A stretch of DNA of 64,000 nt, taken from an uncultured Treponemataceae bacterium (GTDB lineage: Bacteria > Spirochaetota > Spirochaetia > Treponematales > UBA12059). The notes under the pieces were generated by a model that had not been told where the DNA came from, did no database searches, and saw only the letters and a list, made by a program, of their open reading frames with translations. The position numbers and the translations under genes are program-made. This document shows positions 1 through 64,000 of the stretch, one piece after another. The stretch is from the NCBI GenBank assembly GCA_964485395.1, contig CAZAJF010000006.1, positions 41,195-105,194 on the forward strand. The letters are read 5' to 3'. Position 1 is the stretch's first letter; the number at the start of each line of letters is the position of its first letter.

Positions 1-233
1 CTGCACATTGTCATAGCGCTTTTGCATGACGCAGAGCGGGTTTCCATGATTGCGACATCGATTGTTTTCGATTACCATGAAATCATAGTTAATAATTATG
101 AATAAACAATCGGCAGCTTTATGAGCTGCCGGATTTTTCTTTGCAACAGATGATTTTTGTAGCATGCATCCATGAAAGCTTCGAGATATTTTACCATATC
201 CGATTTAGAGAAATAGCAATTCAGGGGGAAGCA

Positions 234-1295
234 ATGGTATTTATTGCAAAGAGAGCTATTAAAATTTACTTAATAATCGTGACCTTGACTAGTTTGATTG
301 TATTAAGCTGCAATAATCCAGCTATTCCCCAAAAAGACCCAAACCCGTCATCCAATCCTGTAGTAGCAAAGATTAACGCAAAGGTCAGTTGGTCGGGGGA
401 TTCCGTCTCCAAAGCCCCTACCTTCATCCGGCCTATCTCCAATCGTGGCGTTTCACGTTCCTCGGAGACATTGACAGCCCTCGAATCGAACTATGCCAAC
501 CTTGGATCACTCCGCAAGAGCTTGACTCCGACAGTTTTCAAGCTGCCCATCCAGGCGCTGGAAGTAGCCACTGCCGATTCCTACCTCCTACCGGTTCCGT
601 TTCACACCTTCGACGAGGCAACCTCCACCTGGATCTGCCAGTATGCAGATTTCACCACCCCTCTTGCCGCAACGCCGGAAGGTCAAATTCTCGCCGGTAA
701 GTACCTCACTTTTTTCATGTTTTTTTTCACGAATCCGGGAAGCATGCTTATGGGATCGAATAACCGCTACCTTTATTTCACTCCCGCTATTGAAGTGGAT
801 TTGGGAAACGAATATGCTGGAGTCTTCCCCAATGTGCGTGCCTGGCCTGTCGAAATCGATGCCAATAACCCCGGGTATCCTTCAGAACCTCTATCGAGGG
901 CAGATCTCGGTGGCGGCCAGTATCGATACACTCTCCATCCGCTCCTGCCTAAAAACATCGAGATGGTGCTTTTCGGAGGAACAGACTATGACGCGATCGT
1001 GAATGGCCTGGAAGGGAGCTACGAAGGAAACCTCTTAGGCTACAAAGAAACTCCCGGCATGGAAAGTACATGGGTCAATGGTCTGGTACGCATTCCATGG
1101 AAAGGATTCACCATTTCTGCCGATGCTGCAACCGTAGAATTCGTAGTCTCCTGGGATCTCGCCGACATCATCGAAGTCTATGACGCCAGCACCCCTGACG
1201 ATCTCTCCGATGATAAGGTCGTGCTTGCCAATCGATGGTGGGAGCGCATCAGCCTAAAAGTGCTTCAGAAGAATGCCGCAGGAAATCCGCTCTAA
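234..1295 (+). CDS. Hypothetical lipoprotein
   Basis: ORF 141..1295. The in-frame ATG at 234 follows GGGGGA and opens a signal peptide (KIYLIIVTLTSLIVLSC) with a lipobox-like LSC. No catalytic motif recognised. Confidence 0.55.
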   Translation: MVFIAKRAIKIYLIIVTLTSLIVLSCNNPAIPQKDPNPSSNPVVAKINAKVSWSGDSVSKAPTFIRPISNRGVSRSSETLTALESNYANLGSLRKSLTPTVFKLPIQALEVATADSYLLPVPFHTFDEATSTWICQYADFTTPLAATPEGQILAGKYLTFFMFFFTNPGSMLMGSNNRYLYFTPAIEVDLGNEYAGVFPNVRAWPVEIDANNPGYPSEPLSRADLGGGQYRYTLHPLLPKNIEMVLFGGTDYDAIVNGLEGSYEGNLLGYKETPGMESTWVNGLVRIPWKGFTISADAATVEFVVSWDLADIIEVYDASTPDDLSDDKVVLANRWWERISLKVLQKNAAGNPL

Positions 1296-1657
1296 TCGGT
1301 AGCCGAGTCTCATTATTCAGATGGCTCGGCTTATCGCTCCCTGGGGGTCAGCCCCAGCGCATCACAAATCCGGCGCGCTATACAAAATAGTAATTCTTAT
1401 TGACCTAACGTACGTTATGACGCCCGTTAAATCGAGGAGAATAATATGTCCGTACCGAAAGCAAGATAACGCAGGATTGCTAACAAAACTCTGAAAGGGC
1501 CACTAGAATGAGGGATGCCCGAGACAGATTCCCAAAAACTCGCCTGTTCTTTCGCATTGCTTGACAGCCACACGTACAATGACAATGATTAAGCGCCCGG
1601 TGCTGTGCATTTTCTACGCAGATGGCAATCCCGATCAATCTTCTACAGGCGGTGCGT

Positions 1658-2803
1658 ATGTCCAAAGTTGCTCTTGTAAGATGCGAATCGTATGAGTATG
1701 CCCAAGTCCTTGAAGCGGTCAGGAAAGGCATCGACCTTATTGGAGGAGCAGGGCTTTTCGCGAAACCAGGGGAGAATATACTTTTTAAACCGAACTGGCT
1801 TGTGGCGGATCCGCCGGAAAAATTGACTACGACGCATCCCGCCGTTTTTAAGGCAATGCTTGAAGTATTCCAATCAACCGGCGCACAATTTTCCTATGGC
1901 GACTCGCCTGCGATGCAAAGCCCGGATTTGGCAGCAAAAAAAACTGGATTCTGGGATGTTGCGCAAGAACGGGAAATTCCGCTGGCTGATTTCAAGCAAG
2001 GCCGGGAGACATCTTTTGAGGCGGGAATTCAAAACAAGAAATTCGTCGTTGCAAACGCGGTACTTGATTGCGATGGAATCATCAGTTTGCCCAAGCTCAA
2101 GACGCACGCCCTCGAGCGCTTCACCGGTTGCATCAAGAACCAGTTCGGATGCGTCCCCGGCGCCCTGAAGGGCGAATTCCACGTAAAACTCCCCAGCGCC
2201 ATCGATTTCGCGCGGATGCTCGTAGACCTGAACAACCTGGTTCATCCCCGCTTGTACGTGATGGACGGCATCATCGCGATGGAAGGCAACGGACCGCGCG
2301 GGGGCGATCCAAGCCCCATGAAAGTCCTTCTTTTTTCATCGGATCCAGTCGCCCTCGACGCTACGGTCTGCAGGATGATCAATATCGATCCTCAATTCGT
2401 TCCCACGACGACCTTCGGCATGGAAACGGGTATGGGTACCTGGAAGTCGGATGAAATCCAACTCGTAGGCGACCCCTTCGAGAATTTCGTCAATAAAAAA
2501 TTCGATATAAAGAGGGAACCGGTCAAGCCGTATTCCCGAGGCAAGGGTAGCGGATTTCTCAAGAATGCCCTCGTCCCCAAACCTTTCATCGTTGCTGCGA
2601 AGTGTACAAAATGCGGAACCTGCGTAAAAGCCTGTCCGGTAAACCCGAAAGCCGTGGATTGGCACGATGGCAATAAGAAAATATCACCTTCGTTCAAGTA
2701 CGAACGATGCATCCGCTGCTATTGCTGCCAGGAGCTATGCCCGGACAGCGCGGTGGAACTGAAAGTTCCCTTTCTTAGAAAACTTCTGAGGGGAGTAAAA
2801 TAA
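1658..2803 (+). CDS. DUF362-like iron-sulfur protein with C-terminal 2x[4Fe-4S] ferredoxin motifs
   Basis: ORF 1622..2803. The likely start is MSKVALVRC at 1658. The C-terminus has CTKCGTCVKACP and CIRCYCCQELCP cluster motifs, and the N-terminal body resembles DUF362 proteins (from memory). Confidence 0.65.
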   Translation: MSKVALVRCESYEYAQVLEAVRKGIDLIGGAGLFAKPGENILFKPNWLVADPPEKLTTTHPAVFKAMLEVFQSTGAQFSYGDSPAMQSPDLAAKKTGFWDVAQEREIPLADFKQGRETSFEAGIQNKKFVVANAVLDCDGIISLPKLKTHALERFTGCIKNQFGCVPGALKGEFHVKLPSAIDFARMLVDLNNLVHPRLYVMDGIIAMEGNGPRGGDPSPMKVLLFSSDPVALDATVCRMINIDPQFVPTTTFGMETGMGTWKSDEIQLVGDPFENFVNKKFDIKREPVKPYSRGKGSGFLKNALVPKPFIVAAKCTKCGTCVKACPVNPKAVDWHDGNKKISPSFKYERCIRCYCCQELCPDSAVELKVPFLRKLLRGVK

Positions 2804-2834
2804 ACTCTCTGGACGTAAAGCTCTCAAAAACCGG

Positions 2835-3848
2835 TCATAGCGCCTTGCGGTACAGGCAGTCCTGCCGCACTACGCGAAAGCCGCAATCCCCGTAGACCCG
2901 CGTTGCGCCGGTAAGGCTTTCGCTGTCGACGCCGAGGGCGGACTCGGTCATGCCCGCCGCCTTCTGTGCCCGAAGGCTCATGATGATAAGGGCTCGAGCG
3001 ATGCCCCGGCGCCGGTAGTCCGCCCCTACGGAGATGCACTCGGTATAGCCGCGCAGGCGGCCGTACTTGGCGTTCTCCTCGTGGTCGATAAAACCCAGGA
3101 CGTTGCCCGCTACCCTGCCCGTCGCGTTTTCCCAGGCGACCTGCCAGAGATCGGGCTGGAAATGGCGCTTGTCCTCCATCCAGCCTTTGTATTCCTCCTC
3201 ATTGGGCTCGCTGAAGCCCCAGTGATCCACGAGGGCGGCCATCCAAGCTTTCCAGATCGTCCTGTACTGGTCTGCCGTCGCGGGCCTGGCCTCGAAGCCC
3301 GCCGGGAGCTCGAAATCAGGAAGATCGTCCAGCGACGGGCGGACCATGGTGTCGAACCAGCGAACGGGCTTATAGCCCTCGCTCTCGAGGAGGGTAGCCT
3401 TATTTTTCTCGTTCCCCATGCAGAACACGTCGAAGCGCTTCCCGCTGTCCGCCGGATGCTCCGCGGCCACTTCGCGGACCCGCGCCTCCGCCCAGCGCAG
3501 CAAGGCGCGGTCCAGGCCGCTGCCCCGCCACTGCGGGTGGATATAATCGATTATGTTGTAGCAGTAGGCCCCGCTCTTCAACTCCCGATCCCAGGCGGTC
3601 CGGACATAGCCCACCGTGCGCCCCCCAGCCTCTGCCAGCATGAAGTCCTTGGCGAGATCGCAGTTGACCAGATGGGAGTAGGAGAGTACGAAGTCATCGA
3701 CGGTGTCGGCGTCTTCTATCCCGTCCGCGAGCGTGCAGGCTTGGACGACATCGTTCATGCCGACGAAATCGGACGGGCCGCCGAATTGCCTGAAGGTTAC
3801 TCCGGGAAGGGTGGGAAAATCAGTCGGAGTGGTGGTGTTGTCGTGCAT
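2835..3848 (-). CDS. GNAT-family N-acetyltransferase, two-domain (mycothiol-synthase-like layout)
   Basis: 337 aa. The acetyl-CoA-binding region is RRRGIARALI, and a second GNAT-like half carries WRGSGLDRALL. Confidence 0.7.
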   Translation of the reverse strand: MHDNTTTPTDFPTLPGVTFRQFGGPSDFVGMNDVVQACTLADGIEDADTVDDFVLSYSHLVNCDLAKDFMLAEAGGRTVGYVRTAWDRELKSGAYCYNIIDYIHPQWRGSGLDRALLRWAEARVREVAAEHPADSGKRFDVFCMGNEKNKATLLESEGYKPVRWFDTMVRPSLDDLPDFELPAGFEARPATADQYRTIWKAWMAALVDHWGFSEPNEEEYKGWMEDKRHFQPDLWQVAWENATGRVAGNVLGFIDHEENAKYGRLRGYTECISVGADYRRRGIARALIIMSLRAQKAAGMTESALGVDSESLTGATRVYGDCGFRVVRQDCLYRKAL

Positions 3849-4130
3849 ATGTTTCTACCTCGCTTAATTCCATGCTGCTTTCAATTATGCCGCTATTGGA
3901 AATAAGAAAAAGGGAAAAAACGAGTATAAGCCGAGATTTCTCCGTTGGCTCGTGAATCCATCCCGAGTATATAAGGAGTCCAGGAACTTCATCTGATACC
4001 ATGTGCAATAAAAGTACTTTTGGCAAAGCTGTCTTGAACTAGCAGTTTTCGTTCTAATACCGATTTTAAATATGGCGAAAGCGCAGCGCAGTAAATCCCG
4101 CTGGATAAAAACACTGCATATTAATCCCTG

Positions 4131-6494
4131 CTACCCCAAAAGCAGGAATCCGTCTTTATCGGCGACTAACCGAGTCATGCATTTACTGCATTTATATCTA
4201 CCGGGCTTCTTAATCGTATAAAGGCTGTCGCAAATTGGACAGTATCTTTTAATTGGAAAACTACATGGACTTGGGTCAAAAAATAGTAACCAGGCAGCAG
4301 CATCTTTTAATGTGTCCGCAATGGGTAGAAAATATTTAAAACCAAGTAGCTGTATCACTTGAAGTTTTTTTTCGGCAACTGCATAAAGGATACAATTCCC
4401 GCCCTTCGGAAGGAGTTTCTTGAGTAATCTTACGAAAGCCCCAATGGATCTACTGGCAATATCACCGGCATGCCCAAGGCCTATGGCAATTCGTCTATAA
4501 CCGGCATCCAGAGCGGCGTCCATTAAAATGTCGAACTCATTTACTATATAAGCATCGTCGAAAGCCATAGTGATCTCTACTGATAATCCATCAGGAACTC
4601 CAGGCAGGAGGGATAATCTAAGGTAATCGCCATACTTGATTTTTGTGTTGATGCCAGGCAGGATACCCTCGTTCCCCGTCGGCATGGCTTCTCCTGTGCT
4701 GGCATCCGGTATAGCTGGATTGCCTTTAGTCTCACTGGATGAAATGAGGGCACGAGATTCTCCCGTGATGGTTTTGACGCGTATCATGGCCTGTTCAAAG
4801 CTTTTATTTTCCCCCGAAACAATTTTCTCGAAACCTGCAAGCCAATTCCTGGATGCCATGCTCGGGTGCCCCAGCTTGAGGACACGATCATTGCTTTGGT
4901 CCTCAAGCTGTGGTTTTTGAATCGGCTGCTCGGTTTTTATCTTTTTAGAAAGGCTTATATACCGTTCCAAATCTGTTTTGCTTATCACAGCTCCCCCTGC
5001 TTTTAGCAGAGCGAAACTTTCCAGGTAATTTACACAATGATCATATTTCTGCGGACTAGCACAGGAATGAGCCCTTTCAAGCAAAGCACTCGCAAGGGGT
5101 TTGCTGATGGGGCGAGATTGTATTGTCCCATTTGCATCGATGGGGATATCTTCGTGGGAACGGATTAACACATTGACTTCAGCTCCTGCATCGATAAGGA
5201 TCATGGCGCTTTCAGGATGAGCTTTATAAGAAGTGATTTGACAGAGTGCAGTTTCACCAAACTCGTTAGTCTTTTTAACATCGGCACCTGCTTCAACCAG
5301 TAATCTGACGATGTCCGGTCGTCCTTTTTCAACGGCGTGCATGAGAACGGATTCGCCTGACATGCTCTCTTCGGCATTGACATCCGCCCCGGCTTCTACC
5401 AAGGCCCGAGCTATTGCAGTGTTCTTATTGTCTTTAACTGCATAAATCAAGGCTGTCTCTCCACGCCTGTTCTTTTCATCTATGTTTGCACCGGCCTGTG
5501 TTAAGACTTTGATAACACCGGGATCGGAATTCTGACGTGCGGCATACATGAGTACGGTGTCGCCAAAGGTGGTGGCGGCATTTACATTGGCGCCAGCACC
5601 ACAGAGGAGTTCGACCGTCCCGTGGGGACTCCAGCTTGCAGCTGAAATGAGCGCTGTATTTCCCCCTGAGTCTTTATCATTGACATTCGCCCCTGCAGCA
5701 AGCAGGATGGCCACTACCGCCCGACTCTCCTTGTTGCCTGCCGCCGACATCAAAGCCGTACGGCCGCATCCATTCGTTCCATTCACGTTGATGCCGGATT
5801 CTAGTAATCGCGTAATCGTCGCAGGGCTGTTCCAGAAGGCGGCAAGCCTGAGCATCTCCTGGCTGAAGGGACCATCCGGGCCCGGCGAGGCTCCTGCCTC
5901 AAGCAGAATGGCCGTAAGCTCGGGATGCCCGTTTTCCATCGCGGCATAGTGCAAGGCATCGCGGCCGTCAGGGGCTTGCGCCGTAATGCCAGCCCCCGAA
6001 GCGATAAGCTCAGCAACAATTTCGGGATTATCGTTGTAACAGGCTGCCAGCATCAGCGGAGTCATTCCATAACGATCTTTTGCTTCGATGTTGGAGCCGG
6101 AACTGCAAAGCAGTGCAATGACCCCGGGAGAATTCGTATATTTCGATGCCAGCATCAAGGCCGTCTGCCTGTCATGATTAACAATGCCGAGCTCTGCGCC
6201 ATTCGAAATTAGTGCGGAAACGACGGCTTCATCATTCCAGCAGGACGCGTACATCAATGCCGTCCAGCCGATCGCATCCTTGTCATCGACATGTATGCCC
6301 GCAAGGATAAGCCTTGAAACAACTTCAGGGTCTTTGCAAAATCGCGCGGCCAGAATGAGGCTGGTCTTCCCGTCGCCGGTGCTTTCGTGAATATTTATTT
6401 CTTCCGTCATGGCGGCCAGGATTGCCTTTGCATCGCCTGTCATGCACAGGGCAAGAAAGCTTACCGGTTTCGAAGAATTGTCCTTGGTTTCCAT
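4131..6494 (-). CDS. Ankyrin-repeat protein with C-terminal STAS-like domain and zinc ribbon
   Basis: 787 aa. About 12 ANK repeats (G.TALM.AA....PE.V..L..AGA..N) are followed by a STAS-like block (GNCILYAVAEKKLQVIQLLGFKYFLPIADTLKDAAAWL). The protein ends in CPICDS..x..CSKC. The 3' third is visibly lower in GC. Confidence 0.75.
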   Translation of the reverse strand: METKDNSSKPVSFLALCMTGDAKAILAAMTEEINIHESTGDGKTSLILAARFCKDPEVVSRLILAGIHVDDKDAIGWTALMYASCWNDEAVVSALISNGAELGIVNHDRQTALMLASKYTNSPGVIALLCSSGSNIEAKDRYGMTPLMLAACYNDNPEIVAELIASGAGITAQAPDGRDALHYAAMENGHPELTAILLEAGASPGPDGPFSQEMLRLAAFWNSPATITRLLESGINVNGTNGCGRTALMSAAGNKESRAVVAILLAAGANVNDKDSGGNTALISAASWSPHGTVELLCGAGANVNAATTFGDTVLMYAARQNSDPGVIKVLTQAGANIDEKNRRGETALIYAVKDNKNTAIARALVEAGADVNAEESMSGESVLMHAVEKGRPDIVRLLVEAGADVKKTNEFGETALCQITSYKAHPESAMILIDAGAEVNVLIRSHEDIPIDANGTIQSRPISKPLASALLERAHSCASPQKYDHCVNYLESFALLKAGGAVISKTDLERYISLSKKIKTEQPIQKPQLEDQSNDRVLKLGHPSMASRNWLAGFEKIVSGENKSFEQAMIRVKTITGESRALISSSETKGNPAIPDASTGEAMPTGNEGILPGINTKIKYGDYLRLSLLPGVPDGLSVEITMAFDDAYIVNEFDILMDAALDAGYRRIAIGLGHAGDIASRSIGAFVRLLKKLLPKGGNCILYAVAEKKLQVIQLLGFKYFLPIADTLKDAAAWLLFFDPSPCSFPIKRYCPICDSLYTIKKPGRYKCSKCMTRLVADKDGFLLLG

Positions 6495-6544
6495 TGGCTC
6501 GCCTTTCGTCGTTGCAGCTGTCTTGGGGACAGACCCATCCTAAC

Positions 6545-6886
6545 TCACTCAATCCCGAGTACGAGTTTCAGTCCATCTTCGATTTGGGACATAACGAATC
6601 TGCCGATTTTGCCTGCCGGTTCTGTCAGTCTGATTCTGTCAATCGCGTAAAGTTGTGAAACTACGGCAACGGAATCCTTTGACAAGCCCGACGCTTCTTG
6701 CTCCAGAAGCACATTGCCCGGTGCGTTTTCCAGAGTCAAATTCGTGGTCAAGGGAATAACGACGATGGTTCCGATCTTGCTTCTATTAAACGCGTCATCC
6801 TGGACGATCACCACAGGACGACGAAAACCCGGTTCGCTTCCGAAGGGTATACCGAAATCAGCCCACCAGATATCACCACGTATCAT
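6545..6886 (-). CDS. mazF: MazF/PemK-family type II toxin (mRNA interferase)
   Basis: 113 aa. MIRGDIWWADFG...GFRRPVVIVQDD...VVIPLTT is the characteristic PemK/MazF N-terminus. It overlaps the upstream antitoxin ORF by 14 nt. Confidence 0.8.
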   Translation of the reverse strand: MIRGDIWWADFGIPFGSEPGFRRPVVIVQDDAFNRSKIGTIVVIPLTTNLTLENAPGNVLLEQEASGLSKDSVAVVSQLYAIDRIRLTEPAGKIGRFVMSQIEDGLKLVLGIE

Positions 6887-7121
6887 GTTTCGTCAATTCC
6901 CGCAGAGACTCAAGGCCGACGCTCGAAATGGAAGCGTTTTCCGAGGCGGCTGTTTTTACATAAACCTGGTTGAGGCGTTCGGTAATATTTCCCCTCTTAT
7001 GATGATCGATGAATTCTTCCAGGGCTTTTGCGAACAGCTGGCTCCGGGGAATCCCCATCGCCTTGGCAATGCTCTCTGCACTTGAGTATAAGTCGTCCGG
7101 AAGTGAAACTGCTGTCTTCAT
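6873..7121 (-). CDS. Ribbon-helix-helix (CopG-like) antitoxin
   Basis: MKTAVSLPDDLYSSAESIAKAMGIPRSQLFAKALEEFI is an RHH pattern. The start at 7121 is chosen over the TTG at 7157 and is uncertain. Confidence 0.6.
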   Translation of the reverse strand: MKTAVSLPDDLYSSAESIAKAMGIPRSQLFAKALEEFIDHHKRGNITERLNQVYVKTAASENASISSVGLESLRELTKHDTW

Positions 7122-7153
7122 AGTTGTAGTATAACTATGGTATAACTGATGTG

Positions 7154-7861
7154 TCAAGTCAATAGCTTAATCCCACCCAGCTTGATGACTCCCGTCTCGG
7201 CCAAAGATAAAAAGCCGGTCTCGCAGAATATTATGTGGTCCACGAGTGAGATGCCCAGCAGTTCTCCCGCGGACTGAAGCCGGTGCGTAATCTCGATGTC
7301 CTCGCGCGAGGGCTCAAGATGGCCGCTTGGGTGGTTGTGCGCGACGAGGACTGCGCAGGCGCGGTCGATCAAAGCTTCGGCAAACACCTCGCGCGGGTGA
7401 ATAATCGTGCGATTCACGAGGCCTATTGTGATGAGCCTCACGGCGATGAGGTCGTGCGCTCCGTTCAGGGTGCAGCAGATAAAATGCTCGCGCTTGCGGT
7501 CCGCATAATGCTGCATGATAAGCCAGGCATCGTTGGGGGTGCATATTTTTCGCTCGCGCTGGCCGAAGAAACGTTTCCCCAATTCCAGCGCCGCGATTAT
7601 CCTGCAGGCTTGGGCATTTCCAAGACCGCTTACTTTAATAAGATCTTCGACCGCCGGAACACCTTTGCTGAAGTCGATGCTGTCGAGTATTTCGCATGCC
7701 AGCGAGCGTACATCCTGGCTCCTGGTGCCTGTCCCCAGGATCGCGGCGAGCAGCTCGTGATCGCTGACGGAAAGTGCGCCGGATTCCGTGATGCGTTCGC
7801 GAATATCGGGCTTGGTCGATTCATCGCATTGGCTGATGTTATATCGCATTGATTCCGTCAT
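7154..7861 (-). CDS. radC: RadC-like JAB-domain protein
   Basis: Carries the JAMM motif HNHPSGHLEPSREDIEIT. The ATG at 7861 is preceded by GGGGGA, whereas the ORF track starts at 7945. Confidence 0.8.
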   Translation of the reverse strand: MTESMRYNISQCDESTKPDIRERITESGALSVSDHELLAAILGTGTRSQDVRSLACEILDSIDFSKGVPAVEDLIKVSGLGNAQACRIIAALELGKRFFGQRERKICTPNDAWLIMQHYADRKREHFICCTLNGAHDLIAVRLITIGLVNRTIIHPREVFAEALIDRACAVLVAHNHPSGHLEPSREDIEITHRLQSAGELLGISLVDHIIFCETGFLSLAETGVIKLGGIKLLT

Positions 7862-8032
7862 TGATCCCCCAAGTCGTACTACGCCTGACGGGCTAGTTTT
7901 GCATGCATGGGCATAAGTTCGCCGGAAATCTGCCGCTGCAAGCAAAATATCGCTGACACATTCTGGCGATTCTCCGTGCTATTCTCTTGAGGCCTGCGAA
8001 AAACACGCAAGGAATTATTTCCGGAGGTATGT

Positions 8033-10030
8033 ATGTCCAATTTTATTTCTCGGTTTACCGCTTTGCTCTCAAGCGCGACGGGATCGACCGATATCGATGC
8101 CGCGGCATTGGAGGCTTTGCTTTTAGAATCGCCCGGCTTGATAAACCACATCGATGCTGACGGTAACAGCGCACTGCATTTGGCAGCGAATGCGCGGAAT
8201 CTCCGATGCGCGGAACTGCTTCTTGCTAATGGCGCGCTGGTGGATATCGCGGATCCCGACGGGCATACCGCGTCGTTCTACGCTGCCCTGAACGACGACT
8301 GCGCCATGCTGGAACTACTGGAACGAAACGGGGCGGATTTAGGCCGGACGGCCAGCTTCGGAGGAAGCCTCCTGCATTATGCGGCAATGTATTCCGGGGG
8401 AACAGCGATCCGCTGGCTGGCCGCGCGCGGGCTGGACGTCAACGGCCGGTCCATCAACGAGGAAACGCCGCTACAGTGGGCAATGTACCGCAGGAACCTT
8501 CGCGCGATCGACGTACTAGTGGAACTGGGAGCCGGTCTTCGCGGCGTTTCCGATATCTGGGGCAATACCGTGCTTACCGCGGCCATTCTCGCAGGGAGCC
8601 TGGAATGCACCGCAGCTCTCCTGGATCGCGGAGCCGATATCAACGAGCGCAGCCCGGAATTGGGCCGCACGCCGCTGCATGCCGCCGTAGGACCCGCGAA
8701 TCACCGCATCTCCCCCGATATCGTTGGCGTGCTTCTGGACCGGGGTGCCGCCCCGGACTCCGCCCTGGACGACGGAACTACCGCGCTCGCGTGGGCCTGT
8801 ACCGGCGAAGACCCGCGTATCGTAAAACTGCTTCTGGACCGTGGAGCCAAGGCCGATGATAGGCACACCCTGCATCCGGCTCTCCGGTCGGGCAACGACG
8901 AGATAATCGACATGATACTTACTGCGGCGGGCAAAGAAGCTCATGTTGACGATGCGGGAAAGACAGCGCTGCACCTGGCCTCGGAAAAGGGCAAGGCTTC
9001 GGTGGTTAAGGAATTATTGCTTCGCGGATTCAAAGTCGACGTACGCGATGCTTCCGGCATGACTCCGCTTCATTACGCGGCTGCAGGAGGCTTTCCCGAA
9101 ATTGCAGCAATTCTGCTGGATTCCGGCGCATCCATCGATGCGGCCGATGCGCAAGGCGTCACAGCGCTCGCCTATGCGGAAAAACACGGAAACCCGGCCG
9201 TCGCATCGATTCTATCTGGACGAGGAGCCAAGGCTCCTGCAAAAAAAGAGTCGGCAATTCCTCCGTTTACGGCTCCGGGAAGCTTGAAACGCGGAGAGGC
9301 GGTCGTTCGCTATCTGGGACATTCGGGATGGGCGGTGGAAACCGAGGCCAATATATTAATTTTCGATTACTGGAATGCGGGATCCGGAAACAACCCCGAT
9401 GCATCCATCGCAAACGGCCGGCTCGTCGCCGGGGAACTGGCCGGCCGCACGGTAACGATATTCGCAAGCATGGTGTTTCCTGATCATTTTGACCCCGGTA
9501 TCTTTACGCTGGCGGGCGAAGGTACGCAAATCGCCTACGTGTACGGCTTCGACCCGAACCGCAAGGATAACCCGTACCAGGGCCCGGCATACGTGGATAT
9601 CGGGCTTGGCAAGACCGCGCGTATCGGCGATATCGAAGTTACCACCTTAACCTCAACCGCGGGCGGCGCCGGATTCCTCGTGGTCGCGGATGGGCTCACG
9701 ATATTTCACGCCGGCGACCATACGAATCGCCGGGCAGACCTCTCGGGGCCTTTCAAGGCCGAAATCGACCTGCTGGCCCGCAGGAAATCCGGTATCGATA
9801 TAGCTTTTCTGCCTGTCGGAGGACCGGTGATGGCCGCCGAGCCGATCGTGTCCATAGGTTCGGACTATGCGATCAAAGCATTGAATCCGGCGATGGTTTT
9901 TCCGATGCACGAGGGCAGTCGGGAACATAAGTACTCCGGTTTCGCCGCGGCCATGCAACCCCGGCATCCGGGAGTCATTTTCTCGGCAGCGCGCAATCGG
10001 GGAGATTACTTTCGGTACAATCGTTCCTGA
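8033..10030 (+). CDS. Ankyrin-repeat protein fused to a metallo-beta-lactamase-fold domain
   Basis: 665 aa. About 11 ANK repeats precede a C-terminal domain (VRYLGHSGWAVE...IFHAGDH) typical of MBL-fold hydrolases. GGAGG sits upstream of the ATG. Confidence 0.75.
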   Translation: MSNFISRFTALLSSATGSTDIDAAALEALLLESPGLINHIDADGNSALHLAANARNLRCAELLLANGALVDIADPDGHTASFYAALNDDCAMLELLERNGADLGRTASFGGSLLHYAAMYSGGTAIRWLAARGLDVNGRSINEETPLQWAMYRRNLRAIDVLVELGAGLRGVSDIWGNTVLTAAILAGSLECTAALLDRGADINERSPELGRTPLHAAVGPANHRISPDIVGVLLDRGAAPDSALDDGTTALAWACTGEDPRIVKLLLDRGAKADDRHTLHPALRSGNDEIIDMILTAAGKEAHVDDAGKTALHLASEKGKASVVKELLLRGFKVDVRDASGMTPLHYAAAGGFPEIAAILLDSGASIDAADAQGVTALAYAEKHGNPAVASILSGRGAKAPAKKESAIPPFTAPGSLKRGEAVVRYLGHSGWAVETEANILIFDYWNAGSGNNPDASIANGRLVAGELAGRTVTIFASMVFPDHFDPGIFTLAGEGTQIAYVYGFDPNRKDNPYQGPAYVDIGLGKTARIGDIEVTTLTSTAGGAGFLVVADGLTIFHAGDHTNRRADLSGPFKAEIDLLARRKSGIDIAFLPVGGPVMAAEPIVSIGSDYAIKALNPAMVFPMHEGSREHKYSGFAAAMQPRHPGVIFSAARNRGDYFRYNRS

Positions 10031-10190
10031 AACGCATAATATTTGCCAAACCACCAAATAAAACGTATACTCAAGCCTGTTGGGCGCCTCGAAAAACTCG
10101 GTTGGTTTCTCGAGGTGCCCCGTTGTTCGATTGGCAAGAAAAGCCGCAGCGACGTTTTTTTGCGTCGCAATTTCCGACCAAGGAGACCGT

Positions 10191-10766
10191 ATGAAAAGTG
10201 TGAAGGGTACGAAAACAGAAAAAAACCTGATGGCCGCTTTCGCGGGCGAGTCTCAGGCGCGAAACCGCTATACCTATTTCGCGAGCAAGGCGAAGGACGA
10301 AGGTTTTATCCAGATAGCCGCCGTGTTCGAAGAAACCGCCAATCAGGAGAAAGAACACGCGAAACGCCTGTTCAAGCTGATGGAAGGCGGAGAAATAACG
10401 ATTACCGGGACATTCCCCGCCGGTCCCGTGGGAACCACTTCGGAAAACCTCAAGGAAGCCGCAGGCGGAGAGAACTACGAATGGAAGGAAATGTATCCGT
10501 CGTTCGCCAAAATTGCCAAGGAAGAAGGCCTGGACGCCATAGCCACTATTTTTGAATCCATCGCGCGCGCGGAAAAACAGCATGCGAAGCGCTATGAAGG
10601 CCTGAAGGCCAATGTGGATAAAGGCACCGTGTTCAAGACCGAGAAAGATTCGGTTTGGATCTGCCGCAACTGCGGCTACATCGCCGAGGGCAAGGAAGCG
10701 CCGAAAGCCTGCCCTGCCTGCGCGCATCCCCAAGCCTATTTTGAGCTGCTCGAAGAAAACTGGTGA
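10191..10766 (+). CDS. rbr: Rubrerythrin
   Basis: MKSVKGTKTEKNLMAAFAGESQARNRYTYF is a ferritin-like diiron domain, and the C-terminus has the rubredoxin-like CRNCGY...CPACAHP. AAGGAGA precedes the ATG at 10191. Confidence 0.9.
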   Translation: MKSVKGTKTEKNLMAAFAGESQARNRYTYFASKAKDEGFIQIAAVFEETANQEKEHAKRLFKLMEGGEITITGTFPAGPVGTTSENLKEAAGGENYEWKEMYPSFAKIAKEEGLDAIATIFESIARAEKQHAKRYEGLKANVDKGTVFKTEKDSVWICRNCGYIAEGKEAPKACPACAHPQAYFELLEENW

Positions 10767-10774
10767 CAAAGAAA

Positions 10775-10797
10775 ATTCAATCCGGAACGGATTGAAT
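10775..10797. repeat. Palindromic element ATTCAATCCG-GAA-CGGATTGAAT (copy 1 of 3)
   Basis: Perfect 10-bp inverted repeat immediately after the rbr stop. The same arm sequence recurs at 10818 and 11794. Confidence 0.6.
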
Positions 10798-10817
10798 ATC
10801 GATACTTTTGGATCTGA

Positions 10818-10845
10818 CAATTCCATCCGGGTGCGGATTGAATTG
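10818..10845. repeat. Palindromic element CAATTCCATCCG-GGTG-CGGATTGAATTG (copy 2)
   Basis: 12-bp arms with one mismatch. It shares the CGGATTGAAT arm with copy 1. Confidence 0.5.
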
Positions 10846-10868
10846 AGTTGGTTATGAGGAGGCATAAG

Positions 10869-11243
10869 ATGATTACAGTCAATCAAGTGTACCGCTGCGA
10901 AAAATGCGGAAATATCGTGGAAGTGCTCTTTGCCGGCGGCGGCGAGCTCGTCTGCTGCGGCCAGCCCATGAAGCTTCTCGTGGAGAACACGACCGAAGCC
11001 GCCAAGGAAAAACATATACCCGTCATCGAGAAGATCGCGGACGGCTATCGCGTCACCGTGGGCGCCGTGGCGCATCCCATGGAAGAAAAACACTCGATTC
11101 AATGGATCGAGCTGATAGCGGACGGCATCGTGTACCGCGCCGTCCTTGCGCCCGGCGGAAAGCCGGAAGCCGAATTCAAGGTAAAGGCTGCCAAGGTAAG
11201 CGCACGGGAATATTGCAATCTTCACGGCCTCTGGAAGGCATAA
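10869..11243 (+). CDS. dfx: Desulfoferrodoxin (2Fe superoxide reductase)
   Basis: The N-terminal desulforedoxin-like motif is [10 protein letters not shown]...VCCGQPM. The C-terminal SOR centre has [13 protein letters not shown] and CNLHGLW. GAGGAGG lies upstream of the ATG at 10869. Confidence 0.9.
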
Positions 11244-11281
11244 AACCAAGTATCGGCATCAAACTTCAGAGGAGATGATGG

Positions 11282-11443
11282 ATGAAGAAATTCGTATGTG
11301 ACGTATGCGGCTATATTTATGATCCGGAGCTCGGAGACCCCGATTCCAAAATGCCCGCAGGAACCAGTTTCGACGCCTTGCCGGACTCGTGGGTATGCCC
11401 CCTCTGCGGCGCAGGTAAAGATAACTTCAGCCCTGTCGAATAG
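11282..11443 (+). CDS. rub: Rubredoxin (53 aa, absent from the ORF track)
   Basis: Hand translation gives [53 protein letters not shown]. It has both CxxCG knuckles. Confidence 0.9.
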
Positions 11444-11498
11444 GCGGGAGCCCGGCCCCCCGAATACCGGGGGGTCATTTTTTATGCATGGAGCAGGT

Positions 11499-11789
11499 AT
11501 GATCTCACGGGAAGAATTTGTTTTTACCATCGGCTATGACGGAACCACCGCGATGGTGGATTCCAAGGCGAAAGCGAAGTACGGGAAGCTGTCCACGATG
11601 GAACTGGCCAGGCAAGGCTTGTTCCGGGCAGCGTTCGCCTCGGCGCTTTTCAGCAAAAACGAACCTGAATTCAAGAATTTCGCAGAATACTTCAACGGAG
11701 TATCGGGCACTGCCTATACGACCGTCGAGGAATTCAAGCGTCTCTTCGGCGTCAACGTGGAAACGGTGAAGCGAGTCTTGTCCCTTTGA
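11499..11789 (+). CDS. Hypothetical protein
   Basis: In-frame ATG at 11499 after GGAGCAGG within ORF 11298..11789. No motif recognised. Confidence 0.4.
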   Translation: MISREEFVFTIGYDGTTAMVDSKAKAKYGKLSTMELARQGLFRAAFASALFSKNEPEFKNFAEYFNGVSGTAYTTVEEFKRLFGVNVETVKRVLSL

Positions 11790-11793
11790 CGGA

Positions 11794-11821
11794 AAATTCA
11801 ATTCGTAAACGAATTGAATTT
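11794..11821. terminator. Bidirectional hairpin AAATTCAATTCG-TAAA-CGAATTGAATTT (palindromic element copy 3)
   Basis: Perfect 12-bp stem between convergent genes ending at 11789 (+) and 11828 (-). Confidence 0.5.
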
Positions 11822-11827
11822 CTCGGG

Positions 11828-13045
11828 TCAGCGCTTTTCCGCGGAAACGATGAAGCCTTTCAGGTAGCGCGATTCCGGGTAGCCGGAGACAATGGGGTGG
11901 TCGGGAGCCTGGCAGAGTTCCTGGATGTATCGCAGGCGCATGCCGGTATCGGCGGCCGCCGCTTCCAAGGTATCAAGGAAGCGCTCGCGAGACAGCCAGA
12001 ACGAGCATGAGAAGGTAGCCAGGATTCCGCCCTCGCCCAAGAGTTTGAGCGCCCGCACGTTTATTTCCCGATACCCGCGAATGGCACCGTCTACGGACGC
12101 CCGGTTTTTGGCGAAGGCAGGCGGGTCCAGCACGATAAGGCCATAGGGCCCTTTGGATGCCGTCTCGTCCCGCAGGAAATCAAAAGCGTTCGCCGCGTGG
12201 GTGGCTATGAGTGCGTCCAGCCCGTTGGCTTTGGCATTGGCGGCAACAGCGCTCACGGCATCGAAAGAAGCATCCACGGCAAGGACGCTCTGCGCTCCGG
12301 CAGCAGCGGCCGCCAGGGAAAAACCACCCTCGTTGCAGAACATGTCCAGCACTTTTTTTCCGCGCGCGTGGGCGGCAACCAAGGCGCGGTTTTCCCGCTG
12401 GTCCATAAACCAGCCGGTCTTTTGCCCTTCCCCGATATGCACGCCGAACTTAAGCCCATTTTCGGTAATCGAGATGCTTTTAGGGACGCTGCCCAAAATT
12501 ACGCCCGTCTTGGGTTCGAGTCCCTCAAGCTTGCGCACCGAGGCTTCGCTCCGTTCCATTATTCCGTCCGGCGCCAGCGCCTCGGAGAGCAGCTTTAGGA
12601 TCATGTCGCGGCGGCGATCCATGCCGAACGATAAAAACTGCACCGAAAGCCAAGAGCCCTTGGCTCCCGTCGCGTCGCTTCCCACGAATCGGTCTACGAT
12701 AAGACCGGGCAACCCATCGGCTTCCGCGAATAGAATCCTGGCGCAGTCGGCATCGAAGTTTCGGCACTGCCTGCGCAGCACTACGGCTTTTTGGATGCGC
12801 GCGCGCACGAGCTCTTCCGACAGGGCAATGTCGTCCGCGGAATACAGGCGAATCCTGATTTTAGAGCTGGGGCTGTAGATGCCCGTGCCCATGAAGCGCT
12901 TTTGCGAGGAAAAAACGTGAACCTCGTCTCCGGGCTCGGCGTTGCCGGCGATGCGGCCGATCTCGTTGTTGTAAACCCAGGGGTGCCCGCGGAGGAGCCT
13001 GTCTTCTTCGTGCTGCTTAAGGTATGCCGATGCCAGTGTTCTCAT
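11828..13045 (-). CDS. rlmI: PUA-domain class I SAM-dependent rRNA (cytosine-C5) methyltransferase, RlmI-like
   Basis: 405 aa. The N-terminus LRGHPWVYNNEI is typical of RlmI/YccW, and the SAM site is VLDMFCNEGGFS. Confidence 0.7.
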   Translation of the reverse strand: MRTLASAYLKQHEEDRLLRGHPWVYNNEIGRIAGNAEPGDEVHVFSSQKRFMGTGIYSPSSKIRIRLYSADDIALSEELVRARIQKAVVLRRQCRNFDADCARILFAEADGLPGLIVDRFVGSDATGAKGSWLSVQFLSFGMDRRRDMILKLLSEALAPDGIMERSEASVRKLEGLEPKTGVILGSVPKSISITENGLKFGVHIGEGQKTGWFMDQRENRALVAAHARGKKVLDMFCNEGGFSLAAAAAGAQSVLAVDASFDAVSAVAANAKANGLDALIATHAANAFDFLRDETASKGPYGLIVLDPPAFAKNRASVDGAIRGYREINVRALKLLGEGGILATFSCSFWLSRERFLDTLEAAAADTGMRLRYIQELCQAPDHPIVSGYPESRYLKGFIVSAEKR

Positions 13046-13087
13046 GCCTTCAATGCTAGACTGCCCGGCGACACCATTGCAAGAGGC

Positions 13088-13729
13088 TTAAGGCTCCCCG
13101 CCCTCAAGCGGAATCTTTATTTCTCCATGACCGATTACCGACGGTATCAGGCTCCCCGAGCTCACCCCGGCAAGCCTATCCCGGAACTCGGCGAGCCGCT
13201 CATCCACGACGCACGCTTCCAAGCTGACTGTTTCGGCGAATTTCTCGTTTAAGACGAGTATCTTCGAGTCGTCGAGCAGCCTCCGTACCCGATCGAAGAT
13301 TTCATAGGATACATTCAGGGATACGGTCGTGGCAGGCGTAAGACTCGCTCGCCTTACCGCGGATACAACAAGTTTTCCGGCTTGCGAATAAGCCTTGACG
13401 AGACCTCCGGTGCCAAGCAGCGTGCCCCCGAAGTATCGGCTTACCACCACGGCTATATCTCCCATGCCCGACCCTTTTACGACGGCGAGCAAAGGTCGGC
13501 CCGAGGTTCCGGATGGCTCCCCGTCGTCCGAGCAGAACTCGCTCACGGAACTTCCTCCCCCGATGATCCATGCGGGAACGTGATGGGAAGCATCCGCGAA
13601 TTCGGCACGCGTCGCGGCGAGGAACGCCCGCGCTTCCTCATGGCAGGTAATGGGAGAGAGGCTTGCTATGAATCTGGAATTCAGGACGACGAGCTCCCGC
13701 CGTGCGGATTCCATAGGTACGGTTCGCAT
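13088..13729 (-). CDS. yigZ: YigZ/IMPACT-family protein (UPF0029)
   Basis: Has the signature VVVSRYFGGTLLGTGGLVKAY. Confidence 0.75.
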   Translation of the reverse strand: MRTVPMESARRELVVLNSRFIASLSPITCHEEARAFLAATRAEFADASHHVPAWIIGGGSSVSEFCSDDGEPSGTSGRPLLAVVKGSGMGDIAVVVSRYFGGTLLGTGGLVKAYSQAGKLVVSAVRRASLTPATTVSLNVSYEIFDRVRRLLDDSKILVLNEKFAETVSLEACVVDERLAEFRDRLAGVSSGSLIPSVIGHGEIKIPLEGGEP

Positions 13730-13908
13730 CGCTCGAGTATGCCATATCGATTAATCTTATGCTATTCCACGCTTGTTTTTTACTACCGGCGGCGATATAT
13801 TAAAGCCTTGTGTGCAGGGTCGTCGCGCGTTGCGGACATCAGGCATACGCTGCGGCTATACGCGCGGCATCGCCCCGGACAGGGGCAAACAATTTTTTTG
13901 GAGGTCGT

Positions 13909-14631
13909 ATGACTCTTGGAAAACGCATTACGGCAATTATATTCGCCTTGCTCGCCAGCATTCCTGTCTTCGCGGACATATTCGTGAGAGGCGACGGCAA
14001 AGTCACGGAAAGCATCCGCAAGGTAAGCGGTTTCGACGCCTTGGACGTTTCCGGCGTCGCCCAGATCACCGTTTCGGAAGGCAAGGATTACTCGGTTATC
14101 GTGGAAACGGATTCCAACCTTCAGTCGGTCTTCGAGACGAAAGTAAAGGGAAACGTACTCGTACTCGGTTTCAAGCCGGGTACCAGCATCAGCCATGTTA
14201 CCAAACTCAACGTGGCCATTACCATGCCCAAATTATCAGCAGTATCAATTTCCGGCACTTCGGCCATAACGCTCGCGGACAAATTCTCCGGCGGCTCGCT
14301 CGGCGTGGACATCTCCGGAAACGGCGAGTTTTCAGGTGCGCTCGATTATAAAAACGTAGCGCTGGATGGCTCAGGGTCCTCATCCTTCAATATTTCTGGA
14401 AAAGCCGAAAAGATCGTCGCCGGCATTTCCGGCGCTGCCAATATCAATGCAAAAAGCTTTTCGGTCGCCAAGGCCGTCATAGATATCAGCGGCGTAGGTT
14501 CGGTGCGCATCGCGGTCAGCGAAACCCTTGAGGTAAGCATCAGCGGCGCAGGTTCCGTTACCTATTACGGCAATCCCAAAAACATCAAGCAGGATATTTC
14601 CGGAGTCGGAAGCATCAAGCAAGGTTCCTGA
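13909..14631 (+). CDS. Secreted DUF2807 / GIN-domain (adhesin-head-like) protein
   Basis: ATG at 13909 after GGAGG. The signal peptide is ITAIIFALLASIPVFA. Beta-helix-like units G.G...I.G repeat, and the protein ends in SVTYYGNP. Confidence 0.65.
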   Translation: MTLGKRITAIIFALLASIPVFADIFVRGDGKVTESIRKVSGFDALDVSGVAQITVSEGKDYSVIVETDSNLQSVFETKVKGNVLVLGFKPGTSISHVTKLNVAITMPKLSAVSISGTSAITLADKFSGGSLGVDISGNGEFSGALDYKNVALDGSGSSSFNISGKAEKIVAGISGAANINAKSFSVAKAVIDISGVGSVRIAVSETLEVSISGAGSVTYYGNPKNIKQDISGVGSIKQGS

Positions 14632-14759
14632 TCAGGAAAGGCGCCTTCTTAAAACGAGAGTTTTGTGAGGGCGCTTATAGTTTTTTTTCCTCTTTTATAA
14701 AATTCCGGCTCAAAACACGCTATACTACTCAAGAAGAGACCGAAACCCGGAGGAAGTAT

Positions 14760-16763
14760 ATGCGAAAACTATTTGGTGCCTTTTTTGTTTTTCTAGTGTG
14801 TATGTGCCTTATCGCTTCCTGTACGGGAGCTCCAAAAGGTACGCCCCAACCGGAAATTGCATCAGACAGGGTCGGCGCTCCCGGATCGACTCCGGGAGCG
14901 ACTCCCGCACCTCCACCGGGCGAACCCTATGCAGGGGCGGGCACGACGGCGACACCTGCGGACAAAGACTCGGGAAAACCGGAAAAACTAGCTGAGGAGG
15001 TTGCCAAAGCCGGTACGGCGGCTACAACATCCGACGACAAGGCTAAAAAAGACACCGAAGGCACCGTAAGCCCTTCCACGACGCCTATGGTTGCGGACGC
15101 CCTCCGGGGTAGTACGGCAACGGGTGAAACGACATGGACCGAGGCAGCTCCCGCAAAGCCGCCTGCCGCGAGCCCCACGACTACCGCCGGCACCGTTGGG
15201 TCCGCCAAAAAACCCGTGGCATCGGCATCGGGCCTCAAAGCGGGCTTTTCGGACGACAACGCGCAATTCAACTACTTTGTGGACTTCCTGAAAAAATACG
15301 CCACAGTTCCGCATCTGGATTTCGATATCAGCGAGCGCCTGGCCATCCGGGTTCTGGACGTAGACGGCAAGCCGGTCGCCAATGCGCAGGTTTCCATATA
15401 CGCTCCGGCCTCGGCAGGGTCCAACAAGGCAGGGAAGCTGCTGGCGGCGGGAACGAGTTTCTCCGACGGCATATTCCGGTTCTACCCCAAAGCGCAGGCG
15501 GGCGACGCGAAATCGTTCCTGGCGGCCATCGGCGGCAGCCAGAGCCTTATTCCCGTACAGAGAGACGGCAAGCGCACGGTGGACATCAAGCTCGGCATCA
15601 AGAGAGCCGTACCCGCGCCCGTTCCGCTGGACGTGCTGTTCGTCATGGATACCACCGGTTCCATGGGCGAGGAAATCGAGCGGCTCCGCTCCACCATCGA
15701 GATCATCCACTCCAACATATCCGCGCTCAAGCCAAGGCCGCTCGTGCGATTCGGCATGGTTCTCTACAAGGACCGCGGTGATGCTTATATAACCGAGATC
15801 GTGCCCTTCACCGGCGACGTCGACGCCTTTCAGCGGGAGCTGGACAAAGTGAGCGCCTCGGGCGGCGGCGACGGGCCGGAAGACCTCGAGACCGCCCTCG
15901 ACGACGCCGTGAACAAGATGGACTGGAACAAGGACGGCGTGCGCACCGTATTCGTGGTCACCGACGCGGAGCCCCACCTGGACTACTACCATGAATACAC
16001 CTACATGGACGCCGCCAACGACGCCAGGGCCAAGGGAATAAAAATTTACACCATTGGCACGGGCGGGCTTCCCCTGGAGGGGGAATACGTGCTCAGGCAG
16101 GTATCCCAGCTTACGGAAGGCAAGTATATATTCCTGACGTACGGCGAGAAGACGGAGGCGGGCGGCGGCACCGAAGGTTCGGTAAGCCACCATACGGGCG
16201 CCAATTTTACCACGGACAAGCTCGAGGCCATCATCATCCGATTCGTGCGCGACGAAGTAGCCAACCTCTCCGATACGCCGCCGGTCGTGGACGAGAGCTA
16301 TTTCACCGCGGACAAGATAAGCGCCGAAAGCCGCGACCAGACCCTGGACGCCCTGTTCGAGGAAGCATTGGGCAACCTATCGGACTACTCCACGTTCAAG
16401 ATAGACGCGAGCACGACCTGCGCGGTCCTGCCCATAACTCCCATGGCCGATGGAATCGCGCCTACGGCCGAATATTTCGCGGAGCGGCTTTCCATGACCG
16501 GGGCCAAGGCCAAGCGCTTCAAGCTGGTGGAGCGAAAAGACCTGCAAAAAGTGCTTAAAGAGCTGGAACTGCAGCTTTCCGGCCTCGTGGACGACGCCAA
16601 CGCCGCCAAGGTGGGACAATTCCTCGGGGCGGACATCCTGGTGGCCGGGACGCTGTACAAGCGCGCGGACCGCTATGAATTATTCTTGAAGCTGGTTCGG
16701 GTCTCCACGGCCGAAGTGCTTGCGGTTACCAGGGCGAAGATAGACTTCGACCTGGGCCTGTAG
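14760..16763 (+). CDS. von Willebrand factor A domain lipoprotein
   Basis: The lipobox is LIASC, followed by a low-complexity Pro/Ala/Thr linker. The vWA MIDAS motif is VMDTTGSMGEEI. The C-terminal block (KDLQKVLKELELQLSGLVD...ADILVAGTLY) resembles CsgG/LpoB-type modules. Confidence 0.75.
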   Translation: MRKLFGAFFVFLVCMCLIASCTGAPKGTPQPEIASDRVGAPGSTPGATPAPPPGEPYAGAGTTATPADKDSGKPEKLAEEVAKAGTAATTSDDKAKKDTEGTVSPSTTPMVADALRGSTATGETTWTEAAPAKPPAASPTTTAGTVGSAKKPVASASGLKAGFSDDNAQFNYFVDFLKKYATVPHLDFDISERLAIRVLDVDGKPVANAQVSIYAPASAGSNKAGKLLAAGTSFSDGIFRFYPKAQAGDAKSFLAAIGGSQSLIPVQRDGKRTVDIKLGIKRAVPAPVPLDVLFVMDTTGSMGEEIERLRSTIEIIHSNISALKPRPLVRFGMVLYKDRGDAYITEIVPFTGDVDAFQRELDKVSASGGGDGPEDLETALDDAVNKMDWNKDGVRTVFVVTDAEPHLDYYHEYTYMDAANDARAKGIKIYTIGTGGLPLEGEYVLRQVSQLTEGKYIFLTYGEKTEAGGGTEGSVSHHTGANFTTDKLEAIIIRFVRDEVANLSDTPPVVDESYFTADKISAESRDQTLDALFEEALGNLSDYSTFKIDASTTCAVLPITPMADGIAPTAEYFAERLSMTGAKAKRFKLVERKDLQKVLKELELQLSGLVDDANAAKVGQFLGADILVAGTLYKRADRYELFLKLVRVSTAEVLAVTRAKIDFDLGL

Positions 16764-16771
16764 AGCTACTC

Positions 16772-18175
16772 ATGGCGGTGAAGGCCGAGAAGACGGTATA
16801 CGAATGCTCATGCGGCCATAGGGAACCCAAGTGGCTGGGACGCTGCCCTTCCTGCGGGGAATGGAATACCCTGCATGAATCCCGGGCGCAGGCGGCGGTG
16901 AACAGGGCCGTAAAGGCGGGGAAATTTTCCATGCCGCTGTCCGCGGTGGATCCGGCCGAAGGCGTCCGCGTAAGCTCGGGGATGCCCGAGGTGGACAGGG
17001 TTCTGGGCGGCGGAATCATGCGCGGGTCCAGCGTGCTTGTGGGCGGGGAGCCGGGAATCGGCAAGAGCACGCTGCTCCTGCAGATCGCCGCCAAGGCCGG
17101 GGTAAAAGGCCGAATCCTCTACGTATCGGGCGAGGAAAGCGCCGCCCATATACGCCTCCGCGCGGATCGTCTCGGCCTCAAGCGGGACAGCCTCGAGATA
17201 CTGTGCTCGGGCGACCTCCCCGAAGTGCTAACCACGCTGGATCGCGTCAAGCCGGACCTGTTCGTGGTGGACTCCATGCAGACGATGCTTTCCGCGGAGG
17301 GCGGCGCGATACCGGGCACCGCAAACCAGGTTAAATATTGTTCGCTCGAATTGTCCGACTGGGCGAGGGACCACGCGTCCGCCTGCTTTCTCGTGGCGCA
17401 CGTCACCAAGGACGGCATGATAGCCGGTCCCAAGGCGGCCGAGCATATCGTGGACGTGGTACTCATGTTCGAGCAGACCGACTCCGACGTGCGCTTCCTC
17501 CGTTCCACCAAGAACCGATTCGGGTCCACCGACGAAGTGGGCCTGTTCACCATGACAGAAGCGGGGCTCGCGGAGGTATCCGATCCTTCCAGCGTGTTTC
17601 TCGTTCGCCGGGAAGGCCAGAACCCGGCAGGCGCGGCCGTGGCCGCAAGCTGGGAGGGCACCAGATGCTTCCTCGTGGAAATACAGGCGCTTACCGTACC
17701 GGGCAAAGCTTCCATGACGCGGGTATATTCGGACAGGATCGACGCCGCCAGGGTGGCGCGTGTCGCGGCGGTGCTGGAAAAACACGCGGGCCTGAGGTTT
17801 TCCGACCAGGATATCTACGTTAACGTGGCGGGAGGGATGCGCCTCATGGAACCGGGCATCGATCTGGCTCTCGCCCTAGCCCTCTATTCGGCGCGAACGG
17901 GCTTGGCCTTGCAGCCCAAGCTTGCGATGGCGGGCGAGATTTCCCTGGCGGGCGAAGTCCGCCCCATCCGCAGGATGCAGAGCAGGGCAAAGGCGGCGAA
18001 TGCCATGGGCTTTACTTCCGTAATCGGGCCGGCGGAACTCGCCTCCGCCGATTCCCGGCATGGCTCGGCGCCGCCAGGCGCGGATAAGTGGCAGAAGGCG
18101 AATTCCATAGGCCAGGCCATCCAACTGCTGTTCGGGGCAAAGCCTGCGGGCAAAAAAGCCTCGGCGGAAACGTGA
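16772..18175 (+). CDS. radA: DNA repair protein RadA/Sms
   Basis: Has the zinc finger CSCGH...CPSCGEW, Walker A GEPGIGKST, the KNRFG motif, and a Lon-like C-terminal domain. Confidence 0.9.
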   Translation: MAVKAEKTVYECSCGHREPKWLGRCPSCGEWNTLHESRAQAAVNRAVKAGKFSMPLSAVDPAEGVRVSSGMPEVDRVLGGGIMRGSSVLVGGEPGIGKSTLLLQIAAKAGVKGRILYVSGEESAAHIRLRADRLGLKRDSLEILCSGDLPEVLTTLDRVKPDLFVVDSMQTMLSAEGGAIPGTANQVKYCSLELSDWARDHASACFLVAHVTKDGMIAGPKAAEHIVDVVLMFEQTDSDVRFLRSTKNRFGSTDEVGLFTMTEAGLAEVSDPSSVFLVRREGQNPAGAAVAASWEGTRCFLVEIQALTVPGKASMTRVYSDRIDAARVARVAAVLEKHAGLRFSDQDIYVNVAGGMRLMEPGIDLALALALYSARTGLALQPKLAMAGEISLAGEVRPIRRMQSRAKAANAMGFTSVIGPAELASADSRHGSAPPGADKWQKANSIGQAIQLLFGAKPAGKKASAET

Positions 18176-18260
18176 GCATCCGCACAGGCAACGCCGAAAT
18201 ATTGGAATTATTTTTCTTGTACGCCTTTCGGGAAAATCATATACTGGTCGCGGAGGAATC

Positions 18261-20249
18261 ATGAAATACACGGCACCTGCCCAAAAAATCGCCGGCGTGG
18301 CCATCCCTTTGGCAGGAATCAAGACCAAAGGCTCGTGGTGTATCGGGGAATATCCGGATCTCGTTCCGCTCGCCGCGCTGTGCAATTCCGCGGGAATAAA
18401 ACTTATCCAGCTTTTGCCCATCAACGACTCAGGCGGCCAGAGCTCTCCCTATTCGGCGCTCTCGGCCTTTGCGCTGCATCCCCTGTACCTCCGCGTGGAA
18501 AACCTCCCCGAGGCGGCGGCGTTCCCCGAGGTCGTGGAATCGCTCGCGGCATACTCCGCGAAACACGCGCACGACGCGCGCTTTTCCTACATGGATGCCT
18601 ACCGGGTAAAAATGGACGCGCTCCGCACCATTTTCGAAGGCTTCAAGGAATCCATAGCGGCCCACCCCGAAACAAACGAATTCATCGCGTCGCACCCCTG
18701 GGTCACGACGTATTCCGTCTATAAGAGGCTAAAAAAAATTAACAGCGACCGGTCCTGGCGGGATTGGCAAAGCTATCGCGACCCTACGGACCACACCGTA
18801 TCCACGCTGTGGAACGACCCCGCCATGCGCCCCGAGCACCTGTTTTACGTATGGACGCAGGTCCGCTGCGCGCAGCAATGCGCCGCGGCCTCCCGCGCGG
18901 TCCGCGACGCGGGAATCACGCTGCTGGGCGACCTTCCCATCCTCATGAACGACGACTCGGCAGACGTCTGGGCAAACAGGCACTATTTTTCCATGGAGTT
19001 GCGCGCGGGAGCTCCGCCGGACATGTTCTCGCGCTATGGCCAAAACTGGGGCTTCCCCGTCTACGACTGGGATAGGCAGGCTGCCGACGGTTACTCCTTC
19101 TGGAAAAACCGGGTCGCCGAGGCTTCGGCCTATTACAGCGCCTACCGCATCGACCACGTTCTCGGTTTTTTTCGCATATGGGCCATGAGCGAATACGAGA
19201 GCGACGGCTACCTGGGGCATTTCCATCCAGAAATAGCCATAAGCGCCCAAGAATTGTCTGCCTGCGGGTTCTCGCAAGAGCGGCTCCGATGGCTTTCCCT
19301 GCCCCATGTCCAGGGTTCCGAGCTCCGCTCCGCCCTGGAAAAATCCGTGCGCGCAATGAGCGACCTGACCATCACCCGATCTGAGGTCGCGGAACCTCTG
19401 TTCAAGCGACTGGGCAGCGAAGACTTGTATCTGTTTGCGCCTGTAGTCCGCGGTACCGGCGACATCGACGCCAGGGGCCTACCCGCGGCTTTGGCGGAGT
19501 TCTTGAAATCCGCATGGCGCGACCGCGTTTTGCAGCCGCTATCGGGCGACTCCTTCGTGCCCACGTGGCGCCACTCGGAGGCATCCGCCTGGGCAAGTTT
19601 ATCCAAAGAAGAGCAGGAGAGCCTTGATCGGCTCTTCAAGCAAAAACAAGCAAAAAACGAAATACTCTGGGCAGAACGCGGCAGAAGGCTTTTAACCGTA
19701 CTGCTGGGGGCCTCGGACATGCTCGCCTGCGCAGAGGATCTCGGTGCGGTGCCGGATTGCGTTCCCGAGGTCCTGGCCGAATTGGGCATTCCCGGACTCA
19801 AGATTCCCCGATGGACCCGCTTCTGGAATAAAAACGGCCAGCCTTACGAGCCCCTTGCCGATTACCGGCCCGCCTCGGTATGCGCGGTAAGCGTTCACGA
19901 TACTTCTACGCTGCGGGAATGGTGGAACAGCGAGGCCGACCGCAATGATTTTTCCGCGGCGTATTGTCCCGAATTAAAAACGGTGCCCGACAAGCTGGAT
20001 GCGAAAACATCCTATGCGATCCTGCGGGCGCTTGCCCGAAGCGCTTCGTCCATTTTTGTTGCGCAAATGCAGGATTACCTGGATTTATCCGAGATGTTTC
20101 GCTCCGCGGATCCGCGCGAAGACCGCGTAAATATCCCCGGGACGCAAACGGACAGCAACTGGACATGGCGCATGCGGCCGACCCTCGAGGATTTATCCGC
20201 CGATGCGGAATGGCTCCGCTCCGTCGCGCAAATCGCGGCTCGTACTTGA
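18261..20249 (+). CDS. malQ: 4-alpha-glucanotransferase (GH77 amylomaltase)
   Basis: Motifs LLPINDSG..SPYS..SAFALHPLYL, YRIDHVLGFFRIW and AEDLG. Confidence 0.85.
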   Translation: MKYTAPAQKIAGVAIPLAGIKTKGSWCIGEYPDLVPLAALCNSAGIKLIQLLPINDSGGQSSPYSALSAFALHPLYLRVENLPEAAAFPEVVESLAAYSAKHAHDARFSYMDAYRVKMDALRTIFEGFKESIAAHPETNEFIASHPWVTTYSVYKRLKKINSDRSWRDWQSYRDPTDHTVSTLWNDPAMRPEHLFYVWTQVRCAQQCAAASRAVRDAGITLLGDLPILMNDDSADVWANRHYFSMELRAGAPPDMFSRYGQNWGFPVYDWDRQAADGYSFWKNRVAEASAYYSAYRIDHVLGFFRIWAMSEYESDGYLGHFHPEIAISAQELSACGFSQERLRWLSLPHVQGSELRSALEKSVRAMSDLTITRSEVAEPLFKRLGSEDLYLFAPVVRGTGDIDARGLPAALAEFLKSAWRDRVLQPLSGDSFVPTWRHSEASAWASLSKEEQESLDRLFKQKQAKNEILWAERGRRLLTVLLGASDMLACAEDLGAVPDCVPEVLAELGIPGLKIPRWTRFWNKNGQPYEPLADYRPASVCAVSVHDTSTLREWWNSEADRNDFSAAYCPELKTVPDKLDAKTSYAILRALARSASSIFVAQMQDYLDLSEMFRSADPREDRVNIPGTQTDSNWTWRMRPTLEDLSADAEWLRSVAQIAART

Positions 20250-20280
20250 TTTTTAGACGTAGATAGACACAATTAACTAA

Positions 20281-22980
20281 GTGTTGCGGATTATGCTGCC
20301 TAATCGAGTGCTGATATGCTCCTCAGGATTACCCAACCACGAGGCATTGGCCGGCGCTTTGAGAATTTCCCATCCAAGCCTCACCGTAAAATCCATGGAC
20401 GATCCGGACGCCGCCGCATTGGCGCTGACATCCGCGGAGGTTCTGGCTGTAATAGCCTCGCCGGCCGCCGTAAAACTCATCGGGAATGCCCCTGAGAGCG
20501 GCGTGGCCTGCTTTTCCGCGTTTGTTCCCGCTATCGACACCTCGATATCGAACGATTCCGACTGGATACCCATGTCCATCCTGCCCGACGGAAGCTGCCC
20601 GACGCTGCAGGCAGCCCTAACTGGATTACTGCGCGGCATGGAGCGCATGCAAAAGCAGTCCGAATCCTACGGACGCCGATACGAGGATCTGGTGCAGGCG
20701 CTGCCCGATATCGTTTACGAACTGGATATCAATGACCGCTTCTCGCTCGTCAACGATTCCATAAAGCTGCTCGGCTATACGCCCCAAGAACTGCTTGGCA
20801 AGCATTATTCCGCCCTGCTCTACAATGAAGACGTATTGTCCATGGATAGAGAAACGCTTTTGTCCGAATACTCGGGCGAACGTACGGGATTGGCCCTGAG
20901 CCCCAAACTCTTCAACGAGCGCCGTGGCATCAACCGCAAGACCAGCGGCCTCGAAGTTCGCCTGCGAAAAAAAAACGCTGAATCCGGTGCCGTGCACGAC
21001 ATGATCGGCGAGGTAATCTCGTACGGGGAAGTATCTGCCGCCGGAACCTACGCTGAAAAAGGCGACGGGTCGCTGAAAGGATCCGTCGGCATAATCCGCG
21101 ACGTAACCCTCCGCAGAAAATCCGAGGAAATGCTCCGCAAGCTGTACCAGGCGGTGGATCAACTATCGGTCTCCGTGTTCATCGTCAATCATCTTTTTGA
21201 AATTGAGTACGTAAACCCGCTGTTTTTCATGCTTACGGGATTCACCCCTACCGAAGTCATAGGTACGAACATTTTCAAGTATCTCGCGGTACTGCCGGAA
21301 AAAGCCGCCGAGATGCGCAAACAAATCCAGGACGGCTTGGACCTGCGGGACGAAGTCGTCGTACCCAAGCAAAACGACGGCCAATTCTGGGCCGAGATTT
21401 CAGTATCTCCCGTACGCTCGCCCTCGGGCATCATTTCCCATGCCATCGCCATCATCGACGATATAAGCTCCCGAAAGACAATGGAAGACCTATTGCGCAG
21501 CACGCGACTGGAAGCCGAGAACGCGACGCTCACAAAAACGAAATTTCTCTCCTCCATGACCCATGAGCTTAAAAACCCCATCACCGGAATCTTATCCGCG
21601 GCCAATCTCGTCAAGGCTCAGCCCGAGCAGATAGATCGACGCATGGACAGCATCATCGAGAACGCCCAGGCATTGCTCAGCATGCTCAGCGGCATCCTGG
21701 ACTACGTGCGTTCGGAAGGCGGAGAGGCGCGAACCCAGAAACTGGTTATTCCGCTCAAGCCGTTCGTGGAAAACTTATGCGCGCCATACATGCTCAAGGC
21801 CCGGAGTAAAGGCCTTTCGTTCCAGATCAAGGAAATCAGCGAAGGCAATATCGAAACCGATCCGGATCGGCTGCAACGCGCCTTGACGACTATCGTGGAC
21901 AATGCCGTCAAGTTTACGGAATCCGGAACGATAGAAATCGCCGCGATAATCGAACGCGAGGAAATGAACGTACCGCATCTATCCTTTACGGTTCGGGACA
22001 CGGGGGTCGGCATAATAAACTCCGAGAAGGAACAGGTTTTCATACCGTTCAGCCAGAGCCACAAAGGCGCCAGGCCGCATCCGCGCGGCGCAGGGATCGG
22101 ATTGGCTCTTGCGAGGAACCTGGTGCGGACGCTGGGAGGCGAAATTCGGCTGGACAGCAAAGACGGCCAAGGATCGGTTTTTACCCTCATCGTTCCCGTA
22201 GGATCCCCGGTCTCCACTCAAAACGATTATAGTCCCAGTGCCTATGTGGTGCTTCTCGTGGACGACAACGAAATCAATCTCAAGTACCTGAGCACGCTGG
22301 TGCAAAATTTCGGATACCGCGTATTAACCGCCAATGGAGCGAGCGAGGCTTTCCGGATTCTCGAGGATCGATATGTGGACGTGGCAATCCTTGATATACA
22401 AATGCCCGGATATTCCGGCATAGAGCTCGCAAAAGCCATACGCGCCTATGCAGGCTCCAGGTACTCCCCGAATATGCCCCTGTTTGCCATGACGGCTTTT
22501 AATCCGGAAGAAATGGAAGAGATGGGCGATACCGGCAAGCTCTTCCAGGAAGTTTTCGTAAAACCCGTGGATGTTCGCAAGCTTACGGTACAAATCGAGG
22601 AAGCCATCATGCCGAGGGAAATAGTCCCCCTCGCGTTCATCAACGCGGCCTTTACCGGCCGGGATTTGGAACAGGTTGCTGCCATGGAAACCCTGGAGGA
22701 AACGGTTACGAAAGCGTGTACCGCGCTGCGAAACGTTTTAAAAGGCAACAACAGGGCGCGCATAGACGTCAAGGCTGAAACCGGAAAGATTATCCAAGTA
22801 TTCAATAGATTCGCCTATAATGGAGGGGTGGAACTTACCAAACTCTTTTTCGAGCATTACACCGATGAAGATCATTCAGTGCTCAACGGACTGATCAATC
22901 GGATAGAACGCATGGTGGTTTCGGTATGCGACAAGCGTAAAAATCAGAAAGGTCGAAAAAATGATCGCATTGATAGCTGA
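20281..22980 (+). CDS. Hybrid sensor histidine kinase (PAS x2, HisKA, HATPase, receiver, C-terminal helical domain)
   Basis: The H-box is SSMTHELKNPITG, the G-boxes are DTGVGI and GAGIGLALARNLV, and the receiver is VLLVDDNEINL...DIQMPGYSG. The start is uncertain (GTG at 20281 or ATG at 20293). Confidence 0.85.
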   Translation: MLRIMLPNRVLICSSGLPNHEALAGALRISHPSLTVKSMDDPDAAALALTSAEVLAVIASPAAVKLIGNAPESGVACFSAFVPAIDTSISNDSDWIPMSILPDGSCPTLQAALTGLLRGMERMQKQSESYGRRYEDLVQALPDIVYELDINDRFSLVNDSIKLLGYTPQELLGKHYSALLYNEDVLSMDRETLLSEYSGERTGLALSPKLFNERRGINRKTSGLEVRLRKKNAESGAVHDMIGEVISYGEVSAAGTYAEKGDGSLKGSVGIIRDVTLRRKSEEMLRKLYQAVDQLSVSVFIVNHLFEIEYVNPLFFMLTGFTPTEVIGTNIFKYLAVLPEKAAEMRKQIQDGLDLRDEVVVPKQNDGQFWAEISVSPVRSPSGIISHAIAIIDDISSRKTMEDLLRSTRLEAENATLTKTKFLSSMTHELKNPITGILSAANLVKAQPEQIDRRMDSIIENAQALLSMLSGILDYVRSEGGEARTQKLVIPLKPFVENLCAPYMLKARSKGLSFQIKEISEGNIETDPDRLQRALTTIVDNAVKFTESGTIEIAAIIEREEMNVPHLSFTVRDTGVGIINSEKEQVFIPFSQSHKGARPHPRGAGIGLALARNLVRTLGGEIRLDSKDGQGSVFTLIVPVGSPVSTQNDYSPSAYVVLLVDDNEINLKYLSTLVQNFGYRVLTANGASEAFRILEDRYVDVAILDIQMPGYSGIELAKAIRAYAGSRYSPNMPLFAMTAFNPEEMEEMGDTGKLFQEVFVKPVDVRKLTVQIEEAIMPREIVPLAFINAAFTGRDLEQVAAMETLEETVTKACTALRNVLKGNNRARIDVKAETGKIIQVFNRFAYNGGVELTKLFFEHYTDEDHSVLNGLINRIERMVVSVCDKRKNQKGRKNDRIDS

Positions 22981-23326
22981 CGATGATGTTTTTAACCGCG
23001 AGTTGCTGAGCAGGATGCTAAAACGCCTGGGCTGGTTGGCCGATGAGGTTTCCGGCGGGAAAGCCGCGGTAAAGGCCTGCGAGGCCGCACGGTACGACGT
23101 CGTTCTTCTGGATCTGAACATGCCCGACATGAACGGACAGGAGGCCGCGCGCCGAATCCGATTATTGCAAGATCCTGCCGACGCAGAAGGCAAGGATTCA
23201 AAACCGCTCAGAATTATTGCCGTTACCGGGGCTGACAGTATTGATAAAAACATTCCTGGGCTTTTTGACAGTTTCCTGCAAAAGCCCTTTGTCTTGGCCG
23301 AACTGCAAGCTCAGCTAAATCAATAA
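22961..23326 (+). CDS. Single-domain response regulator (receiver)
   Basis: IALIADDDVFNRELL...DVVLLDLNMPDMNG...KPF. It overlaps the kinase stop by 20 nt. Confidence 0.85.
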   Translation: MIALIADDDVFNRELLSRMLKRLGWLADEVSGGKAAVKACEAARYDVVLLDLNMPDMNGQEAARRIRLLQDPADAEGKDSKPLRIIAVTGADSIDKNIPGLFDSFLQKPFVLAELQAQLNQ

Positions 23327-23410
23327 GAGTAACACAGCCCCTATTTCTGTTGATTTATTCCGCGCCCCTTGACATTGTTTCTCGTTTTCTGTAGATTACT
23401 CATACAACGA

Positions 23411-23483
23411 CGCAGGGTAGAGCAGTTGGCAGCTCGTCGGGCTCATAACCCGGAGGCCGTAGGTTCGAGTCCTACCCCTGCTA
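23411..23483 (+). tRNA. tRNA-Met (CAT), initiator type
   Basis: Hand-folded cloverleaf: acceptor CGCAGGG/CCCTGC, D stem GAGC/GCTC, anticodon stem TCGGG/CCCGG with loop CTCATAA, T arm GTAGG-TTCGAGT-CCTAC. Three consecutive G:C pairs close the anticodon stem and the 1:72 pair is unpaired (C1xU72), both initiator hallmarks. CCA is not encoded. Confidence 0.85.
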
Positions 23484-23488
23484 GAAAT

Positions 23489-23524
23489 AAAGAACCGATC
23501 CGAAAGGGTCGGTTCTTTATTGTT
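23489..23524 (+). terminator. Rho-independent terminator after tRNA-Met
   Basis: AAAGAACCGATCC-GAAA-GGGTCGGTTCTTT followed by ATTGTT. Confidence 0.7.
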
Positions 23525-23720
23525 ATAATACTAAAAAAATCCTAGAAACCTGGAATCAGTCCTTCTACAAAAAATCAAATACATAAGTAATTATCCAGTT
23601 TTTTCTAAATTCCTATTCGGTATTTTTTTAAGCTGGACTACATGTTTGCATGCACCGATACGGAGAAGCTCGTGAATTGAAAAGTGTTTTCAGGCTATGC
23701 CTGGATTTGATGTGATCATA

Positions 23721-23770
23721 CGCCGCATGTAATCACGCGCTGAACTTGGGCCTTCTATCGTGTGAAGGTA
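23721..23770 (-). pseudogene. Decayed tRNA-Val 3' fragment (att-like scar 1)
   Basis: TGAACTTGGGCCTTCTATCGTGTGAAGGT matches TGAACCAGTGACTTCTACCGTGTGAAGGT of the intact tRNA-Val. It is preceded by the hairpin CGCCGCATGTAATCACGCGC. Confidence 0.65.
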
Positions 23771-23879
23771 AGTATATACCCTATATTTAGTTATATTCAT
23801 TTTTCGGCTTTTTCCGACATCTTACCGTGTTAACAAATTATGGTAATCTTTTTTCCGTTGTTCTTATATTCAATTTTTT

Positions 23880-24475
23880 CTATTTTCTGATTTTTTCTTA
23901 CATTTGCTCTCATTCCACATCACAAAATCAGGTATAGTGGCCACCAATGTCAAGACAGCCTTAACCGCCAAATCCTTATAAACCACAATCGGACATTTTG
24001 TAGTGTAGTGTTCAATATGCATCACTTTCCTGCAATGCCGTGTAGTACCATGCCGATCTACTGATATTTAGCCGTTCGCATTGCTCGCAATTGGGAGTGT
24101 CATGGCTTGAGCGTAGATCATTCGTCGACGCTGCTGGAATTGGTAATACCTTATTATTTTTTAAGCCAGTCGATCTTTACCGTGTGAAGCACAATTGTCT
24201 GAATGAGTTCATCTCTATCTTATTCAACTGCCTTGTCATGATTTGGCGCAGCGGTTGCAAATATATCTGAGCCGGTTTTCAAAGGCTGCTTTTCCCATTT
24301 GCCTACAAAGTCGGGATGAGCCTTAAACTGTTCTATGATTTAAAAAATGGTCTTGTCGTCCTTTATAGCTACAAGCACAATCTTGAATTTCTGCTCTTTG
24401 TTCCAGTAACCTTTTTTTTCACTCATACGGCGCCACTTAGAGGGCAGCTGCCACTATAGTATACTGTCCAGTTCA
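23880..24475 (-). pseudogene. IS3-family transposase remnant (OrfA plus start of OrfB, multiple stops)
   Basis: The minus-strand translation reads MSEKKGYWNKEQKFKIVLVAIKDDKTIF*IIEQFKAHPDFVGKWEKQ...VKIDWLKK... then ...CEQCERLNISRSAWYY. This matches the IS3 OrfA HTH, leucine zipper and OrfB N-terminus. A TG-initiated putative terminal repeat (TGTGAACTGGACAG) lies at ~24475. Confidence 0.6.
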
Positions 24476-25014
24476 CAGGGTCCATTATATGGCGCTTGAA
24501 ATCATTTCCTTTTATCGAGGAGAAATCGGTAAAACAAAAATTGTTCAGCTTAGTCAGTATAAGACATAGATTAAAGGAATTGGCATTGTTTTTTGTTTTC
24601 GATTAAAACTGTCTTTCCAATTTCTACTTTCAAATCCGCTCTTGCCAATTCCTCATTTCTGTTTCATACTTTTCTTATCCCTTTCCAGAAAGGAAGCAGT
24701 AGAGCAGTAGAATCAACACCTCGTTCCAAGATAGCAATGAAGCTCGAAGCGTTGCAAGTCAAAGCCGTAAAACTCAATGCAGAGCGTCTTGAACTTACGA
24801 AATTTGTACAAGTAAAAGAGAGGAAAGCCTCGGTTCCTGCAATGAAGGTTGAAGTCAAGAAACGGTTTTGTCATAGCACCAAAAAACTAGGTTAAGTGCT
24901 CAGATACATCTCTATAGTCATTTGCTGTAGAGGCGGTTTAGGTATCAAATGGATAACTATACTTATAAAAAGAGCGTTCAAGTAATCACAGCGTAATTTC
25001 AAAGGAGATTAAAC

Positions 25015-26277
25015 ATGAATTCATTGAAATTTGAGACCTACTTCATGATGGAGCAGTATGTAAAAGAAAAGGTTGGCTTTTCCCCAAGTGCTGGTAAACC
25101 ATTATTGGTTGCTAAAGAGTTTCTAAAGCAATACAAAGACTATCTTGCCTGGAAAAAGTTTCCGCCCTTAACCGAGGCTGAAATTTCGGTTGCACATAAT
25201 CCCCGCTATGTGCATGGAATATTAGATTGTTCGATTGCAAACGGATTCAGCAACACTCTTGAATCGGTCGCAAAATCGTTACCATACACTACTGGCAGTT
25301 TCTATTATGCATCGTTATCTGCTCTAAAAAACAATTCAGTGACCATCTCGCTTACCTCTGGTTTTCATCATGCCTGTTATAATAATAGTGGTGGCTTCTG
25401 TACCTTCAATGCGCTCATGATCGCGTCAATTCTGCTTAAAAACAAAGGATTGCTTAAGAAAGAAGGTGTTGGAATCATTGATTTCGACATGCACTATGGC
25501 AATGGAACCGATGACATCATAAAGGAACTAAAAATCAGCTATGTTAAGCATCTTGGCACTGCAGATATAACGATCAAAGATGATGCTATTGATGAACCCG
25601 ATCTGTTAAAAAAACTTGAACCACTTAAGAAATGTGACATTTTATTTTATCAAGCAGGTGCGGATATTCATATTGACGATCCACTTGGCGGGAAACTGAC
25701 AACCGAGCAAATGAAACAGAGAGATAGGCTTATATTCCAATTTGCCAAAGATAATCAACTGCCTTTAGTGTGGAACCTTGCTGGCGGTTATCAAAAGCCT
25801 ATTGAAATTGTGATACAGCTACATGTGAACACTCTGAAAGAGTGTATAAATGTTTTTGAAGAGGGTCTCAGTAGGAATGGGACAATATCCTTAATTCAAG
25901 CTTCCAAGGTAAAAAAACAATTAGAACAATCATTCCCGCTAATAATCAGACTATTTCCCCCAAACATAATCTATATTGAGCCAACAGGATTTCTAGCGAC
26001 TGAAAATTTAGAAGTCCTTGATGATAAACTTATGCGAATAGATAATATCGAAAACTCAAATATTATTTTCAGCTTCAAAAATTTAAAATCTACGAGATCA
26101 AGTACAACTTGGGGATATCTATTTGACCTTACTAAGAACTTAGAGAAACGAAAAAAGAAGTTAATTCTTTGTGATATATTCCCATACCAATTAGAAGTAA
26201 TAAAAATGTTTGGATTTGAGTCAAAATTTGAAATTCATAATACTTGCAAAGAAGCAATAGAGGCAATAAATGGGTAG
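25015..26277 (+). CDS. Zn-dependent deacetylase (HDAC11-like layout) fused to a C-terminal STAS domain
   Basis: 420 aa, with AAGGAG upstream. The catalytic motifs are SGFHHA..GGFCTFN, IIDFDMHYGNGT, YQAGADIHIDDPLGG and LAGGYQK. The C-terminal ~120 aa has a STAS pattern (PTGFL..ENLEVLDDKL...KKLILCDIFPYQLEVIKMFGFESKFEIHNTCKEAIEAI). Confidence 0.8.
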   Translation: MNSLKFETYFMMEQYVKEKVGFSPSAGKPLLVAKEFLKQYKDYLAWKKFPPLTEAEISVAHNPRYVHGILDCSIANGFSNTLESVAKSLPYTTGSFYYASLSALKNNSVTISLTSGFHHACYNNSGGFCTFNALMIASILLKNKGLLKKEGVGIIDFDMHYGNGTDDIIKELKISYVKHLGTADITIKDDAIDEPDLLKKLEPLKKCDILFYQAGADIHIDDPLGGKLTTEQMKQRDRLIFQFAKDNQLPLVWNLAGGYQKPIEIVIQLHVNTLKECINVFEEGLSRNGTISLIQASKVKKQLEQSFPLIIRLFPPNIIYIEPTGFLATENLEVLDDKLMRIDNIENSNIIFSFKNLKSTRSSTTWGYLFDLTKNLEKRKKKLILCDIFPYQLEVIKMFGFESKFEIHNTCKEAIEAING

Positions 26278-26512
26278 TTTAAATCATGTCAATTTAAAGG
26301 AATTACCACATACCGCTTTGGTAGAAATCGAGTACAGTGATCCAGTATTTACTGACAAAAAATTATTGAAGCTCATTGAAACAGATTCCATGGGTTCAAC
26401 TTATGAATCTAATAACGGAGACAAGTCACATCCGGGCTGGCTCTGTCCTGTTTTCTTTTGGAATTTTCAAAAATCTCCAGAACTACTTGATGCAAGAATG
26501 GCAAAAGTATAA
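26270..26512 (+). CDS. Small protein of the WLCPV(F/L)F motif family (short paralogue)
   Basis: 80 aa ending in GSTYESNNGDKSHPGWLCPVFFWNFQKSPELL. It overlaps the upstream gene by 8 nt and the downstream gene by 1 nt (TAATG). Confidence 0.65.
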   Translation: MGSLNHVNLKELPHTALVEIEYSDPVFTDKKLLKLIETDSMGSTYESNNGDKSHPGWLCPVFFWNFQKSPELLDARMAKV

Positions 26513-27318
26513 TGAAAATATTATTCTCAAGTGACTTACATGGCGAAATAGATGCATATAAGAAATTTTCCAAACTTCTAAAATCGTATGACTGTGGTGT
26601 TTTAGCTGGGGACTTGATGGATGAAATGATCTCGCTAAGAGATGCGGAAAGCTATGGGTTAATAAATCCAGAAGAGCCGGAAGAATTACTTGGGGCAGAG
26701 GAAAATGACTTAGATGTATTCACTAAGCGATATCATGACTCATTGCACGACGTAAACTCCGTAAATAGAAAAGGGTTGGAAATAAAGAAAAATATAATAA
26801 TTGATATTTTAAATCACTCAAAAAAACCCATATTTTATATAACTGGAAATCACGATATTGCGAATTGGATAGATCAAGGGAATTTATTAAATATTGAGTT
26901 AAAAAAAGTAATATTTATGAATACATCCTTTGTTGGATACAGCCCTACTAACCTTAGATCACCTGAATCAGAACAACGATCCTTTCTTGCAAATCTTATT
27001 CCATTAGTGGATAAAAATACAATATTGGTTTCCCATTCACCTCCATATGGGATTTTAGATACAAATATGTCAAACGAGAACATCGGCAGCAGAGCACTAA
27101 GGGATTTTATTAAACAAACCAATCCAATGATAAATTTATTTGGCCATGTGCATGAAAGATTCGGACGCACCGGGAACTTTATTAACGGCAGTTGGTTTTT
27201 AAGCAAAAAATTCGTCTCAATCAATACAACTACAAGTAGGATAAGATATATAAATGCAAATAATATATTTTTCAACAATAACATTACTAATAAAAATGCC
27301 ACAAAGAAAAGATCATGA
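26512..27318 (+). CDS. Calcineurin-like metallophosphoesterase
   Basis: Motifs SDLHG, AGDL, ITGNHD, SHSPP and FGHVHE. It is a close paralogue of 43509..44279. Confidence 0.85.
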   Translation: MKILFSSDLHGEIDAYKKFSKLLKSYDCGVLAGDLMDEMISLRDAESYGLINPEEPEELLGAEENDLDVFTKRYHDSLHDVNSVNRKGLEIKKNIIIDILNHSKKPIFYITGNHDIANWIDQGNLLNIELKKVIFMNTSFVGYSPTNLRSPESEQRSFLANLIPLVDKNTILVSHSPPYGILDTNMSNENIGSRALRDFIKQTNPMINLFGHVHERFGRTGNFINGSWFLSKKFVSINTTTSRIRYINANNIFFNNNITNKNATKKRS

Positions 27319-27527
27319 TAATTTGTAAAAATCGACAAAACCACATGCCCCTCCGGGAAATTAACCAGTCATCTTTCCAAGACATAGTATCAAATATATA
27401 TAGGCATTGCAGCGATACTATTACAAAGGAAGCATTATACGAAACCTTAAAAGATAAAGTCAAAATTGATCTAATAATATGGAGGTCAAACATTTATGAA
27501 ACAAAACAAAGCTTTCTATTTCCATGA
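27315..27527 (+). CDS. Hypothetical small protein
   Basis: 70-aa ORF with an ATGA overlap to the upstream stop. It overlaps the next gene by 32 nt, and no motif was recognised. It may be spurious. Confidence 0.3.
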   Translation: MIICKNRQNHMPLREINQSSFQDIVSNIYRHCSDTITKEALYETLKDKVKIDLIIWRSNIYETKQSFLFP

Positions 27528-28500
27528 AGAAGTATTCAGTTTATCGATACCAGAAGAAAAAATTGAGTTTATTGGTCGATCTCTTCCGCATTTTCGAAAC
27601 ATTGCCCATCAGCTCTCAAAAAACTATACCATGCATAATCTTAGTCTTAGACGTGAAAATATTTCCGAATATCTAAGAGTACACAGTAAAGATTATCTTG
27701 ATTCTATACTTATGAAGCAAGCTGGTGAGAATGTATCACTAAAAATAAACTGCGAATGTTCAGGTCTGGAATACGCCATTCCCGGATTTGAATATACCCT
27801 CGGTGGTTTATATCAAGCCATAGATTTTGTCAAACAAGATTACAACAGCAGAGTATTTTGTTCAACACTACCCGGACACCATTCATATGCAGATCATGGA
27901 CATGGGTACTGTTTATTAAACCCAATGTCCGTCGCTGTTAGAAAAGCACAACAGGAGGGTTTTAAGAATATCCTAATCATTGATTGGGATTTACATCATG
28001 GCGATGGAACGCAAAGTATTTTTGCCTATGATAATTCTGTATATCAGATTAGTATCCATAGTGCCATAGACTTGTATATGAGCATGATGCGAATCTGGGA
28101 GCAAGGAACCACAGAGTTTGCACAAAGCATCGGGCATTGCAATATTCCTGTTCTTGATGCTTTGTATGATGAAAAGTTTATTAAAGAAGTTGAGTTCAAG
28201 GGGGAGTATTATAGAGCAGATAGTTGCAAGGAGCAATTTTCCAAAAAACTTAATAATTTGCCATTTAAGCCAGAATTGATTTTTATTTTCTCAGGCTTTG
28301 ATTCACATATTGATGATTGTGGTAAAAATATCACCGACTGGACTGATTTTGATTATGAATTGCTGACAAAGGCTGTTGTAGATATCGCTAAAAAGCATAA
28401 CTGTCCTATAATTTCGACCACAGGCGGAGGATATAATGTCGCATCAAGCCTAAGTGCCGCAAAGCACCATATTAATACCTTAATGAACTATAAGGCGTAA
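27496..28500 (+). CDS. Histone-deacetylase-family Zn-dependent deacetylase (class II / acetylpolyamine amidohydrolase-like)
   Basis: Motifs PGHHSYADHGHGYCLLN, IIDWDLHHGDGTQ, GFDSHIDD and TGGGYN. GGAGG lies upstream. Confidence 0.85.
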   Translation: MKQNKAFYFHEEVFSLSIPEEKIEFIGRSLPHFRNIAHQLSKNYTMHNLSLRRENISEYLRVHSKDYLDSILMKQAGENVSLKINCECSGLEYAIPGFEYTLGGLYQAIDFVKQDYNSRVFCSTLPGHHSYADHGHGYCLLNPMSVAVRKAQQEGFKNILIIDWDLHHGDGTQSIFAYDNSVYQISIHSAIDLYMSMMRIWEQGTTEFAQSIGHCNIPVLDALYDEKFIKEVEFKGEYYRADSCKEQFSKKLNNLPFKPELIFIFSGFDSHIDDCGKNITDWTDFDYELLTKAVVDIAKKHNCPIISTTGGGYNVASSLSAAKHHINTLMNYKA

Positions 28501-28596
28501 TGGCGTTATTTAAGCTTATTAGAATGATTTATTGCGAACACTAAACAAACAACGACAGTAAATTAGTTTTGAACAAATATCTATAAGGGAGATGTC

Positions 28597-29670
28597 ATGG
28601 ATAGAATAAGTGGGTGTATTTTTGGAGGTGCTGTAGGTGATGCTTTAGGCGCACCTCTTGAATTTTATAAAAAATATGACATCTCCACACTTTTCGGCAT
28701 TGATAAAGTAATTAAGAATATATTAGTAAAGCACCCTCAATTAGAAATTACCGATGATACTCAGATGTCGTTATATACCATGGAAGGCTTAAATAGAGAT
28801 TATTCTATTAAAAATATGCTGCATTCCTACCATAGATGGCTAGTAACCCAAAAGCACATTTTTAATCAGACTGAGAATTCAATCTATAACAATCTATCAA
28901 CAGAGGAAATAGCTAAGATAATATCAAATAGTAGTTTGATTAAATCTAAAAAACTATACAAAATTCGTTCTCCCGGAAACACCTGTTTAGAGGCACTATC
29001 GACTGGCAGGATTCAAACAGTTGAATTGATATTAAATGATAGTAAAGGTTGCGGGGGTGTGATGCGAGTTGCACCAGTCGGTTTCTTTTTTAATGATGCA
29101 AATTCGGTATACATAAACGCTTGCGATATTGCTTTATTAACACATGGACATCCTTCTGGATATATACCCGCTGGTATTTTAGCAACTATTATTTATTATA
29201 TTAATAACAATGAATCTTTGGTGGGGAGCATCACAAAAGCTATGGATATAGCCTACACGCACAATGGAGATGAAACCAAAGAATCTTTTTATTGCATTAC
29301 TAGTGCGATAAAACTAGCACTTAAGGGTAAAGTTAATTCAAGGGAAACTGAAGATTCCATTAGATCGGTATATTCAGAAAACAATGCAAAGTATTATACT
29401 CCAAAATCAAGAGGAATTGGATGGATTGCTCCTGAAGCCTTAGCATACGCGATATATTGTTCGTTAATTTATAATGGCGATTTTTTAAACTCTATCGAAA
29501 CTGCAATCAATCATTCAGGAGACAGCGATAGTATTGGTGCTATATGTGGAAATATATTAGGGGCATACTTGGGACGAGAGAATATTAATTGTGAACATAT
29601 AATAAATGTCATTGATGAAAAGGACATTATAGAATCCTCAATCAAACTATTTAAGCAAGAATTAAAATAA
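28597..29670 (+). CDS. ADP-ribosylglycohydrolase (ARH/DraG family)
   Basis: Motifs GGAVGDALGAPLEF, ITDDTQMSLYT, GNTCLEAL and HSGDSDSIGAICGNILGAYLG. Confidence 0.85.
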   Translation: MDRISGCIFGGAVGDALGAPLEFYKKYDISTLFGIDKVIKNILVKHPQLEITDDTQMSLYTMEGLNRDYSIKNMLHSYHRWLVTQKHIFNQTENSIYNNLSTEEIAKIISNSSLIKSKKLYKIRSPGNTCLEALSTGRIQTVELILNDSKGCGGVMRVAPVGFFFNDANSVYINACDIALLTHGHPSGYIPAGILATIIYYINNNESLVGSITKAMDIAYTHNGDETKESFYCITSAIKLALKGKVNSRETEDSIRSVYSENNAKYYTPKSRGIGWIAPEALAYAIYCSLIYNGDFLNSIETAINHSGDSDSIGAICGNILGAYLGRENINCEHIINVIDEKDIIESSIKLFKQELK

Positions 29671-29784
29671 TCCCGTATAATATGATTGGCAACTGGAAAT
29701 GTTTGATTGATATCAGTTTTATTTATAATTTTCTACTGGAAGATTTATAATCGAATGGTTTGATATAATTCACAGGAGATTAAA

Positions 29785-29871
29785 ATGACTAAATCCTTTA
29801 GACTCGTAAAAATCAAGAATACCAGGGGGCAATCTACAAGTAAATTAACTCTATCTGAAAGCATTGAATAG
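29785..29871 (+). pseudogene. Truncated duplicate of the 5' end of the gene at 30756
   Basis: MTKSFRLVKIKN... compares with MAKSFKLVKIKK.... The first ~45 nt are about 80% identical, then the sequences diverge and a stop follows. Confidence 0.4.
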
Positions 29872-29933
29872 AGAAATAGGTGTAGAAGGACCAAAAGGGA
29901 GAACATCCTAACCAATTCGGAGGTGGAAGACTA

Positions 29934-30302
29934 ATGAATATTTTCATAAAGACCAAACTTGATTTGTATGCATTCGCAAAACGATTGGCGAAGCATATGG
30001 GCGAAAAAACAGAATTGGCTACTTTATATCGGGAAGATTATTTTACGCTTATAGACAGCAGGATTGAAATATCTCCTTCGGATGATGATAGGGTTGCAGA
30101 TTACACACAAGAACTATCAAATTTCGATAATGCCACCCCTGGATATATTTTCAAATTAATGACATATTTAATAGATAAGTATGACTCCTTTGTGATTCCG
30201 GGGATACGCACCAGTGGTTTAATGTTAAATTATAATAAATCTAATTTCCCCAAAAGTCCAACAGAAATGTTGGAACTGATTTCACCATTATTAAAAAAGT
30301 GA
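29934..30302 (+). CDS. Hypothetical protein
   Basis: 122 aa with GGAGGTGG upstream. No motif recognised. Confidence 0.5.
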   Translation: MNIFIKTKLDLYAFAKRLAKHMGEKTELATLYREDYFTLIDSRIEISPSDDDRVADYTQELSNFDNATPGYIFKLMTYLIDKYDSFVIPGIRTSGLMLNYNKSNFPKSPTEMLELISPLLKK

Positions 30303-30398
30303 AATCAAGAGATCTTGAAGAAAGTTTATTCGATAAAACAAAAGATGATTTAGGGTGATTTAGTTAATTCTCTTTTTACATGTCATTGGAGGATTTGT

Positions 30399-30740
30399 AT
30401 GGAGCATAGATTTTATAGAAGAGAAAATGACGGCTTAGTATTATTTATACTCAAAAAATATGCAGGTGAGGAAACGGGTTCAGGAAAACCTGGAAGATAT
30501 AGCATGGAAATACATGCTGATGAACGCCATAAATGAGAAGAAATTACTGATGCTTGTTTTAGTAAGGGAAATGGCAAGGTATTTATTATTTCTGTTCGCA
30601 GCAGAAGACAATCACCAGAATTTCATAGTTTAACAGAAATAACTCCTGACCCATGGAGGATTGAACATGTAAAAATATATTTCTTCTCCCCCTTCAATCT
30701 TATCGACATTGAACGCAACACTGAAGCTGTAAGTTTATAA
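30399..30740 (+). pseudogene. Hypothetical gene interrupted by an in-frame TGA (30534..30536)
   Basis: Good SD (GGAGG) and ATG at 30399. The frame stays open for 113 codons apart from a single TGA. Confidence 0.45.
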
Positions 30741-30755
30741 TAGGAGCTTGAGACC

Positions 30756-31130
30756 ATGGCTAAATCCTTCAAACTTGTTAAAATCAAGAAAATCATGTGG
30801 GCAACTTACAAGGAAATTAACACTACCCCATGGTATAAAGATCGAAACCAAGATTTTTTCATGATTTCATTTTTTGACATTCTCAACTCCTTTTATCCAG
30901 AAAATGCCCATGTTGTTAATTTAACTATATCAGATGAAGCCATATCCGATTACGATTTGAAGTTAACAAAGTCTACAGGCAATATATATGTCGACGAAGA
31001 TAATAAATCACATACCATGAGTGAAAGAGAATTAATGAAGTTTTTGGGAACAGTTCCACCTGTTATGTACATTGCCGTTCAATTAGATTCAAGAGGCAAG
31101 AAATTAACCGAAAAAATAATAGAGAAATAA
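30756..31130 (+). CDS. Hypothetical protein
   Basis: 124 aa with AGGAG upstream. The stop is 2 nt before the next ATG. Confidence 0.5.
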   Translation: MAKSFKLVKIKKIMWATYKEINTTPWYKDRNQDFFMISFFDILNSFYPENAHVVNLTISDEAISDYDLKLTKSTGNIYVDEDNKSHTMSERELMKFLGTVPPVMYIAVQLDSRGKKLTEKIIEK

Positions 31131-31132
31131 AA

Positions 31133-31723
31133 ATGATTACAAAGGCAATCTTTATAGGTGATGTTCACGGTGAGTTTCAAAGACTAGAACAAATCATCTG
31201 TTTCAATAAAAATAATCTTCCAATGTTTTGTACAGGAGACATTCCAATATCTGCCATCAATGGTGAGGCAGATGACAGTATAGAAAAATGCATAAAACTC
31301 TTAAAAGAAAACAGTGTCGCTACAGTAAAAGGCAACCATGATAGTTGGCTAAATAAAGATTTCGACTTTATATCAAAGCTTCCATTAACACTTGATATAG
31401 CTACATCGGCAGGAAAAGCACTTTTCTGTCATGGCATTGGCAACAATTACATGAGTAAAATCAATCCCGATGACTATGGTTATGCGATTGAGTCTAATGA
31501 CGATTTACATAATATCATTAAAAGCAAAGACTACAAGTTCATCATAAATGGACATTCGCATAAAAAAATGATTAAAAAAGTTAGCAATATTGTAATAATA
31601 AATGCAGGATCGTTAAAACATGATCCCGGCTTTATTATTGCTGATTTTTTATACAAATCTGTAACGTTTTTAAAATTTTCTGATTTGGAAATATCCATCG
31701 AGAAATCAGAAAGTTTAGAATGA
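31133..31723 (+). CDS. Small metallophosphoesterase (YfcE/MJ0936-like)
   Basis: Motifs GDVHG, TGDI, KGNHDSW, CHG and NGHSHKK. Confidence 0.8.
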   Translation: MITKAIFIGDVHGEFQRLEQIICFNKNNLPMFCTGDIPISAINGEADDSIEKCIKLLKENSVATVKGNHDSWLNKDFDFISKLPLTLDIATSAGKALFCHGIGNNYMSKINPDDYGYAIESNDDLHNIIKSKDYKFIINGHSHKKMIKKVSNIVIINAGSLKHDPGFIIADFLYKSVTFLKFSDLEISIEKSESLE

Positions 31724-31859
31724 AGAAGAATAGGTATCGTTACGAATTAAAGATGAAATTATTGTGGTAGAAAAAATTATTGATTTCTTAAAATTGCATG
31801 ATTGCTTTAAGTAGTGTAATAACTGAACTAAGGGATCAATATTTGACAGGAGGTTGAAT

Positions 31860-32573
31860 ATGTATAATAACATTATCATCTTAACAGGAGCCGGTGTCTC
31901 TAAAGCATCTGGTGTCAGAACCTTTAGAGGGACTGGAGGACTCTGGAATGATCCAGAAAATGAAAAATATTCTAAAAGCGAGCTATTCAAACAAGAGCCC
32001 TTGTTGATTTGGCAGTTTTTTGGAAAAATGAGAAAAGAAATCCAAAATGTAAAACCAAATGATGCTCATTATGCATTAGCAAAACTGGAAAATCATGCTC
32101 CTTCAAATTTTTTATTGCTTACTCAAAATATAGATGGGCTACATCAAAAAGCAGGAAGTAAAAATCTTATTGAACTACATGGCAATATTTTTACTACAAA
32201 GTGTTCAAATCCAGAGTGTAATTTTAAAAAACCTGAAGATTATGACACATACGAAGAACACATTCCTATATGTGGCTTATGTGGATCAAATTTAAGACCT
32301 GCAATTGTATTATTTGGAGAATATTTAGATACTTTTAATGAGCATCGAACTAAGGTTGCACTAAGAGATTGTGATTTATTTGTTTCAGTTGGAACATCTG
32401 GGACGGTAGCTCCAGCTTCTAATTTTGTCAGAGGTGCAGAATATGCAGGGGCTGAAACCATATTTATCAATACAGAACCTACAGATAATACATATTTTCA
32501 AAAACAGATTATCGGAAATGCAGAAGATGTATTGCCAAAATTTGTATTGGAAATCACAAAACAGGAGGTATAA
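31860..32573 (+). CDS. cobB: Sir2-family NAD-dependent protein deacylase (CobB-like sirtuin)
   Basis: Motifs GAGVSKASGVRTFRG.GGLW, TQNIDGLH and the catalytic ELHGN. The Zn ribbon is CSNPEC...CGLCGS, followed by VGTSGTV. AGGAGG lies 6 nt before the ATG at 31860. Confidence 0.85.
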   Translation: MYNNIIILTGAGVSKASGVRTFRGTGGLWNDPENEKYSKSELFKQEPLLIWQFFGKMRKEIQNVKPNDAHYALAKLENHAPSNFLLLTQNIDGLHQKAGSKNLIELHGNIFTTKCSNPECNFKKPEDYDTYEEHIPICGLCGSNLRPAIVLFGEYLDTFNEHRTKVALRDCDLFVSVGTSGTVAPASNFVRGAEYAGAETIFINTEPTDNTYFQKQIIGNAEDVLPKFVLEITKQEV

Positions 32574-32580
32574 TAGCTAT

Positions 32581-33426
32581 ATGAAAGTGTTTTACAACAA
32601 TAATCAAGTCGCTATATACAATACAGGAAATTTCTGTAGAAATTCAGAAAAACCAATGCTTCTTGTTAAGGCACTTCTAAGCAATCCTTCAATTCAAATA
32701 ATCTCCGATTGGAATCCACTAACTCCCGAGGAGATTTCTGTTTCTCATGACAGAAAGCATGTTGACAGTATTCTAAATTACACAGAGAATAATGGATATG
32801 GCAACACCGATATGCAACTTACCGATGCAACTCCTTGGGAGTTGGAGAGTTTCTATCATGCAGCGTGTGAAGCTTTTGTTTCAAAAACTGTTACATTGTC
32901 ACCTTCTGCGGGATTCCATCATGCAGATTATTATGAAAGCTGGAATTTCTGTACCTTTAATGGACTGACTATCACAGCGATTTTGCTTAAAAATGAGTTT
33001 AATCCGGATAAAATTGGTATAATTGATTTTGATTGTCATTGGGGAAATGGAACGGATTCAATTATTGAAAAATTAAATTTATCATATGTAACCCATTACA
33101 CATTTGGTAAATTCAAAAGAATCATTCGAAAAGGCATTGGGTTTGACCAGTGGCTGGCTGATTTACCAGCAATACTTGAAGATAAATTTTCAAGTTCCGA
33201 TATTATCTTCTACCAAGCCGGGGCGGATGCACATATAGATGACCACTTTGGCGGCGAACTTTCCACAGAGCAAATGATACTTCGTGATAAAATTGTTTTT
33301 GAATTTGCAAAAAGTAGCAATATTCCACTAGTATGGAATTTAGCGGGAGGTTATCAAGAACCTTTAGATAAGGTGATACTATTACATCTGAACACGCTTA
33401 AAGAATGTATTGCCGTTTTTGAGTAA
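32581..33426 (+). CDS. Zn-dependent deacetylase (HDAC11-like layout), paralogue of the 25015 N-terminal domain
   Basis: Motifs AGFHHA, IIDFDCHWGNGT, YQAGADAHIDDHFGG and LAGGYQE. ATG at 32581 is 7 nt after the sirtuin stop, so the ORF-track start at 32425 is rejected. Confidence 0.8.
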   Translation: MKVFYNNNQVAIYNTGNFCRNSEKPMLLVKALLSNPSIQIISDWNPLTPEEISVSHDRKHVDSILNYTENNGYGNTDMQLTDATPWELESFYHAACEAFVSKTVTLSPSAGFHHADYYESWNFCTFNGLTITAILLKNEFNPDKIGIIDFDCHWGNGTDSIIEKLNLSYVTHYTFGKFKRIIRKGIGFDQWLADLPAILEDKFSSSDIIFYQAGADAHIDDHFGGELSTEQMILRDKIVFEFAKSSNIPLVWNLAGGYQEPLDKVILLHLNTLKECIAVFE

Positions 33427-33541
33427 GCTCTATGACTTTTTTTGAAATGAATAAATATTGGGAAGATTGTTGTATTCATTATAAAGATGGTAATCCTTGG
33501 CTAATAGAACCTTCGAAAAAACGGGTTGAAATAATGCCATT

Positions 33542-33769
33542 ATGTCATCTATAGTAAATACAACTGATTATGATTTTAGTAAAAGCTTGTGTGCAAGAAT
33601 GTATATGACTTCACTTGAAAAAAACATCATGGTGGAATTCAGACTTGAGAATGAGCACTTGAAGATTAACATTCAGAAAAATTTTATTACATTATTTGAA
33701 GATGAGGATGCAAGCATTAGAAATGCTATGAATAGATTGGCAATATTTTTGGAAGAAATAAAATTATAG
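33542..33769 (+). CDS. Hypothetical small protein
   Basis: 75 aa. A 41-codon ORF (33432..33557) overlaps its start, so this may be a frameshifted larger gene. Confidence 0.35.
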   Translation: MSSIVNTTDYDFSKSLCARMYMTSLEKNIMVEFRLENEHLKINIQKNFITLFEDEDASIRNAMNRLAIFLEEIKL

Positions 33770-33804
33770 AGAAATTTGGTATAAGAGAGTCGGTTTAAGT
33801 CATA

Positions 33805-34350
33805 TTAATTTGAAGCAAATGGTGAATGCCTATTCGGGTACCAATCAGAATATTTCGTTTTACTGGTATATGTTTTCTCTAACCAACTACTTACCCATGA
33901 AAGCGGATAAAGCCATCTAAAATCATCTTCTATCAATAGTTCTAACAGTGGACTTGTCTCATGACAACTACTGCTTATGTTTCCTAGTTTTCGGTCATTT
34001 TCCTTTTTTATACTCATTATTTTATATGCATTTTCTTCTGGGTTCACGTAAAAATCATGAAAAACTGATCGTATTTCTTTCGCAATCTGAATATCATGAC
34101 CTATTTGATCGGATTTAATCAGAACAAAAACAAACAATATCTTTTCCAATTTTTCTTTTATAATATTATTTGATACATAATGTAAGAAATATTTCTCGCC
34201 AGGATTAACATATTTAATACCTTGTCTTTGTGATTTATCAAATATATATTTTTGATTGTTTATATCTTCAATTCCAAATATAATCTCATCATTACAGGAA
34301 AAATAAAAAAGCAACACTTGCTCTGGGTTTGTCAAATTAGTAATTATCAT
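33805..34350 (-). CDS. Hypothetical protein
   Basis: 181 aa with GGGGGA upstream. No motif recognised. Confidence 0.5.
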   Translation of the reverse strand: MIITNLTNPEQVLLFYFSCNDEIIFGIEDINNQKYIFDKSQRQGIKYVNPGEKYFLHYVSNNIIKEKLEKILFVFVLIKSDQIGHDIQIAKEIRSVFHDFYVNPEENAYKIMSIKKENDRKLGNISSSCHETSPLLELLIEDDFRWLYPLSWVSSWLEKTYTSKTKYSDWYPNRHSPFASN

Positions 34351-34503
34351 TATTCCCCCATGGTAAATAGAGATTCAATAGCTTTTTATATAACTTATAA
34401 ATAATTTTCAGTTGCAATTCTCCTCACGTAGTGTCCATCAAATTTTAGCTCAATTTGCTAACTAGAAATTCCAAAGTAACATATCTTCTAATTCTATTAA
34501 TAG

Positions 34504-35166
34504 TCACTCCTCTTCCTCGATCACAAGCAACTCCTCAATATCAGCTTCCAATTCTTTTCTTATACCAGCCCAATCATATTCTATTCCTTGTGAAACGCTT
34601 GAAGCCAAATAAACCATCTCTGGAAGCACCAAAGCTGTTAGATATCCTCCGCTACCACACCCAGTATTGATATTGATCCTATTTCCACATACAACAGGCT
34701 CGCTAACAATCATGTGACCGTGAATTACAGTTTTATTAGTTATACTGTAGTAATTATTGTCATAGCGAGTCCATAAATAATCAAATTCCGTTTGTTGATC
34801 CAAGGGTTTTGAGACATCTAATCCTGCGTGTACAAAAATATATTTTCCGGCCGAATAAACAGGAAATAGCGAATTGTTGATCCAAGAGAATGATTCTTTG
34901 GATATCTTCGCCATACCCAGCAACTTATCTAAATCATCTGGATTATGTCTTGCTCTATTTAATAGCATTTCCTCATGATTTCCCTTTAAGCAAATTGCGT
35001 TGAGTGAAGCGACTTTTTTACAGACATATTCTGCATCAGTGCCACGATCAATATAATCACCCAAAAAAACAAAACTATGTGTAGGATATGTTTTTGCTTT
35101 TTCGAGTATTTCGTCGAGTTGTTTTTGACATCCATGAATATCACCTATTGCGATTATATTGTGCAT
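34504..35166 (-). CDS. PPP-family Ser/Thr phosphatase / ApaH-like metallophosphoesterase
   Basis: Motifs GDIHG, GDYIDRG, GNHE, VHAG and HGHM. Confidence 0.85.
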   Translation of the reverse strand: MHNIIAIGDIHGCQKQLDEILEKAKTYPTHSFVFLGDYIDRGTDAEYVCKKVASLNAICLKGNHEEMLLNRARHNPDDLDKLLGMAKISKESFSWINNSLFPVYSAGKYIFVHAGLDVSKPLDQQTEFDYLWTRYDNNYYSITNKTVIHGHMIVSEPVVCGNRININTGCGSGGYLTALVLPEMVYLASSVSQGIEYDWAGIRKELEADIEELLVIEEEE

Positions 35167-35204
35167 AAACCTCTTCCTTCAAATTTTAAGTTGTACATAG
35201 CTTT

Positions 35205-35975
35205 TCAATAATTGCAGTAAATCAATTTATTTTCCGCTATCTTATAAGACACCTTATGTATACCGCTTATCAAGCTACAGTCCAGTCCCTCGGTTGTATG
35301 AAATATCGAATGTTTAATGGACAGCGAGTCACAAATGTTTTTAATTACACTATTACTATCTTCAAATACATTCTTCCTGTTTACCGCATCACCATCATCA
35401 TATTGATAAGCATAATGTCCATAAGTAATAAATATTGCCATTTTTACTTTTCTATCTATTTTTCTAATTATTTCATATAACCATTCTTTATTATTTGAAT
35501 TCTCGAAAAATAAACCTATAAAAACAAAATCATTAAAATATAGAATTTTGTTATAAATGTTTCTTAAATTACTTGATACTTGATCTGGTAGATTTATCTT
35601 TGAATTTAAAAAGAAAAGTATATTTCTATTTGAAGCTGTAAATATTGTTAATATTTCATTAAGTTTATGTTCAAATATAACTCCTAAATATTTACAATAA
35701 CCAATAGCTATTTCATCATATCCAATGGACTGCACAAGAAAAAGACCAGTTGCAAGATTTCTATCCTGCTTAAAAATTTCTGCATTAACCATATAATTTC
35801 TAATATACGAACGAGCTTCGTTTGTATCAAATATTTTATGGTTGCTAACATCCAAAAAATCATGCACGTTTCCAGAAATTATCCCAATATCAATATTTTT
35901 TACAGCCAAGGCATTTGCAAAGGAAGTATATCTTGCAATTTCACCTTTAAATGACGAGCCAAATAACACTTTCAC
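35205..35975 (-). CDS. Degenerate metallophosphoesterase paralogue (metal ligands lost)
   Basis: The N-terminus MKVLFGSSFKGEIARYTSFANAL aligns with MKILFSSDLHGEIDAYKKFSKLL. However DxHG, GD, GNHD and GHxH are all replaced (SSFKG, SGN, no GNHD, FHTTEG). GTG start with AGAGGTG upstream. Confidence 0.6.
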   Translation of the reverse strand: MKVLFGSSFKGEIARYTSFANALAVKNIDIGIISGNVHDFLDVSNHKIFDTNEARSYIRNYMVNAEIFKQDRNLATGLFLVQSIGYDEIAIGYCKYLGVIFEHKLNEILTIFTASNRNILFFLNSKINLPDQVSSNLRNIYNKILYFNDFVFIGLFFENSNNKEWLYEIIRKIDRKVKMAIFITYGHYAYQYDDGDAVNRKNVFEDSNSVIKNICDSLSIKHSIFHTTEGLDCSLISGIHKVSYKIAENKLIYCNY

Positions 35976-36074
35976 AGATTCACCTCTATATATTTTTTCG
36001 TAATCTGCAAGTTACCATAGATCACCAAGTTCTTCTAAGGAGCAATTTTCAACTTCACAATATCGTTTCAATAA

Positions 36075-36539
36075 TTAAATTATAGATTCACCATTTTGCT
36101 TTATATGTTCATTATTTCTAGTATAAATATATTCAAGAGACAATGATATCTCTGTTTCCATATGGATTATCTCGAATGCACATAATCCGATAATTGAATC
36201 TGCTTTATAAGCAACAAGGTAATCATAACCTAAAATCGCGTTTTTATTAGAAATCATATATTTATAATATTTCGAATATACTCCACCGCAATAATATAAC
36301 CGAGTTAGATTTTTCGATTCTTTCAATAACCGATAATGATCGATAATATTTCTTTTTTTTAATACTAAATCTGTGTTTTCGATTTTGCAAACATCAAGTG
36401 ATTTCAAATTTTCGGCTCCTATTACTTGATCATTGGCTTTTGCAGCACCACAAAATAAAAATAAAAAACAATAGCGAGAAAAATTACTCCGATCAATATT
36501 AACATGATGCTTCCTTTGAATATTTTGATTCAGAATCAA
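36075..36539 (-). CDS. Hypothetical protein
   Basis: 154 aa with a TTG start in the track. A hydrophobic FLFLFCGAA segment near the N-terminus is the only feature, and the start is uncertain. Confidence 0.35.
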   Translation of the reverse strand: MILNQNIQRKHHVNIDRSNFSRYCFLFLFCGAAKANDQVIGAENLKSLDVCKIENTDLVLKKRNIIDHYRLLKESKNLTRLYYCGGVYSKYYKYMISNKNAILGYDYLVAYKADSIIGLCAFEIIHMETEISLSLEYIYTRNNEHIKQNGESII

Positions 36540-36855
36540 ATATTCCCAGAATAACCAAAAACCTTTAATCAGCTTCCTCTAACCCTTCATTTTCCAGTTC
36601 ACATATATCTGACTTTCTTCTGCTTTTCCAGTCCCGCAAGACCTCCATTCTTTTTGATCGAAGTGCAGTGCAATATAGCCAATCTATCATCCTTAATATG
36701 CTTTCATGGGTTAATGCATAGGTCGAACGAGTATCAGTTTTTCGATCACTTTTTCTTCACTCGTGAGAATAAGGTACAGTACAAGCATCCCATACCTGTC
36801 GCCCCCCCAAAAAAACAAAGCAATACTATCCTTTTATATTTTTCAAAAAATCGTT

Positions 36856-37119
36856 TCACAGCTTTTCATCCCGCAGCTCAGGTATACGCTTTGGCTTTTT
36901 AAGTTCAAAAAGTATTATATCAAATAGATCAAAGAACTCATGGCGTAATATTTTCCCAATGCTCTTTTTAAATATTCTTCGTATTTTTTCATCAGCCTGA
37001 GTTTTCTTGAAAATCCAATGGGGGTTTCCTATCGAAACAAAGACTGCATAATTAAAATTATGTTTTCGGCAATCTCGCTGAAGATCGTTTTGGGAATATA
37101 TTTCTACTGTGTCAATCAT
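36856..37119 (-). CDS. Hypothetical small protein
   Basis: 87 aa with no secure motif. Confidence 0.3.
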   Translation of the reverse strand: MIDTVEIYSQNDLQRDCRKHNFNYAVFVSIGNPHWIFKKTQADEKIRRIFKKSIGKILRHEFFDLFDIILFELKKPKRIPELRDEKL

Positions 37120-37177
37120 TTATTAATGCTTTCATAACTCCAATTTTTTCTACAAAATATAAATAAAATCGCTTTAT

Positions 37178-37739
37178 CTAAGAACCCTTCTCTTCCCACC
37201 TCTTAATTATTAAATAAAAGGTAAGTCTTTTAAGCTTTAACTCTTGTGCTACATCCGTGGGGTTGAGAGTTCAATCTTCCATTGATTATAAACCATCCCC
37301 CAATTTTTTGGAAACTCTTTTGTGGGACTTCCAAGCTTTTTAACCTTTGTTTTTGCAAATTCTATGTCTTCTTTTGCCAGGAGCGGATGTTTTGCCGTTC
37401 CAATTCGGCGAAAGCTCCGAAGAGAGTAATGCTAAACCGTCCTTGAGCTGAGGTTGTATCGATGTTTTCTATATGAGAAATATAGCCGACTTTTTTTGAT
37501 TTATGCTATCGATGATTGATAGCCAGTCTCTCGTATAGCTCACAATGCAACTAATATCGGAAACCACGACCGTATCGCTTTCGCGTGCGTAGTCGAGAAG
37601 CTTCTTGAGCTCAGGTGGGTTTGCGTTGTTTCCACTGAGTTTGTCTACAAAGAGGCGATCTACGCCAAGCCCCTTCGTTGCGTCATCTTGGCGATCTGTG
37701 GACAGAGTTGAAGTCGAGACCCGTGTATACCTTATTCAT
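37178..37739 (-). pseudogene. Serine recombinase (resolvase/invertase family) pseudogene
   Basis: Fragments across three frames read MNKVYTRVST, DRLFVDKLSG...PELKKLLDYARESDTVVV and IENIDTTSAQGRFSITLFGAFAELERQNI, followed by an HTH-like tail (LKLKRLTFY.IIKRWEEKG). There are several frameshifts and stops. GC is visibly higher than in the neighbours. Confidence 0.75.
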
Positions 37740-38124
37740 GCCATGTGTCAAAAACCGCATCTAATAATAGTATAGCGTCAGGAAGTTGGCACGTAGATTT
37801 TCTGACAGGGATATTTGAAGCGCTAAGAAGGTAGGCAATGTTGATGGGAAAATTAAGAAATATTTAATATGCAATTAGCTATTATACGAAATGGTTGATT
37901 TAAAATGCATCTTGGACGAAGAAATATCCTTATCTAGATCAAAATAACCCAAATTAGTAGAATGAATATAGGGAACTTTATACTAATTATGGAATTAATA
38001 TTATTTGCTGGAATTGTCTATATGTATTATACTAATTTGACGCATGTTTAGACGCACTCTTCGTATATAGATATTTGAATCTAACTTTTATACGATATAT
38101 GAAATCTATTATTAAGGAATACTT

Positions 38125-38769
38125 ATGCGAATCAGAGCCTATGCTATCGCTTTGCTAATTGTAATTTCGATTAGTAGCTGCGTCTCATTATCACCACCCG
38201 ATACAGTTAATAAGATTAATGTTGATAATGTAATGTTTCCAAAATTTTACTGGGATCAACCATTAGCCGAATTAATAGCCTTGCTTGGTTCGCCACTTAC
38301 CACATCTGGTCAATCAGATGTAGTAACAGCATATTACTTTAAAGGATATAGTAAAATAGAATTCCCTAATGTTATATGCTGCACTGTGACTTCTTCATCT
38401 AAGTTGCTGAGAAGTATAAGTATATTTATATTATCTCAACATGAGGATAATCCACAATTGTATTTTAACGAATATTTAGAAATTGAAAAATATATTAATT
38501 CAATCTATGGGATAGCATCTAAAACCGAAACCTTTTCACTAAATAAAGAACCGAAATACAATGGAGAAGAATTATTGAACCAAAGACTAACTATGATTAC
38601 TAACTTTGAACTTGCTAATTCAGTAGTAATACATACTATAATGTATGATGAAGAACATATGAACCATGTTATGGCATGGGGCGATAAAAGAAGCCAGACC
38701 ATGGAAGAGACTATTGAGATATTTAAAAATACTAGTTTCGCAGTTTTATTGAAAGGCAAGAAGAAATAA
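38125..38769 (+). CDS. Hypothetical lipoprotein
   Basis: Signal peptide MRIRAYAIALLIVISISSC with a lipobox. Confidence 0.55.
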   Translation: MRIRAYAIALLIVISISSCVSLSPPDTVNKINVDNVMFPKFYWDQPLAELIALLGSPLTTSGQSDVVTAYYFKGYSKIEFPNVICCTVTSSSKLLRSISIFILSQHEDNPQLYFNEYLEIEKYINSIYGIASKTETFSLNKEPKYNGEELLNQRLTMITNFELANSVVIHTIMYDEEHMNHVMAWGDKRSQTMEETIEIFKNTSFAVLLKGKKK

Positions 38770-38915
38770 AAATATCTAAAACATGGGTCAACCGTACAAT
38801 GCTATTATCATGATTACATACAGTCTCCGGGCTCGGTTCAAATCGCGTCAAAGCCGGAGTACCAGTTAAAGGAATATTAGATTCAATCCTTCGGGATAAA
38901 ATAAATTATAAAGTA

Positions 38916-39020
38916 ATGAAAAGACCTTTTTGAAATGCAATAGCAATCTTATGCGTAACAGTACTATTAGTATCTTGTAAAAAGCAAGGGTTAATGCAAG
39001 ATCGATTATTTGAAAAGTGA
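38916..39020 (+). pseudogene. Short lipoprotein-signal ORF with an in-frame TGA at codon 6
   Basis: The translation is MKRPF*NAIAILCVTVLLVSCKKQG.... Confidence 0.3.
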
Positions 39021-39029
39021 GGATTATAG

Positions 39030-39794
39030 ATGCGTATATTATTCGGATCAGATTTTCATGGAAATATCAAAGCATATCAACGATTCGCTGAATTAGTAGA
39101 AAATGCTGATTTCGGAATTCTAGGAGGAGATTTGAATACTGGTTTCACACCAGACGAATTTGAACAAATAAGAGAAAAGTATGGCATTGAAGACGATGAT
39201 CTAATTGAAGAATTACATTCGGAATTCGATTACTTACCAATAAGCCCTAATAGCAAATTAAATAAAGCATTCAAGGAGAAGGAAAAAGAATATAAAGAAA
39301 TATTAAAAAAACCAAATAAGAAAATCTATTTCATTATGGGTAATGATGATGGTATTGTAGGTGGCGCATGGGATGAAGATGAAATATTTAGTAATGTAAA
39401 CATGAAGCGGATTGACATTGGTATGGTAAACATTGTTGGCTACCAATATACACTACCATTTGTTGGTGGTCTTTTTGAAAAACGAGAAGAAGAACAGCAA
39501 AAAGATATGAGTAATATTTGGAATCTTGTTGATGAGTCAACAATTTTCGTATCACATGGTCCAGCTTATAAAGAAAATGATATGTTGCATAATGGCTTAA
39601 CTGGGAACCTAAATCGAATAGGTGGCAAGGCTTTAAGAGGATTAATTTCTGAAAGAAAGCCAAGATACCATCTATATGGACATTACCATCAGAAATATGG
39701 CATTAGAAAAAACTCCATAAATGGCTCATATCCAATATCAAGAAAATTCATCATGATTGATCTGGAAAAATCAATAGCGAAATGGCTAAGTTAG
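39030..39794 (+). CDS. Calcineurin-like metallophosphoesterase
   Basis: Motifs SDFHG, GGDL, GNDD (variant of GNHD), SHGP and YGHYHQ. Confidence 0.8.
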   Translation: MRILFGSDFHGNIKAYQRFAELVENADFGILGGDLNTGFTPDEFEQIREKYGIEDDDLIEELHSEFDYLPISPNSKLNKAFKEKEKEYKEILKKPNKKIYFIMGNDDGIVGGAWDEDEIFSNVNMKRIDIGMVNIVGYQYTLPFVGGLFEKREEEQQKDMSNIWNLVDESTIFVSHGPAYKENDMLHNGLTGNLNRIGGKALRGLISERKPRYHLYGHYHQKYGIRKNSINGSYPISRKFIMIDLEKSIAKWLS

Positions 39795-39932
39795 ATTTAC
39801 AAACGTTTCAAGACTATGAACCTATGTTATGATTATTTGCTCGCTTAATTAAGAGCAAAATACATTAAGGAAGGATGAGGCAAGTCAGGCAGATATTATG
39901 ACAACTGATATTTTAAGGAAGGAAAACAGATC

Positions 39933-40783
39933 ATGAAATCTGAGTTCGATAAAAACTATAATACTATAATGCTAAACGCCAACTACTTAAATAACAAAAT
40001 TGCTGAAACTAATTATTTTGGGGAAGAAAATAAAATTTTCCTAAAACTTACGAATACTAATCATGATTTTATTGATTTCGAAATTATTTTTCATATAATA
40101 CACGATTTATTTGGAACAAAGTCAATCTAGCTTTTTGGAAGAGCATAAATGAGATTCAGAAAAATTTAGAAAAAAATATTGGGAAATCGATTAGTAAAAG
40201 TATTGTAATAATTGAATACTATACCGATAAAAAGAAATCAAAGAGTTTAATTTTGAAAATCAAGCGTCTTTATGACCTAATAATCGAATCAAAATCTGGA
40301 AAAGACTTTCTGACTTGATTCTACAATAATAGGAAACTGGATACTGTTCTTAGGTTAGAAAACGATCGTTTCAATATTTACAATGTCAAATTCCATTTGA
40401 TGATATTGGATATTAAGCGATTAATAATAATTAATGATTTAGAGGGACATGCATTTGGGGATAAGCTCATTATCAAAATTAGTATTATAATTAAGGAGTT
40501 ATGCTCAAATATTGATTACATATTTAGATATGGCGGAGATGAGTTTGTCATACTAATTCCCCATAAAGAGGAATCTCAGGTTAAGGAAATGGCTGAAAAA
40601 ATCCTTGAAAAGGTAAGAAAATTATCGACAGCCCAATATGGAGTAGCATTAAGTATAGGAATTTCAAACACAAATGAAAAAACAAAGAATCTTACCGAAC
40701 TTTTAGAAAGAGCAGATATTGCAATATACACTGCAAGCAATAAAGCCACTATGAGTAATGGAATTATAGAGTGGGCATTTTAG
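39933..40783 (+). pseudogene. GGDEF-domain (diguanylate cyclase) gene disrupted by a frameshift and an in-frame TGA
   Basis: The open part 40397..40783 carries NDLEGHAFGDKL and RYGGDEFVIL. Upstream in the same frame, KDFLT*FYNNRKL replaces the D.LTGL.NRR motif, with TGA at 40316 at the Gly position. Further upstream the frame switches to ORF 39933..40130. Confidence 0.65.
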
Positions 40784-40892
40784 TTAAGTATTTTTTGAAA
40801 CTTAGGCGATACAGCTTCTTACTTGGACATTTAGGACACTAGGGTTGCTTAAAAGTTAATCGATATAGATGATTTACGATGAAGGAGTAATT

Positions 40893-41585
40893 ATGAATAC
40901 TAGAATTGGATTGATTGCTATGTCGCTGTTCATTCTCGGCAGCACTCTAATTACGCAAGAGAGCCTGAGCGATCAGGTGACAACCTACTACTTTCAGACA
41001 GTGAATCTTTCAAGAGATGGTAATATCAGAATTGAGGTTACCCCAGAGAGTCAGCAAAAAAGGGACGGGAAGGTAGTTGTCGGCGTCCGATTTGATATAG
41101 TTAAAGACAACGTGCTTGATCCAGTATTCACCGTCGGAACAGTGGGTTCTGGCGAGAATATGGATACGGCATTTCGAACCGCCCTAGCTGAATGGATGTT
41201 CTTTTTCGGGGACCCATTTAAGAACTACACCAACAAAATTGATGCCAAGCAATTCAATGACTACGACCTATTTTTCTCAGGAAAGAAAGCACAAGGAGAG
41301 CAGTCAGACCGGCTATCTACCTTCATAATCCCTGACGAACAGTGGAATGCACAACTTACCCGCCTGATTCAAGACGATCAATTATTCAAAAAAGGAGCTG
41401 TTAATACTTCAATGATTCTTGTCATTGTTCAGAACGGAAAATTCGTCGGGGAATGTAGAATCAATGGAGTAGTAAGCACAAGTTTCTTAAACAGTATTGA
41501 GAAAAGTGGATTGTTCATTACCCTCGATTCAATTACTAGCCTTCTCGTTAAACAATATATAATTATTGCACCTAGGCGAAATTAA
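40893..41585 (+). CDS. Hypothetical secreted protein
   Basis: AAGGAG lies before the ATG at 40893. The signal peptide is MNTRIGLIAMSLFILGSTLI. Confidence 0.5.
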   Translation: MNTRIGLIAMSLFILGSTLITQESLSDQVTTYYFQTVNLSRDGNIRIEVTPESQQKRDGKVVVGVRFDIVKDNVLDPVFTVGTVGSGENMDTAFRTALAEWMFFFGDPFKNYTNKIDAKQFNDYDLFFSGKKAQGEQSDRLSTFIIPDEQWNAQLTRLIQDDQLFKKGAVNTSMILVIVQNGKFVGECRINGVVSTSFLNSIEKSGLFITLDSITSLLVKQYIIIAPRRN

Positions 41586-41864
41586 GTTTTGGCTTCGTTT
41601 ACTGTGTGTTTTAAGAATTCTGATCTTCTGGTGTCTGTAGAAAAGGAGGAAACTACATTAAAAATTCGGCTCCGACAAGGACTATAAAAAATAGTTTCGA
41701 AACTAATCAGATGGTGCATTAAAGCACCAATATTCTGTCAAAAGGATGTTTTTCAATTCTGTTCAATCTCATAGATTATCCAGAAAATCTGTAGTAGACT
41801 AGTTTGAAAAATTAAAATTACCTTGAATAACTGATTATTCAATATACTATAGGGAGAACCTTAA

Positions 41865-42296
41865 ATGAATATGGTAAACTACAAGATTCTAAGAATCAGA
41901 ATGCGTATTCGAAGGGCATTATCTTCTATAATCCCTTTCCTTGCAAAGACGACAAAAATATTCAAGAAACCAATAGTGAAAGCATATAAGGATTCTGAAG
42001 GTTGGTTTATTTCTGATTCAAATGGATTTTCCAAAGCTCAAAACCAACTTATTGGAGGAGTTCCCGAGCTTATCGAACACTTTGTTGGCGCTTCGACTAA
42101 GATAATGATTAAATATAGCTCAGTAAAATTTCAAGATGCCATTACCTGTGATCTGATTGAAACCAGACCAAGTGGTTCAACGTATCGATATCACGAGGGC
42201 AATGTTGACTATAAATTTTGGCTTTGCCCTGTCTTCTTTTGGTATTTCAAGAATCCTCCGAAAACTCTATTTGTGTTAATAGTTGACGACTGCTAG
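41865..42296 (+). CDS. WLCPV(F/L)F motif family protein
   Basis: 143 aa with EGWFISDSNGF...GGVPELIEHFV...GSTYRYHEGNVDYKFWLCPVFFWYFKNPPKTLFV. Confidence 0.65.
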   Translation: MNMVNYKILRIRMRIRRALSSIIPFLAKTTKIFKKPIVKAYKDSEGWFISDSNGFSKAQNQLIGGVPELIEHFVGASTKIMIKYSSVKFQDAITCDLIETRPSGSTYRYHEGNVDYKFWLCPVFFWYFKNPPKTLFVLIVDDC

Positions 42297-42471
42297 CTCC
42301 ATGCAAAAGTACTTAAATGATTTTATCGCAATGTTCGCTTTTTGATTTGGCAGGGCACGACTATTATCGCAGTTCCCCATTACAAGATAGCATCATTGGA
42401 CTTATCTTGGAGAAGCATAGTAATGCATCTCGCAGTGACTATGACTTAAATCTTTATGGAGGTTTTGCAAA

Positions 42472-42849
42472 ATGACTGAAAATAAATACAGTTTAAAATG
42501 CATTACCACTGCTTATAAACTGATCAATCATCCAGAAATTGCCTTGTTAAAGATAGTAGGTTCATTAGACTTATTTTCTAAAGGAAACTGGTTTAGCAGA
42601 ATCGAAAAACTAAGCAAAGTTGGCTATAAAAAAATTATACTCGATTGCAATGAAACTTTTGTTTACGATCATATTGATCCATTTTTCACTAACCTTAAAT
42701 TTCCTAAAGATAGCAATCTTTGTTTTGTTATTTATGCCAAAAAAGAATCGACAATAGTCAAGAATTACTATGATGGGATTCTTGGTGGAATGTTAAATTT
42801 CGTACTTGGATCAATGCAAGAGTGCATAGGTTACTTAAATAAATACTAA
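42472..42849 (+). CDS. STAS-like single-domain protein (tentative)
   Basis: 125 aa. LLKIVGSLDLFS...GYKKIILDCNETFVYDHID...LCFVIY...SMQECIGYL follows the SpoIIAA/STAS pattern only loosely. Confidence 0.4.
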   Translation: MTENKYSLKCITTAYKLINHPEIALLKIVGSLDLFSKGNWFSRIEKLSKVGYKKIILDCNETFVYDHIDPFFTNLKFPKDSNLCFVIYAKKESTIVKNYYDGILGGMLNFVLGSMQECIGYLNKY

Positions 42850-42986
42850 TGTGAAGAAGTAAATACGAACCTTAACAAATCAGGTTTGCGCTAATGATAA
42901 GCCGACCCTGCTGAGAATATTTTAGGTTTATAAAAAGTGGTTGAATACAAACCAATATTTTTTGACTTCTTGAGAGGAGAATAGAT

Positions 42987-43316
42987 ATGAAAGCACGACA
43001 AACTCTAATAGCAGTATTATTAGGGGTTATTACAGGTTATATAATTTGTTTCGCAGTATTTCTTGGATTTTTATTCCTAAATACTATCACTGCTGTTGAC
43101 CTCAATACATTGGTTTGGACATTTTATTTATTACTTATTTTGATATTGATCCCTATTGTTATTCTGTTTATTAAGAATGCGAGAAGTAAAAAAACAACAT
43201 TTGCGAATGTTTATTGGCTGTCTTCTATTGCTTTTTCATTAATTGCTGGGATTACCGGGATTACATTACCAATAGTTGATTTATTTTTAATAGTTGCGAT
43301 AAACAAAATATTATGA
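42987..43316 (+). CDS. Small integral membrane protein (3 predicted TM segments)
   Basis: 109 aa with three long hydrophobic stretches. GAGGAG lies upstream. Confidence 0.55.
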   Translation: MKARQTLIAVLLGVITGYIICFAVFLGFLFLNTITAVDLNTLVWTFYLLLILILIPIVILFIKNARSKKTTFANVYWLSSIAFSLIAGITGITLPIVDLFLIVAINKIL

Positions 43317-43508
43317 AAATGGTTAAGCCGAATTCGAGATTACATGCTTTTATAAAATACAATTCAAGGAAGATTCAGCCAGATTCGCTCTTTGCCATGA
43401 ATTATTATTGCATTGACCATAACACAAAAACCTATCACATTTGCTTTTATAGATTTAGTGAATATTAGGTTGACGCTACATATATAGTGGGATTATTATA
43501 GAGGGCAA

Positions 43509-44279
43509 ATGAAAATCTTATTCACAACCGACATCCATGGTGATATGGAGACATATCAAGCCTTCTCAGAAAAATTGAAGGACTTCGACATTGGTATCAT
43601 TGCTGGTGACTTGATGGAAGAATTCCTGTCACCTAATGATGCTATCGCATTTGGCTTGAAAGACAAAGAACTAATCGAAGAATTGCATGGCGAGGAATTT
43701 GACGAAGTTGTTGAAATGGATAAAGCCATAAAAAATGCACTCCATAACAAGAATTCAACAAATAGAAAAGGATTGGAAATTAAGAGAAAAAAAATAATAG
43801 AGACTCTCGAAATCGCACAGCGACCAATATACTACATTCGCGGTAACCATGATATTGCCGATTGGGGTGATACAAAATATATAAAAAATATTGAAAACAA
43901 GAAAATAGATTTAGGAACAATAAGTCTATTTGGTTTGAAAGAAGATTTTAGATTGGCAGTAAGCCAATTTAGGTATTCAAGTAAAATAGCAAATTGCATT
44001 GATAAGGGTACAATTTTAGTTTGTCATTCTCCACCATATAAAATAATGGATATTACGAAAATGGTGCGAAGGAGGGATCATAAAGTAGTCCTTACACATG
44101 TTGGAAGTAAAAATATTCTTAAAATAGTAAACAAAAAGCATCCCCTGTTTTGCCTTTGCGGTCATGTACACCAAGGAATAGGTATTAACGGTAACATCAT
44201 TAATGGGGGATGTTACAGGCATAAGAAATTTGCAAGCATCGATACAGAAAAAAGCAAAGCAGAATTTATCAACTGGTAA
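43509..44279 (+). CDS. Calcineurin-like metallophosphoesterase
   Basis: Motifs TDIHG, AGDL, RGNHD, CHSPP and CGHVHQ. It shares the insert ...NSTNRKGLEIKRKKII... with 26512..27318. Confidence 0.85.
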   Translation: MKILFTTDIHGDMETYQAFSEKLKDFDIGIIAGDLMEEFLSPNDAIAFGLKDKELIEELHGEEFDEVVEMDKAIKNALHNKNSTNRKGLEIKRKKIIETLEIAQRPIYYIRGNHDIADWGDTKYIKNIENKKIDLGTISLFGLKEDFRLAVSQFRYSSKIANCIDKGTILVCHSPPYKIMDITKMVRRRDHKVVLTHVGSKNILKIVNKKHPLFCLCGHVHQGIGINGNIINGGCYRHKKFASIDTEKSKAEFINW

Positions 44280-44599
44280 GGCTTTAAGATTGTCCTAAGA
44301 TTGGCATTAACTGAAAATAGTTATGTTACGATTATTTACTTTTGTTTTCTTAATTCATACTAAAGCAGCTTTGATGTTAAAATTATATATGGCAGGCTTG
44401 ATCAATCAATGGTAATATAAAAACAAAAAATGTTTTAGTATTACCCAAGAATGGTGCTTTTACAGATTCTGTTTTTTCTTAGTTGTGTAGATCAGCAAAA
44501 TTCATATCCAAAACAATAATGGGTGATACACTATCAGTTTGAATAGTCATTTATGAATTGATTGAATTAGTGTTGGATTGAACTATATATGAGGTGCAT

Positions 44600-45340
44600 A
44601 TGTCCATATTTGCTATTGGTGATATTCATGGATGTTTTGACTTATTAGATAAAGGGTTTGAAGTAATCAAAAACCGCGCATCTCTAAATGATAAAATAGT
44701 CCTCCTAGGGGACATAATTGATTCTGGCAGTGATACAAAAAAGTGTATCGATCTAATACTTGAAATGAGTCAAAAATATGAAGTAATCGCAGTCAAGGGA
44801 AATCATGAAGAATGGATGCTACAAACAAAAGATGATTATACCAGTCACTCATGGATAATTAGTATGGATGGATTAAAAACCATTAAAAGCTATTCTGAAA
44901 GTGTAGAAGAAGAATTGAAAAGTGAATTAAAAGCAAATGGAATTGCAATAGTAAATGATCACGTACCAATATCGTATGATAAATTTTTCAAGGTGTTACC
45001 AAAAGCACATTTGGATTTCATAGAAAACATGAGAGACTATTACATTGAAGGAAACTACATATTCGTTCACGCAGGGATATCAACAGAATATAAAGATCTT
45101 GACAAAATGGATAGGCACAACATGAGATGGGGATTTGAAGGATTTCCGGAAAAATACCACGGAAATAAAATAGTTGTATATGGTCACTGGAGCAATAAAG
45201 CAGTAATAAACGGCAACCAAGTGATTACATATCAATCCAATAACACTATCTGTATAGACACCCAAAAACATAACGTGCTTACAATATTTATAGCTCCAGA
45301 AAATAAAATAGTGCAAATTACGCCTAAAAAGCAAATCTAA
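44600..45340 (+). CDS. PPP-family Ser/Thr phosphatase-like metallophosphoesterase
   Basis: Motifs GDIHG, GDIIDSG (Arg of DRG replaced), GNHE, VHAG and YGHW. ATG at 44600 follows GAGG. Confidence 0.8.
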   Translation: MSIFAIGDIHGCFDLLDKGFEVIKNRASLNDKIVLLGDIIDSGSDTKKCIDLILEMSQKYEVIAVKGNHEEWMLQTKDDYTSHSWIISMDGLKTIKSYSESVEEELKSELKANGIAIVNDHVPISYDKFFKVLPKAHLDFIENMRDYYIEGNYIFVHAGISTEYKDLDKMDRHNMRWGFEGFPEKYHGNKIVVYGHWSNKAVINGNQVITYQSNNTICIDTQKHNVLTIFIAPENKIVQITPKKQI

Positions 45341-45448
45341 TAAGTTTTAAATCTGTTATTTTAAAGCCATCCCAGTTTAGCAAACATAAGATTGACGCCT
45401 CAACTAAAAGCGAATATAATCTTATTTCAGAGAAAACCAGGAGCATAT

Positions 45449-45922
45449 ATGCAATATCGAGTTCATATTAAAAGGTTTGGCAATGGATTTTGGTCATTTC
45501 ATACCCCGAGATTTGCATATCCTCAACTTCCAGAACGATCAATATTTGACAATGCGCTCGTTGCAGGAATAGATGACATGTTGTTGGAATATGAAAAGAA
45601 ATATGGAAAATTTGATGTGATTTTCAGTGACACCAAGATTGATTGTGAAAATATCGATTTTATGAAATTGACGTGGGTTCGCGGGGATCGGTATGATTCT
45701 CAAAAAGGTGGCAATTGGTATGCTAATTCCGAAAATAAAATCGGATGGCTTTGCCCTGTTTTATTTGATTATTTTAACCCCTGCCCTGAAAATATTTTCA
45801 TATTTTTAGTAAAATACCAGCAAACCAAAGATAGCAGGCTTACAATAAAACAACTCTTCGAAGAATTGAAAACCAAGTTACTTAAGAATAGCGTTGGATT
45901 TTTAGAATCTGTGGAAGAGTAA
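45449..45922 (+). CDS. WLCPV(F/L)F motif family protein
   Basis: Contains GGNWYANSENKIGWLCPVLFDYFNPCPENIFIF. ATG at 45449 follows CCAGGAG. Confidence 0.65.
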   Translation: MQYRVHIKRFGNGFWSFHTPRFAYPQLPERSIFDNALVAGIDDMLLEYEKKYGKFDVIFSDTKIDCENIDFMKLTWVRGDRYDSQKGGNWYANSENKIGWLCPVLFDYFNPCPENIFIFLVKYQQTKDSRLTIKQLFEELKTKLLKNSVGFLESVEE

Positions 45923-46029
45923 AAGTTAATAATACTATTTGAACCTGAGATTAAATATGGGAAAATTTGTCTGAAGGCATTGAATTATAGGCCATGTTCG
46001 AGGAAATACTTTTAAATTATGGAGATTAG

Positions 46030-46767
46030 ATGAATCCCTCTTATCCAAGCATTAAACAAGCGCTATTTTTACTATTTTGCATAGTGACAATACAGACAAT
46101 AATTGGTGTATTTATAACGGGTTTACTTCAAGCTCTCAATCATGAAATAAATAATTCCGCTTTAGCCGGCTTTGCTGATACGATTACACTAGGGTTGATT
46201 ATTTTTAATGCTCAAAAATACTATGAATACAGCTTTAGCAAACTATATTCATTTAAGCTATTTAACCCTTTATATTTAATTCCTATAATTCTTGTTACTT
46301 GTGGGTTTTCTATATTACTATCCGAGTTAAATAATGTCATACAATTTTTCGTTCCTATTCCACCTATGTGGAGAGAGATATTTACTTCAGTTGGCAGCAC
46401 TAAATCTGGAATGATACCTTCTATCCTGACTCTTTCTATTATTGCTCCACTAACTGAAGAGTTATTATTTCAAGGATTATTTCTGAAAAGCTTTCTAACT
46501 AAAATGACAAAATCGAATGCTATTGTATTATCTTCGCTTTTATTTGCAATTCTTCATTTAAATCTCTGGCAATTTGCAGGAGCATTTTTAATGGGAATAT
46601 TATTGGCAAATATGTATATTGAGTTCAAATCCCTTTTGCCATGCTTGATCGTACATAGTATATATAATTTTCTACCAACATTATCCAGAGATATTCTTAG
46701 TATTAACATTTCTGGATACTCTTCACATACTCAATCATCACAATTTCAAACAATTCGTTTGACTTAA
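46030..46767 (+). CDS. CPBP-family intramembrane glutamic protease (CAAX protease / Abi)
   Basis: Multi-TM protein with motifs APLTEELLFQG, FAILH and HSIYNF. Confidence 0.8.
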   Translation: MNPSYPSIKQALFLLFCIVTIQTIIGVFITGLLQALNHEINNSALAGFADTITLGLIIFNAQKYYEYSFSKLYSFKLFNPLYLIPIILVTCGFSILLSELNNVIQFFVPIPPMWREIFTSVGSTKSGMIPSILTLSIIAPLTEELLFQGLFLKSFLTKMTKSNAIVLSSLLFAILHLNLWQFAGAFLMGILLANMYIEFKSLLPCLIVHSIYNFLPTLSRDILSINISGYSSHTQSSQFQTIRLT

Positions 46768-46848
46768 TTGAGGTGATATTGATCTTAGCATCTGTTCTTT
46801 CCTATATATTTTTTGAGAAGTTAACTGTAAAATTTAGGAGGACTTAAA

Positions 46849-47253
46849 TTGGCAGTTTCAGTTGAAGTAAAAATAGAAGAAGATAATATTCATTGTCTTT
46901 TAATAAGAATTAGCGGTGTATATAAATACGGATCAGAAGGAAATGAAGATGCTGGGTATTTAGGGAAAATGATTCAAATTGGCGAGATTATTGGAACTTG
47001 CAAAAAGAATGGGTTAAAAGGAATCATTGTTGATATGCAATCACTATCCTATTCTTGGGGTAATGGAATACATATCTTCCAATTTGAATTATTTCGAAAC
47101 ATAATTCCTATTGCATATGTTACTGGAGCGAAGTGCATCGAAGGCATAATGAGTCTGTCTAAATTATCAAATATCATGGGAAATATTGAGTCAGCTATCT
47201 TTCCATCCATGAAAGAAGCGGTTGAGTATATTAACAAAAGGAGTTTTTCATGA
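46849..47253 (+). CDS. STAS-like single-domain protein (tentative)
   Basis: TTG start 8 nt after AGGAGG. LLIRISGVY...LKGIIVDMQSLSYSWGNG...IAYVTGAKCIEGIMSL...SMKEAVEYI resembles STAS only loosely. Confidence 0.35.
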   Translation: MAVSVEVKIEEDNIHCLLIRISGVYKYGSEGNEDAGYLGKMIQIGEIIGTCKKNGLKGIIVDMQSLSYSWGNGIHIFQFELFRNIIPIAYVTGAKCIEGIMSLSKLSNIMGNIESAIFPSMKEAVEYINKRSFS

Positions 47254-47639
47254 TCCCAAACACAAAACTTCGAGCCGTATTTGACAAGACCAGCGGGCAT
47301 TGCCATTTCTGCGGCGATGGATTGGTTTTTGAAAAGTACGGTATAAAGGACATTAACGACCTTATGGGAGCATGGGAATCAGACCATGTAATCCAGCAAG
47401 GCAAGGGTGGTTCTAAAGATGACGAGAACTGTCTACCAACCTGTGTTCGATGCAACCGCCTTAGGTGGCATAGAGACGGAGACAATCTGCGGGAGTTATT
47501 ACTCCTTGGGCTTGTGGCATTCGATGAGGTTAAAAAGAAGACTACTACAGGGAAGAAGATTGAGGAACTAAAAACAAAGCGCCTTGAGGCTAATATCAAG
47601 AGGAGAAGAAGTTCGCCAAGTGAAGAGGCGGCAGAATAG
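47250..47639 (+). CDS. HNH endonuclease-domain protein
   Basis: Motifs GHCHFCG...WESDHVIQQGKGG...CVRCNRLRWH. It has an ATGA overlap with the upstream gene, and its GC is higher than the island average. Confidence 0.75.
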   Translation: MIPNTKLRAVFDKTSGHCHFCGDGLVFEKYGIKDINDLMGAWESDHVIQQGKGGSKDDENCLPTCVRCNRLRWHRDGDNLRELLLLGLVAFDEVKKKTTTGKKIEELKTKRLEANIKRRRSSPSEEAAE

Positions 47640-48523
47640 AATATTGCTACATTCGCTTCCCATGCAAGTGGATATCGCTTTTATAGTAGAACATGGTCTT
47701 AGGGTTGGTGCATCAGGAGCAATAACAATAAGGGCAGGGAGATACTCTGGAAACTCCAAAGGGAAAAAGATTATTTGAAAGGTTTCGGAAAAGGTCATGT
47801 AGGCGATAACTGAAGCGTAAATCGCTTCTAAAAAGCCCTATGCAGATTTTCCTCAGGATGCTGTTCGTAATTCGTTCCGATATGCTGTTGGAAAGCTATA
47901 TATGACTGGAAGTGTCAACACTGGATTTAAATTTCCGAAATTCATCGGTTTGCGAATTTCGCTTTTTCAGGCTTCTGCGAGGTCAACGATCCCGGTTTTC
48001 AAGCGATTTTTCATGCGATATGAATCACCTTTCAGATTTATATGACAACAAGAATACCTATAGATTGAAGGTCTTATTGAACCATGCGAACAATCAAGTC
48101 ACGGAGCTATACTTAAAAGGGCTTGCGGCTTATTAAGGGTAAGAGGAATGTGTCCGGGACGAGCCTTATTAAGATCGTCAAAGTTAATAGGGCACTAGCT
48201 CTTGATTCTAGTAGCTCTTGGGCAGAATTTTCAAAGAATATTACTATGAAATAGATATGCAAGTTCAAGATTTTGCTTAGGTGTTTTTCGATCCAAGTGA
48301 CAGAGAGCTATTTGCGCGGAATCGAGGAATATTGACAAAATGATATGTTTTTTGATTAAAGAAAAGGGCAGGTTGAGAACCCGCACCTGCTATGTAGCGC
48401 CACGCTATATGTATAAAAAGGCAGTGGTATAAAATGGAGCAACTAAAAATAACATAGCAGTTAAGTTCTTATAATACAACAAATAAATCGAAAGCCATAA
48501 GTGAGTCCTACCCTTGCAAGCAA

Positions 48524-48557
48524 TAAAAACCGATCCGAAAGGGTCGGTTTTTTATTG
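48524..48557 (+). terminator. Terminator hairpin copy inside the right repeat
   Basis: AAAAACCGATCC-GAAA-GGGTCGGTTTTTT followed by ATTGTT. The stem difference from the left copy keeps base pairing. Confidence 0.55.
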
Positions 48558-48756
48558 TTATAATACAAAAAAAATCCAAGAAACCTGGAATCAGTTCTTC
48601 TACTAAAAATCAAATACATAATTAATTATCCAGTTTTTTCTAAATTCCTACTCGGTTTTTTTTTACGTTGGACTACATGTTTGCATGCGCCGATACAGAG
48701 AAGCTCGTGAATTGAAAAGTGTTTTCTGGCTATGCCTGGATTTGATGTGATCATAG

Positions 48757-48804
48757 GCCGCGTGTATTCACGCGCTGAACTTGGGTCTTCTATCGTGTGA
48801 AGGT
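48757..48804 (-). pseudogene. Decayed tRNA-Val 3' fragment (att-like scar 2)
   Basis: The sequence is GGCCGCGTGTATTCACGCGCTGAACTTGGGTCTTCTATCGTGTGAAGGT. Confidence 0.65.
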
Positions 48805-48839
48805 TCACGAAGCAGTTTAAAACTATGCATGCTTTTTAT

Positions 48840-48900
48840 GGGCGATACTGGGATCGCGTGTATTCACGCGCTGAACCAGTGACTTCTACCGTGTGAAGGT
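48840..48900 (-). pseudogene. tRNA-Val 3' two-thirds copy with an 18-nt hairpin inserted in the T-loop (scar 3)
   Basis: GGGCGATACTGGGA + TCGCGTGTATTCACGCGC + TGAACCAGTGACTTCTACCGTGTGAAGGT. Outside the insert it is identical to the intact tRNA. Confidence 0.75.
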
Positions 48901-48933
48901 TCGTCAATCGAGTTTGTAGACAACAGATTTTTT

Positions 48934-49008
48934 TGGTGGGCGATACTGGGATTGAACCAGTGACTTCTACCGTGTGAAGGTAGCACTCTCCCGCTGAGTT
49001 AATCGCCC
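48934..49008 (-). tRNA. tRNA-Val (CAC)
   Basis: The reverse complement folds as acceptor GGGCGAT/ATCGCCC, D stem ACTC/GAGT, anticodon stem CTACC/GGTAG with loop TTCACAC, and T arm ACTGG-TTCAATC-CCAGT. The discriminator is A and CCA is encoded. Length is 75 nt. Confidence 0.9.
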
Positions 49009-49045
49009 ACCAAAAAAACCGATCAAGGGAAATCGCGATTGACGC

Positions 49046-49067
49046 GCACTCTCCTGCTGAGTTAATC
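49046..49067 (-). repeat. 22-nt duplicate of the tRNA-Val D-arm region
   Basis: GCACTCTCCTGCTGAGTTAATC compares with GCACTCTCCCGCTGAGTTAATC at 48983..49004, one mismatch. Confidence 0.6.
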
Positions 49068-49312
49068 CAACGAAGTATTACCTCAACGTTTCTATATTAT
49101 CTTGCGGAGAGAGATCGTGTCAACGCAGAAGTATTTAGCGATTATTTTAGCTAGTAGTATTGCTGTATAAAAATGTGCACTAAGGTAGGATAATGACTTC
49201 TCAAGGCAGGATTCAAGTCATGCTAAGCTTTGCAACAGTATACAATTAGATAATTAAAATTTGCCAATCTTTACATGGCATGGTTATTGCATTATAAGTG
49301 CCATGAAATATT

Positions 49313-49948
49313 ATGGAGAAAATGATGAGTGATTTAACTACATTTCTTTCTGGCTTCAGAACCCGATCAACATCATTTAATCAAATATCGACAGAAATTC
49401 TACGCAAAAGCATCCATTTGCTTATTGCTCTCGTTCCAACGCTCGCGACATGGAACATGGGTTTTACCGTTGCGCTGCTGGCATCGGGGACCATCATTTA
49501 TGCCTATAGCGAAATGATGCGACTCCGCGGATTCGAGATTATTTTTATTTCTAAAATAACCGCTATGGCGGCCCGCAAGCGCGATGCGGGAAAATTCGTG
49601 CTTGGACCCGTCACACTAGGCGTTGGCGCCATGCTGGCACTCCTTCTATACCCGAATCCAGCGGCATCAATTGCCATATACGCACTTGCCTTTGGGGATG
49701 GCTTATCCAGCCTTGTAGGCAGGATCTTCGGAACCATAAAGATACCATTTACCGGCGGAAAATCCGTAGAAGGCAGCTTAACCTGCTTCGTCGCCGTGCT
49801 CTCGTCATCCTATGCCATTACCGGCGATTTTGCCAAATCGGGCTTGCTTGCCCTGGTAGCTACGTTCGTCGAGGTTCTCCCAACCAAAGACATGGACAAT
49901 ATTCTGCTTCCCGTGGTCACGGGGGTTTTCGCCGTTTTACTTTTATAG
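49313..49948 (+). CDS. Polyprenol/diacylglycerol kinase-family membrane protein (dolichol/phytol kinase-like)
   Basis: Multi-TM protein with a C-terminal block (YALAFGDGLSSLVGRIFG...GKSVEGSL) typical of the CTP-dependent kinase / cytidylyltransferase superfamily. The start may be 49322 or 49325. Confidence 0.55.
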   Translation: MEKMMSDLTTFLSGFRTRSTSFNQISTEILRKSIHLLIALVPTLATWNMGFTVALLASGTIIYAYSEMMRLRGFEIIFISKITAMAARKRDAGKFVLGPVTLGVGAMLALLLYPNPAASIAIYALAFGDGLSSLVGRIFGTIKIPFTGGKSVEGSLTCFVAVLSSSYAITGDFAKSGLLALVATFVEVLPTKDMDNILLPVVTGVFAVLLL

Positions 49949-50061
49949 GAATCATGTGCCGGATGCCATGATTCCGGACGGTAATCCGTAAAAAGGAACC
50001 CAAGGCGCCAGAGACGTAATCAGGGGAATTTTGAAGCGCTTCCTACGCAGGAAGCGCTTTT

Positions 50062-50865
50062 TTAGCGCCAAAGGTAATAAGAGTGTAGCGTCTTGAGATA
50101 AATACCGCTACCCGCAGAAAGCGCTACAAGCGAAAGAGGTCCAAAAACAAGCCCGGGGGTGATGCGCAGTAGAAGAAGAGATAGCATCGCGACGCTGATA
50201 CTGGCCGCCGCCGCAAGAAAGGTTCTATCCCTGATTACTCGGAACGCAATAAGATAATTTACGAAAACACTCCCGATCAGGATTAAGTCGAAAGCATAGA
50301 CCAACGGCGCATAGCCGCGTATCACTAAAAACCCCGGCCCCAGTTGCCCGGTATTAAGAGGCTGGATGGACGCAAAAAACAATGCAACCGAAACGGTAAC
50401 GATAAAGGCAGTGAGAATCCTTTCCTGCTTGAAGCCAAGCGAAAAAAGGCTAGCCACGAAAACGGCGAGAGAACCGACATATCTGCCAAACATTACAAAG
50501 CGCGTAATCGCGGCGACAGAGGCAATTCCGGCACCCTGACTGCTCAACCACACGATAACAATCCGGCCAAGCTCAAATGACAGACTTGCACACCATAGAG
50601 AAAAGAAAAAAATCTCCGCAGACGCGTTCCTGCCCATTCGAAAGGCTATAAGACCTAAAAATACCGACGAGACAGCAAAGCACGAAAAAATAGAAAATAT
50701 TCCTGAGAGAAAGCTGGCCGACGTAGTATCGGGAAAGACAGAGTGCCTGAACGCATCCAAGGTATCGAATCCCATGCTAACCATAAAAAAAATTCCGCCC
50801 AGCAAGGCGAAAATAGCCAAAATGAAAAAAACATAGTATAATCGCTGACGTAGTTTTACGGTCAT
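50062..50865 (-). CDS. Hypothetical integral membrane protein (about 8 TM)
   Basis: 267 aa, hydrophobic throughout, no motif recognised. Confidence 0.5.
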   Translation of the reverse strand: MTVKLRQRLYYVFFILAIFALLGGIFFMVSMGFDTLDAFRHSVFPDTTSASFLSGIFSIFSCFAVSSVFLGLIAFRMGRNASAEIFFFSLWCASLSFELGRIVIVWLSSQGAGIASVAAITRFVMFGRYVGSLAVFVASLFSLGFKQERILTAFIVTVSVALFFASIQPLNTGQLGPGFLVIRGYAPLVYAFDLILIGSVFVNYLIAFRVIRDRTFLAAAASISVAMLSLLLLRITPGLVFGPLSLVALSAGSGIYLKTLHSYYLWR

Positions 50866-50985
50866 GCGCTTAGACTAGCGCGCTTTGAACTTTAACTCAA
50901 GACCGCATGCCAAACGCCGATGTTTATAGAAGTAAAAGGTTTCGGCAGACGCTAGCCTGCAGCCTATACGATCGGAGACGTACAT

Positions 50986-51675
50986 ATGAAGAAATGGATA
51001 CTTCTTGTCAGTTTGGGCATCGCACTACTCTCCACGGCTTTTGCCGGGGATTTGCCGACTTTGGTCAATCTTGGATTCTCTTCGGACTCCAGCTGTTTCA
51101 TGTTCGGGTTTTACGGAATTGACGCGGCTTCAAGCAAACCGTACGCGGAGATATATCTCGTAGACACCAAAAAAAACAACTTCGTAACCGGCGGCATCTT
51201 CAGGGGAATGTATGGCGCCAGCCTTGAACCTGGATGGAATGCCTCCGGCGCGTTTTTCAGGCTTTTCGCGGATGCCAACGCACAATCCAGGAAATATGCG
51301 ATCGATCATTTGGCGCAGGGCAGGCTTACCTACCTTCTGGTAAACGGAGCCGAAGATCCCGATAAAATATCATTCCGCGATTTCAAGGATTCATCCCAAT
51401 GGGACGTAGCGCTCAAGGAAGTCGTCGAGGAAAAAGCAGGGTCGCTGACATCGTCCTTCAGTATCGAATATAGCATCATCGGTACGGACGGGAAAAAAAC
51501 CAGCGGCACGTTGGGAAATCCGAAGATCAAGCGGAACAACGTGAAAAATTATACGATAAACCAGATAATCCTTGGGCCGGATGAAAAAACCCTTATCTTT
51601 ATCATAGAAAAAATAGAGAAAAATCCAAACGGACCCGCCATAAGCTATATGGTTGAGACTTGCAAGCTACCTTGA
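50986..51675 (+). CDS. Hypothetical secreted protein (DUF2259-like, from memory)
   Basis: The signal peptide is MKKWILLVSLGIALLSTAFA, followed by LGFSSDSSCFMFGFYG. Confidence 0.45.
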   Translation: MKKWILLVSLGIALLSTAFAGDLPTLVNLGFSSDSSCFMFGFYGIDAASSKPYAEIYLVDTKKNNFVTGGIFRGMYGASLEPGWNASGAFFRLFADANAQSRKYAIDHLAQGRLTYLLVNGAEDPDKISFRDFKDSSQWDVALKEVVEEKAGSLTSSFSIEYSIIGTDGKKTSGTLGNPKIKRNNVKNYTINQIILGPDEKTLIFIIEKIEKNPNGPAISYMVETCKLP

Positions 51676-51737
51676 ATCCGTTCTTGACGCGTTATTGAAA
51701 CGTAGCGCCCTTTAGGCTATCATGCACTCATCAGAAA

Positions 51738-51768
51738 CACCGACCCTTCCGTGGGTCGGCGTTTTTTA
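51738..51768 (+). terminator. Rho-independent terminator
   Basis: CCGACCC-TTCCGT-GGGTCGG followed by CGTTTTTTATT. Confidence 0.7.
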
Positions 51769-51809
51769 TTCAGTATGCGGACGGAGCTCCGCCCAGAAGA
51801 GGTACGAAA

Positions 51810-53306
51810 ATGGCAGACAAGATCACCCCCCGGAGCGTCGATTACTCGCAGTGGTATATCGACATCGTCCTGAACGCGAAACTCGCGGACTACTCGCCGG
51901 TCAAGGGATCCATGGTCATTCGGCCTCGGGGCTACGCGATATGGGAACGCCTGCGCGACGAGCTTGACCGCAGATTCAAGGAAACAGGCCACGAGAATGC
52001 CTACTTCCCGATGCTCATACCCATGAGCTTCCTGAAAAAGGAAGCTCAGCACGTGGAGGGATTCGCGCCCGAGCTGGCCGTCGTTACCCACGCGGGCGGC
52101 GAGGAACTGGACGAACCGCTGGTCGTGCGCCCGACTTCCGAGACTATCATCTGGGCGAAGTACCGCGAGTGGATACAGTCCTACCGCGACCTGCCCCTCC
52201 TCTACAACCAATGGGCCAACGTGGTCCGCTGGGAGAAGCGCACGCGCCTGTTCCTGCGCACCTCGGAATTCCTCTGGCAGGAAGGCCATACCGCGCACGA
52301 GACGAGCAAGGAAGCCGTAGCCGAGACGGAGCAGATGCTCGAGGTATACCGCAAATTCGCCGAGGAATACCTCTGCCTGCCCGTTATCGCCGGCAAGAAG
52401 AGCGAATCAGAAAAATTCGCGGGCGCCATAGATACGTACTCTATAGAAGCCATGATGCAGGACAAGAAAGCCTTGCAGGCCGGCACGAGCCATTTCCTTG
52501 GCCAGAATTTCGCCAAAGCCTTTGACGTGCAGTTCCAGACCCGCGAGGGTGGGCTCGACTACGTGTGGGCCACCAGCTGGGGCGTTTCGACGCGCCTCAT
52601 CGGTGCCGTTATAATGACGCACTCAGACGACAAGGGGCTCGTGGTTCCCCCGTCGCTGGCGCAGCACGAGCTCGTAGTCGTCCCTATATTCAAGAACGAA
52701 AACAAAGCGGACGTGCTCGCCTACTCTGACAAGGTCGTCGCCGCCCTCAAGGCTTCGGGCCGTCGCGTGGCCTACGATACCGACGATAACTCAAGTCCCG
52801 GCTGGAAGTTCGCCGAGTGGGAAATGCGCGGCGTGCCCATACGCGTGGAAGCCGGCCCCAAGGACGCGGCCGCCGGCACCGTGGTGATGGTACGCCGCGA
52901 TACCGGTGAAAAAGCCTTCGTCAATGTGGCAGAAGTTCCGGCAAAGGCCGCGGAGCTGCTGGCGGCGATCCAGAAAAACCTTCTGGATCGGGCACGCGCC
53001 TTCCGCGACGCCAATACCAAAGACGTGGAAAATTACGACGAGATGCTCGCCTTCTTCGGCAAGGATAAAAAAGCCAAGGCAAGCGACGCGGCGGACGGCG
53101 AGGACCACGAGGGAACGGCTACGGCTACCGGCGGATTCGCAAGAGGCCTGTGGTGCGGCGGACGCGAGTGCGAAGCCAAGCTTAAGCTGGAAAAAAAGGT
53201 AACAATCCGCAATATGCCCTTCGACCAACAGGAAGGCATAAGCGGCTCCTGCTGCCTCTGCGGCGCATCCGCAAAGCACAGAGCCATATTCGCGAAGTCA
53301 TACTGA
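51810..53306 (+). CDS. proS: Proline--tRNA ligase (archaeal/eukaryote-like type)
   Basis: [34 protein letters not shown] is the characteristic N-terminus. Class II motifs are present, and the C-terminal Zn-binding tail has CCLCG. Confidence 0.9.
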
Positions 53307-53642
53307 CGAAAAGCGCGAAAAGACTTTTATAAAAAGGCGGTTGACGGGGTCCTGTCGTTGAAAAGGCATGCGCGGCTTATCGCCGGGCGCGTCCTGCTTA
53401 TGGCAGGATGGCCTTTTTGGTGCCGCCCCGACGACTGCCTGTTTATAAAGGATCAGCAGTTTGGTTATATCGTATGACAACCCTCTATCTGTTATATAAA
53501 AATTGACTTACTATTTCCTTATCCCTCCTTTTCCTCTGTGACTCTGTGTCTCTGTGGTAAGATTTTCCATAGCGGATACTCACTACCGCTTATTTTCCTG
53601 CCGAAACTCATAGAGACGTCTGACCCGTAATAAAGGAAATCC

Positions 53643-54800
53643 ATGAGCTCGACAACTTTGATTATACGGCCTAAAAAAACGATCCTTCCGGCGCTATTAC
53701 TCCTATCGATTCCCTTGGCATGCGCGTTTTTATCATGCGCGCCAAAACCGAAGCCGGTACCGGAAGTGCCAGTCGCGCTTCCCGGATTCGAACTGCCGCC
53801 GGGAGGAACCCTGTGGCTTGCCCTATCGCCCGAGGGCTCGTACGTTCCATGGCCTTTGCCCGAATCCGCCGACGGCAGCGCGGAAACCTTGCCGTCTAAT
53901 TTCGCGGTTCACATGGGCCCCGCGGCGATTGAGCCTCTGCCAAACGGCGGCGCGATTCTGGCCAGCAACCGCTCGGGCCTCCACTTCATCGAGCTTGCCA
54001 AGCAGTCTTCGCCGGAAGCATCCGGCCAAAATCCTCGATTCATATTTACGCCCGTGACCTCCGCGGACGGGTCATTCGCCAAAAGAACGGTAGCCGGTTC
54101 CTGGCTTTTTAACGGCAAGGCCATGGTGCTCCTTAACAGGAACCCGATTTTCGAGACGGAACCTTTCGAGGCCCCCGGTTATTCTTTTATCTCCGCCGAC
54201 AGGAATGGGTCGACACTCTGGAGTTTGCCCGGAACCGCGCCGACGGAAACCGCCGACGCAGGCATCTTCTCGGTATACGCCTGCTACGCTCGATCACCGG
54301 ACTCATGGGCGGTACAGCTGCGCAAGGATAGCGACGAACGCGTGGATATGCTCTACGAACAATGGTCGCCGGGAAGCGGGAAGCGCTCCGATATCGGGAG
54401 GGAAGCCTTCGAGAAAAGCGTAAAACCCGCTGGCATGGCGCGCGCTCCTGAAACCCTGCAGGAGCTCGCAGGCTTGGTAAACGGCGCGATTATCGTAAGC
54501 TGCCGGATGGAAGACGGTTCCAGGAGCGCCTTTACGCAAGGGAACGCGGGAAACGAGGATTCACTGAACGCCTATGCCCAAATCGGCACCGGCGGCACCC
54601 TGCTCGTTATCGAAGACGGCAGGGCGATGTACAAGAATAAATCTCTGCCCGTGCGCAACTTCTCGATTCCACGCGCCTTGCCGGACGCCACGATACGCGA
54701 TGCGGCCCTTGTAGACGGCGTACTGGTGGTAATTTGGGAGGAAGACCTGTTTCCCGACGTGGGCGACTGCGGCTTGCTGATTTTTAACCTTGGGCTATGA
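53643..54800 (+). CDS. Hypothetical lipoprotein
   Basis: Signal peptide LLLLSIPLACAFLSC. Confidence 0.5.
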   Translation: MSSTTLIIRPKKTILPALLLLSIPLACAFLSCAPKPKPVPEVPVALPGFELPPGGTLWLALSPEGSYVPWPLPESADGSAETLPSNFAVHMGPAAIEPLPNGGAILASNRSGLHFIELAKQSSPEASGQNPRFIFTPVTSADGSFAKRTVAGSWLFNGKAMVLLNRNPIFETEPFEAPGYSFISADRNGSTLWSLPGTAPTETADAGIFSVYACYARSPDSWAVQLRKDSDERVDMLYEQWSPGSGKRSDIGREAFEKSVKPAGMARAPETLQELAGLVNGAIIVSCRMEDGSRSAFTQGNAGNEDSLNAYAQIGTGGTLLVIEDGRAMYKNKSLPVRNFSIPRALPDATIRDAALVDGVLVVIWEEDLFPDVGDCGLLIFNLGL

Positions 54801-54834
54801 AAAATCCCGACGGAGCGATATAGTTTATAGCACC

Positions 54835-55527
54835 ATGAAACGATATCTCGCGATTACCGTCTGCGCGCTCATCGCACTGCACAATCTTGCGGCCTTCGAT
54901 ATAGAGGCCGCTACCGGGCGTTTCGGCGTAGATATTCTGAACAGCGATGTACCCGGAATAATCCTGGCTCCAAGCCCGGTTATGAACACCTTGGGCGGCA
55001 GCGCGATTTTTTCGTTCAAAGAGGGTTTTTTCCTTACTTTTGAACCGGGATTGGACCTGTTTTGGACCAACTATGAAAATCTTGATGGACGCGCCGTTCC
55101 AACCGAAACCGACCGGGGTGCCGGTAATAACGTATTCGTACTTGGATTTTTACTGGATATTCCGCTCACCGCTACCGTTCGGTTTGGACCTTCGGTGAGC
55201 GAAGCTCTGCCGCACCGGTTTGCCGTGGCATTCTCGCTGGGGCCGGCGTTTGTATTGCGTACCGTATTTAAAAACGACCTGACCATCGGCACCGAAACCG
55301 CGATGGCTGCCAATCAGCAAGCCATCATCGATTATTTTTGGGCGCAAGGCAGATGGTTCTACCCAGCCGCCGGCATACGCTTCGAGATTGCATTGCAGGA
55401 ACGATTCAATTTTTTGATAGGCGTGCGCGAGTTCCTTCCGATTTTCAACGGTTGGACGAACACGACGCCCTTCCTGGACCACAACATGCTTCATATAATA
55501 ATCAGCATGCGCGTTAAACTTAAATAA
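54835..55527 (+). CDS. Hypothetical secreted / outer-membrane beta-barrel-like protein
   Basis: ATG at 54835 opens MKRYLAITVCALIALHNLAA. The body has an alternating hydrophobic pattern. Confidence 0.4.
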   Translation: MKRYLAITVCALIALHNLAAFDIEAATGRFGVDILNSDVPGIILAPSPVMNTLGGSAIFSFKEGFFLTFEPGLDLFWTNYENLDGRAVPTETDRGAGNNVFVLGFLLDIPLTATVRFGPSVSEALPHRFAVAFSLGPAFVLRTVFKNDLTIGTETAMAANQQAIIDYFWAQGRWFYPAAGIRFEIALQERFNFLIGVREFLPIFNGWTNTTPFLDHNMLHIIISMRVKLK

Positions 55528-55544
55528 CGACTCTCCGCCCCGTC

Positions 55545-56216
55545 TCAGCGGGCCGGAAGAATCGCCATTATGGCAAAAAAGTGAAGAATGGTTCCTGCCG
55601 CCACGAATACATGCCACACGGGATGCGTCCAGACTGATTTCTTGATGAGGTAGAAAAGCGACCCCGCGGTGTAGGCCACGCCGCCGGCGATGATAAACCA
55701 GAGTGTCGTTGGGCTGGCCGCCGCTACGAGCGGTTTCCAGGCGAATACTACGACCCAGCCCATCAGCACATATGCAATCGTGGAAACGAACCGGGCTTTA
55801 CCCAATAAAAACGGCTTCAAGGCGATTCCGATAATCGCGGCGCCCCAAACGACGCCAAAAATCCACCAGCCTACCGTGGGCCTTAAAATCGTCAGGGAAA
55901 ATGGAGTATAGGTCCCGGCTATCAGGATATATATAGAAGAATGGTCAAAAATGCGCAGTATCCGCTTGGCTTTCGTAAACGGAATCGCATGATACAGCGT
56001 AGACATCGTGTAGAGCATCAGCGATGACACGCCGAAGACCGTAAAGGAAACGATGTGCCACACGTCTCCCCGTAAAACCGAGGAAATTACCAGGACGACA
56101 AGCCCGGCTATGGATAAAAGCACGCCGAGCCCATGTGTGATTGAATTGGCTATTTCTTGGCCGACAGGGTACGGTTTAAGTATAGCTCCGGTGTCGGTTA
56201 GCGATTTTGCATGCAT
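55545..56216 (-). CDS. Hemolysin III / PAQR-family membrane protein
   Basis: Seven TM segments with motifs NSITHG, LYHA and FDHSSIYILIAGTYTPF. Confidence 0.85.
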   Translation of the reverse strand: MHAKSLTDTGAILKPYPVGQEIANSITHGLGVLLSIAGLVVLVISSVLRGDVWHIVSFTVFGVSSLMLYTMSTLYHAIPFTKAKRILRIFDHSSIYILIAGTYTPFSLTILRPTVGWWIFGVVWGAAIIGIALKPFLLGKARFVSTIAYVLMGWVVVFAWKPLVAAASPTTLWFIIAGGVAYTAGSLFYLIKKSVWTHPVWHVFVAAGTILHFFAIMAILPAR

Positions 56217-56342
56217 ATGCGGGACCTCTTTCGCTTACATTGATTAGCTGTCATCTATTAAAACCTTCTCGGTTTTGCACGGTGACATTGCATGAACTCA
56301 AGTTTTGTTCGTAAGTTAGACAAGCTGATAATTGCTTGGTTG

Positions 56343-56378
56343 CAATAAAAACAGGGTGCCGGCCCTGGCACCCTGTTT
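56343..56378 (-). terminator. Rho-independent terminator (minus strand)
   Basis: On the minus strand AAACAGGGTGCC-AGGGCC-GGCACCCTGTTT is followed by TTATT. Confidence 0.65.
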
Positions 56379-56465
56379 CCATGATTTTAGATTATTTCTA
56401 TATAACAATATTTTCTACTCTGTCTTTTTAACTGATTTTACCTGCAACTTTTTTTACCAACCTTG
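56343..56465 (-). ncRNA. Candidate sigma-54-dependent small RNA (~120 nt)
   Basis: It is bounded by a consensus sigma-54 promoter (56474..56492, minus) and a minus-strand intrinsic terminator (stem 56349..56378, then TTTTTATT). It is AU-rich with no convincing ORF. Confidence 0.45.
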
Positions 56466-56473
56466 CTTCTTAT

Positions 56474-56492
56474 AAAGCAAGAAACGTGCCAA
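56474..56492 (-). promoter_or_regulatory. Sigma-54 (-24/-12) promoter
   Basis: The minus strand reads TTGGCACGTTTCTTGCTTT. This is an exact match to TGGCAC-N5-TTGC with correct GG/GC spacing. Confidence 0.6.
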
Positions 56493-56581
56493 AATGGTGG
56501 AATTTCTATTTATTTTAATTCGTTTCTATATAAAGAATTATTTTCTGCAATTAGTTTAAAAAACAAGCATTAAAAACCAAA

Positions 56582-56701
56582 GGGTGTGCACAATTCTATT
56601 ATATTTTTTGAAAAGACAAGACATATAGCAAGTATATCCTTATAATATATATACTTATATATTAGCTATATATGTACACAGCAGTGCATTAATGCACACC
56701 C
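56582..56701. promoter_or_regulatory. Candidate enhancer (UAS) sites for the NtrC-type activator
   Basis: GGGTGTGCA at 56582..56590 and its inverted copy TGCACACCC at 56693..56701, plus the perfect palindrome GTGCATTAATGCAC at 56684..56697. They lie ~95-210 bp upstream of the sigma-54 promoter. Confidence 0.35.
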
Positions 56702-56730
56702 CTAAAGCTAGAATAAAAAAGATTCAGCCA

Positions 56731-58146
56731 TTATTCCTCATCATCGTTTTTTAATCTGCGATTCAACGCTGTTCGTGAGATTCCCAAGAAGCCTGCCGCA
56801 ATTCCTTGATTCCCCCCTGCCCTTTTCAATGCTTCCTGGATTAATTCGTCGCTGAGTTCTTTTAAAGTAGGTAAGACGGTGCGAGAAGAAAAAAACGAGG
56901 TTGTGCCTGCGCTTGAGCGTGCGGGACTATGGCTGTTCTCATAGGCCCCATTCTTAAAGATTCGCGCTTTAAAAGACTCCAAGGGCAGGATGCGTCCTTC
57001 GGCGCGCCCTATGGCGTCATAGATCATCGACTCCAGTTCGCGGATGTTTCCGGGAAAATCCCACGTTAATAAAAGATCATACAACTCTTCGGGTATGGAC
57101 GGTTTTTTCTTTCCGAATTTTCCGGCGGCCTTTTCGGCAAAGTATTCCACGAGCAGGGGGATATCGTCGGGACGTTCGCGAAGCGGCGGAATCCTGATAT
57201 GATGCGTCTCGAGGCGGTAAAACAGATCGAGGCGAAACCTGCCGGAATCGGCGTCAGCCTGAAGGTTTCGGTGCGTCGCGGCCACAATTAGGGCATCCGA
57301 TGGGCGGGTCAGGTCGGAGCCCAGCGGGTAGTAGAGTTTCTGCTCAATCAGGCGCAGCAGCTTTACCTGGCTTTGCGGGGAGAGATCCCCGATTTCGTCC
57401 AGGAACAGCGTTCCTCCCGCAGCCTTCTCGATGAGGCCGGACCTGTCGGTTTCCGCCCCGGTATACGAGCCTTTTTTATGGCCGAACAGCGTGTCGCTGA
57501 ACATGGCATCGTCCAGGCCGGCGATATTCACGGTTACGAGAGGACCCTTCCGCCCCGAGGCGGCATGCACCGCGGCTGCGAACAATTCCTTACCGGTGCC
57601 GGATTCTCCGGTGATGAGGATAGGCTTTTCCGAGCAGGCGATCGCGTCGATATACCTGAATATGGCGATCATGCCGCGATTTCCGGTAATTACCCGGCTG
57701 TAGTAATCGGGCAGGGGACGCTGCTCGCCCAGGAGGCTGTCCTTCAAGGCTTTGTTATCATCCAATAACCTTCCGATCTCCTCCGCGTGCCGTATGCTGG
57801 CTATGAGCCGCGTTGCCTCCGCCGACTTGGGAACATAGTCGAAGGCTCCCGCCTTCATGCAGCGGACGACGATATCCAGATCGTCGACGGCCGTGGCGAC
57901 GATGACGGGCACCTCCGGCCTGCGGCTGTTCATTTCGTCCAGCACCGCGTACCCGTCCACGTCGGGCATGAGCAGATCGAGTATCATGACGATGACCTTG
58001 CGCGACTCCAGAACCTTCCAGACCTGCGAGGCATGTTCGCATAATATTATATCTTCATAACCATTGAAGCGGAGAAGGCGTTCCAGCCGCTTGAGCACCC
58101 CCGTATCGTCGTCGAGAACCAGGATCGCGCCGTTTCGTTCGTTCAT
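56731..58146 (-). CDS. Sigma-54-dependent response regulator (NtrC/Fis family)
   Basis: The receiver is ILVLDDD...DLLMPDVDG. The AAA+ domain has GESGTGKE, a GAFTGA-like GSYTGA, and the ESELFGH equivalent SDTLFGH. The C-terminal Fis HTH is GNQGIAAGFLGISRTAL. Confidence 0.9.
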   Translation of the reverse strand: MNERNGAILVLDDDTGVLKRLERLLRFNGYEDIILCEHASQVWKVLESRKVIVMILDLLMPDVDGYAVLDEMNSRRPEVPVIVATAVDDLDIVVRCMKAGAFDYVPKSAEATRLIASIRHAEEIGRLLDDNKALKDSLLGEQRPLPDYYSRVITGNRGMIAIFRYIDAIACSEKPILITGESGTGKELFAAAVHAASGRKGPLVTVNIAGLDDAMFSDTLFGHKKGSYTGAETDRSGLIEKAAGGTLFLDEIGDLSPQSQVKLLRLIEQKLYYPLGSDLTRPSDALIVAATHRNLQADADSGRFRLDLFYRLETHHIRIPPLRERPDDIPLLVEYFAEKAAGKFGKKKPSIPEELYDLLLTWDFPGNIRELESMIYDAIGRAEGRILPLESFKARIFKNGAYENSHSPARSSAGTTSFFSSRTVLPTLKELSDELIQEALKRAGGNQGIAAGFLGISRTALNRRLKNDDEE

Positions 58147-58147
58147 C

Positions 58148-61100
58148 TCACTTTTCCCCTTCCGATTCCCCGGCTGCCGATTCCCTGTATATGGGGAACG
58201 CGACGGTTACGACCGTGCCGAGGCCCGGCTTGGACTCGATATCTATTTTTCCGCCAAACTCGCGGACGATCCCGGCGACCACGGGAAGGCCGAGGCCAGT
58301 GCCGCCTTTTTCGCGCTTCGTGGTAAAAAACGGATTGAAAATGCAGGCTAGGACTTCCGGGGTCATGCCTATGCCTTGGTCGATAATCGTAATTCCAACC
58401 CGGCCTTCCCGCGAAGCTGCGTCGTTCCCAAGCTCCACGAAGGTGCTTACGGAAACCGGCGCCTCGATGGACGGCAGGCATTGCAATGCGTTTTCCAGGA
58501 TATTCACCACGATTTGCGTAAGTTTCAGCTTGTCGCCCAGGATAAATGGCGGGTTTTGGGCATACGTAGCGGTGAAATTTTTTGAACTTACCGCGATGGA
58601 ATGCTTGAGCAGCCTGACGGCGTACTGCACGGATTGGTTGACGTCGATGGGTCCGAGCCCTTCCTGCCTCGGACCGCGCGCGTATTCCTTGAGATCCTCC
58701 ACGATTTTGCGGATATGCTGGGCACCCATGTAGAGATCGTTGAACATCTCGGGTATTTCATTGCGGAGGTCCGGCACGGAAAATCCGCGAATGCTGAAAT
58801 CGCCCTCGGCAGCGTAGAGTTTTTCAAGGGCGGGTGCAAGCTCCGACCATATTTCCTTCAAGATGGGAACATTGCGCAGGGCCGAGTTGTTGGGAGTGTT
58901 GATTTCATGGGCCACTCCCGCGGTAAGCCATCCCAGCGTCTTGAGCTTGTCGGTTTCGGCCATCTTGTCGCGCTGTTCCCGCTCCCGCCGGACGCTGCGC
59001 CCAAGATCCGCATGCGTCTTTATCTTTGAAAGCAGCTCGACGGCGCCGACGGGCCTGACGATGTAATCGTCGGCTCCCGACTTGAAAACTTCCTCGATTT
59101 CCTCCGGGCGGCCCGCATCAATGAGGATGATGACCGGCAGGGTTTCCCTCGGATAATATTTTCTTAATATTTTGGTGAATTCAAAGCCGCTCATTTCCGG
59201 CATCAAGGAATCCACGAGAACGACATCGCAAAACAATCCGGTTTTCAACGCCTGAATGGCCTGCCACGCGGAGATCTTGGCATACACATTCCAGCCGGCC
59301 GTTTCTATCCTTCTCTTTACGGTAAAGAGGGAAACAGGTTCGTCATCGACGATGAGCACCGAGCAAATGGAGGAGAAACCCCTTTGCTCCCGCTGATCGG
59401 GATGGTCGATTTTTTTTATCGGACTTCCCGCGCTCGACAGCCTCATCCGTTGCGGCAAGCTGGTTTCCGCAGTGGTTTCGGGAGCATCCAGACGCGCTTC
59501 CTGACTGGGGAAATGCTTGGAAAGCGGAAGCTCGAACTGATAGGAAGTGCCTTCGGAATTCCTGTTGTACGCAAATTTTCCACCGATCAAGCTGGCTAGC
59601 CGCGCCGTCAGGGCAAGGTCCATATCTTCTTCGCTATTGGGGCTTTCTTCATTATCCGGCCAGACTATCCCGGGATTGGCCGGACCTCCGCGACTGCCGG
59701 AGAGATCCTTGCCGTTGTCGCTGATTCGCAAAAAAACCATCGAGTCGATCACATACGCCTTGATGCCGATCTCCGTAACGAGCTCCGTTATCGCGGAACG
59801 GTACAAGGTATTGTATATCAGCTGCTGGATCGTTTGAATGTCGTTGACGAGCTCGATGGAGGGAACCGATTGCAGGAAAATAATTTTCCCCGAGGAAGTA
59901 AAATACCTGACCAGTTGAATCGCCGAATTTACGGATGCGGAAAGGCTGAAAGGCTCCGCCGTCAGGTTCCTCGATCCATCCTTGAGGTTGACGTATGAAA
60001 CTATATTGGAGACTATATTCAGTAAATTGACCGCCTCATTTTTGGCAAGGGCGCTGTCCGGGCCGAATCCGGCTCTCTGCGCTCCGCCATCACGGTCTTC
60101 AAGCAGCGAAACGATATGGTTGAGCGGAGAGCTGAGCAGTGCGGCGACAGACGTTATAAAACCTTGCTTTTCCCTCAGAAGCTTCTCTTCCTTCTCGCGC
60201 TGCGCGGAGAATACCAGGTCGCGAATCCTGCCCCATTTCAGGTAGCCGACTATCGATGCGACGGAAATCATGGCCATCGAAAAAAGCATGAGGCCAAACA
60301 AGATCGCGGATCTTAATCCGAAGGGGAATATGGAAGGAAAAAACGTGGCTGCGAACAGGAATAGAGATACGGCGGCATTGCCGCCATAGAGCATAAGATA
60401 GAATATTTCGTAAGGTTTCTCCGAAAAGGAATCTCTGAAACCCCGCATGAGCAGGAGTACGGATGTCGTCAAGACCAGAAAGTAGAGCGCCGCCTCGGAA
60501 AAAGAATATGCCTTTACCACCACTGTGCTGCAAAGGATGAGCGAAAACGAAAGCAGCGCGAAAAGGTACACGAGCTGCACCGAATAAATTTTATTCCAGA
60601 TCGCCGAGAGGAAAAAAATGACCAGCGGATAAAGGCAGGAAACCAGGTAAACCGTAAATAAAATTTCCGACGTGCCAAGCCCGAGAAAGGAAAGGCTTCC
60701 GGAAAACAGCTCGACGGCGCAGAAGATCATCGAGTAGGCCAGGAATAAAATAAAAACCAACGGGTTCCCGAGCTTCTGCATAGTAAGAAAAACAAACGCC
60801 ATGATCACCGAGAACAGCAGTAGAGAATACGCAATGCCGCGCAAGACCGCCCGTCCGATGGTTACCCTCGCGTGCGCTGGAATTTTCTGCAGTTGCATGT
60901 CGGCTATCCAGGTCTTGACGGGGCTCAGCTTGATGAACACGAGCGCGGAACCTTGGATTGAGCCAGAGGGGAGCACATAGTCCGAACGGGAGATTCCGCT
61001 GAAAACCCGTAAGTGCTCCAGAGACGCGTCTTTATATGAAATCCTGGAATTGTATTCGTCCACCACTATCAATTCCGCAAGGTCGGGAGTATCCGCATGA

Positions 61101-61465
61101 ATCGACAGAACGGAACCTTGCCAAGCGCGGTAATCCTGAAAGGGGATCATGAGCCAAAGCGGATTTTCGGCGTAGATTTCCGGCAGCACGCCGGTTTTCA
61201 TGAAATATTCGTCTTTTGAGTATTTCAGCGCAAAAAAGAATTCCAGGCACGAAAGAGAATTCATCGCTGAATAAGGAAGACGCACTCCGCCTTCGTAATG
61301 GATATAGGCGAATGCCGCCACGGATAGCGCTTCCGCTTTTGCGGACAGTACGGGAGGCACCCGGTTCAGGACGGGCAGATCGGACGCGACGGCCTTGGCC
61401 GGCGCCGCGTACATGAAGAGCGGGAATAAAAGCAATGCGAAGGATACGGCGAGTTTTCTGATCAT
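58148..61465 (-). CDS. Large membrane hybrid sensor histidine kinase
   Basis: An N-terminal signal and extracytoplasmic region are followed by ~7 TM segments and a degenerate kinase-like region. The receiver is VLIVDDEPVSL...DSLMPEMSG, the H-box is AGVAHEINTPNN, and the HATPase G-box is GTGLGLPVVAGIV. ATG at 61465 overlaps the upstream stop (ATGA). Confidence 0.8.
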   Translation of the reverse strand: MIRKLAVSFALLLFPLFMYAAPAKAVASDLPVLNRVPPVLSAKAEALSVAAFAYIHYEGGVRLPYSAMNSLSCLEFFFALKYSKDEYFMKTGVLPEIYAENPLWLMIPFQDYRAWQGSVLSIHADTPDLAELIVVDEYNSRISYKDASLEHLRVFSGISRSDYVLPSGSIQGSALVFIKLSPVKTWIADMQLQKIPAHARVTIGRAVLRGIAYSLLLFSVIMAFVFLTMQKLGNPLVFILFLAYSMIFCAVELFSGSLSFLGLGTSEILFTVYLVSCLYPLVIFFLSAIWNKIYSVQLVYLFALLSFSLILCSTVVVKAYSFSEAALYFLVLTTSVLLLMRGFRDSFSEKPYEIFYLMLYGGNAAVSLFLFAATFFPSIFPFGLRSAILFGLMLFSMAMISVASIVGYLKWGRIRDLVFSAQREKEEKLLREKQGFITSVAALLSSPLNHIVSLLEDRDGGAQRAGFGPDSALAKNEAVNLLNIVSNIVSYVNLKDGSRNLTAEPFSLSASVNSAIQLVRYFTSSGKIIFLQSVPSIELVNDIQTIQQLIYNTLYRSAITELVTEIGIKAYVIDSMVFLRISDNGKDLSGSRGGPANPGIVWPDNEESPNSEEDMDLALTARLASLIGGKFAYNRNSEGTSYQFELPLSKHFPSQEARLDAPETTAETSLPQRMRLSSAGSPIKKIDHPDQREQRGFSSICSVLIVDDEPVSLFTVKRRIETAGWNVYAKISAWQAIQALKTGLFCDVVLVDSLMPEMSGFEFTKILRKYYPRETLPVIILIDAGRPEEIEEVFKSGADDYIVRPVGAVELLSKIKTHADLGRSVRREREQRDKMAETDKLKTLGWLTAGVAHEINTPNNSALRNVPILKEIWSELAPALEKLYAAEGDFSIRGFSVPDLRNEIPEMFNDLYMGAQHIRKIVEDLKEYARGPRQEGLGPIDVNQSVQYAVRLLKHSIAVSSKNFTATYAQNPPFILGDKLKLTQIVVNILENALQCLPSIEAPVSVSTFVELGNDAASREGRVGITIIDQGIGMTPEVLACIFNPFFTTKREKGGTGLGLPVVAGIVREFGGKIDIESKPGLGTVVTVAFPIYRESAAGESEGEK

Positions 61466-62205
61466 CCGCGAAGCTCGAACCCCGGGCGGACCCGTCCGGA
61501 AACGAGCGATGCCCTGATTCGCCCCAAATCGGCCAAGCCGTCGGATGTTTTCCATCCGGCATCCAGCTCGAGGATAAACGGCCTTCTTCCGACGTTTTCC
61601 GGATAGTGCGCATCGGACCCTGTTATTACCGTATAACCTTTGGCGGAGCCTTCGACCGGGGCGCGAACCAGCTCCACGGCGGCATACGGGCCTTCAGGAA
61701 GGAATCCCAACTGGGAAATCACCCCGAACATGGGTCTGTCTATGTGGGCGGGTATCACGAGCGCCCCGGTTTCGGAGGCGATGCGGCAGACTTCGTCATA
61801 ACCCATCGTCAAGGAAGATCCAAGGTAATGATCCGGCATTTCCAGGATGTTCTCGTCTTTGTCCACGACGACCTGGTCACCCAGGACCACGGCGTCGTAG
61901 GGCAGCGGAAGCAGGTTGCCCTCGAGGACCCGGCCGAAGCCGAGCGCGGCGTCGGGATCCGCGAAAATGCACAATACGTGGACTTCCTCGGCCGTCGTCA
62001 TTTCCATGCCGAACAGGGGAACGATCCCTTCCGCGCGCGCGCAGTCCAGCCATGCGGGAGCGTTGCGCGCCGAATTGTGATCGGTAAGGGCGACGAGCTC
62101 GAGACCTTTCGCGCGAGCCGCCCTGGCCAGCACCCTGGGAGACATCTCGAGGCTGCCGCACGGGGACAGGCAGGAATGATTATGGAAATCCGAAAGGACG
62201 GTCAT
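61462..62205 (-). CDS. PHP-domain metal-dependent phosphoesterase
   Basis: Motifs DFHNHSCLSPCG, ALTDHNS and IPAHIDR. Confidence 0.8.
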   Translation of the reverse strand: MTVLSDFHNHSCLSPCGSLEMSPRVLARAARAKGLELVALTDHNSARNAPAWLDCARAEGIVPLFGMEMTTAEEVHVLCIFADPDAALGFGRVLEGNLLPLPYDAVVLGDQVVVDKDENILEMPDHYLGSSLTMGYDEVCRIASETGALVIPAHIDRPMFGVISQLGFLPEGPYAAVELVRAPVEGSAKGYTVITGSDAHYPENVGRRPFILELDAGWKTSDGLADLGRIRASLVSGRVRPGFELRG

Positions 62206-62218
62206 TCCGGGATAGGGC

Positions 62219-62557
62219 TCAACTGCTCGGGCGCAGCGTGGAATAAAGCATTCCGGAAACTTCGAACTGCGACTTTGAGGTGCGGAAAATCGCGACCTTC
62301 TCGCTTTTCGCGGCTGCCGTCATGTCCTCGGGGACCGGCCGGTCATTGCAGACGACGACGGCGCAAATCCCCACGAGCGTTGCGACGGCTACGGTATTCT
62401 TGTGGGCCTGGATGGTAATGAGCGCAAAATCGTTTCCGGCCCTTGCCATGACGTCAGAGAGCAGGTCGGACGTGTAGCCGCCGGCGACGGGCCTATCGTC
62501 GAAATCGCCTTGGATTGCCTCGAAGCCGAATCGTGATCCGAACTCGCTAATATTCAT
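62219..62557 (-). CDS. DRTGG-domain protein
   Basis: 112 aa with GYTSDLLSDVMA...ALITIQAHKNTVAVA. This matches the DRTGG small-domain family as I recall it. Confidence 0.6.
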   Translation of the reverse strand: MNISEFGSRFGFEAIQGDFDDRPVAGGYTSDLLSDVMARAGNDFALITIQAHKNTVAVATLVGICAVVVCNDRPVPEDMTAAAKSEKVAIFRTSKSQFEVSGMLYSTLRPSS

Positions 62558-62572
62558 GGAATGCTCCTTGTT

Positions 62573-63499
62573 TCAGATATCGTAGTTTATCTTGACGATT
62601 ACGGTCGTACCCGCGGGCGAGGACTTGATGTCGAAGTCGTTGGCCGAGCGCTTGGCGTTGGGAAGGCCGAGCCCGGCGCCGAATCCGATGGACCTGATCC
62701 ACTCGTTGGCCGTGGAGAATCCCTCGGTAAGGGCAGCCTCCAGGTCGGGGATGCCCGGCCCGGTATCGCGCGCGATAATAGTTATATTTCCTTTTCCTAC
62801 GGAAAATTCCATGACGCCGCCGAGGGAATGTATGACCTGATTCAATTCAAGCTCGTAGCTCGCGACCGCGGCGCGCCGAATCACGGCGGGGTCTATGGAA
62901 AACCCCTTGAGCGCCTTCTTGAGCTCGCCGGAGGCCTTGCCCGCGTTCTCGAAATCGAATTGCCGCGTCGGAAAATACAGGGTTATCACATCAGCCGCGG
63001 CAGGGCTCGTTCCCGAGGTGGCCCGCACGGCCGCCATGTCGGCCTCGAGCCGTTCCACCTCCCGGTTCATTTCCACCAGCAGCACCCGGATTATGTCCGC
63101 CGCCGTGATTATTCCCACGAGCAGCCCGTCCTTGCCGAGGACGGGGAACCTCCGGAACGTATAGCGGTTCAGGTACGAGATGGCGAAGCTGAGCGGCATT
63201 TCTTCCTCGAGCACGATGATGGAAGTGCTCATATGCCGCCCCGCCGCCTCGTTGATGAGCCCTGCGTCCAGCGCCTGGAGGATGTCGCCGATGGTGACGA
63301 TGCCCACCAGGCGGCCGTTCTCCGCGATGGGCACGCCGGTAATCCCATGGTCGCGCATCAAGACCTGGACTTCCCTCATTCCGGAATCGGGAGTGGCGGT
63401 TATGATCGCGTGGGTCATCACGTCGCGGACCTTGAGGCGGTAAATAAGTTCAAGGACGACTTTTGAACCGCCATCGGTATCGATTGGAATGGAAGTCAT
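62573..63499 (-). CDS. CBS-pair protein fused to a GHKL ATPase (anti-sigma/serine-kinase-like) domain
   Basis: Two CBS motifs (VRDVMTHAIITATPD..GITGVPI; RFPVLGKDGLLVGIITAADI) are followed by a C-terminal DTGPGI...GFGAGLGLPNAKR. Confidence 0.75.
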   Translation of the reverse strand: MTSIPIDTDGGSKVVLELIYRLKVRDVMTHAIITATPDSGMREVQVLMRDHGITGVPIAENGRLVGIVTIGDILQALDAGLINEAAGRHMSTSIIVLEEEMPLSFAISYLNRYTFRRFPVLGKDGLLVGIITAADIIRVLLVEMNREVERLEADMAAVRATSGTSPAAADVITLYFPTRQFDFENAGKASGELKKALKGFSIDPAVIRRAAVASYELELNQVIHSLGGVMEFSVGKGNITIIARDTGPGIPDLEAALTEGFSTANEWIRSIGFGAGLGLPNAKRSANDFDIKSSPAGTTVIVKINYDI

Positions 63500-63547
63500 G
63501 ATGCCGTTATTGTCGCACGAAATTTAAAGGTGGACAAGCCGCGGCAA

Positions 63548-64000
63548 TCACCGAACCAGGCATTTTTCCCCGCTGCCTATCAGGTCTTCCCTTCCGGCAA
63601 GGCGCAAAGCCTCGCAGACGAGCGTCCGATTCTCCGGCTTATTGTATTGCAGCAAGGCCCGCTGCAGGGAACGCTCGTGCGCGCCTTTGGCGACATAGAT
63701 CGGCTGACCGCCCATAGGATCCACACCGGTGTGGTACATAGCGCTTGCGAGGGTGCCCGGCGTTGGATAAAAATCCTGTACCTGGTCGGGCACAAAGCCC
63801 GAGTCGCGCAGATATTCCGCGAGGGCGATCGCGTCGTCGAGCGTGGAACCCGGATGCGAGGCGATGAAATACGGTACCAGAAACTGCTTGAGCCCCAGCT
63901 CGCGGTTCAAGGCCGCCCAGCGGTTCGCGAATGCGTCGTAAACCTTCAAGGGAGGCTTTCCCATGATGCGGAGCACGCGGTCGGACACATGCTCGGGGGC
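63548..64000 (-). CDS. ygiQ: YgiQ-family radical SAM protein, C-terminal part (runs off the window)
   Basis: FIASHPGSTLDDAIALAEYLRDSGF.PDQVQDFYPTPGT is the conserved UPF0313 C-terminal region. The reading frame stays open to the window edge. Confidence 0.7.
   Translation of the reverse strand, partial: APEHVSDRVLRIMGKPPLKVYDAFANRWAALNRELGLKQFLVPYFIASHPGSTLDDAIALAEYLRDSGFVPDQVQDFYPTPGTLASAMYHTGVDPMGGQPIYVAKGAHERSLQRALLQYNKPENRTLVCEALRLAGREDLIGSGEKCLVR

Follow-up and report, generated by a model that had tools for sequence, protein, structure and literature searches.

Campbell-type insertion through captured host DNA is known from the gal and bio transducing genomes of phage lambda and from plasmids that carry a cloned chromosomal fragment. 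The CIMEs of Streptococcus thermophilus ICESt1 and ICESt3 are integrase-less, cis-mobilisable elements, which undergo tandem accretion at att sites. Long identity between attP and a tRNA locus occurs in phage HP1 (about 180 bp) and in Streptomyces SLP1 (about 110 bp). Here, we analysed an island in the genome of an uncultured Treponemataceae bacterium (GCA_964485395.1), which is located between the initiator tRNA-Met gene (tRNA-fMet) and a tRNA-Val gene. All coordinates refer to the window, that is the 64,000-nt stretch of contig CAZAJF010000006.1 from position 41,195 to 105,194 of the forward strand.

The island (23770..48502; 24.7 kb) is bracketed by two direct copies of a long segment, namely a left copy of 303 nt (23467..23769, + strand) and a right copy of 302 nt (48503..48804, + strand). 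The left copy runs from the tRNA-fMet T-loop to the 3’ end of the gene (17 nt) and continues through a terminator hairpin and an AT-rich spacer of ~200 nt (33% GC) into a decayed tRNA-Val 3’ fragment, hereafter the Val scar. The right copy follows the same path, starting with the displaced tRNA-fMet 3’ fragment GAGTCCTACCCTTGCAA. A bracketing repeat of this course had been reported in a preliminary description of the locus, and it is confirmed here at both ends. The copies are 93% identical (E = 9e-127) and differ at 21 positions, close to the earlier count of about 22, comprising 20 substitutions and 1 one-base deletion. The differences are evenly distributed along the repeat; the longest identical run measures 29 nt and there is no identical core tract. 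The observation that the repeat outsizes typical att cores holds as well: in Klebsiella tDNA islands, flanking repeats have a mode of 20–25 bp (bioRxiv 10.1101/2020.11.02.365908). However, as the Klebsiella repeats span 15–221 bp, a repeat of 303 bp is long but belongs to the same continuum, and we regard it as an unusually long form of the ordinary island-insertion repeat. A dispersed repeat or MITE could be discarded, as the 4.3 Mb genome holds only two copies of the repeat, apart from a short tRNA-Val scar match at 48855–48902; no copy was found in relatives or public collections. Likewise, a transposon with target-site duplication is out, since the island has neither terminal inverted repeats nor a transposase domain detectable with Pfam, and its flanking repeat, with 303 nt and 7% divergence, is not a short exact duplication.

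Both edges of the repeat are classical tRNA att boundaries. At the left edge, the G of GAGTCC is also the start base of repeats in three relatives (G001, G006 and G035). Relatives carry tandem units beginning at this tRNA base as well as 27- to 154-nt duplications around a small dispersed repeat. In G006, a CCGATCC-type terminator adjoins the tRNA and a different terminator follows the second copy; therefore, the inserted DNA brought its own copy, at least there. These observations bear on the idea that the segment was duplicated in place upon insertion, as a long target duplication generated by staggered breaks or replication-coupled repair, yielding copies that were identical at first and are now 7% diverged. 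The short duplications at the same site in relatives, the even spread of the differences without a conserved core and the pseudogenes, which mark the island as old, would all suit such an event. However, target duplications of 303 bp are not known from any insertion mechanism, terminal inverted repeats and transposase are lacking, and neither the element-borne copy in G006 nor the switch of derived states from one copy to the other between the two ends (see below) would be expected, which makes in-place duplication very unlikely.

No stretch of the assembly is lower in GC than the island (33% as compared to 54.9% for the genome), which is thus of foreign composition. Its cargo, as assigned by Pfam, includes HDAC-like deacetylases, Sir2, an ADP-ribosylglycohydrolase and seven metallophosphoesterases, in addition to a GGDEF fragment, DUF6717 paralogues, an Rce1-like protease and an HNH protein. 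As to recombinases, the island shows a single trace, a frameshifted serine recombinase, whose resolvase N-terminal domain is spread over two adjacent frames (37365..37735, − strand; PF00239, 3.6e-14 and 9.8e-06). No tyrosine integrase was detected by Pfam in the ORFs of the island or in stop-to-stop frames in the gaps, and the seven PF00589 matches of the genome all reside on other contigs. A tblastn search with the genome’s own integrases against 23401–49100 gave no match, and the 1.25-kb non-coding stretch beside the tRNA, the usual place of an integrase gene, contains no integrase or remnant. These results weigh on a reading in which, in line with the preliminary description, the right copy is the host original: a tyrosine integrase, later lost or acting in trans, would have integrated the island site-specifically at the tRNA-fMet T-loop. 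The attP arm would have carried 286 nt of homology past the core; the left copy would be entirely island-derived and the right copy would represent the displaced host original, which has since mutated. The left edge coincides with the T-loop base used in the three relatives, and loss of the integrase is plausible because the island is decayed. Moreover, host-orthologous DNA directly adjoins the right copy, whose Val scar looks ancestral. On the other hand, no integrase was found even as a remnant, and the island must still have captured 286 nt of host-like flank.

The two tRNA 3’ ends provide a further argument. The intact initiator tRNA-Met (CAU; 23411..23483, + strand; ARAGORN, Rfam tRNA 62 bits) is the sole initiator-type copy in the assembly. 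It possesses three G-C pairs in the anticodon stem, the acceptor mismatch C1xU72 and discriminator A73, and is preceded by a promoter-like site (TTGACA-17-TAGATT; 23369..23397, + strand; 10/12 matches in a consensus scan), whose TTGACA block is also present upstream of the tRNA in relatives. The displaced fragment (48503–48519, direct orientation) equals the left copy at 15 of 17 positions, and a decayed extension by 11 nt to the left is possible (GCCATAAGT vs GCCGTAGGTTC). As described before, the left copy gives C1xU72 whereas the right copy would give C1xA72; the latter would also change G5-C68 to G5-U68. It had been proposed that C1xA72, being canonical, identifies the right copy as the original host 3’ end. 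This does not hold. C1xU72 occurs in 18/19 family relatives and in all 10 further genomes of the order inspected (28/29 in total), the latter including complete genomes of 1.1 to 4.1 Mb. Throughout the order, the U72 pattern is present in 238/401 genomes and 79/104 genera, whereas the A72 form was seen in one of 42 family genomes and the exact right-copy end GAGTCCTACCCTTGCA in 0/400 order genomes. Hence, C1xU72 rather than C1xA72 is the native initiator mismatch in this lineage and across the order. In agreement, the 3’ end of the intact tRNA is identical to the lineage consensus, and over the 62-nt head the left copy is nearer than the right copy to all 19 relatives. By the comparison with island-free relatives, named earlier as a refuting test, the original inference fails for tRNA end and trailer, which match the left copy; for the spacer no relative is informative. 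The right-copy head is not a pristine host end, because all derived states within the first 47 nt are its own and its tRNA end is absent from the 400 genomes. It may nevertheless be a displaced host end that mutated later, since an intact tRNA gene is bound to appear native irrespective of its origin. Considering both sides, we find site-specific integration at the T-loop unlikely, albeit the strongest of the competing explanations.

Each copy of the repeat includes a strong hairpin. The left terminator (23486..23521, + strand) has a 16 bp stem closed by a GAAA loop (−24.3 kcal/mol; fold z = −7.6), and the right one (48519..48559, + strand; −22.0 kcal/mol; fold z = −7.0), which is also picked up by a terminator scan, contains one bulged U and is located downstream of the island’s + strand genes. 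Both carry the family-type core CCGATCCGAAAGGGTCGG, which is found 3’ of tRNA-fMet in the same genus and family, including the same-genus genome G001. The terminator was previously said to have exchanged a G:C pair for A:T. A strong stem is indeed kept, but in the most parsimonious alignment the change consists of a deleted G (23492) on the 5’ arm and a C-to-T substitution (23515) on the 3’ arm, leaving the bulged U. Divergence under constraint, as deduced from this site, would be based on a single quasi-compensatory change, and an in-situ role of the right hairpin in terminating the island’s + strand genes would explain it equally well.

The right end of the locus contains several remnants of tRNA-Val. 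The scar in the left copy (23709..23769, − strand) extends from the anticodon stem to the 3’ end, is decayed and carries a 16-nt palindromic insert in the T-loop with 2 changes in the palindrome. In the right-copy scar (48744..48804, − strand) the palindrome is identical to that of a second, neighbouring scar outside the repeat (48841..48902, − strand; 16-nt T-loop palindrome), which is followed by the intact tRNA-Val (CAC; 48934..49008, − strand; ARAGORN, Rfam 64 bits) convergent with tRNA-fMet. The repeat ends exactly at GAAGGT, corresponding to the anticodon-stem boundary of the intact tRNA-Val. The right-copy scar passes directly into a spacer that is the orthologue of the spacer next to tRNA-Val in G001 (80.6% identity over 72 nt, comparing the right copy and 24 nt beyond), and the right edge coincides with the scar boundary where G000 and G001 diverge from each other. 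Thus, the repeat ends at points where synteny between genomes breaks anyway. Both copies bear a genus-specific, hairpin-bearing Val scar and share derived changes relative to the neighbouring scar.

The scars are informative for a scenario of tandem accretion followed by deletion, in which two related elements had accumulated at tRNA-fMet and the right copy is the left-arm stump of the older one. The rest of the latter, together with the original host fragment, would have been deleted by recombination between Val-scar copies, thereby bringing tRNA-Val beside the island. Such a history is consistent with the tandem units in relatives, which begin at the same tRNA base, with the island-like 33% GC of the spacer core, and with the G006 terminators, which suggest that the terminator can be element-borne. 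It also fits that tRNA-fMet and tRNA-Val are not visibly adjacent in G001 and that the window contains no third tRNA-Met fragment. However, both elements would need the genus-specific Val scar as an internal copy, which again presupposes capture of host DNA; the derived changes shared by left and right scars up to the edge imply that element and chromosomal copies were already nearly identical; and more events are needed than a single crossover. We therefore rate this scenario as distinctly unlikely.

Where the differences could be polarised, the two ends of the repeat point in opposite directions. At the left end, the left copy has the outgroup state at positions 68, 72 and trailer +2, and every derived state within the first 47 nt falls to the right-copy head. 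In the Val scar, it is the right copy that has the outgroup state, at 3/3 informative sites. Because the spacer is conserved in no relative, 14 of the 21 differences cannot be polarised. A test for reciprocal hybrids accordingly finds outgroup states at the left end of the left copy and at the right end of the right copy, based on ~6 informative sites, two of which are constrained by tRNA function, and a spacer lacking an outgroup; such a pattern would arise by chance with a probability of roughly 0.1, and it could also be mimicked by gene conversion between the adjacent Val scars.

As the genome is metagenome-assembled, a low-GC segment from elsewhere or from another organism might have been joined to Treponematales flanks via shared tRNA sequences. 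In independent k-mer assemblies, Logan contigs from three runs of one rock-metagenome study cover the path from tRNA-Met through the left copy into the island (23427–24800) with 0 differences, and that from the island through the right copy and the Val scars into tRNA-Val (47500–48975). Junction depth is 3–6x, matching the flanks. These contigs break inside both tRNA bodies, where multi-organism depth is very high, and the synteny of G001 does not support adjacency of the two tRNAs, both of which would be expected of an artefact. However, single contigs connect the island, on its left, with the family-specific terminator and, on its right, with the genus-specific Val scars, island and flank depths co-vary over three samples, and the assembly holds one initiator tRNA only. 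Misassembly is thus extremely improbable. The locus is present only in runs of this one study, as low-depth contigs, and neither an empty site nor an excised circle nor a strain lacking the island turned up. Four runs, likewise of low-depth contigs that drop rare forms, yielded no joints or third variants, and public collections contain no close relative of the island, free or differently placed.

Whatever the mechanism, a second, diverged copy of the entire segment from tRNA-Met to the Val scar must have arrived with the inserted DNA or been created by it. A chromosomal segment of hundreds of bp is present as two direct copies around inserted DNA, and direct repeats of equal extent around foreign DNA are the expected product of a single crossover. 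We thus consider there to be an even chance that the repeat reflects a single crossover of Campbell type, in which the circular island brought along a captured, ~7% diverged copy of the same segment. From what is observed, namely the repeat with its edges, the foreign composition, a native-type tRNA end on the left and the absence of an integrase, we infer capture, circular intermediate, enzyme and crossover position as follows. The island’s copy would stem from an earlier capture of this locus in a close relative, ~7% diverged, through aberrant excision of an element at tRNA-fMet, similar to the lambda gal and bio transducing phages, which would explain the loss of the integrase end too. Such a donor is suggested by the family-type terminator core and the genus-specific Val scar in both copies. 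In outline, this supports the earlier proposal that incoming DNA supplied a homologous tRNA-Met-to-tRNA-Val spacer, though not its designation of the right copy as host original. The circular form would bear the whole segment between the tRNA-fMet T-loop and the Val-scar edge, and a single reciprocal crossover with the resident copy, most likely by host homologous recombination within the repeat, would place the island between two hybrid copies. Consequently, the left copy should consist of host sequence on its left and incoming sequence on its right, and the right copy of the reverse. At present, the only initiator tRNA owes its 3’ end and its terminator to the left copy, the + strand genes of the island can terminate at the right hairpin, and the island can exit only through rare recombination between the diverged copies. 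One point against the Campbell-type crossover is the island-like GC content of the spacer core, which would fit an element origin of the spacer in both copies. In addition, an ancestral locus with one copy is an assumption, given the arrangement of the two tRNA genes in G001. More tentatively, and with the odds rather against it, the island could be an integrase-independent ‘landing-pad’ element, whose captured segment is cut exactly between the old tRNA-fMet T-loop and tRNA-Val anticodon-stem scars and serves, together with host RecA, for entry into and exit from this same locus in related Treponematales. If so, the tRNA-fMet T-loop would be a family-wide hot spot, at which duplications of tRNA end and terminator of 27 to 303 nt accompany inserted DNA.

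Compared with tDNA islands of the Islander type (PMC4383910), the locus shares foreign DNA directly 3’ of an intact tRNA and, at the opposite end, a direct copy of the 3’ part; the T-loop edge of the fragment and the anticodon-stem edges of the Val scars correspond to classical sublocations. An intact tRNA at one end, a displaced 3’ fragment and foreign composition, features by which such islands are recognized, are thus all present, whereas a tyrosine integrase is absent. Moreover, the repeat is 303 nt long and 93% identical instead of a short, near-exact core, and it takes in a terminator, a spacer and the scar of a second tRNA. HP1 and SLP1 encode an integrase and have near-exact identity blocks, whereas the block described here is longer, 7% diverged and extends beyond anything needed for tRNA restoration; in common is an element-borne copy that restores the tRNA 3’ end and downstream sequence, here the terminator. 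In contrast to CIMEs, we identified no helper element whose integrase would match, and the repeats greatly exceed CIME att sites in length and contain non-att DNA as well. Nonetheless, att-like direct repeats flank an element without its own recombination module in both cases, and the hot spot shows stacking of related elements, as seen from the tandem units in relatives. Finally, the locus differs from lambda gal and bio genomes in that no circular form, donor or phage genes were seen and in that the captured segment is short, ending at old tRNA scar edges. Similar to these genomes and to plasmids with a cloned fragment, however, a circle with a host-like segment would give rise to two direct flanking copies by one crossover, and the captured segment would take the place of one element end, whereby the integrase can be lost.

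ARAGORN and Rfam detect two convergent tRNA genes in the window: tRNA-Met (CAU) at 23411-23483 (+) and tRNA-Val (CAC) at 48934-49008 (-). The former is the initiator gene (tRNA-fMet), as judged from an anticodon stem with three G-C pairs in a row and a mismatch at position 1:72, and it is the only initiator tRNA gene in the assembly. A repeat finder, a whole-genome search and pairwise alignment agree on the copies 23467-23769 and 48503-48804, which measure 303 and 302 nt and differ by 20 substitutions and one 1-nt deletion (93% identity), bearing out a previously reported length of 303 bp with about 22 differences. The differences are spread evenly, leaving no identical stretch of more than 29 nt; clustering near the tRNA end was considered and dismissed (4/47 versus 17/256, p = 0.55). 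The whole-genome search found no further copy in the window's own genome, which settles an earlier concern that the repeat might be a dispersed element. The repeated segment opens with the G of GAGTCC, within the T-loop of tRNA-fMet, and comprises the last 17 nt of this gene, a strong GAAA-loop hairpin, a spacer of ~200 nt (33% GC) and, on the opposite strand, a decayed 3' part of tRNA-Val (Val scar), ending exactly at GAAGGT, the anticodon-stem edge of tRNA-Val. Rfam recognizes no RNA family in the repeat beyond the two tRNAs.

The preliminary description had regarded the right copy as the original host 3' end, since it would restore the canonical C1xA72 mismatch; indeed, C1-A72 was nearly universal in a survey of 234 bacterial genomes (PMC1635315), which is why it had been taken as native. 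Comparison with the relatives overturns this assignment. The initiator 3' end ...CCCCTGCTA, which yields C1xU72, is present in 18 of 19 family relatives and in all ten further genomes of the order inspected, among them complete ones of 1.1 to 4.1 Mb, i.e. in 28 of 29 inspected genes (loci L005-L023 and L040-L049). The U72 pattern extends to 238/401 genomes and 79/104 genera of the order, whereas the A72 form occurs in one of 42 family genomes and the exact right-copy tRNA end in none of 400 genomes of the order. Moreover, the 62-nt head of the left copy is closer than that of the right copy to all 19 relatives, and the right-copy end would also weaken pair 5:68. On the strength of these sequence comparisons, we consider the right-copy tRNA end to be a derived, non-functional sequence. 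An origin from a lineage with A5:U68 (another family, G044 and others) was rejected, as trailers and terminators are unrelated there and U72 is still present. Thus, the mismatch in initiator tRNAs of Treponematales is the pyrimidine-pyrimidine pair C1xU72 rather than the textbook C1xA72, which corrects the textbook-based argument and makes C1xA72 unusable for telling host from element ends in this lineage. A full-text literature search found no paper joining 'C1-U72' with 'initiator'.

The terminator hairpins have predicted energies of -24.3 kcal/mol (left) and -22.0 kcal/mol (right), both ~7 standard deviations below shuffled sequences. A pairing-preserving exchange of G:C for A:T had been proposed to distinguish them. 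The long stem is indeed retained, but in the most parsimonious alignment the G at 23492 in the 5' arm is missing from the right copy, which carries T instead of the C at 23515 in the 3' arm, leaving one bulged U in the predicted fold. Since both stem variants, AGAACCGA/TCGGTTCT and AAAACCGA/TCGGTTTT, occur in tRNA-fMet terminators of relatives, the change is one that functioning terminators tolerate. The suggested divergence under constraint rests on this single event, however, and the right hairpin could also have been kept in place as terminator of the plus-strand genes of the island.

Beyond the right copy, a further Val scar (48841-48902) precedes the intact tRNA-Val gene. In each of the three scars a 16-nt palindrome interrupts the T-loop, an insert also found beside tRNA-Val in the same-genus relative G001. 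As the left and right scars have derived changes in common relative to the third, they are sister copies of a scar that was already old. At the G001 locus (L024:18245-18700), half of the palindrome occurs four times, and 5' halves of tRNA-Val form a tandem array (period ~62 nt) upstream of the gene; a single copy of this 5' half is present in the window (49040-49067).

Homology to the relatives ends just past the terminator. The spacer is absent from all loci compared; its exact 22-mers gave no match in genome_contigs and metagenome_contigs, and blastn at sensitive settings, run on the relatives' loci and on the own genome, returned nothing but both repeat copies and the Val scars. No empty site or island-free relative was found among these loci: in G001, tRNA-fMet lies at a contig end and tRNA-Val adjoins unrelated DNA, while family relatives are non-syntenic downstream of tRNA-fMet. 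The genes 3' of tRNA-fMet vary between genera and even between G000, apparently the window's own genome, and G001, which argues that both tRNA genes are variable hot spots with no clean empty site. In three relatives (G001, G006 and G035), the tRNA-fMet end, starting from the same G of GAGTCC, recurs together with a terminator 183-188 nt downstream (L025:1582-1860, L026:750-964, L049:137-485). This common start marks the left edge of the repeat as a recurrent recombination edge in the family, and since the second copy in G006 has a different terminator, the DNA inserted there came with a tRNA end and terminator of its own. In the same three genomes the terminator is followed by the tRNA T-loop and acceptor in inverted orientation, giving 17- to 33-nt arms that flank the terminator; this inverted copy is found in most family members and is absent from the window. 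The ~110-nt GC-rich segment between the tandem copies (L026:824-940) contains GCGCGCATGGATGCGCGC and is a dispersed repeat without Rfam match, present in 25/41 relatives on many contigs, with up to eight copies per genome. Its copies begin at GGACTCGAACC, which is the tRNA T-loop read as reverse complement; only two weak copies occur in the window's own genome.

The island itself (23770-48502) places 24.7 kb between tRNA-Met and tRNA-Val and is, at 30-36% GC compared with 54.9% for the genome, the lowest-GC stretch of the entire assembly. Pfam assigns its cargo to HDAC-like deacetylases (one fused to STAS), a Sir2 protein, an ADP-ribosylglycohydrolase, seven metallophosphoesterases, a GGDEF fragment, three DUF6717 proteins, an Rce1-like protease and an HNH protein. 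The island contains no tyrosine integrase, the seven PF00589 hits of the genome being located on other contigs, and tblastn with these seven proteins revealed no remnants in it; one weak match, inside a metallophosphoesterase gene, is spurious. The sole trace of a recombinase or mobility gene is the N-terminal domain of a resolvase-type serine recombinase, frameshifted over two frames (37365-37735, -), and the island ends have no terminal inverted repeats. Classical integration at the T-loop, with later mutation of the displaced host end, appears rather unlikely to us. The 1.25 kb from the left repeat to the first island gene (23770-25014; 38% GC), the usual place of an integrase gene, have no frame exceeding 106 codons and no family match, and could be captured donor DNA. 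No close relatives of the island were found in genomes, metagenomes, plasmids or phages, and whole-island megablast against plasmids and phages gave no match. Homologues of the HDAC-STAS protein reach at most 48% identity and are mostly from Betaproteobacteria; a Treponematales MAG has one partial HDAC match (63% identity) without synteny. The HDAC, DUF6717 and metallophosphoesterase genes at 24993-26525 have a counterpart with 68-76% nucleotide identity on another contig of the own genome (C24:35279-36506). Together with the Treponematales HDAC, this counterpart indicates that the host lineage contains relatives of some of the low-GC cargo.

A chimeric join of the assembly at the tRNA bodies is extremely unlikely. 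The locus is present in four runs, all from one rock-metagenome study, and although the independent Logan contigs break inside both tRNA bodies, they match 23427-24800 without difference and 47500-48975 with two differences, which connects island DNA with the family-type terminator at its left end and with the genus-specific Val scars at its right end. Island depth matches flank depth in three samples, and the single initiator tRNA gene likewise speaks against an artefact. No circle, deletion joint or third allele was seen in the four runs.

Whatever the model, the entire stretch from T-loop to scar edge must be supplied a second time, by the incoming DNA or by the insertion event. Since both copies have the family-type terminator and the genus-specific scar, the second copy originated in this lineage rather than in the low-GC source that provided the cargo. 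This agrees with the earlier proposal that incoming DNA contributed a homologous segment from a related locus, but a second copy could also arise at insertion; such a duplication created in place is, in our estimate, very improbable. Tandem accretion followed by deletion is likewise improbable. The simplest route would be one crossover of the chromosome with a circular molecule consisting of the island and a captured copy of the T-loop-to-scar segment, the capture resulting from aberrant excision of an element formerly integrated at tRNA-fMet. Such a capture would account for the T-loop edge and for loss of the integrase end. It would also explain the right edge, since the scar boundary is where synteny between genomes is interrupted in any case. 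The crossover may have occurred inside the repeat: the left copy carries the outgroup state at the left end, whereas in the Val scar the right copy, which is contiguous with host-orthologous DNA, carries it at 3/3 informative sites. This polarity, read from about six sites, two of which are constrained by tRNA function, fits an interior crossover, but gene conversion between the neighbouring Val scars could mimic the pattern. Given the few informative sites and this possible mimicry, we give the single crossover with a circle of island and captured segment an even chance.

Repeats of Klebsiella tDNA islands span 15-221 bp (bioRxiv 10.1101/2020.11.02.365908), compared with the longer 303-nt repeat here. 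Taken together, the repeat is unusually long and composite, and no new mechanism is required. The biological weight is modest, as known recombination logic fits and the history is drawn from one low-coverage metagenome genome. Nevertheless, an island without a functional recombinase of its own can occupy a tRNA hot spot with long repeats on both sides, a caution for island-boundary callers that expect an integrase and short exact repeats. In contrast to Islander-type tDNA islands, which by definition contain a tyrosine integrase, the present island presumably follows the pattern of a Campbell insertion via captured host DNA, and we take it to resemble integrase-less cis-mobilisable elements.

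Follow-up and report, generated by a model that had tools for sequence, protein, structure and literature searches.

A low-GC island of deacylase, ADP-ribosylglycohydrolase and metallophosphoesterase genes in a spirochaete chromosome, possibly a decayed store of writer-less conflict modules

Why a spirochaete chromosome should carry deacylases, a sirtuin, an ADP-ribosylglycohydrolase and several metallophosphoesterases (MPEs) within a single AT-rich island is the question raised by the window analysed here, a 64,000-nt stretch of DNA. The original prediction counted twelve modification-removing genes among the island's ~30 ORFs. Pfam confirms three HDAC-fold proteins, one CobB-like sirtuin, one ADP-ribosylglycohydrolase and six MPEs, leaving out the supposed seventh MPE at 35205, and no member of the HDAC, SIR2, ADP-ribosylglycohydrolase or MPE families is found in the 39 kb of flanks. 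Enrichment of these hydrolase families in the island is real and far beyond chance; with an assumed genome frequency of 0.5%, the probability of at least six MPEs in 30 genes is ~8e-9. Recent duplication is not the source, because paralogues within the island are only 24-48% identical. It had also been claimed that writers, nucleases and mobile genes are missing, and the island indeed yields no acetyltransferase, kinase, ADP-ribosyltransferase or Fic protein, but it does contain an HNH gene (47250) and a serine-recombinase pseudogene.

The island spans ~25.0 kb with ~32% GC in a Spirochaetales chromosome of ~57% GC (profile 0.29-0.38 versus 0.52-0.64 in the flanks), and lies between tRNA-Met (CAT; 23411..23483; ARAGORN and Rfam) and tRNA-Val (CAC; 48934..49008, −); here and below, oriented features are on the + strand unless marked (−). 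Alignment reveals direct repeats of ~305 nt at both ends, with copies 94% identical over a 280-nt core. The left, attL-like copy (23467..23771) begins with the last 17 nt of tRNA-Met and comprises the tRNA-Met 3′-end, a terminator hairpin, a spacer and a tRNA-Val fragment, while the first 17 nt of the right, attR-like copy (48503..48806) form a pseudo tRNA-Met 3′-end. An additional tRNA-Val fragment copy lies at 48855-48902. The contig of the closest relative lacks the island, and the synteny common to both starts only from tRNA-Val onward. Together, the GC contrast, the tRNA-Met/tRNA-Val site, the repeats and the absence from the relative support the proposed horizontal acquisition. The left arm (23772..25014; GC about 0.40-0.44) holds no recognisable gene and no detectable integrase remnant, neither an integrase nor attC sites were found in the island, and the serine recombinase (resolvase) pseudogene (37365..37735, −) sits at a strand switch. 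The island would have entered at the tRNA-Met 3′-end, within the tRNA-Met/tRNA-Val spacer, by a single-crossover (Campbell-type) event through ~305 nt of homology with that spacer, and an integrase, if there was one, would have been lost afterwards.

Gaps or overlaps of ≤7 nt (26270/26277, 26512, 31130/31133, 32573/32581 and 47250/47253) join some of the cargo genes, which may be read as four modules. The first would begin with HDAC-A (25015..26277; Hist_deacetyl, 2.6e-25), a class IV (HDAC11-like) protein with a C-terminal STAS domain (23.6 bits against a Pfam cut-off of 22.6), whose best PDB matches are VcHdaH and Leptospira HDAC11. It overlaps by 8 nt a short DUF6717 gene that retains only the C-terminal half (26270..26512), the stop of which overlaps the start of MPE-A1 (26512..27318). 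HDAC-B (27496..28500; 8.3e-46), an HDAC6-like deacylase of class IIb whose motifs are intact, and the ADP-ribosylglycohydrolase (ARH/ARG; 28597..29670; ADP_ribosyl_GH, 4.5e-57) would complete it. The second putative module comprises a 124-aa protein of no family (30756..31130), followed after 2 nt by MPE-C (31133..31723), and then the CobB-like sirtuin (31854..32573; SIR2, 1.6e-44), in which GAGxS, the catalytic His and the Zn ribbon are present, followed after 7 nt by a second class IV HDAC, HDAC-A2 (32581..33426; 5.5e-23), 48% identical to 25015. Bacterial class IV HDACs have shown little or no peptide deacylase activity (PMC13325672), which weighs against the defence reading given below; in its favour, 32 viral contigs and huge phages carry relatives of HDAC-A.

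The six Metallophos matches include the commonest family of the island, MPE-A, represented by MPE-A1 (Icc/MPPED2-like, motifs intact, with a match to PADLOC PDC-S10), MPE-A3 (39030..39794) and the intact MPE-A4 (43509..44279). Catalytic motifs are judged intact in every Pfam-confirmed gene of the four hydrolase families except MPE-A3, in which motif III reads GNDD instead of GNHD and the catalytic His is lost. MPE-C is of the YfcE-like phosphodiesterase type, and MPE-B1 (34504..35166, −; PPP/ApaH/lambda-phosphatase-like) and MPE-B2 (44594..45340) make up the MPE-B family. The gene at 35205..35975 (−) is a degenerate MPE-A paralogue without a Pfam match; its likeness to MPE-A is limited to the first ~38 residues and every metal-binding motif is gone. 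Labelling the MPEs erasers of protein modifications went further than observation, as MPE-A and MPE-C have their closest characterised relatives among phosphodiesterases (MPPED2, YfcE), and MPE-B has its own in ApaH, Pnkp and lambda phosphatase; nucleotides, not proteins, may be the substrates.

MPE-A4 and MPE-B2 would belong to the third module, together with a full-length DUF6717 protein (41865..42296) and a weak STAS-like protein (42472..42849; 16.6 bits, below cut-off) upstream and a DUF6717 protein with a C-terminal extension (45392..45922) downstream. The AF2 model of the full-length DUF6717 is confident and has no match among solved structures. The fourth would pair a 134-aa protein of no family (46849..47253) with the HNH endonuclease that it overlaps by 4 nt (47250..47639; Pfam 2e-6, PHROG 8e-9). 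Elsewhere the island encodes proteins of no family of 122 aa (29934..30302; AF2 model too poor for use), 181 aa (33805..34350, −) and 154 aa (36075..36539, −), a putative lipoprotein (38125..38769), a DUF6348-like protein (40869..41585) that scores below the Pfam cut-off and starts with a hydrophobic segment, a small membrane protein (42987..43316) and a CPBP/Rce1-like intramembrane protease (46030..46767). Besides the erasers there are a GGDEF fragment lacking ~35 N-terminal profile positions (40397..40783) and a DSP/CX5R-type phosphatase pseudogene with three in-frame stops (36541..37119, −). With these two, the resolvase pseudogene, 35205, MPE-A3, the truncated DUF6717 and a 28-codon remnant (29785..29871; family D9), a paralogue of the first part of gene 30756, the decayed genes suggest that part of the cargo is under relaxed selection. 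With several genes decayed, the island is no single, intact machine.

Comparison of gene neighbourhoods shows that several pairings of these families recur in independent contigs. A sirtuin followed by an overlapping or adjacent HDAC-A is found again in L012 and L094. (L012 is a 70% GC Spirochaetaceae contig.) HDAC-A, Metallophos and ARG genes with overlapping stops and starts form an operon in L115, where the neighbours are TY-Chap1/3, cpYpsA and DUF3293 and the ARG is 31-33% identical to the island's. Three independent groups combine HDAC-A with ARG and five combine it with a PPP-like MPE, while TY-Chap adjoins it in three. MPE-A precedes DUF6717 in L004, an HD_4::DUF6717 fusion exists, MPE-A accompanies MPE-B in L013 and L071, and MPE-B2 is 52% identical to a gene adjoining MPE-A in a Marispirochaeta contig. 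The 43% identity of 25015 to L080-82 over 356 aa, reaching past the HDAC domain, is consistent with a shared HDAC-A::STAS fusion. The HDAC-A linkage is recurrent, not general: its neighbourhoods elsewhere hold 85 families among 114 neighbouring ORFs, and most HDAC-A genes have unrelated neighbours.

The alternative to a linked cargo, in which the closest homologues would be housekeeping genes dispersed through a single low-GC donor genome, does not hold. Instead, MPE-A relatives are integron cassettes and mobile cargo of Spirochaetota, the phylum of all close relatives in reference genomes. MPE-A homologues at 60-70% identity are flanked by attC sites in L005 and L007-9, MPE-A4 being 60-70% identical to integron cassettes of other contigs. 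Others lie in integrons of two Spirochaetota MAGs, L018 and L071; the L071 integron has intI and at least 10 attC sites. In L074/75 the homologue adjoins DndB within an integrase/relaxase/primase element. Homologues of gene 38125 (29.5% identical) and gene 36856, within the DSP-like pseudogene, are separate cassettes in L007. The cargo would thus have come from an AT-rich flexible gene pool of Spirochaetota, not from one donor's housekeeping genes, its families moving there as integron cassettes and mobilisable-element cargo.

That no described system has this composition holds only in part. By analogy, the closest described counterpart is the ARG-centric anti-ADP-ribosylation system, a computational prediction (Iyer et al. 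2022; PMC9503650) that parallels an antidote role; in that model a glycohydrolase without a writer is linked with chaperones and with a phosphatase of the rhodanese-phosphatase, calcineurin-like or HD type. Both pair an ADP-ribosylglycohydrolase with a phosphatase or phosphoesterase and no coupled writer, whereas the Nudix/WYL regulator and the vWA, SseB or TY-chaperone of the published system are not detected in the island by Pfam. Nor is the set writer-less in the strict sense, since a sirtuin, which might itself act as a writer or consume NAD+, is encoded 2.2 kb away from the island's glycohydrolase.

An antidote against modification-based effectors is plausible by this analogy. Its interbacterial-immunity version is weak, because ARH 28597 is neither a Tri1 nor a DraG equivalog and no polymorphic-toxin immunity family is seen. 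We tentatively favour, at somewhat less than even odds, a mobile island, now decayed, that has gathered writer-less conflict modules of the NAD+/ADP-ribose type, akin to the predicted ARG-centric systems, and infer substrates, defence role and present-day activity accordingly. The glycohydrolase would clear macromolecules of the ADP-ribose that an invader's enzyme has attached, or hydrolyse O-acyl-ADP-ribose; the calcineurin-like phosphoesterases would break down released ADP-ribose or related nucleotide products; and the sirtuin, like the HDAC-fold enzymes of class IV and class IIb, would deacylate the same targets or small molecules. STAS and DUF6717, a small beta-rich domain, may be ligand-binding or regulatory partners, with HNH a possible back-up effector. 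If this defence reading is true, the island would undo ADP-ribosylation imposed by viruses. None of the proteins passes a curated cut-off of NCBIfam, and a PADLOC search with ten island proteins returned nothing for the HDAC, sirtuin, ARH, MPE-B or MPE-C proteins, the only matches being that of MPE-A to the candidate PDC-S10 (1.6e-18) and a weak one of the HNH gene to mREase_IV.

The GC content of the window, at about 52–64%, drops to 29–38% across 23.5–48.8 kb, and the resulting AT-rich block is bracketed by a tRNA-Met gene on the left (23411–23483, forward strand) and a tRNA-Val gene on the right (48934–49008, reverse strand). The left copy of a direct repeat of about 305 nt (23467–23771) begins 17 nt before the end of the tRNA-Met gene, and the right copy (48503–48806), about 94% identical to it, lies at a start-to-start spacing of 25,035 nt. 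Insertion beside a tRNA gene, with the tRNA 3′ end duplicated in direct repeats, is the arrangement of a tRNA-linked integrative island, and the segment also has the deviant composition and the absence from a related genome (one close relative, contig L191, was compared) that mark such elements. The flanks are ordinary chromosome encoding RadA, MalQ, hybrid kinases and ProS; the ProS protein places the host in the Spirochaetales, with best matches 82–92% identical. Contig L191 shares about 79% nucleotide identity with the window and is syntenic with it only from tRNA-Val onward. Left of tRNA-Val, L191:1–6868 is unrelated both to the island and to window positions 1–23400 and encodes a PIF1-type helicase and a Tricorn_N protein, so that synteny between these close genomes breaks at the tRNA-Val side. 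The segment is, with high confidence, a decayed integrative genomic island, and its horizontal acquisition, proposed in the original prediction, is borne out by the GC deviation, the tRNA-linked repeats and the absence from the nearest relative. Two further GC dips lie outside the island, at positions 4001–5000 (0.44) and 56001–57000 (0.40) of the window.

As in described tRNA-associated islands, a tRNA gene is abutted, the repeats derive from the tRNA 3′ end, composition is aberrant, a close relative lacks the segment, and a recombinase remnant persists. The island differs from them in having no tyrosine integrase or excisionase: no Phage_integrase match was found by Pfam among the island ORFs or the stop-free segments of both arms, no integrase remnant was found by tblastn with two cassette-array integrases (from contigs L007 and L071), and in place of a functional integrase or excisionase the sole recombinase trace is a frameshifted serine-recombinase (resolvase) pseudogene (37365–37735, reverse strand) in a GC-richer patch. 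It also differs in its repeat, which at about 305 nt and 6% divergence is unusually long and more in keeping with a homologous single crossover than with a short att core. Its length and slight divergence suit the single-crossover insertion of a circular element that carried the same tRNA-Met/tRNA-Val spacer and came from a related spirochaete, and do not suit import from a distant low-GC donor. A single low-GC donor is likewise rejected, since the repeat copies are about 94% identical and the nearest relatives of one of the island's metallophosphoesterase (MPE) families, MPE-A, are Spirochaetota, both of which point to a within-lineage transfer. An internal fragment of tRNA-Val (TGAACCAGTGACTTCTACCGTGTGAAGGT) occurs in three extra copies around the repeats, near the real gene (23724–23771, 48759–48806 and 48855–48902). 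These copies resemble scars, and their position near the repeats implies that the spacer between tRNA-Met and tRNA-Val has recombined repeatedly. The resolvase pseudogene sits exactly where the orientation of the island genes switches, and may be the trace of an old inversion or of a junction between two pieces that accreted.

With regard to cargo, twelve enzymes that erase modifications had been claimed among the island ORFs, and Pfam searches uphold all but one. The enzymes recovered are three with the HDAC fold (25015, 27496 and 32581), a sirtuin (31854), an ADP-ribosylglycohydrolase (ARG; 28597–29670; PF03747, 4.5e-57) whose metal-site motifs are present by eye, and six MPEs (26512, 31133, 34504 on the reverse strand, 39030, 43509 and 44594). 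The supposed seventh MPE, 35205 (reverse strand), has no Pfam match; only its N-terminus resembles the 26512 family, and every metal-binding motif is gone. The protein encoded at 25015 has a C-terminal STAS domain that is barely above the Pfam cut-off, and 39030 has GNDD where GNHD is expected. All-against-all BLAST sorts the enzymes into HDAC-A (25015 and 32581, 48% identical to each other), HDAC-B (27496), MPE-A (26512, 43509, 39030 and the degenerate 35205, the three intact members being 30–42% identical), MPE-B (34504 and 44594) and MPE-C (31133), and DUF6717 proteins form a further family (26270, 41865 and 45392). The HDAC, MPE and DUF6717 families are absent from the 39 kb of flanks, and six MPEs among 30 genes correspond to a binomial tail near 1e-8 under a generous background frequency; the enrichment is therefore real and not the product of recent duplication. 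The earlier observation is in this respect largely right, and statistically striking. The accompanying claim that writers, nucleases, phage and mobile genes are absent holds in part: no kinase, acetyltransferase, ART domain, or phage structural, replication or transfer gene was found by Pfam in the island ORFs, and exceptions are an HNH endonuclease gene (47250), the serine-recombinase pseudogene, a pseudogene of a dual-specificity-type phosphatase (36541–37119, reverse strand) and a GGDEF gene (40397, region 40131–40783). The GGDEF gene lacks the first ~35 profile positions, has no ORF in the 266 nt upstream, and is probably a truncated diguanylate cyclase, which would be the sole writer-type domain of the island.

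Genes that overlap or are at most 7 nt apart make up four mini-operons, of which the first joins the HDAC-A::STAS fusion, a DUF6717 gene and an MPE-A gene, the second a gene of no family (30756) and MPE-C, and the third the sirtuin and an HDAC-A gene, 7 nt apart. The fourth, at the right end of the island (46849–47639), consists of a 134-aa gene of no family (46849) and the HNH endonuclease gene (47250), whose start overlaps the preceding gene by 4 nt; together they may form a two-gene nuclease module. HNH genes also rank among the commonest HDAC-A neighbours in other contigs. A PHROGs search returned no match for nine family-less island proteins, and exact-match look-ups of island proteins returned only 1–2-kb contigs of the same organism and hence no context.

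The nearest characterised relatives of these enzymes restrict what can be said of their function. HDAC-A is a class IV (HDAC11-like) enzyme in which the motifs HH, DxDxH, D and GGY are invariant in alignment, and its best PDB matches are 9GKV/9GKY (VcHdaH) and 9GZ5/9RJD (Leptospira HDAC11/B), entries identified from PMC13325672. The peptide deacylase activity of VcHdaH is described as weak or absent, and the searched parts of two papers on bacterial class IV HDACs make no mention of a STAS fusion or of pairing with a sirtuin, MPE or ARG. HDAC-B is nearest to HDAC6-like, class IIb enzymes. The best NCBIfam match of the sirtuin is the CobB-type deacylase family (229 bits against a cut-off of 243), and no island enzyme attains a curated NCBIfam cut-off. 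The sirtuin has no PADLOC match and matches no defence-type SIR2 profile (Thoeris, DSR, SIR2-HerA), and a Thoeris- or DSR-type SIR2 system is rejected. The ARG is distant from DraG, Tri1 and ARH3, scoring 66 bits against the DraG cut-off of 337 and 42.9 bits against the Tri1 cut-off of 490; it has the fold and binuclear-metal motifs seen in the DraT/DraG and Tre1/Tri1 pairs, and differs from them in that no cognate transferase gene is found here.

Among the phosphoesterases, the nearest solved relative of MPE-A is MPPED2, a cyclic-nucleotide phosphodiesterase, MPE-B is related to ApaH, PrpE, Pnkp and lambda phosphatase, and MPE-C to YfcE. PADLOC, run on ten island proteins, returned matches only for the HNH protein (weakly, mREase_IV) and for MPE-A, which matches the predicted candidate defence family PDC-S10 (MPE-A1, 1.6e-18; MPE-A4, 1.9e-14) with coverage of the C-terminal half only. 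A full-text literature search found no characterisation of PDC-S10, only a single bare mention. The AF2 model of one DUF6717 protein (41865–42296; pLDDT 92) has a long helix followed by a small beta-rich domain and no significant match among solved structures; the weak top matches, small barrels of TOBE/Mop type (TM ≤0.35), are unusable as an assignment. An exhaustive profile search of 1.84 billion proteins recovered 334 DUF6717 representatives, one of them (P0138) fused to a RelA/SpoT-type HD domain (alarmone-type hydrolase), and with a DUF6717 probe a word-indexed search recovered only 2 proteins and the genome and viral scans none. Because of these nearest characterised relatives, the label of protein-modification eraser is reasonable for the ARG, the sirtuin and HDAC-B, possible for the class IV HDACs, and conjectural for all the MPEs, which may act on nucleotides.

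Homologues of the island genes are not simply scattered housekeeping genes without conserved linkage, the pattern against which the idea of a functional set had been posed; combinations recur in independent contigs. In contig L012, a Spirochaetaceae contig of 70% GC, a sirtuin gene is followed by an overlapping HDAC-A gene, beside MPE-A and among housekeeping genes, with an acyl-CoA-synthetase-type gene 3 kb from the pair, and the sirtuin-HDAC-A order is found again in contig L094. A metagenome scan for HDAC-A (80 loci) recovered contig L115, in which HDAC-A, Metallophos and ARG genes overlap stop-to-start downstream of genes for TY-Chap1/3, a cpYpsA SLOG protein, DUF3293 and a second HDAC-A; its ARG is 31–33% identical to that of the island, and its HDAC belongs to the island's class IV family. 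HDAC-A, MPE and ARG also occur together in L116/118, interrupted by a DUF3293 gene on the opposite strand. Co-occurrence counts obtained with the L115 proteins as probes, combined with a tally of HDAC-A neighbours, place HDAC-A with ARG in three independent locus groups, with a PPP-like MPE in five, with TY-Chap in three (L115, L102 and L124), with cpYpsA in two and with DUF3293 in two. For this tally the ORFs directly adjacent on the same strand to 84 non-redundant HDAC-A genes, from the metagenome and viral sets combined, were classified, and the commonest families are T4 gp19 (4), TY-Chap (3), Metallophos (3), HNH (3) and NUDIX (2). As 85 families are spread across the 114 neighbour ORFs, the association of HDAC-A with these partners is recurrent and far from universal. 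Other linkages of the island also recur: MPE-A is followed by DUF6717 in contig L004, MPE-A adjoins MPE-B in L013 and shares an integron with it in L071, and three contigs (L080–82) show similarity to 25015 over 356 aa, past the HDAC domain, which is consistent with their carrying the same HDAC-A::STAS fusion.

The L012 arrangement also bears on whether the enzymes serve the cell's own proteins, as a reversible-modification or NAD+-salvage module. The sirtuin and HDACs would deacylate metabolic enzymes, the ARG and MPEs would clear O-acetyl-ADP-ribose and ADP-ribose, and PPP-like phosphatases and STAS proteins would act in a circuit resembling partner switching. In Bacillus subtilis, the HDAC-type AcuC and the sirtuin SrtN both deacetylate acetyl-CoA synthetase, and in L012 an acyl-CoA-synthetase-type gene lies near the sirtuin-HDAC-A pair, which stands with MPE-A in a housekeeping context. 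In the same direction point the CobB-like rather than defence-type character of the island sirtuin, the presence of a STAS domain and of a further protein with a weak, sub-cut-off STAS match, and the hydrolysis of the sirtuin product O-acetyl-ADP-ribose by ARH3-type enzymes (as cited in PMC9503650). Such an endogenous role is nevertheless unlikely, given the island's foreign composition, its partial decay and its absence from the nearest relative, the lack of any kinase, anti-sigma factor, PP2C or acetyltransferase partner, and the presence of four MPE-A and three DUF6717 genes, a redundancy odd for housekeeping functions. A STAS partner-switching module in particular is rejected, as neither a HATPase_c kinase nor a PP2C is found in the island, where STAS is represented by the HDAC-A fusion and the weak singleton.

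The closest published parallel is the ARG-centric class of systems, a computational prediction (Iyer, Burroughs, Anantharaman & Aravind 2022, Viruses 14:1977; PMC9503650, section 3.8). These systems contain an ADP-ribosylglycohydrolase without a coupled transferase, together with rhodanese-phosphatase, calcineurin-like, HD or HAD phosphatases that are fused to or lie tightly beside the ARG in ~55% of systems, a Nudix- or WYL-HTH negative regulator in ~42%, peptide-binding chaperones (vWA, SseB, TY-Chap1–3) and often nuclease effectors (PMC9503650); their proposed role is to undo ADP-ribosylation by viral enzymes. The island shares with them the ARG domain (28597) without an adjacent ADP-ribosyltransferase, calcineurin-like phosphatases, a decayed gene of rhodanese-phosphatase/DSP type, accreted modules that vary, fast divergence and a neighbouring nuclease gene. 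Relative to the ARG, MPE-A is the second gene upstream and MPE-C the third gene downstream; the immediate neighbour is HDAC-B, not a phosphatase, and the DSP/CX5R-type pseudogene lies elsewhere in the island. No ART domain is found in the island ORFs, and the CobB-like sirtuin lies 2.2 kb downstream of the ARG on the same strand, with three genes between. The island differs in that no Nudix, WYL or HTH family was found by Pfam in its ORFs at E≤0.01, no vWA, SseB or TY-Chap1–3 match was found by Pfam in the island, and a sirtuin is present; the model of the family-less neighbour of the ARG (29934) has a pLDDT of 54.5, too low to judge a TY-chaperone fold. Because no regulator or chaperone is detectable and a sirtuin is present, the island is not filed as a full member of the class; it probably works like, and is built from, modules of the ARG-centric type. 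Contig L115, in contrast, is a clear member, with TY-Chap1/3 and in addition a class IV HDAC.

The contention that no described system has this composition is accordingly tempered by the ARG-centric prediction, which parallels the island, and survives for several components, as HDAC-fold enzymes, STAS, DUF6717 and the Icc-like MPE-A, all in the island, are absent from the published description. Set against that description and the searched parts of both papers on class IV HDACs, the novelties are the recurrent triad of class IV HDAC, MPE and ARG, the sirtuin-class IV HDAC pair, the HDAC::STAS fusion and the MPE-A/DUF6717 pair. Among functional readings, a collection of antidotes is the best supported, on a basis that is wholly comparative context and in parallel with an existing prediction. 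A wider proposal, made tentatively and as a joint claim, is that the island is a stockpile of an immune strategy of defence by erasure. The triad of class IV HDAC, PPP-like MPE and ARG, joined in some cases by a CobB-like sirtuin, would reverse, and not punish, modifications imposed on host proteins or nucleic acids by the enzymes of phages or mobile elements, and the spirochaete-specific MPE-A and DUF6717 would be a new cassette-borne defence (or signal-degrading) pair spreading through integrons. If true, class IV HDACs would gain a first physiological role, in NAD+/ADP-ribose conflicts, and the bacterial enzymes would become open to study. The island would then offer a compact test case for the repair of invader-imposed modifications, so far a comparative-genomics proposal only, with the class IV HDAC, the HDAC::STAS fusion, the Icc-like MPE-A and DUF6717 as candidate parts beyond the published description.

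A related idea is that the hydrolases are orphan immunity proteins that neutralise the ADP-ribosylating, acylating or nucleotidylating effectors of competitors. Tri1, of the ARH family, is an immunity protein against the ART toxin Tre1, and the island encodes a protease of the CPBP/Rce1-like family, which is frequently associated with immunity to bacteriocins; one array contains both an Imm5-like cassette and an MPE-A homologue. This reading is very unlikely, as the ARG scores far below the Tri1 cut-off (42.9 against 490 bits) and the island contains no toxin remnant, Rhs/CdiA fragment, secretion-system gene or rAID-type recombinase, and no Imm, SUKH or SMI1 family. A recognisable polymorphic-toxin immunity cluster is rejected on that score and on the absence of Imm, SUKH and toxin families, including those of rAID clusters, from the island ORFs by Pfam.

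With regard to the source of the cargo, a profile search with the MPE-A paralogues recovered 60–70% identical proteins on long contigs, and their contexts point to a mobile gene pool. In L005 and L007–9 the homologues lie in arrays of small co-directional genes with canonical attC sites (R″ YTAACAA ... R′ ATGTTAGR); L018, from Marispirochaeta, is a further attC array with an MPE-A homologue; and in L071, a Spirochaetota MAG contig, intI is followed by at least 10 attC sites, with MPE-A as a cassette and an MPE-B homologue at the distal end of the array. In L074/75 an MPE-A homologue lies beside DndB in an integrative mobilisable element with integrase, relaxase and primase. Homologues of the dual-specificity-phosphatase-like (DSP-like) gene and of 38125 are separate cassettes in the L007 array, alongside an MPE-A homologue, and every close MPE-A relative in a scan with a single genome for each species is from the Spirochaetota. 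Within this phylum the same genes circulate among integron cassettes, tRNA-linked islands and mobilisable elements. A report that cassette arrays serve as reservoirs of anti-phage systems (bioRxiv 10.1101/2024.07.02.601686) is consistent with a cassette-borne MPE-A; that preprint makes no mention of metallophosphoesterase, PDC, deacetylase or sirtuin. The attC sites of L007 (980–15100; also L008 and L009) are decaying, with mutated R″/R′ cores and scores of 27–81 bits against 105–124 in L005, and the L007 tyrosine recombinase, at the far end of the array and convergent with the cassettes, makes an unusual integron layout.

The island shares with Spirochaetota integron arrays its mostly co-directional small genes, its 100–450-nt spacers, its AT-rich cargo, the MPE-A, DSP-like and 38125 families that are cassettes in L007, and the MPE-A and MPE-B families of the L071 integron. 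It differs in having no intI, no attC and no structured or repeated spacers, and its identification as an integron or cassette array is rejected. An attC covariance model (R1), built from 25 attC sites of L005 and L007, found no attC site in the window (best match 17 bits, E=0.019). Because R1 is specific to one attC family and misses the attC sites of L071, a sequence-independent folding control was added and carries the weight: the 130 nt immediately following each island gene show no more folding than shuffled sequence does (mean z +0.42, minimum −0.67), against a mean z of −6.7 for true attC spacers as positive control. No repeat family common to the island spacers was found.

Signs of decay are widespread in the island, and include the degenerate 35205, the GNDD motif of 39030, the resolvase pseudogene, GGDEF and DUF6717 fragments, and a DSP-like (CX5R/dual-specificity-type) phosphatase pseudogene with three in-frame stops (36541–37119, reverse strand). 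A 28-codon remnant in the spacer after the ARG (29785–29871), with 80% DNA identity to the start of gene 30756 (30756–30800), is a decayed duplicate of the gene preceding MPE-C. A large part of the island is in decay, and it is better regarded as small modules accreted together than as one machine. A rival account, in which the island is a storehouse or graveyard of genes from the spirochaete cassette pool without common function, only two-gene units being functional, and the excess of hydrolases mirrors families expanded in the pool (MPE-A, MPE-B, DUF6717 and class IV HDAC), is possible if doubtful. It agrees with the many pseudogenes and fragments, with gene spacings of 100–450 nt that resemble cassette spacing, with the unrelated character of most HDAC-A neighbours elsewhere, and with the very mixed cargo of other MPE-A arrays (GNATs, glyoxalase, kinase, MBL, DinB, Sel1, Imm5-like). 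Set against it are the extreme enrichment, the lack of any GNAT, glyoxalase or other typical cassette filler in the island ORFs by Pfam, the recurrence of HDAC-A, MPE and ARG outside cassettes in L115 and L116/118, and the sirtuin-HDAC-A pair among housekeeping genes in L012. Should the functional reading fail, what is left is a genomic island of ordinary kind, in decay, whose cargo bias is unusual yet can be explained.

The families also occur in viruses. Class IV HDAC relatives 43–48% identical to those of the island are present in 32 viral contigs (L159–L190, IMG/VR), which include a giant-virus MAG and contigs >100 kb, and more distant relatives (26–36%) occur in huge uncultured phages and as gp202 of Rhodococcus phage E3 (LR756511, HM114277). 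The four T4 gp19-like neighbour ORFs of HDAC-A in the pooled metagenome and viral set match tail-tube proteins. This frequency of class IV HDAC relatives in huge phages and viral contigs keeps alive a counter-defence reading, in which the enzymes would serve the element or phage, and not the host, by degrading host immune nucleotide signals such as cyclic ADP-ribose isomers and cyclic nucleotides and by reversing host-imposed ADP-ribosylation or acylation. The remnant of a mobile element is a fitting carrier for such cargo, MPE-A is present in 3 viral contigs and in the integrative mobilisable element, and both the MPPED2-like phosphodiesterase relationship of MPE-A and the fusion of DUF6717 to an alarmone-type HD hydrolase suit enzymes that degrade signals. 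The reading is improbable all the same: phage structural, replication and transfer genes are missing from the island, a search of 50,697 cultured phage records gave no match to MPE-A, which matches a candidate defence family rather than any known anti-defence family, and the surroundings of the viral HDAC-A genes, out to 5 kb, contain no other island family. A distant MPE-A homologue in two further contigs (L072:4122–18025 and L073) directly follows a 1931-aa RHS-like protein and precedes a TP_0855-like protein, FliM and one or two STAS proteins, with two thymidylate-synthase-like genes nearby.

Follow-up and report, generated by a model that had tools for sequence, protein, structure and literature searches.

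A class IV-like lysine deacylase fused to a STAS domain and linked to DUF6717 and metallophosphoesterase genes on a genomic island of an uncultured Treponemataceae bacterium

Introduction

To our knowledge, STAS switches are known almost only together with PP2C phosphatases and GHKL kinases, and little is understood of how bacterial lysine deacylases are regulated. In the SpoIIAA/RsbV modules, a standalone STAS antagonist works with a GHKL kinase/anti-sigma factor and a PP2C phosphatase such as SpoIIE or RsbU (reviewed in PMC8256260, where STAS is also proposed to accommodate NTPs). Besides, STAS serves as a C-terminal regulatory domain in SulP/SLC26 transporters, in the LOV-STAS protein YtvA and in RsbR of the stressosome, where the N-terminal part carries the primary function. 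As for the class IV or HDAC11-like deacylases of bacteria (cluster 5, Graf et al. 2024, PMC11532494; clade B, PMC13325672), HDAC11 is characterised by GGGFHH and SGGY and VcHdaH by SGGYHH and GGGY (PMC11532494), while a Phe gatekeeper is a feature of clade B (PMC13325672). Two further systems are relevant here, namely PADLOC PDC-S10, a candidate single-gene phage-defence metallophosphoesterase (MPE), and enzymatic immunity of the Tri1 type; Tri1 reverses ADP-ribosylation, including that caused by non-cognate toxins (PMC11606950).

Here we describe a gene of an uncultured Treponemataceae bacterium that, taken with its neighbours, resembles each of these systems in part. It lies in what we call the window, the whole 64,000-nucleotide stretch that was analysed (contig CAZAJF010000006.1, positions 41,195 to 105,194), and encodes a deacylase of the HDAC family with a C-terminal STAS domain. 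The STAS fold superposes on those of SpoIIAA and RsbV, includes a serine equivalent to Ser58 of SpoIIAA, and is tightly linked to a hydrolase gene, like RsbV to RsbU. However, unlike the SpoIIAA/RsbV modules, the unit in the window has no adjacent kinase/anti-sigma factor and no PP2C; its linked hydrolase is a calcineurin-like MPE, its serine loop reads TRSS instead of DSSG, and its STAS domain is fused to an enzyme. The domain position is that of the SulP/SLC26, YtvA and RsbR proteins, which appear among the Foldseek matches, and the N-terminal part likewise carries the primary function, yet this N-terminal partner is a Zn-dependent lysine deacylase. With the class IV bacterial deacylases, the protein has the ~285-aa core, the SGFHH/AGGY motifs and the Phe gatekeeper in common, whereas the C-terminal STAS is additional. 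A match to the PDC-S10 HMM is common to three MPEs of the surrounding island, but it covers only part of the profile, in the island proteins motifs II and III are separated by an insert of ~70 residues, and the MPEs of the window are linked to STAS and DUF6717. Finally, an ADP-ribosylglycohydrolase (ARH) with a weak Tri1/DraG match stands alongside other modification-removing enzymes on the island, as might be expected of Tri1-type immunity, but neither a cognate toxin nor a toxin-binding N-terminal domain was identified.

Results

The fusion gene (25015-26277, forward strand, 420 aa) follows a strong Shine-Dalgarno sequence, AAGGAG, and heads a string of overlapping genes on the same strand: the HDAC-STAS fusion, a truncated DUF6717 ('WLCPV') gene (26270-26512, +, 80 aa), an MPE gene (26512-27318, +, 268 aa), a putative 70-aa ORF, a second HDAC gene and an ARH gene. 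The stop codon of the fusion (TAG, 26275-26277) and the ATG at 26270 create an 8-nt overlap, and the stop of the DUF6717 gene and the start of the MPE gene have one base in common (TAATG at 26510-26514). The coordinates and both overlaps, as given by an earlier, sequence-only reading of this locus, were all reproduced from the sequence. Since start/stop overlaps are frequent in compact operons, this coupling is unremarkable by itself; scans of the locus for promoters and terminators yielded nothing beyond chance level. Further downstream, the 70-aa ORF (27315..27527, +), taken from the ORF list, overlaps the MPE stop in an ATGA and matched no Pfam family. The second HDAC-family deacylase (27496..28500, +, 334 aa; Pfam Hist_deacetyl E 8.3e-46) is preceded by a GGAGG Shine-Dalgarno sequence and probably belongs to the same transcription unit as the fusion gene; a similar HDAC(287 aa)-HDAC(328 aa) pair adjoins the homologue P0003. 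The ARH gene (28597..29670, +; Pfam ADP_ribosyl_GH E 4.5e-57) gave weak NCBIfam matches to DraG and Tri1, far under the equivalog cut-offs, and at two Thiobacillus loci (L008, L009) an ARH gene lies ~1 kb upstream of an HDAC gene. An assembly or frameshift artefact at the fusion junction was ruled out by two independent Logan assemblies, both 100% identical to the window: SRR13723393 (locus L014; window 25462-26582), which spans the HDAC/STAS junction, and SRR13723394 (locus L013; window 25657-27349).

The N-terminal part of the fusion (residues 1-284; 25015..25866, +) matches Pfam Hist_deacetyl (E 2.6e-25) and is, judged by its motifs, a catalytically intact, class IV-like (HDAC11-like) Zn-dependent lysine deacylase domain. 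All four motif sets are present (GFHHA at residue 116, DFDMHYGNGT at 156, GADIHIDDPLG at 215 and AGGYQ at 256), and every metal ligand as well as the tyrosine of GGY align with the motifs of solved bacterial HDACs (9gkv), which bears out the earlier description of a complete HDAC11-like deacetylase. The class IV signature takes the form SGFHH plus AGGY, and the best solved relatives are 'histone deacetylase' chains of ~305-320 aa (9gkv, 9gz5 and 9rje).

A linker and a C-terminal domain make up the remainder (residues ~285-420, core ~304-419; 25867..26277, +), and Pfam, AF2, Foldseek and phmmer together identify this domain as a genuine, divergent STAS domain. The Pfam match (PF01740) is marginal, with 23.6 bits against a gathering score of 22.6, and extends over residues 316-414 (profile positions 8-106 of 106); the NCBIfam model ant_ant_sig gave only 17.2 bits, far under its cut-off. 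In an AF2 model run on the single sequence (pLDDT 58-87 for the STAS domain, 42 overall), the predicted elements E309-314, E318-323, H329-340, E349-353, H363-378, E382-386, H390-398 and H411-419 follow the STAS topology β-β-α-β-α-β-α-α. The structure check that the sequence-only reading had proposed favoured a STAS fold, as the best Foldseek matches of the model were RsbV, SpoIIAA, RsbS and TM1442 (target-normalised TM 0.80-0.84, RMSD 2.2-2.5 Å, E ~1e-6) and PDB ranks 1-19 comprised only standalone bacterial STAS proteins (anti-sigma antagonists and RsbS). An exhaustive phmmer search of 1.84 billion representatives with this domain returned 12 weak matches at E ≤ 1e-3. Ten were scanned against Pfam, and nine of them scored as STAS (E 1e-10 to 1e-21), the standalone ones being 105-183 aa long; the tenth, the top match P0121, had no Pfam match, but it has the unusual TTRS motif of the window STAS. 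The serine region of the fusion protein reads KSTRSSTTWG (from residue 358), and its loop before helix 2 has TRSS where canonical STAS proteins have DSSG. Ser362, which falls within the TTRS motif, aligns with the phospho-serine Ser58 of SpoIIAA, in the SSG motif of canonical STAS proteins, and is a candidate phosphorylatable loop serine.

The HDAC-STAS fusion itself looks unique in the databases searched. None of the closest 120 HDAC homologues (0/120) carried a STAS domain, none of the 12 STAS relatives from the 1.84 billion proteins carried an HDAC domain, and surveys of bacterial and class IV HDACs make no mention of the architecture (PMC11532494, PMC13325672). The sequence-only reading knew of no described fusion of STAS to a deacetylase next to a non-PP2C phosphoesterase, and none turned up. 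It had also named conservation elsewhere as a test; here, the fusion was confined to this organism, while the STAS, DUF6717 and MPE neighbours recur in other contigs (see below). As to origin, the closest HDAC homologue (P0002, 285 aa, 81% identical) ends where the linker of the fusion begins, and GC content steps down at the junction, from 38.5% in the HDAC part to 31.2% in the STAS part. In P0121, the closest relative of the window STAS, the domain is fused to an unrelated N-terminal domain, and the array that encodes it (locus L075) also holds a STAS-less paralogue of that N-terminal domain and an MPE of the window subfamily. Because P0002 ends at the junction, GC drops there and P0121 displays a parallel fusion design, these data argue for an origin by capture, in which an HDAC gene of a ~285-aa standalone family would have been joined to the STAS gene of a STAS-DUF6717-MPE module. 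A single occurrence leaves selection for the fused state conjectural.

The 80-aa protein encoded by the second gene, the 'WLCPV protein' of the sequence-only reading, is a copy of DUF6717 truncated at its N-terminus. It scored 25.2 bits with Pfam DUF6717 (PF20475), under the cut-off of 27 and only over profile positions 48-108 of 115, yet it matched a custom family HMM (E 3.4e-21) and retains the invariant WLCP motif, which makes it a truncated family member. It shares 45% identity with the C-terminal half of an island paralogue at 41865, and the N-terminal third of the DUF6717 fold is absent. A TAA sits immediately before its ATG, so an upstream extension of the ORF is impossible, and gene prediction on L013 and L014 gave the identical call. 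This copy may be degenerate. Family members are common on phage or viral contigs (27 loci), and the fold matches two phage proteins; no paper on DUF6717 was found in the literature library searched.

The third gene product matches Pfam Metallophos (PF00149, E 2.4e-10) and has all five metal-binding motifs (DLHG at residue 8, GDLMD at 33, GNHD at 112, SHSPP at 174 and GHVHE at 211); it is a calcineurin-like MPE of a distinct subfamily. The signature of PPP-type Ser/Thr phosphatases (GDxHG / GDxVDRG / GNHE) is absent from it, with SDLHGE, GDLMDE and GNHD found instead. Its motifs are diesterase-like, and its weak database matches are the phosphodiesterases MPPED2, the nearest solved relative, and YfcE; given these matches and the non-PPP motifs, the enzyme may not act on phospho-serine at all. 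It also matched PDC-S10, a candidate family without a curated threshold, at E 1.6e-18 over positions 64-198 of 223; for the island MPEs together, the matched part is about positions 57-198.

Relatives of these genes are found together in unrelated contigs, both metagenomic and viral. Of the 15 closest MPE relatives, 5 have a STAS ORF immediately upstream in the same orientation, against none of 37 distant ones (Fisher p = 0.0012); counted by independent lineages, the figure is 3/13 (p = 0.015). The order STAS→MPE occurs at L023, L025, L030 and L037, although at L023, where the MPE is 62% identical to ours, the upstream ORF is only weakly STAS-like (Pfam STAS E 0.019, sub-threshold). L035 reads STAS→DUF6717→DUF6717→MPE, the order seen in the window, and the STAS proteins of L025/L037 and L035 score ~1e-20 (Pfam STAS E) and carry the canonical serine motif YISS[ST]GIG. 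Besides, MPE→DUF6717 is found at L022 (high-GC organism), where the two genes overlap by 4 nt, and at L078 only 9 nt separate an HDAC remnant from the DUF6717 gene that follows it. The proposal that the three genes form a unit gains from this recurrence of the partner families. The association is facultative, however, since STAS is missing upstream of about two thirds of the close MPE relatives, and most DUF6717 genes lack both an MPE and a STAS gene in their surroundings. STAS, DUF6717 and this MPE subfamily constitute a loosely conserved mobile module of varying order.

What the sequence-only reading had missed is the genomic context: the unit sits on a horizontally acquired island that holds paralogues of all these families. 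This island (~25 kb, 32% GC in a genome of ~57% GC) is inserted at tRNA-Met and bounded by a direct repeat of ~305 bp. The left copy (23467..23770; repeat families D1 and D10) starts within the 3'-terminal part of tRNA-Met (23411-23483), while the right copy (48503..48815; D2 and D15) is followed by reiterated tRNA-Val fragments and an intact tRNA-Val (48934-49008, −); the copies show 91% column identity in alignment at a spacing of 25,035 bp. A class IV HDAC without STAS (32581..33426, +), which shares 46% identity with the deacylase part of the fusion, starts 8 nt past the end of a sirtuin gene (31854-32573). Two MPE paralogues belong here as well, one of the same subfamily at 39030..39794 (+; 30% identical; PDC-S10 E 5.4e-17) and one at 43509..44279 (+; 42% identical to the MPE at 26512; PDC-S10 E 1.9e-14), so that all three match PDC-S10 at E 1e-14 to 1e-18; no other PADLOC match was found in the island. 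The full-length DUF6717 paralogue (41865..42296, +, 143 aa; Pfam E 5e-14, AF2 pLDDT 86.7) opens a second group of the form DUF6717 / STAS-like? / TM / MPE, in which the possible STAS-like protein (42472..42849, +, 125 aa) has a partial, sub-threshold Pfam STAS match (E 0.0066) and no match to our custom STAS HMM. A third DUF6717 paralogue (45392..45922, +) lies between a PPP/NinI-like phosphatase gene (44594-45340) and a CPBP protease gene (46030-46767). The ORFs at 34504 and 44594 carry the PPP signature GDIHGC…GD(Y/I)IDxG…GNHE and match a NinI-like phosphatase PHROG. With only 30-45% identity among the copies of the three families, these paralogues are not recent duplicates. In sum, the island encodes three HDACs, one sirtuin, one ARH, six MPE/PPP phosphoesterases and a CPBP protease. 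It also holds an apparently inactive MPE-like ORF from which motifs I and II have been lost, a truncated GGDEF gene and look-alikes of transposase remnants, the latter judged by eye. Toxin, secretion-system and Imm-family genes were not detected among the island ORFs scanned.

Classical partner switching calls for further components, and the same scans returned no HATPase_c protein (GHKL serine kinase/anti-sigma factor) and no PP2C (PPM) phosphatase in the island. A kinase-seed search matched host-backbone genes only, among them a CBS-HATPase_c protein of RsbW-like architecture ~36 kb away (62573-63499). Neither a GHKL kinase nor a PP2C gene was found beside the STAS-MPE pairs examined elsewhere. 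Of the phosphorylation-controlled switching that the sequence-only reading called normal for STAS domains, the aligned serine therefore stands, while the kinase and PP2C are missing from the island and the MPE is diesterase-like; phosphorylation-controlled partner switching by the fused STAS domain is plausible but unproven.

Discussion

Our leading reading, held tentatively and at slightly less than an even chance, is that a mobile switch module (STAS-DUF6717-MPE) captured an HDAC, with the MPE resetting the STAS state that gates the deacylase. STAS would be a switch or docking domain at the C-terminus, whose state would depend on the loop serine Ser362 or on binding of a phospho-ligand or nucleotide, and this state would gate the activity or the partner choice of the attached deacylase. 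The MPE would be the resetting hydrolase, in place of the PP2C of classical systems, and DUF6717 an accessory adaptor. A kinase, if there is one, would be encoded elsewhere than on the island, and the CBS-HATPase_c protein of the host backbone is a candidate.

Alternatively, the fusion may be an accident among shuffled accessory genes that act independently, with the HDAC gene joined to an adjoining STAS gene by a small deletion or stop loss and linked to its neighbours incidentally. There would then be no integrated regulation, the overlaps would reflect compaction and the truncated DUF6717 would be a decaying remnant. We regard this as rather unlikely, though much of the evidence fits it: the fusion was seen only once in our searches, the 81%-identical homologue stops and GC falls at the junction, the 80-aa protein lacks a third of its fold, the island has other decayed items (the GGDEF fragment, the motif-less MPE-like ORF and the transposase-like remnants), and in related arrays (L021, L075 and the surroundings of P0004) unrelated genes are mixed. 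However, the ORF is intact and identical in three assemblies, with all catalytic and STAS core features present. Moreover, adjacencies of STAS-MPE, STAS-DUF6717-MPE, MPE-DUF6717 and HDAC-DUF6717 recur with overlaps, which is hard to obtain by chance, and P0121 repeats the design in which one paralogue gains a STAS domain.

A wider version of the capture reading, to which we give a low probability, would see STAS-DUF6717-MPE as an undescribed mobile regulatory cassette that resembles a partner switch but is reset by its MPE in place of PP2C, fuses to varied effectors (HDAC here, the N-terminal domain of P0121 elsewhere) and gates an arsenal of modification erasers against toxin or phage damage.

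Two further readings both appear improbable to us. In one, the unit handles a nucleotide signal and is no phospho-protein switch: the MPE is a phosphodiesterase that degrades a (cyclic) nucleotide or removes a nucleotidyl adduct and STAS senses the ligand, so that a phage-defence or counter-defence device controls the deacylase. The PDC-S10 matches of the three MPE paralogues, the diesterase-like features of the MPE at 26512, the proposed NTP accommodation by STAS (PMC8256260), the frequency of DUF6717 on viral contigs with its phage-like fold, and the GGDEF fragment would all suit such a device, but the island contains no cyclase, no known signalling-defence effector and no PADLOC match other than PDC-S10, itself a candidate family matched in part, and MPE-linked STAS proteins retain the canonical phosphorylatable serine motif. 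In the other, deacylases, ARH and phosphoesterases undo modifications made by interbacterial or phage-encoded toxins, and STAS and DUF6717 are toxin-binding or adaptor parts. The density of such erasers (HDACs, sirtuin, the ARH, phosphoesterases, CPBP protease) is consistent with this, as are Imm5_like immunity genes that are found repeatedly next to HDAC, DUF6717 and TTRS-type STAS relatives, the ARH-HDAC linkage in Thiobacillus, and the linkage at L036 of an ARH to an MPE and to a gene judged Fic-like by eye from the N-terminal sequence of its ORF. Yet these associations are co-occurrences in short contigs, the island scans gave no toxin, secretion-system or Imm-family gene, and we know of no acetyltransferase or kinase toxin that is countered by an HDAC or MPE immunity protein.

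Found once, in an uncultured organism, the fusion is of limited general importance unless the module proves to have a function. Should STAS and the linked MPE control the deacylase, removal of acyl groups from lysine would come under a phospho- or nucleotide-dependent switch, and a new class of hydrolase would enter partner-switching biology. The STAS-DUF6717-MPE neighbourhood provides a first functional context for DUF6717, and a context for PDC-S10-like phosphoesterases as well, while the island, unusually dense in erasers of protein modifications, can be put to the test as a candidate for enzymatic immunity or counter-defence. The use of STAS as a C-terminal module extends to the host backbone, where the window holds an ankyrin-STAS gene at 4131-6494.

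The coupled genes and the reality of the fusion

The fusion gene (25015-26277, 420 aa), a short gene for a DUF6717 protein (26270-26512, 80 aa) and the metallophosphoesterase (MPE) gene (26512-27318, 268 aa) follow one another on the plus strand at the left end of a ~25 kb island, whose GC content is ~32% as against ~57% in the backbone. Genes 1 and 2 overlap by 8 nt and genes 2 and 3 by 1 nt (TAATG), so that the ORF calls agree with the positions and overlaps of the sequence-only reading. Pfam assigned Hist_deacetyl (E 2.6e-25) to the first product and Metallophos (E 2.4e-10) to the third; its DUF6717 match to the second fell below threshold. A strong ribosome-binding site (AAGGAG) precedes gene 1 and none precedes gene 3, whose translation is predicted to depend on the TAATG junction. 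An assembly or frameshift artefact was ruled out by two independent Logan assemblies from different sequencing runs, both 100% identical to the window: SRR13723394 (L013) over 25657-27349 and SRR13723393 (L014) over 25462-26582, the latter spanning the junction between the deacylase (HDAC) and STAS parts. Neither run accession appears in the literature searched.

In the HDAC part (residues 1-284) the active-site motifs are kept and align with their counterparts in the nearest solved structures, 9gkv, 9gz5 and 9rje: GFHHA (residue 116) provides the tandem histidines, DFDMHYGNGT (156) the Asp-x-His metal ligands, GADIHIDDPLG (215) the third Asp ligand and AGGYQ (256) the catalytic tyrosine. Its SGFHH and AGGY match the GGGFHH plus SGGY signature of HDAC11/cluster 5 (PMC11532494), and SGFHH also matches the Phe gatekeeper of clade B HDACs (PMC13325672). 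With these motifs intact and aligned with those of solved HDACs, the part belongs to class IV at motif level, and at that level its earlier description as catalytically complete and HDAC11-like holds. When one genome per species was scanned, the closest genome match was a Treponematales MAG (63% identity).

The C-terminal domain, for which a STAS pattern had been noticed, is assigned to the STAS family by four lines of sequence and model evidence. The Pfam STAS score (23.6 bits, residues 316-414) lies just above the gathering score of 22.6. An AlphaFold2 model, built from one sequence and poor in its HDAC part, gives residues 310-420 a pLDDT of 58-87 and the order β-β-α-β-α-β-α-α. Searched against the PDB with Foldseek, this single-sequence model had RsbV, SpoIIAA, RsbS, TM1442 and other anti-sigma antagonists as its top matches (target-normalised TM 0.80-0.84, RMSD 2.2-2.5 Å over the whole target), as expected of a STAS fold. 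Finally, exhaustive phmmer with the domain alone against 1.84 billion representative proteins returned only 12 proteins at E ≤ 1e-3, as weak matches; of ten scanned against Pfam, nine, each a standalone protein (105-183 aa), matched STAS at E 1e-10 to 1e-21. The STAS alignment (A3) places Ser362, within the motif F-K-N-L-K-S-T-R-S-S-T-T-W, at the position of the SSG-loop serine of canonical STAS proteins, which corresponds to SpoIIAA Ser58; the TTRS..W variant is common to the three nearest STAS relatives (P0121, P0122 and P0128).

Gene 3 encodes a calcineurin-like MPE with all five metallophosphoesterase motifs, and the non-PP2C phosphoesterase seen beside the fusion was thus rightly recognised. 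The PPP protein-phosphatase signature is absent from these motifs; weak matches were to the phosphodiesterases MPPED2 and YfcE, and PDC-S10, a PADLOC candidate single-gene phage-defence family, was matched over part of its profile at E 1.6e-18. As for the 80-aa "WLCPV" gene, its coupled position between the other two stood, and its product is a truncated member of the DUF6717 family. The invariant WLCP motif is conserved in it, and it can be aligned at 45% identity with a full-length island paralogue at 41865, over the C-terminal half of the latter. Two initial strands and one helix of the fold are missing, and an upstream extension is ruled out by a stop codon immediately before the ATG. The full-length DUF6717 model (44-sequence alignment; pLDDT 86.7, pTM 0.74) is a small β-rich domain. 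It had no significant match in the PDB (best E 0.076, with a faint OB/TOBE/Rpb8-like resemblance) and matched two uncharacterised phage proteins in BFVD (best TMt 0.83, RMSD 2.0 Å). The term "DUF6717" occurs in no paper of the literature library searched.

The fusion is a singleton within our searches

Conservation of the fusion elsewhere was not borne out. Among the best 120 of 3739 HDAC matches, which include the window's own protein, none of the 119 others carries a STAS domain. Their lengths range from ~270 to 365 aa, 110 being ≤300 aa; the nine longer ones gave no match to the STAS HMM and have short non-STAS tails, acidic or charged and of low complexity in the four that were read. P0002 (285 aa), with 81% identity the closest homologue among the matches listed, stops precisely at the point from which the window's linker runs on. 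Likewise, when one genome per species was scanned, no match extended past residue 291 in spite of two STAS-derived search patterns, a word-indexed search with the STAS domain gave no match, and an HDAC is attached to none of the 12 STAS relatives from phmmer. STAS goes unmentioned in two recent surveys covering bacterial and class IV HDACs (PMC11532494, PMC13325672). To judge by searches with this HDAC and this STAS domain, the architecture is new but a singleton; HDACs joined to canonical STAS domains of unrelated sequence may exist.

A STAS-(DUF6717)-MPE neighbourhood recurs

Relatives of the MPE were sought in metagenomic contigs by means of an alignment of the three island paralogues, and custom HMMs were then applied to the flanking sequence. 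Of the 15 closest MPE relatives, five (L023, L025, L030, L035 and L037) have a same-strand STAS ORF immediately upstream, as against none of the 37 distant relatives (Fisher p = 0.0012; p = 0.015 when L025, L030 and L037, which are one lineage, are counted as such); these loci are mostly short metagenomic contigs. The STAS proteins of L025/L037 and L035 match Pfam STAS at E ~1e-20 and have the canonical YISS[ST]GIG motif and a ~50-aa helical tail, and L035 repeats the window's order (STAS→DUF6717→DUF6717→MPE). The MPE of L023 shares 62% identity with that of the window, and its start is overlapped by 4 nt by an ORF with weak STAS similarity (sub-threshold Pfam STAS match, E 0.019; custom HMM E 1.3e-4). 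An MPE gene of this subfamily and a 68%-identical DUF6717 gene overlap by 4 nt in L022, whose source organism has a high GC content. Besides, at 3725-4327 in L078, which belongs to an IMG/VR contig (IMGVR_UViG_3300025715_000009, 388 kb, 30% GC), 62 residues of a class IV HDAC C-terminus remain, 59-70% identical to the island HDACs, and a full-length DUF6717 follows after 9 nt. HicA/HicB-like and RNA-ligase-like genes were noticed by eye near this pair, on a contig very large for a phage.

In L075 (ENA ERZ21878204, 40.7 kb), the closest STAS relative, P0121, is of TTRS type and fused to an unrelated N-terminal domain; a paralogue of this N-terminal domain without STAS occurs in the same low-GC, same-strand array, as does an MPE of the gene 3 subfamily. 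This is the window's pattern, in which HDAC-STAS is accompanied by a STAS-less HDAC at ~32581. The L075 array also contains two near-identical Imm5_like genes, a CN_hydrolase, a PIN toxin-antitoxin pair, CHASE2 and DUF6602. Elsewhere, DUF6717 adjoins radical SAM genes in two unrelated contigs (L015 91-809, with the DUF6717 gene duplicated in tandem, and L022 492-2173).

The association is facultative: about two thirds of the close MPE relatives are without an upstream STAS gene, and for most DUF6717 genes, among them 27 on viral contigs, the neighbours include no MPE, STAS or HDAC gene. Of the proposed tightly coupled unit, the STAS/DUF6717/MPE neighbourhood thus recurs, as an optional arrangement. 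It is a more general finding than the fusion, and it appears to be undescribed; no paper in the searched literature joins "STAS domain" with "metallophosphoesterase".

A possible switch on a deacylase

We favour, at slightly less than even odds, the reading that a mobile STAS-DUF6717-MPE cassette took up an HDAC gene by fusion, which is supported by the GC step from 38.5% to 31.2% at the HDAC/STAS junction. The deacylase would then be switched by its STAS domain, whose state would be set at Ser362 or through binding of a phospho-ligand, and the MPE would reset this switch in the role that PP2C has in classical partner-switching systems (PMC8256260), with DUF6717 as a possible adaptor. The parts, as assigned from sequence, all come from known families (STAS, class IV HDAC, calcineurin-like MPE). 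However, canonical partner switching has an adjacent GHKL kinase and a PP2C, and since no local kinase or PP2C was found with this unit, it is not a canonical system of this kind. The SpoIIAB and RsbW seeds used for kinases were approximate sequences, so this negative for the island is only suggestive. Any kinase would have to be supplied by the host: in the backbone, a 308-aa protein (62573-63499, minus strand) with a CBS pair and HATPase_c/HATPase_c_2 but no HisKA has an RsbW-like serine-kinase architecture and is a candidate STAS kinase. The backbone also encodes a 787-aa ankyrin-repeat protein with a C-terminal STAS match (4131-6494, minus strand; Pfam 23.3 bits, residues 651-732) and an ankyrin-repeat protein fused to a metallo-β-lactamase-fold domain (Lactamase_B_3; 8033-10030, plus strand). 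In L037, a large ankyrin-repeat protein likewise lies upstream of the STAS-MPE pair.

The island and alternative readings

The island, with its paralogues, is context that the first reading missed. Direct repeats of ~305 bp flank it, with 91% of columns identical in a pairwise alignment and 94% identity over a core of 280 nt. The left copy (23467-23770) begins within the 3' end of tRNA-Met (23411-23483), while the right copy (48503-48815) adjoins tRNA-Val (48934-49008) and its reiterated partial fragments (48759, 48855 and 48936). Three HDAC-family proteins (25015, 27496 and ~32581) are encoded within the island. The last, a STAS-less class IV paralogue (~32581-33426, plus strand), likely starts 8 nt after a CobB-like sirtuin gene (31854-32573, plus strand), which places NAD-dependent and Zn-dependent deacylases in tandem. 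Three DUF6717 proteins (26270, 41865 and 45392) and seven metallophosphoesterase-fold ORFs complete the families: three of the gene 3 subfamily (26512, 39030 and 43509), two PPP-type (λ-phosphatase/NinI-like) Ser/Thr phosphatases (34504-35166, minus strand; 44594-45340, plus strand; PHROG 246, E 1e-37 to 1e-39), a smaller Metallophos_2-type enzyme (31133) and an MPE-like paralogue (35205-35975, minus strand). The latter has lost metal motifs I and II (SSFKGE for SDLHGE, GN for GD) and is probably catalytically dead. A 128-aa GGDEF fragment (40397-40783, plus strand), matching its profile from position 36 onwards, resembles a diguanylate cyclase that has been truncated. Two further ORFs, at 42472 and 46849, are at most candidate STAS-like genes; the one at 42472 matches Pfam STAS partially and below threshold (E 0.0066), with no match to the custom STAS HMM. 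Paralogues in the island are 30-46% identical and hence old. That the fusion was an accident in a compact, decaying island is, in our estimate, rather unlikely.

The PDC-S10 match and diesterase-like motifs of the MPE, together with the phage-borne DUF6717, would also suit a nucleotide-signal diesterase with a sensor module, of the defence or counter-defence kind, which we consider improbable. An "eraser" island that confers immunity, as Tri1 does by reversing ADP-ribosylation (PMC11606950), seems similarly far from likely, even with Imm5_like genes recurring next to relatives of the window's families, ARH-HDAC linkage elsewhere, and ARH-MPE-Fic linkage in L036 (Fic assigned by eye). The ADP-ribosylglycohydrolase (ARH) of the island lies at 28597; in two Thiobacillaceae MAGs (L008 and L009), an ARH gene ~1 kb upstream of a class IV-type HDAC resembles the window's own HDAC/ARH linkage.

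Other classes of element were set aside. No attC-like repeat family of an integron cassette array occurs in the island; no structural or replication genes of a prophage were seen, PHROG matches being to generic enzymes only; and as for known defence systems, PADLOC gave just PDC-S10 (the MPEs) and a weak HNH match. The island showed neither an integrase nor a phage structural gene, toxin or GHKL kinase, and promoter and terminator scans stayed at chance level. A CPBP protease and an HNH protein are also present. On the minus strand at ~23870-24440, stop-interrupted frames resemble an IS3-type transposase OrfA by eye (e.g. MSEKKGYWNKEQKFKIVLV...). Finally, a gene start is duplicated with 80% identity (29785-29829 and 30756-30800), an indication that the 124-aa ORF at 30756, itself a weak match to our custom DUF6717 HMM (E 2.6e-5), may have a frameshifted paralogue.
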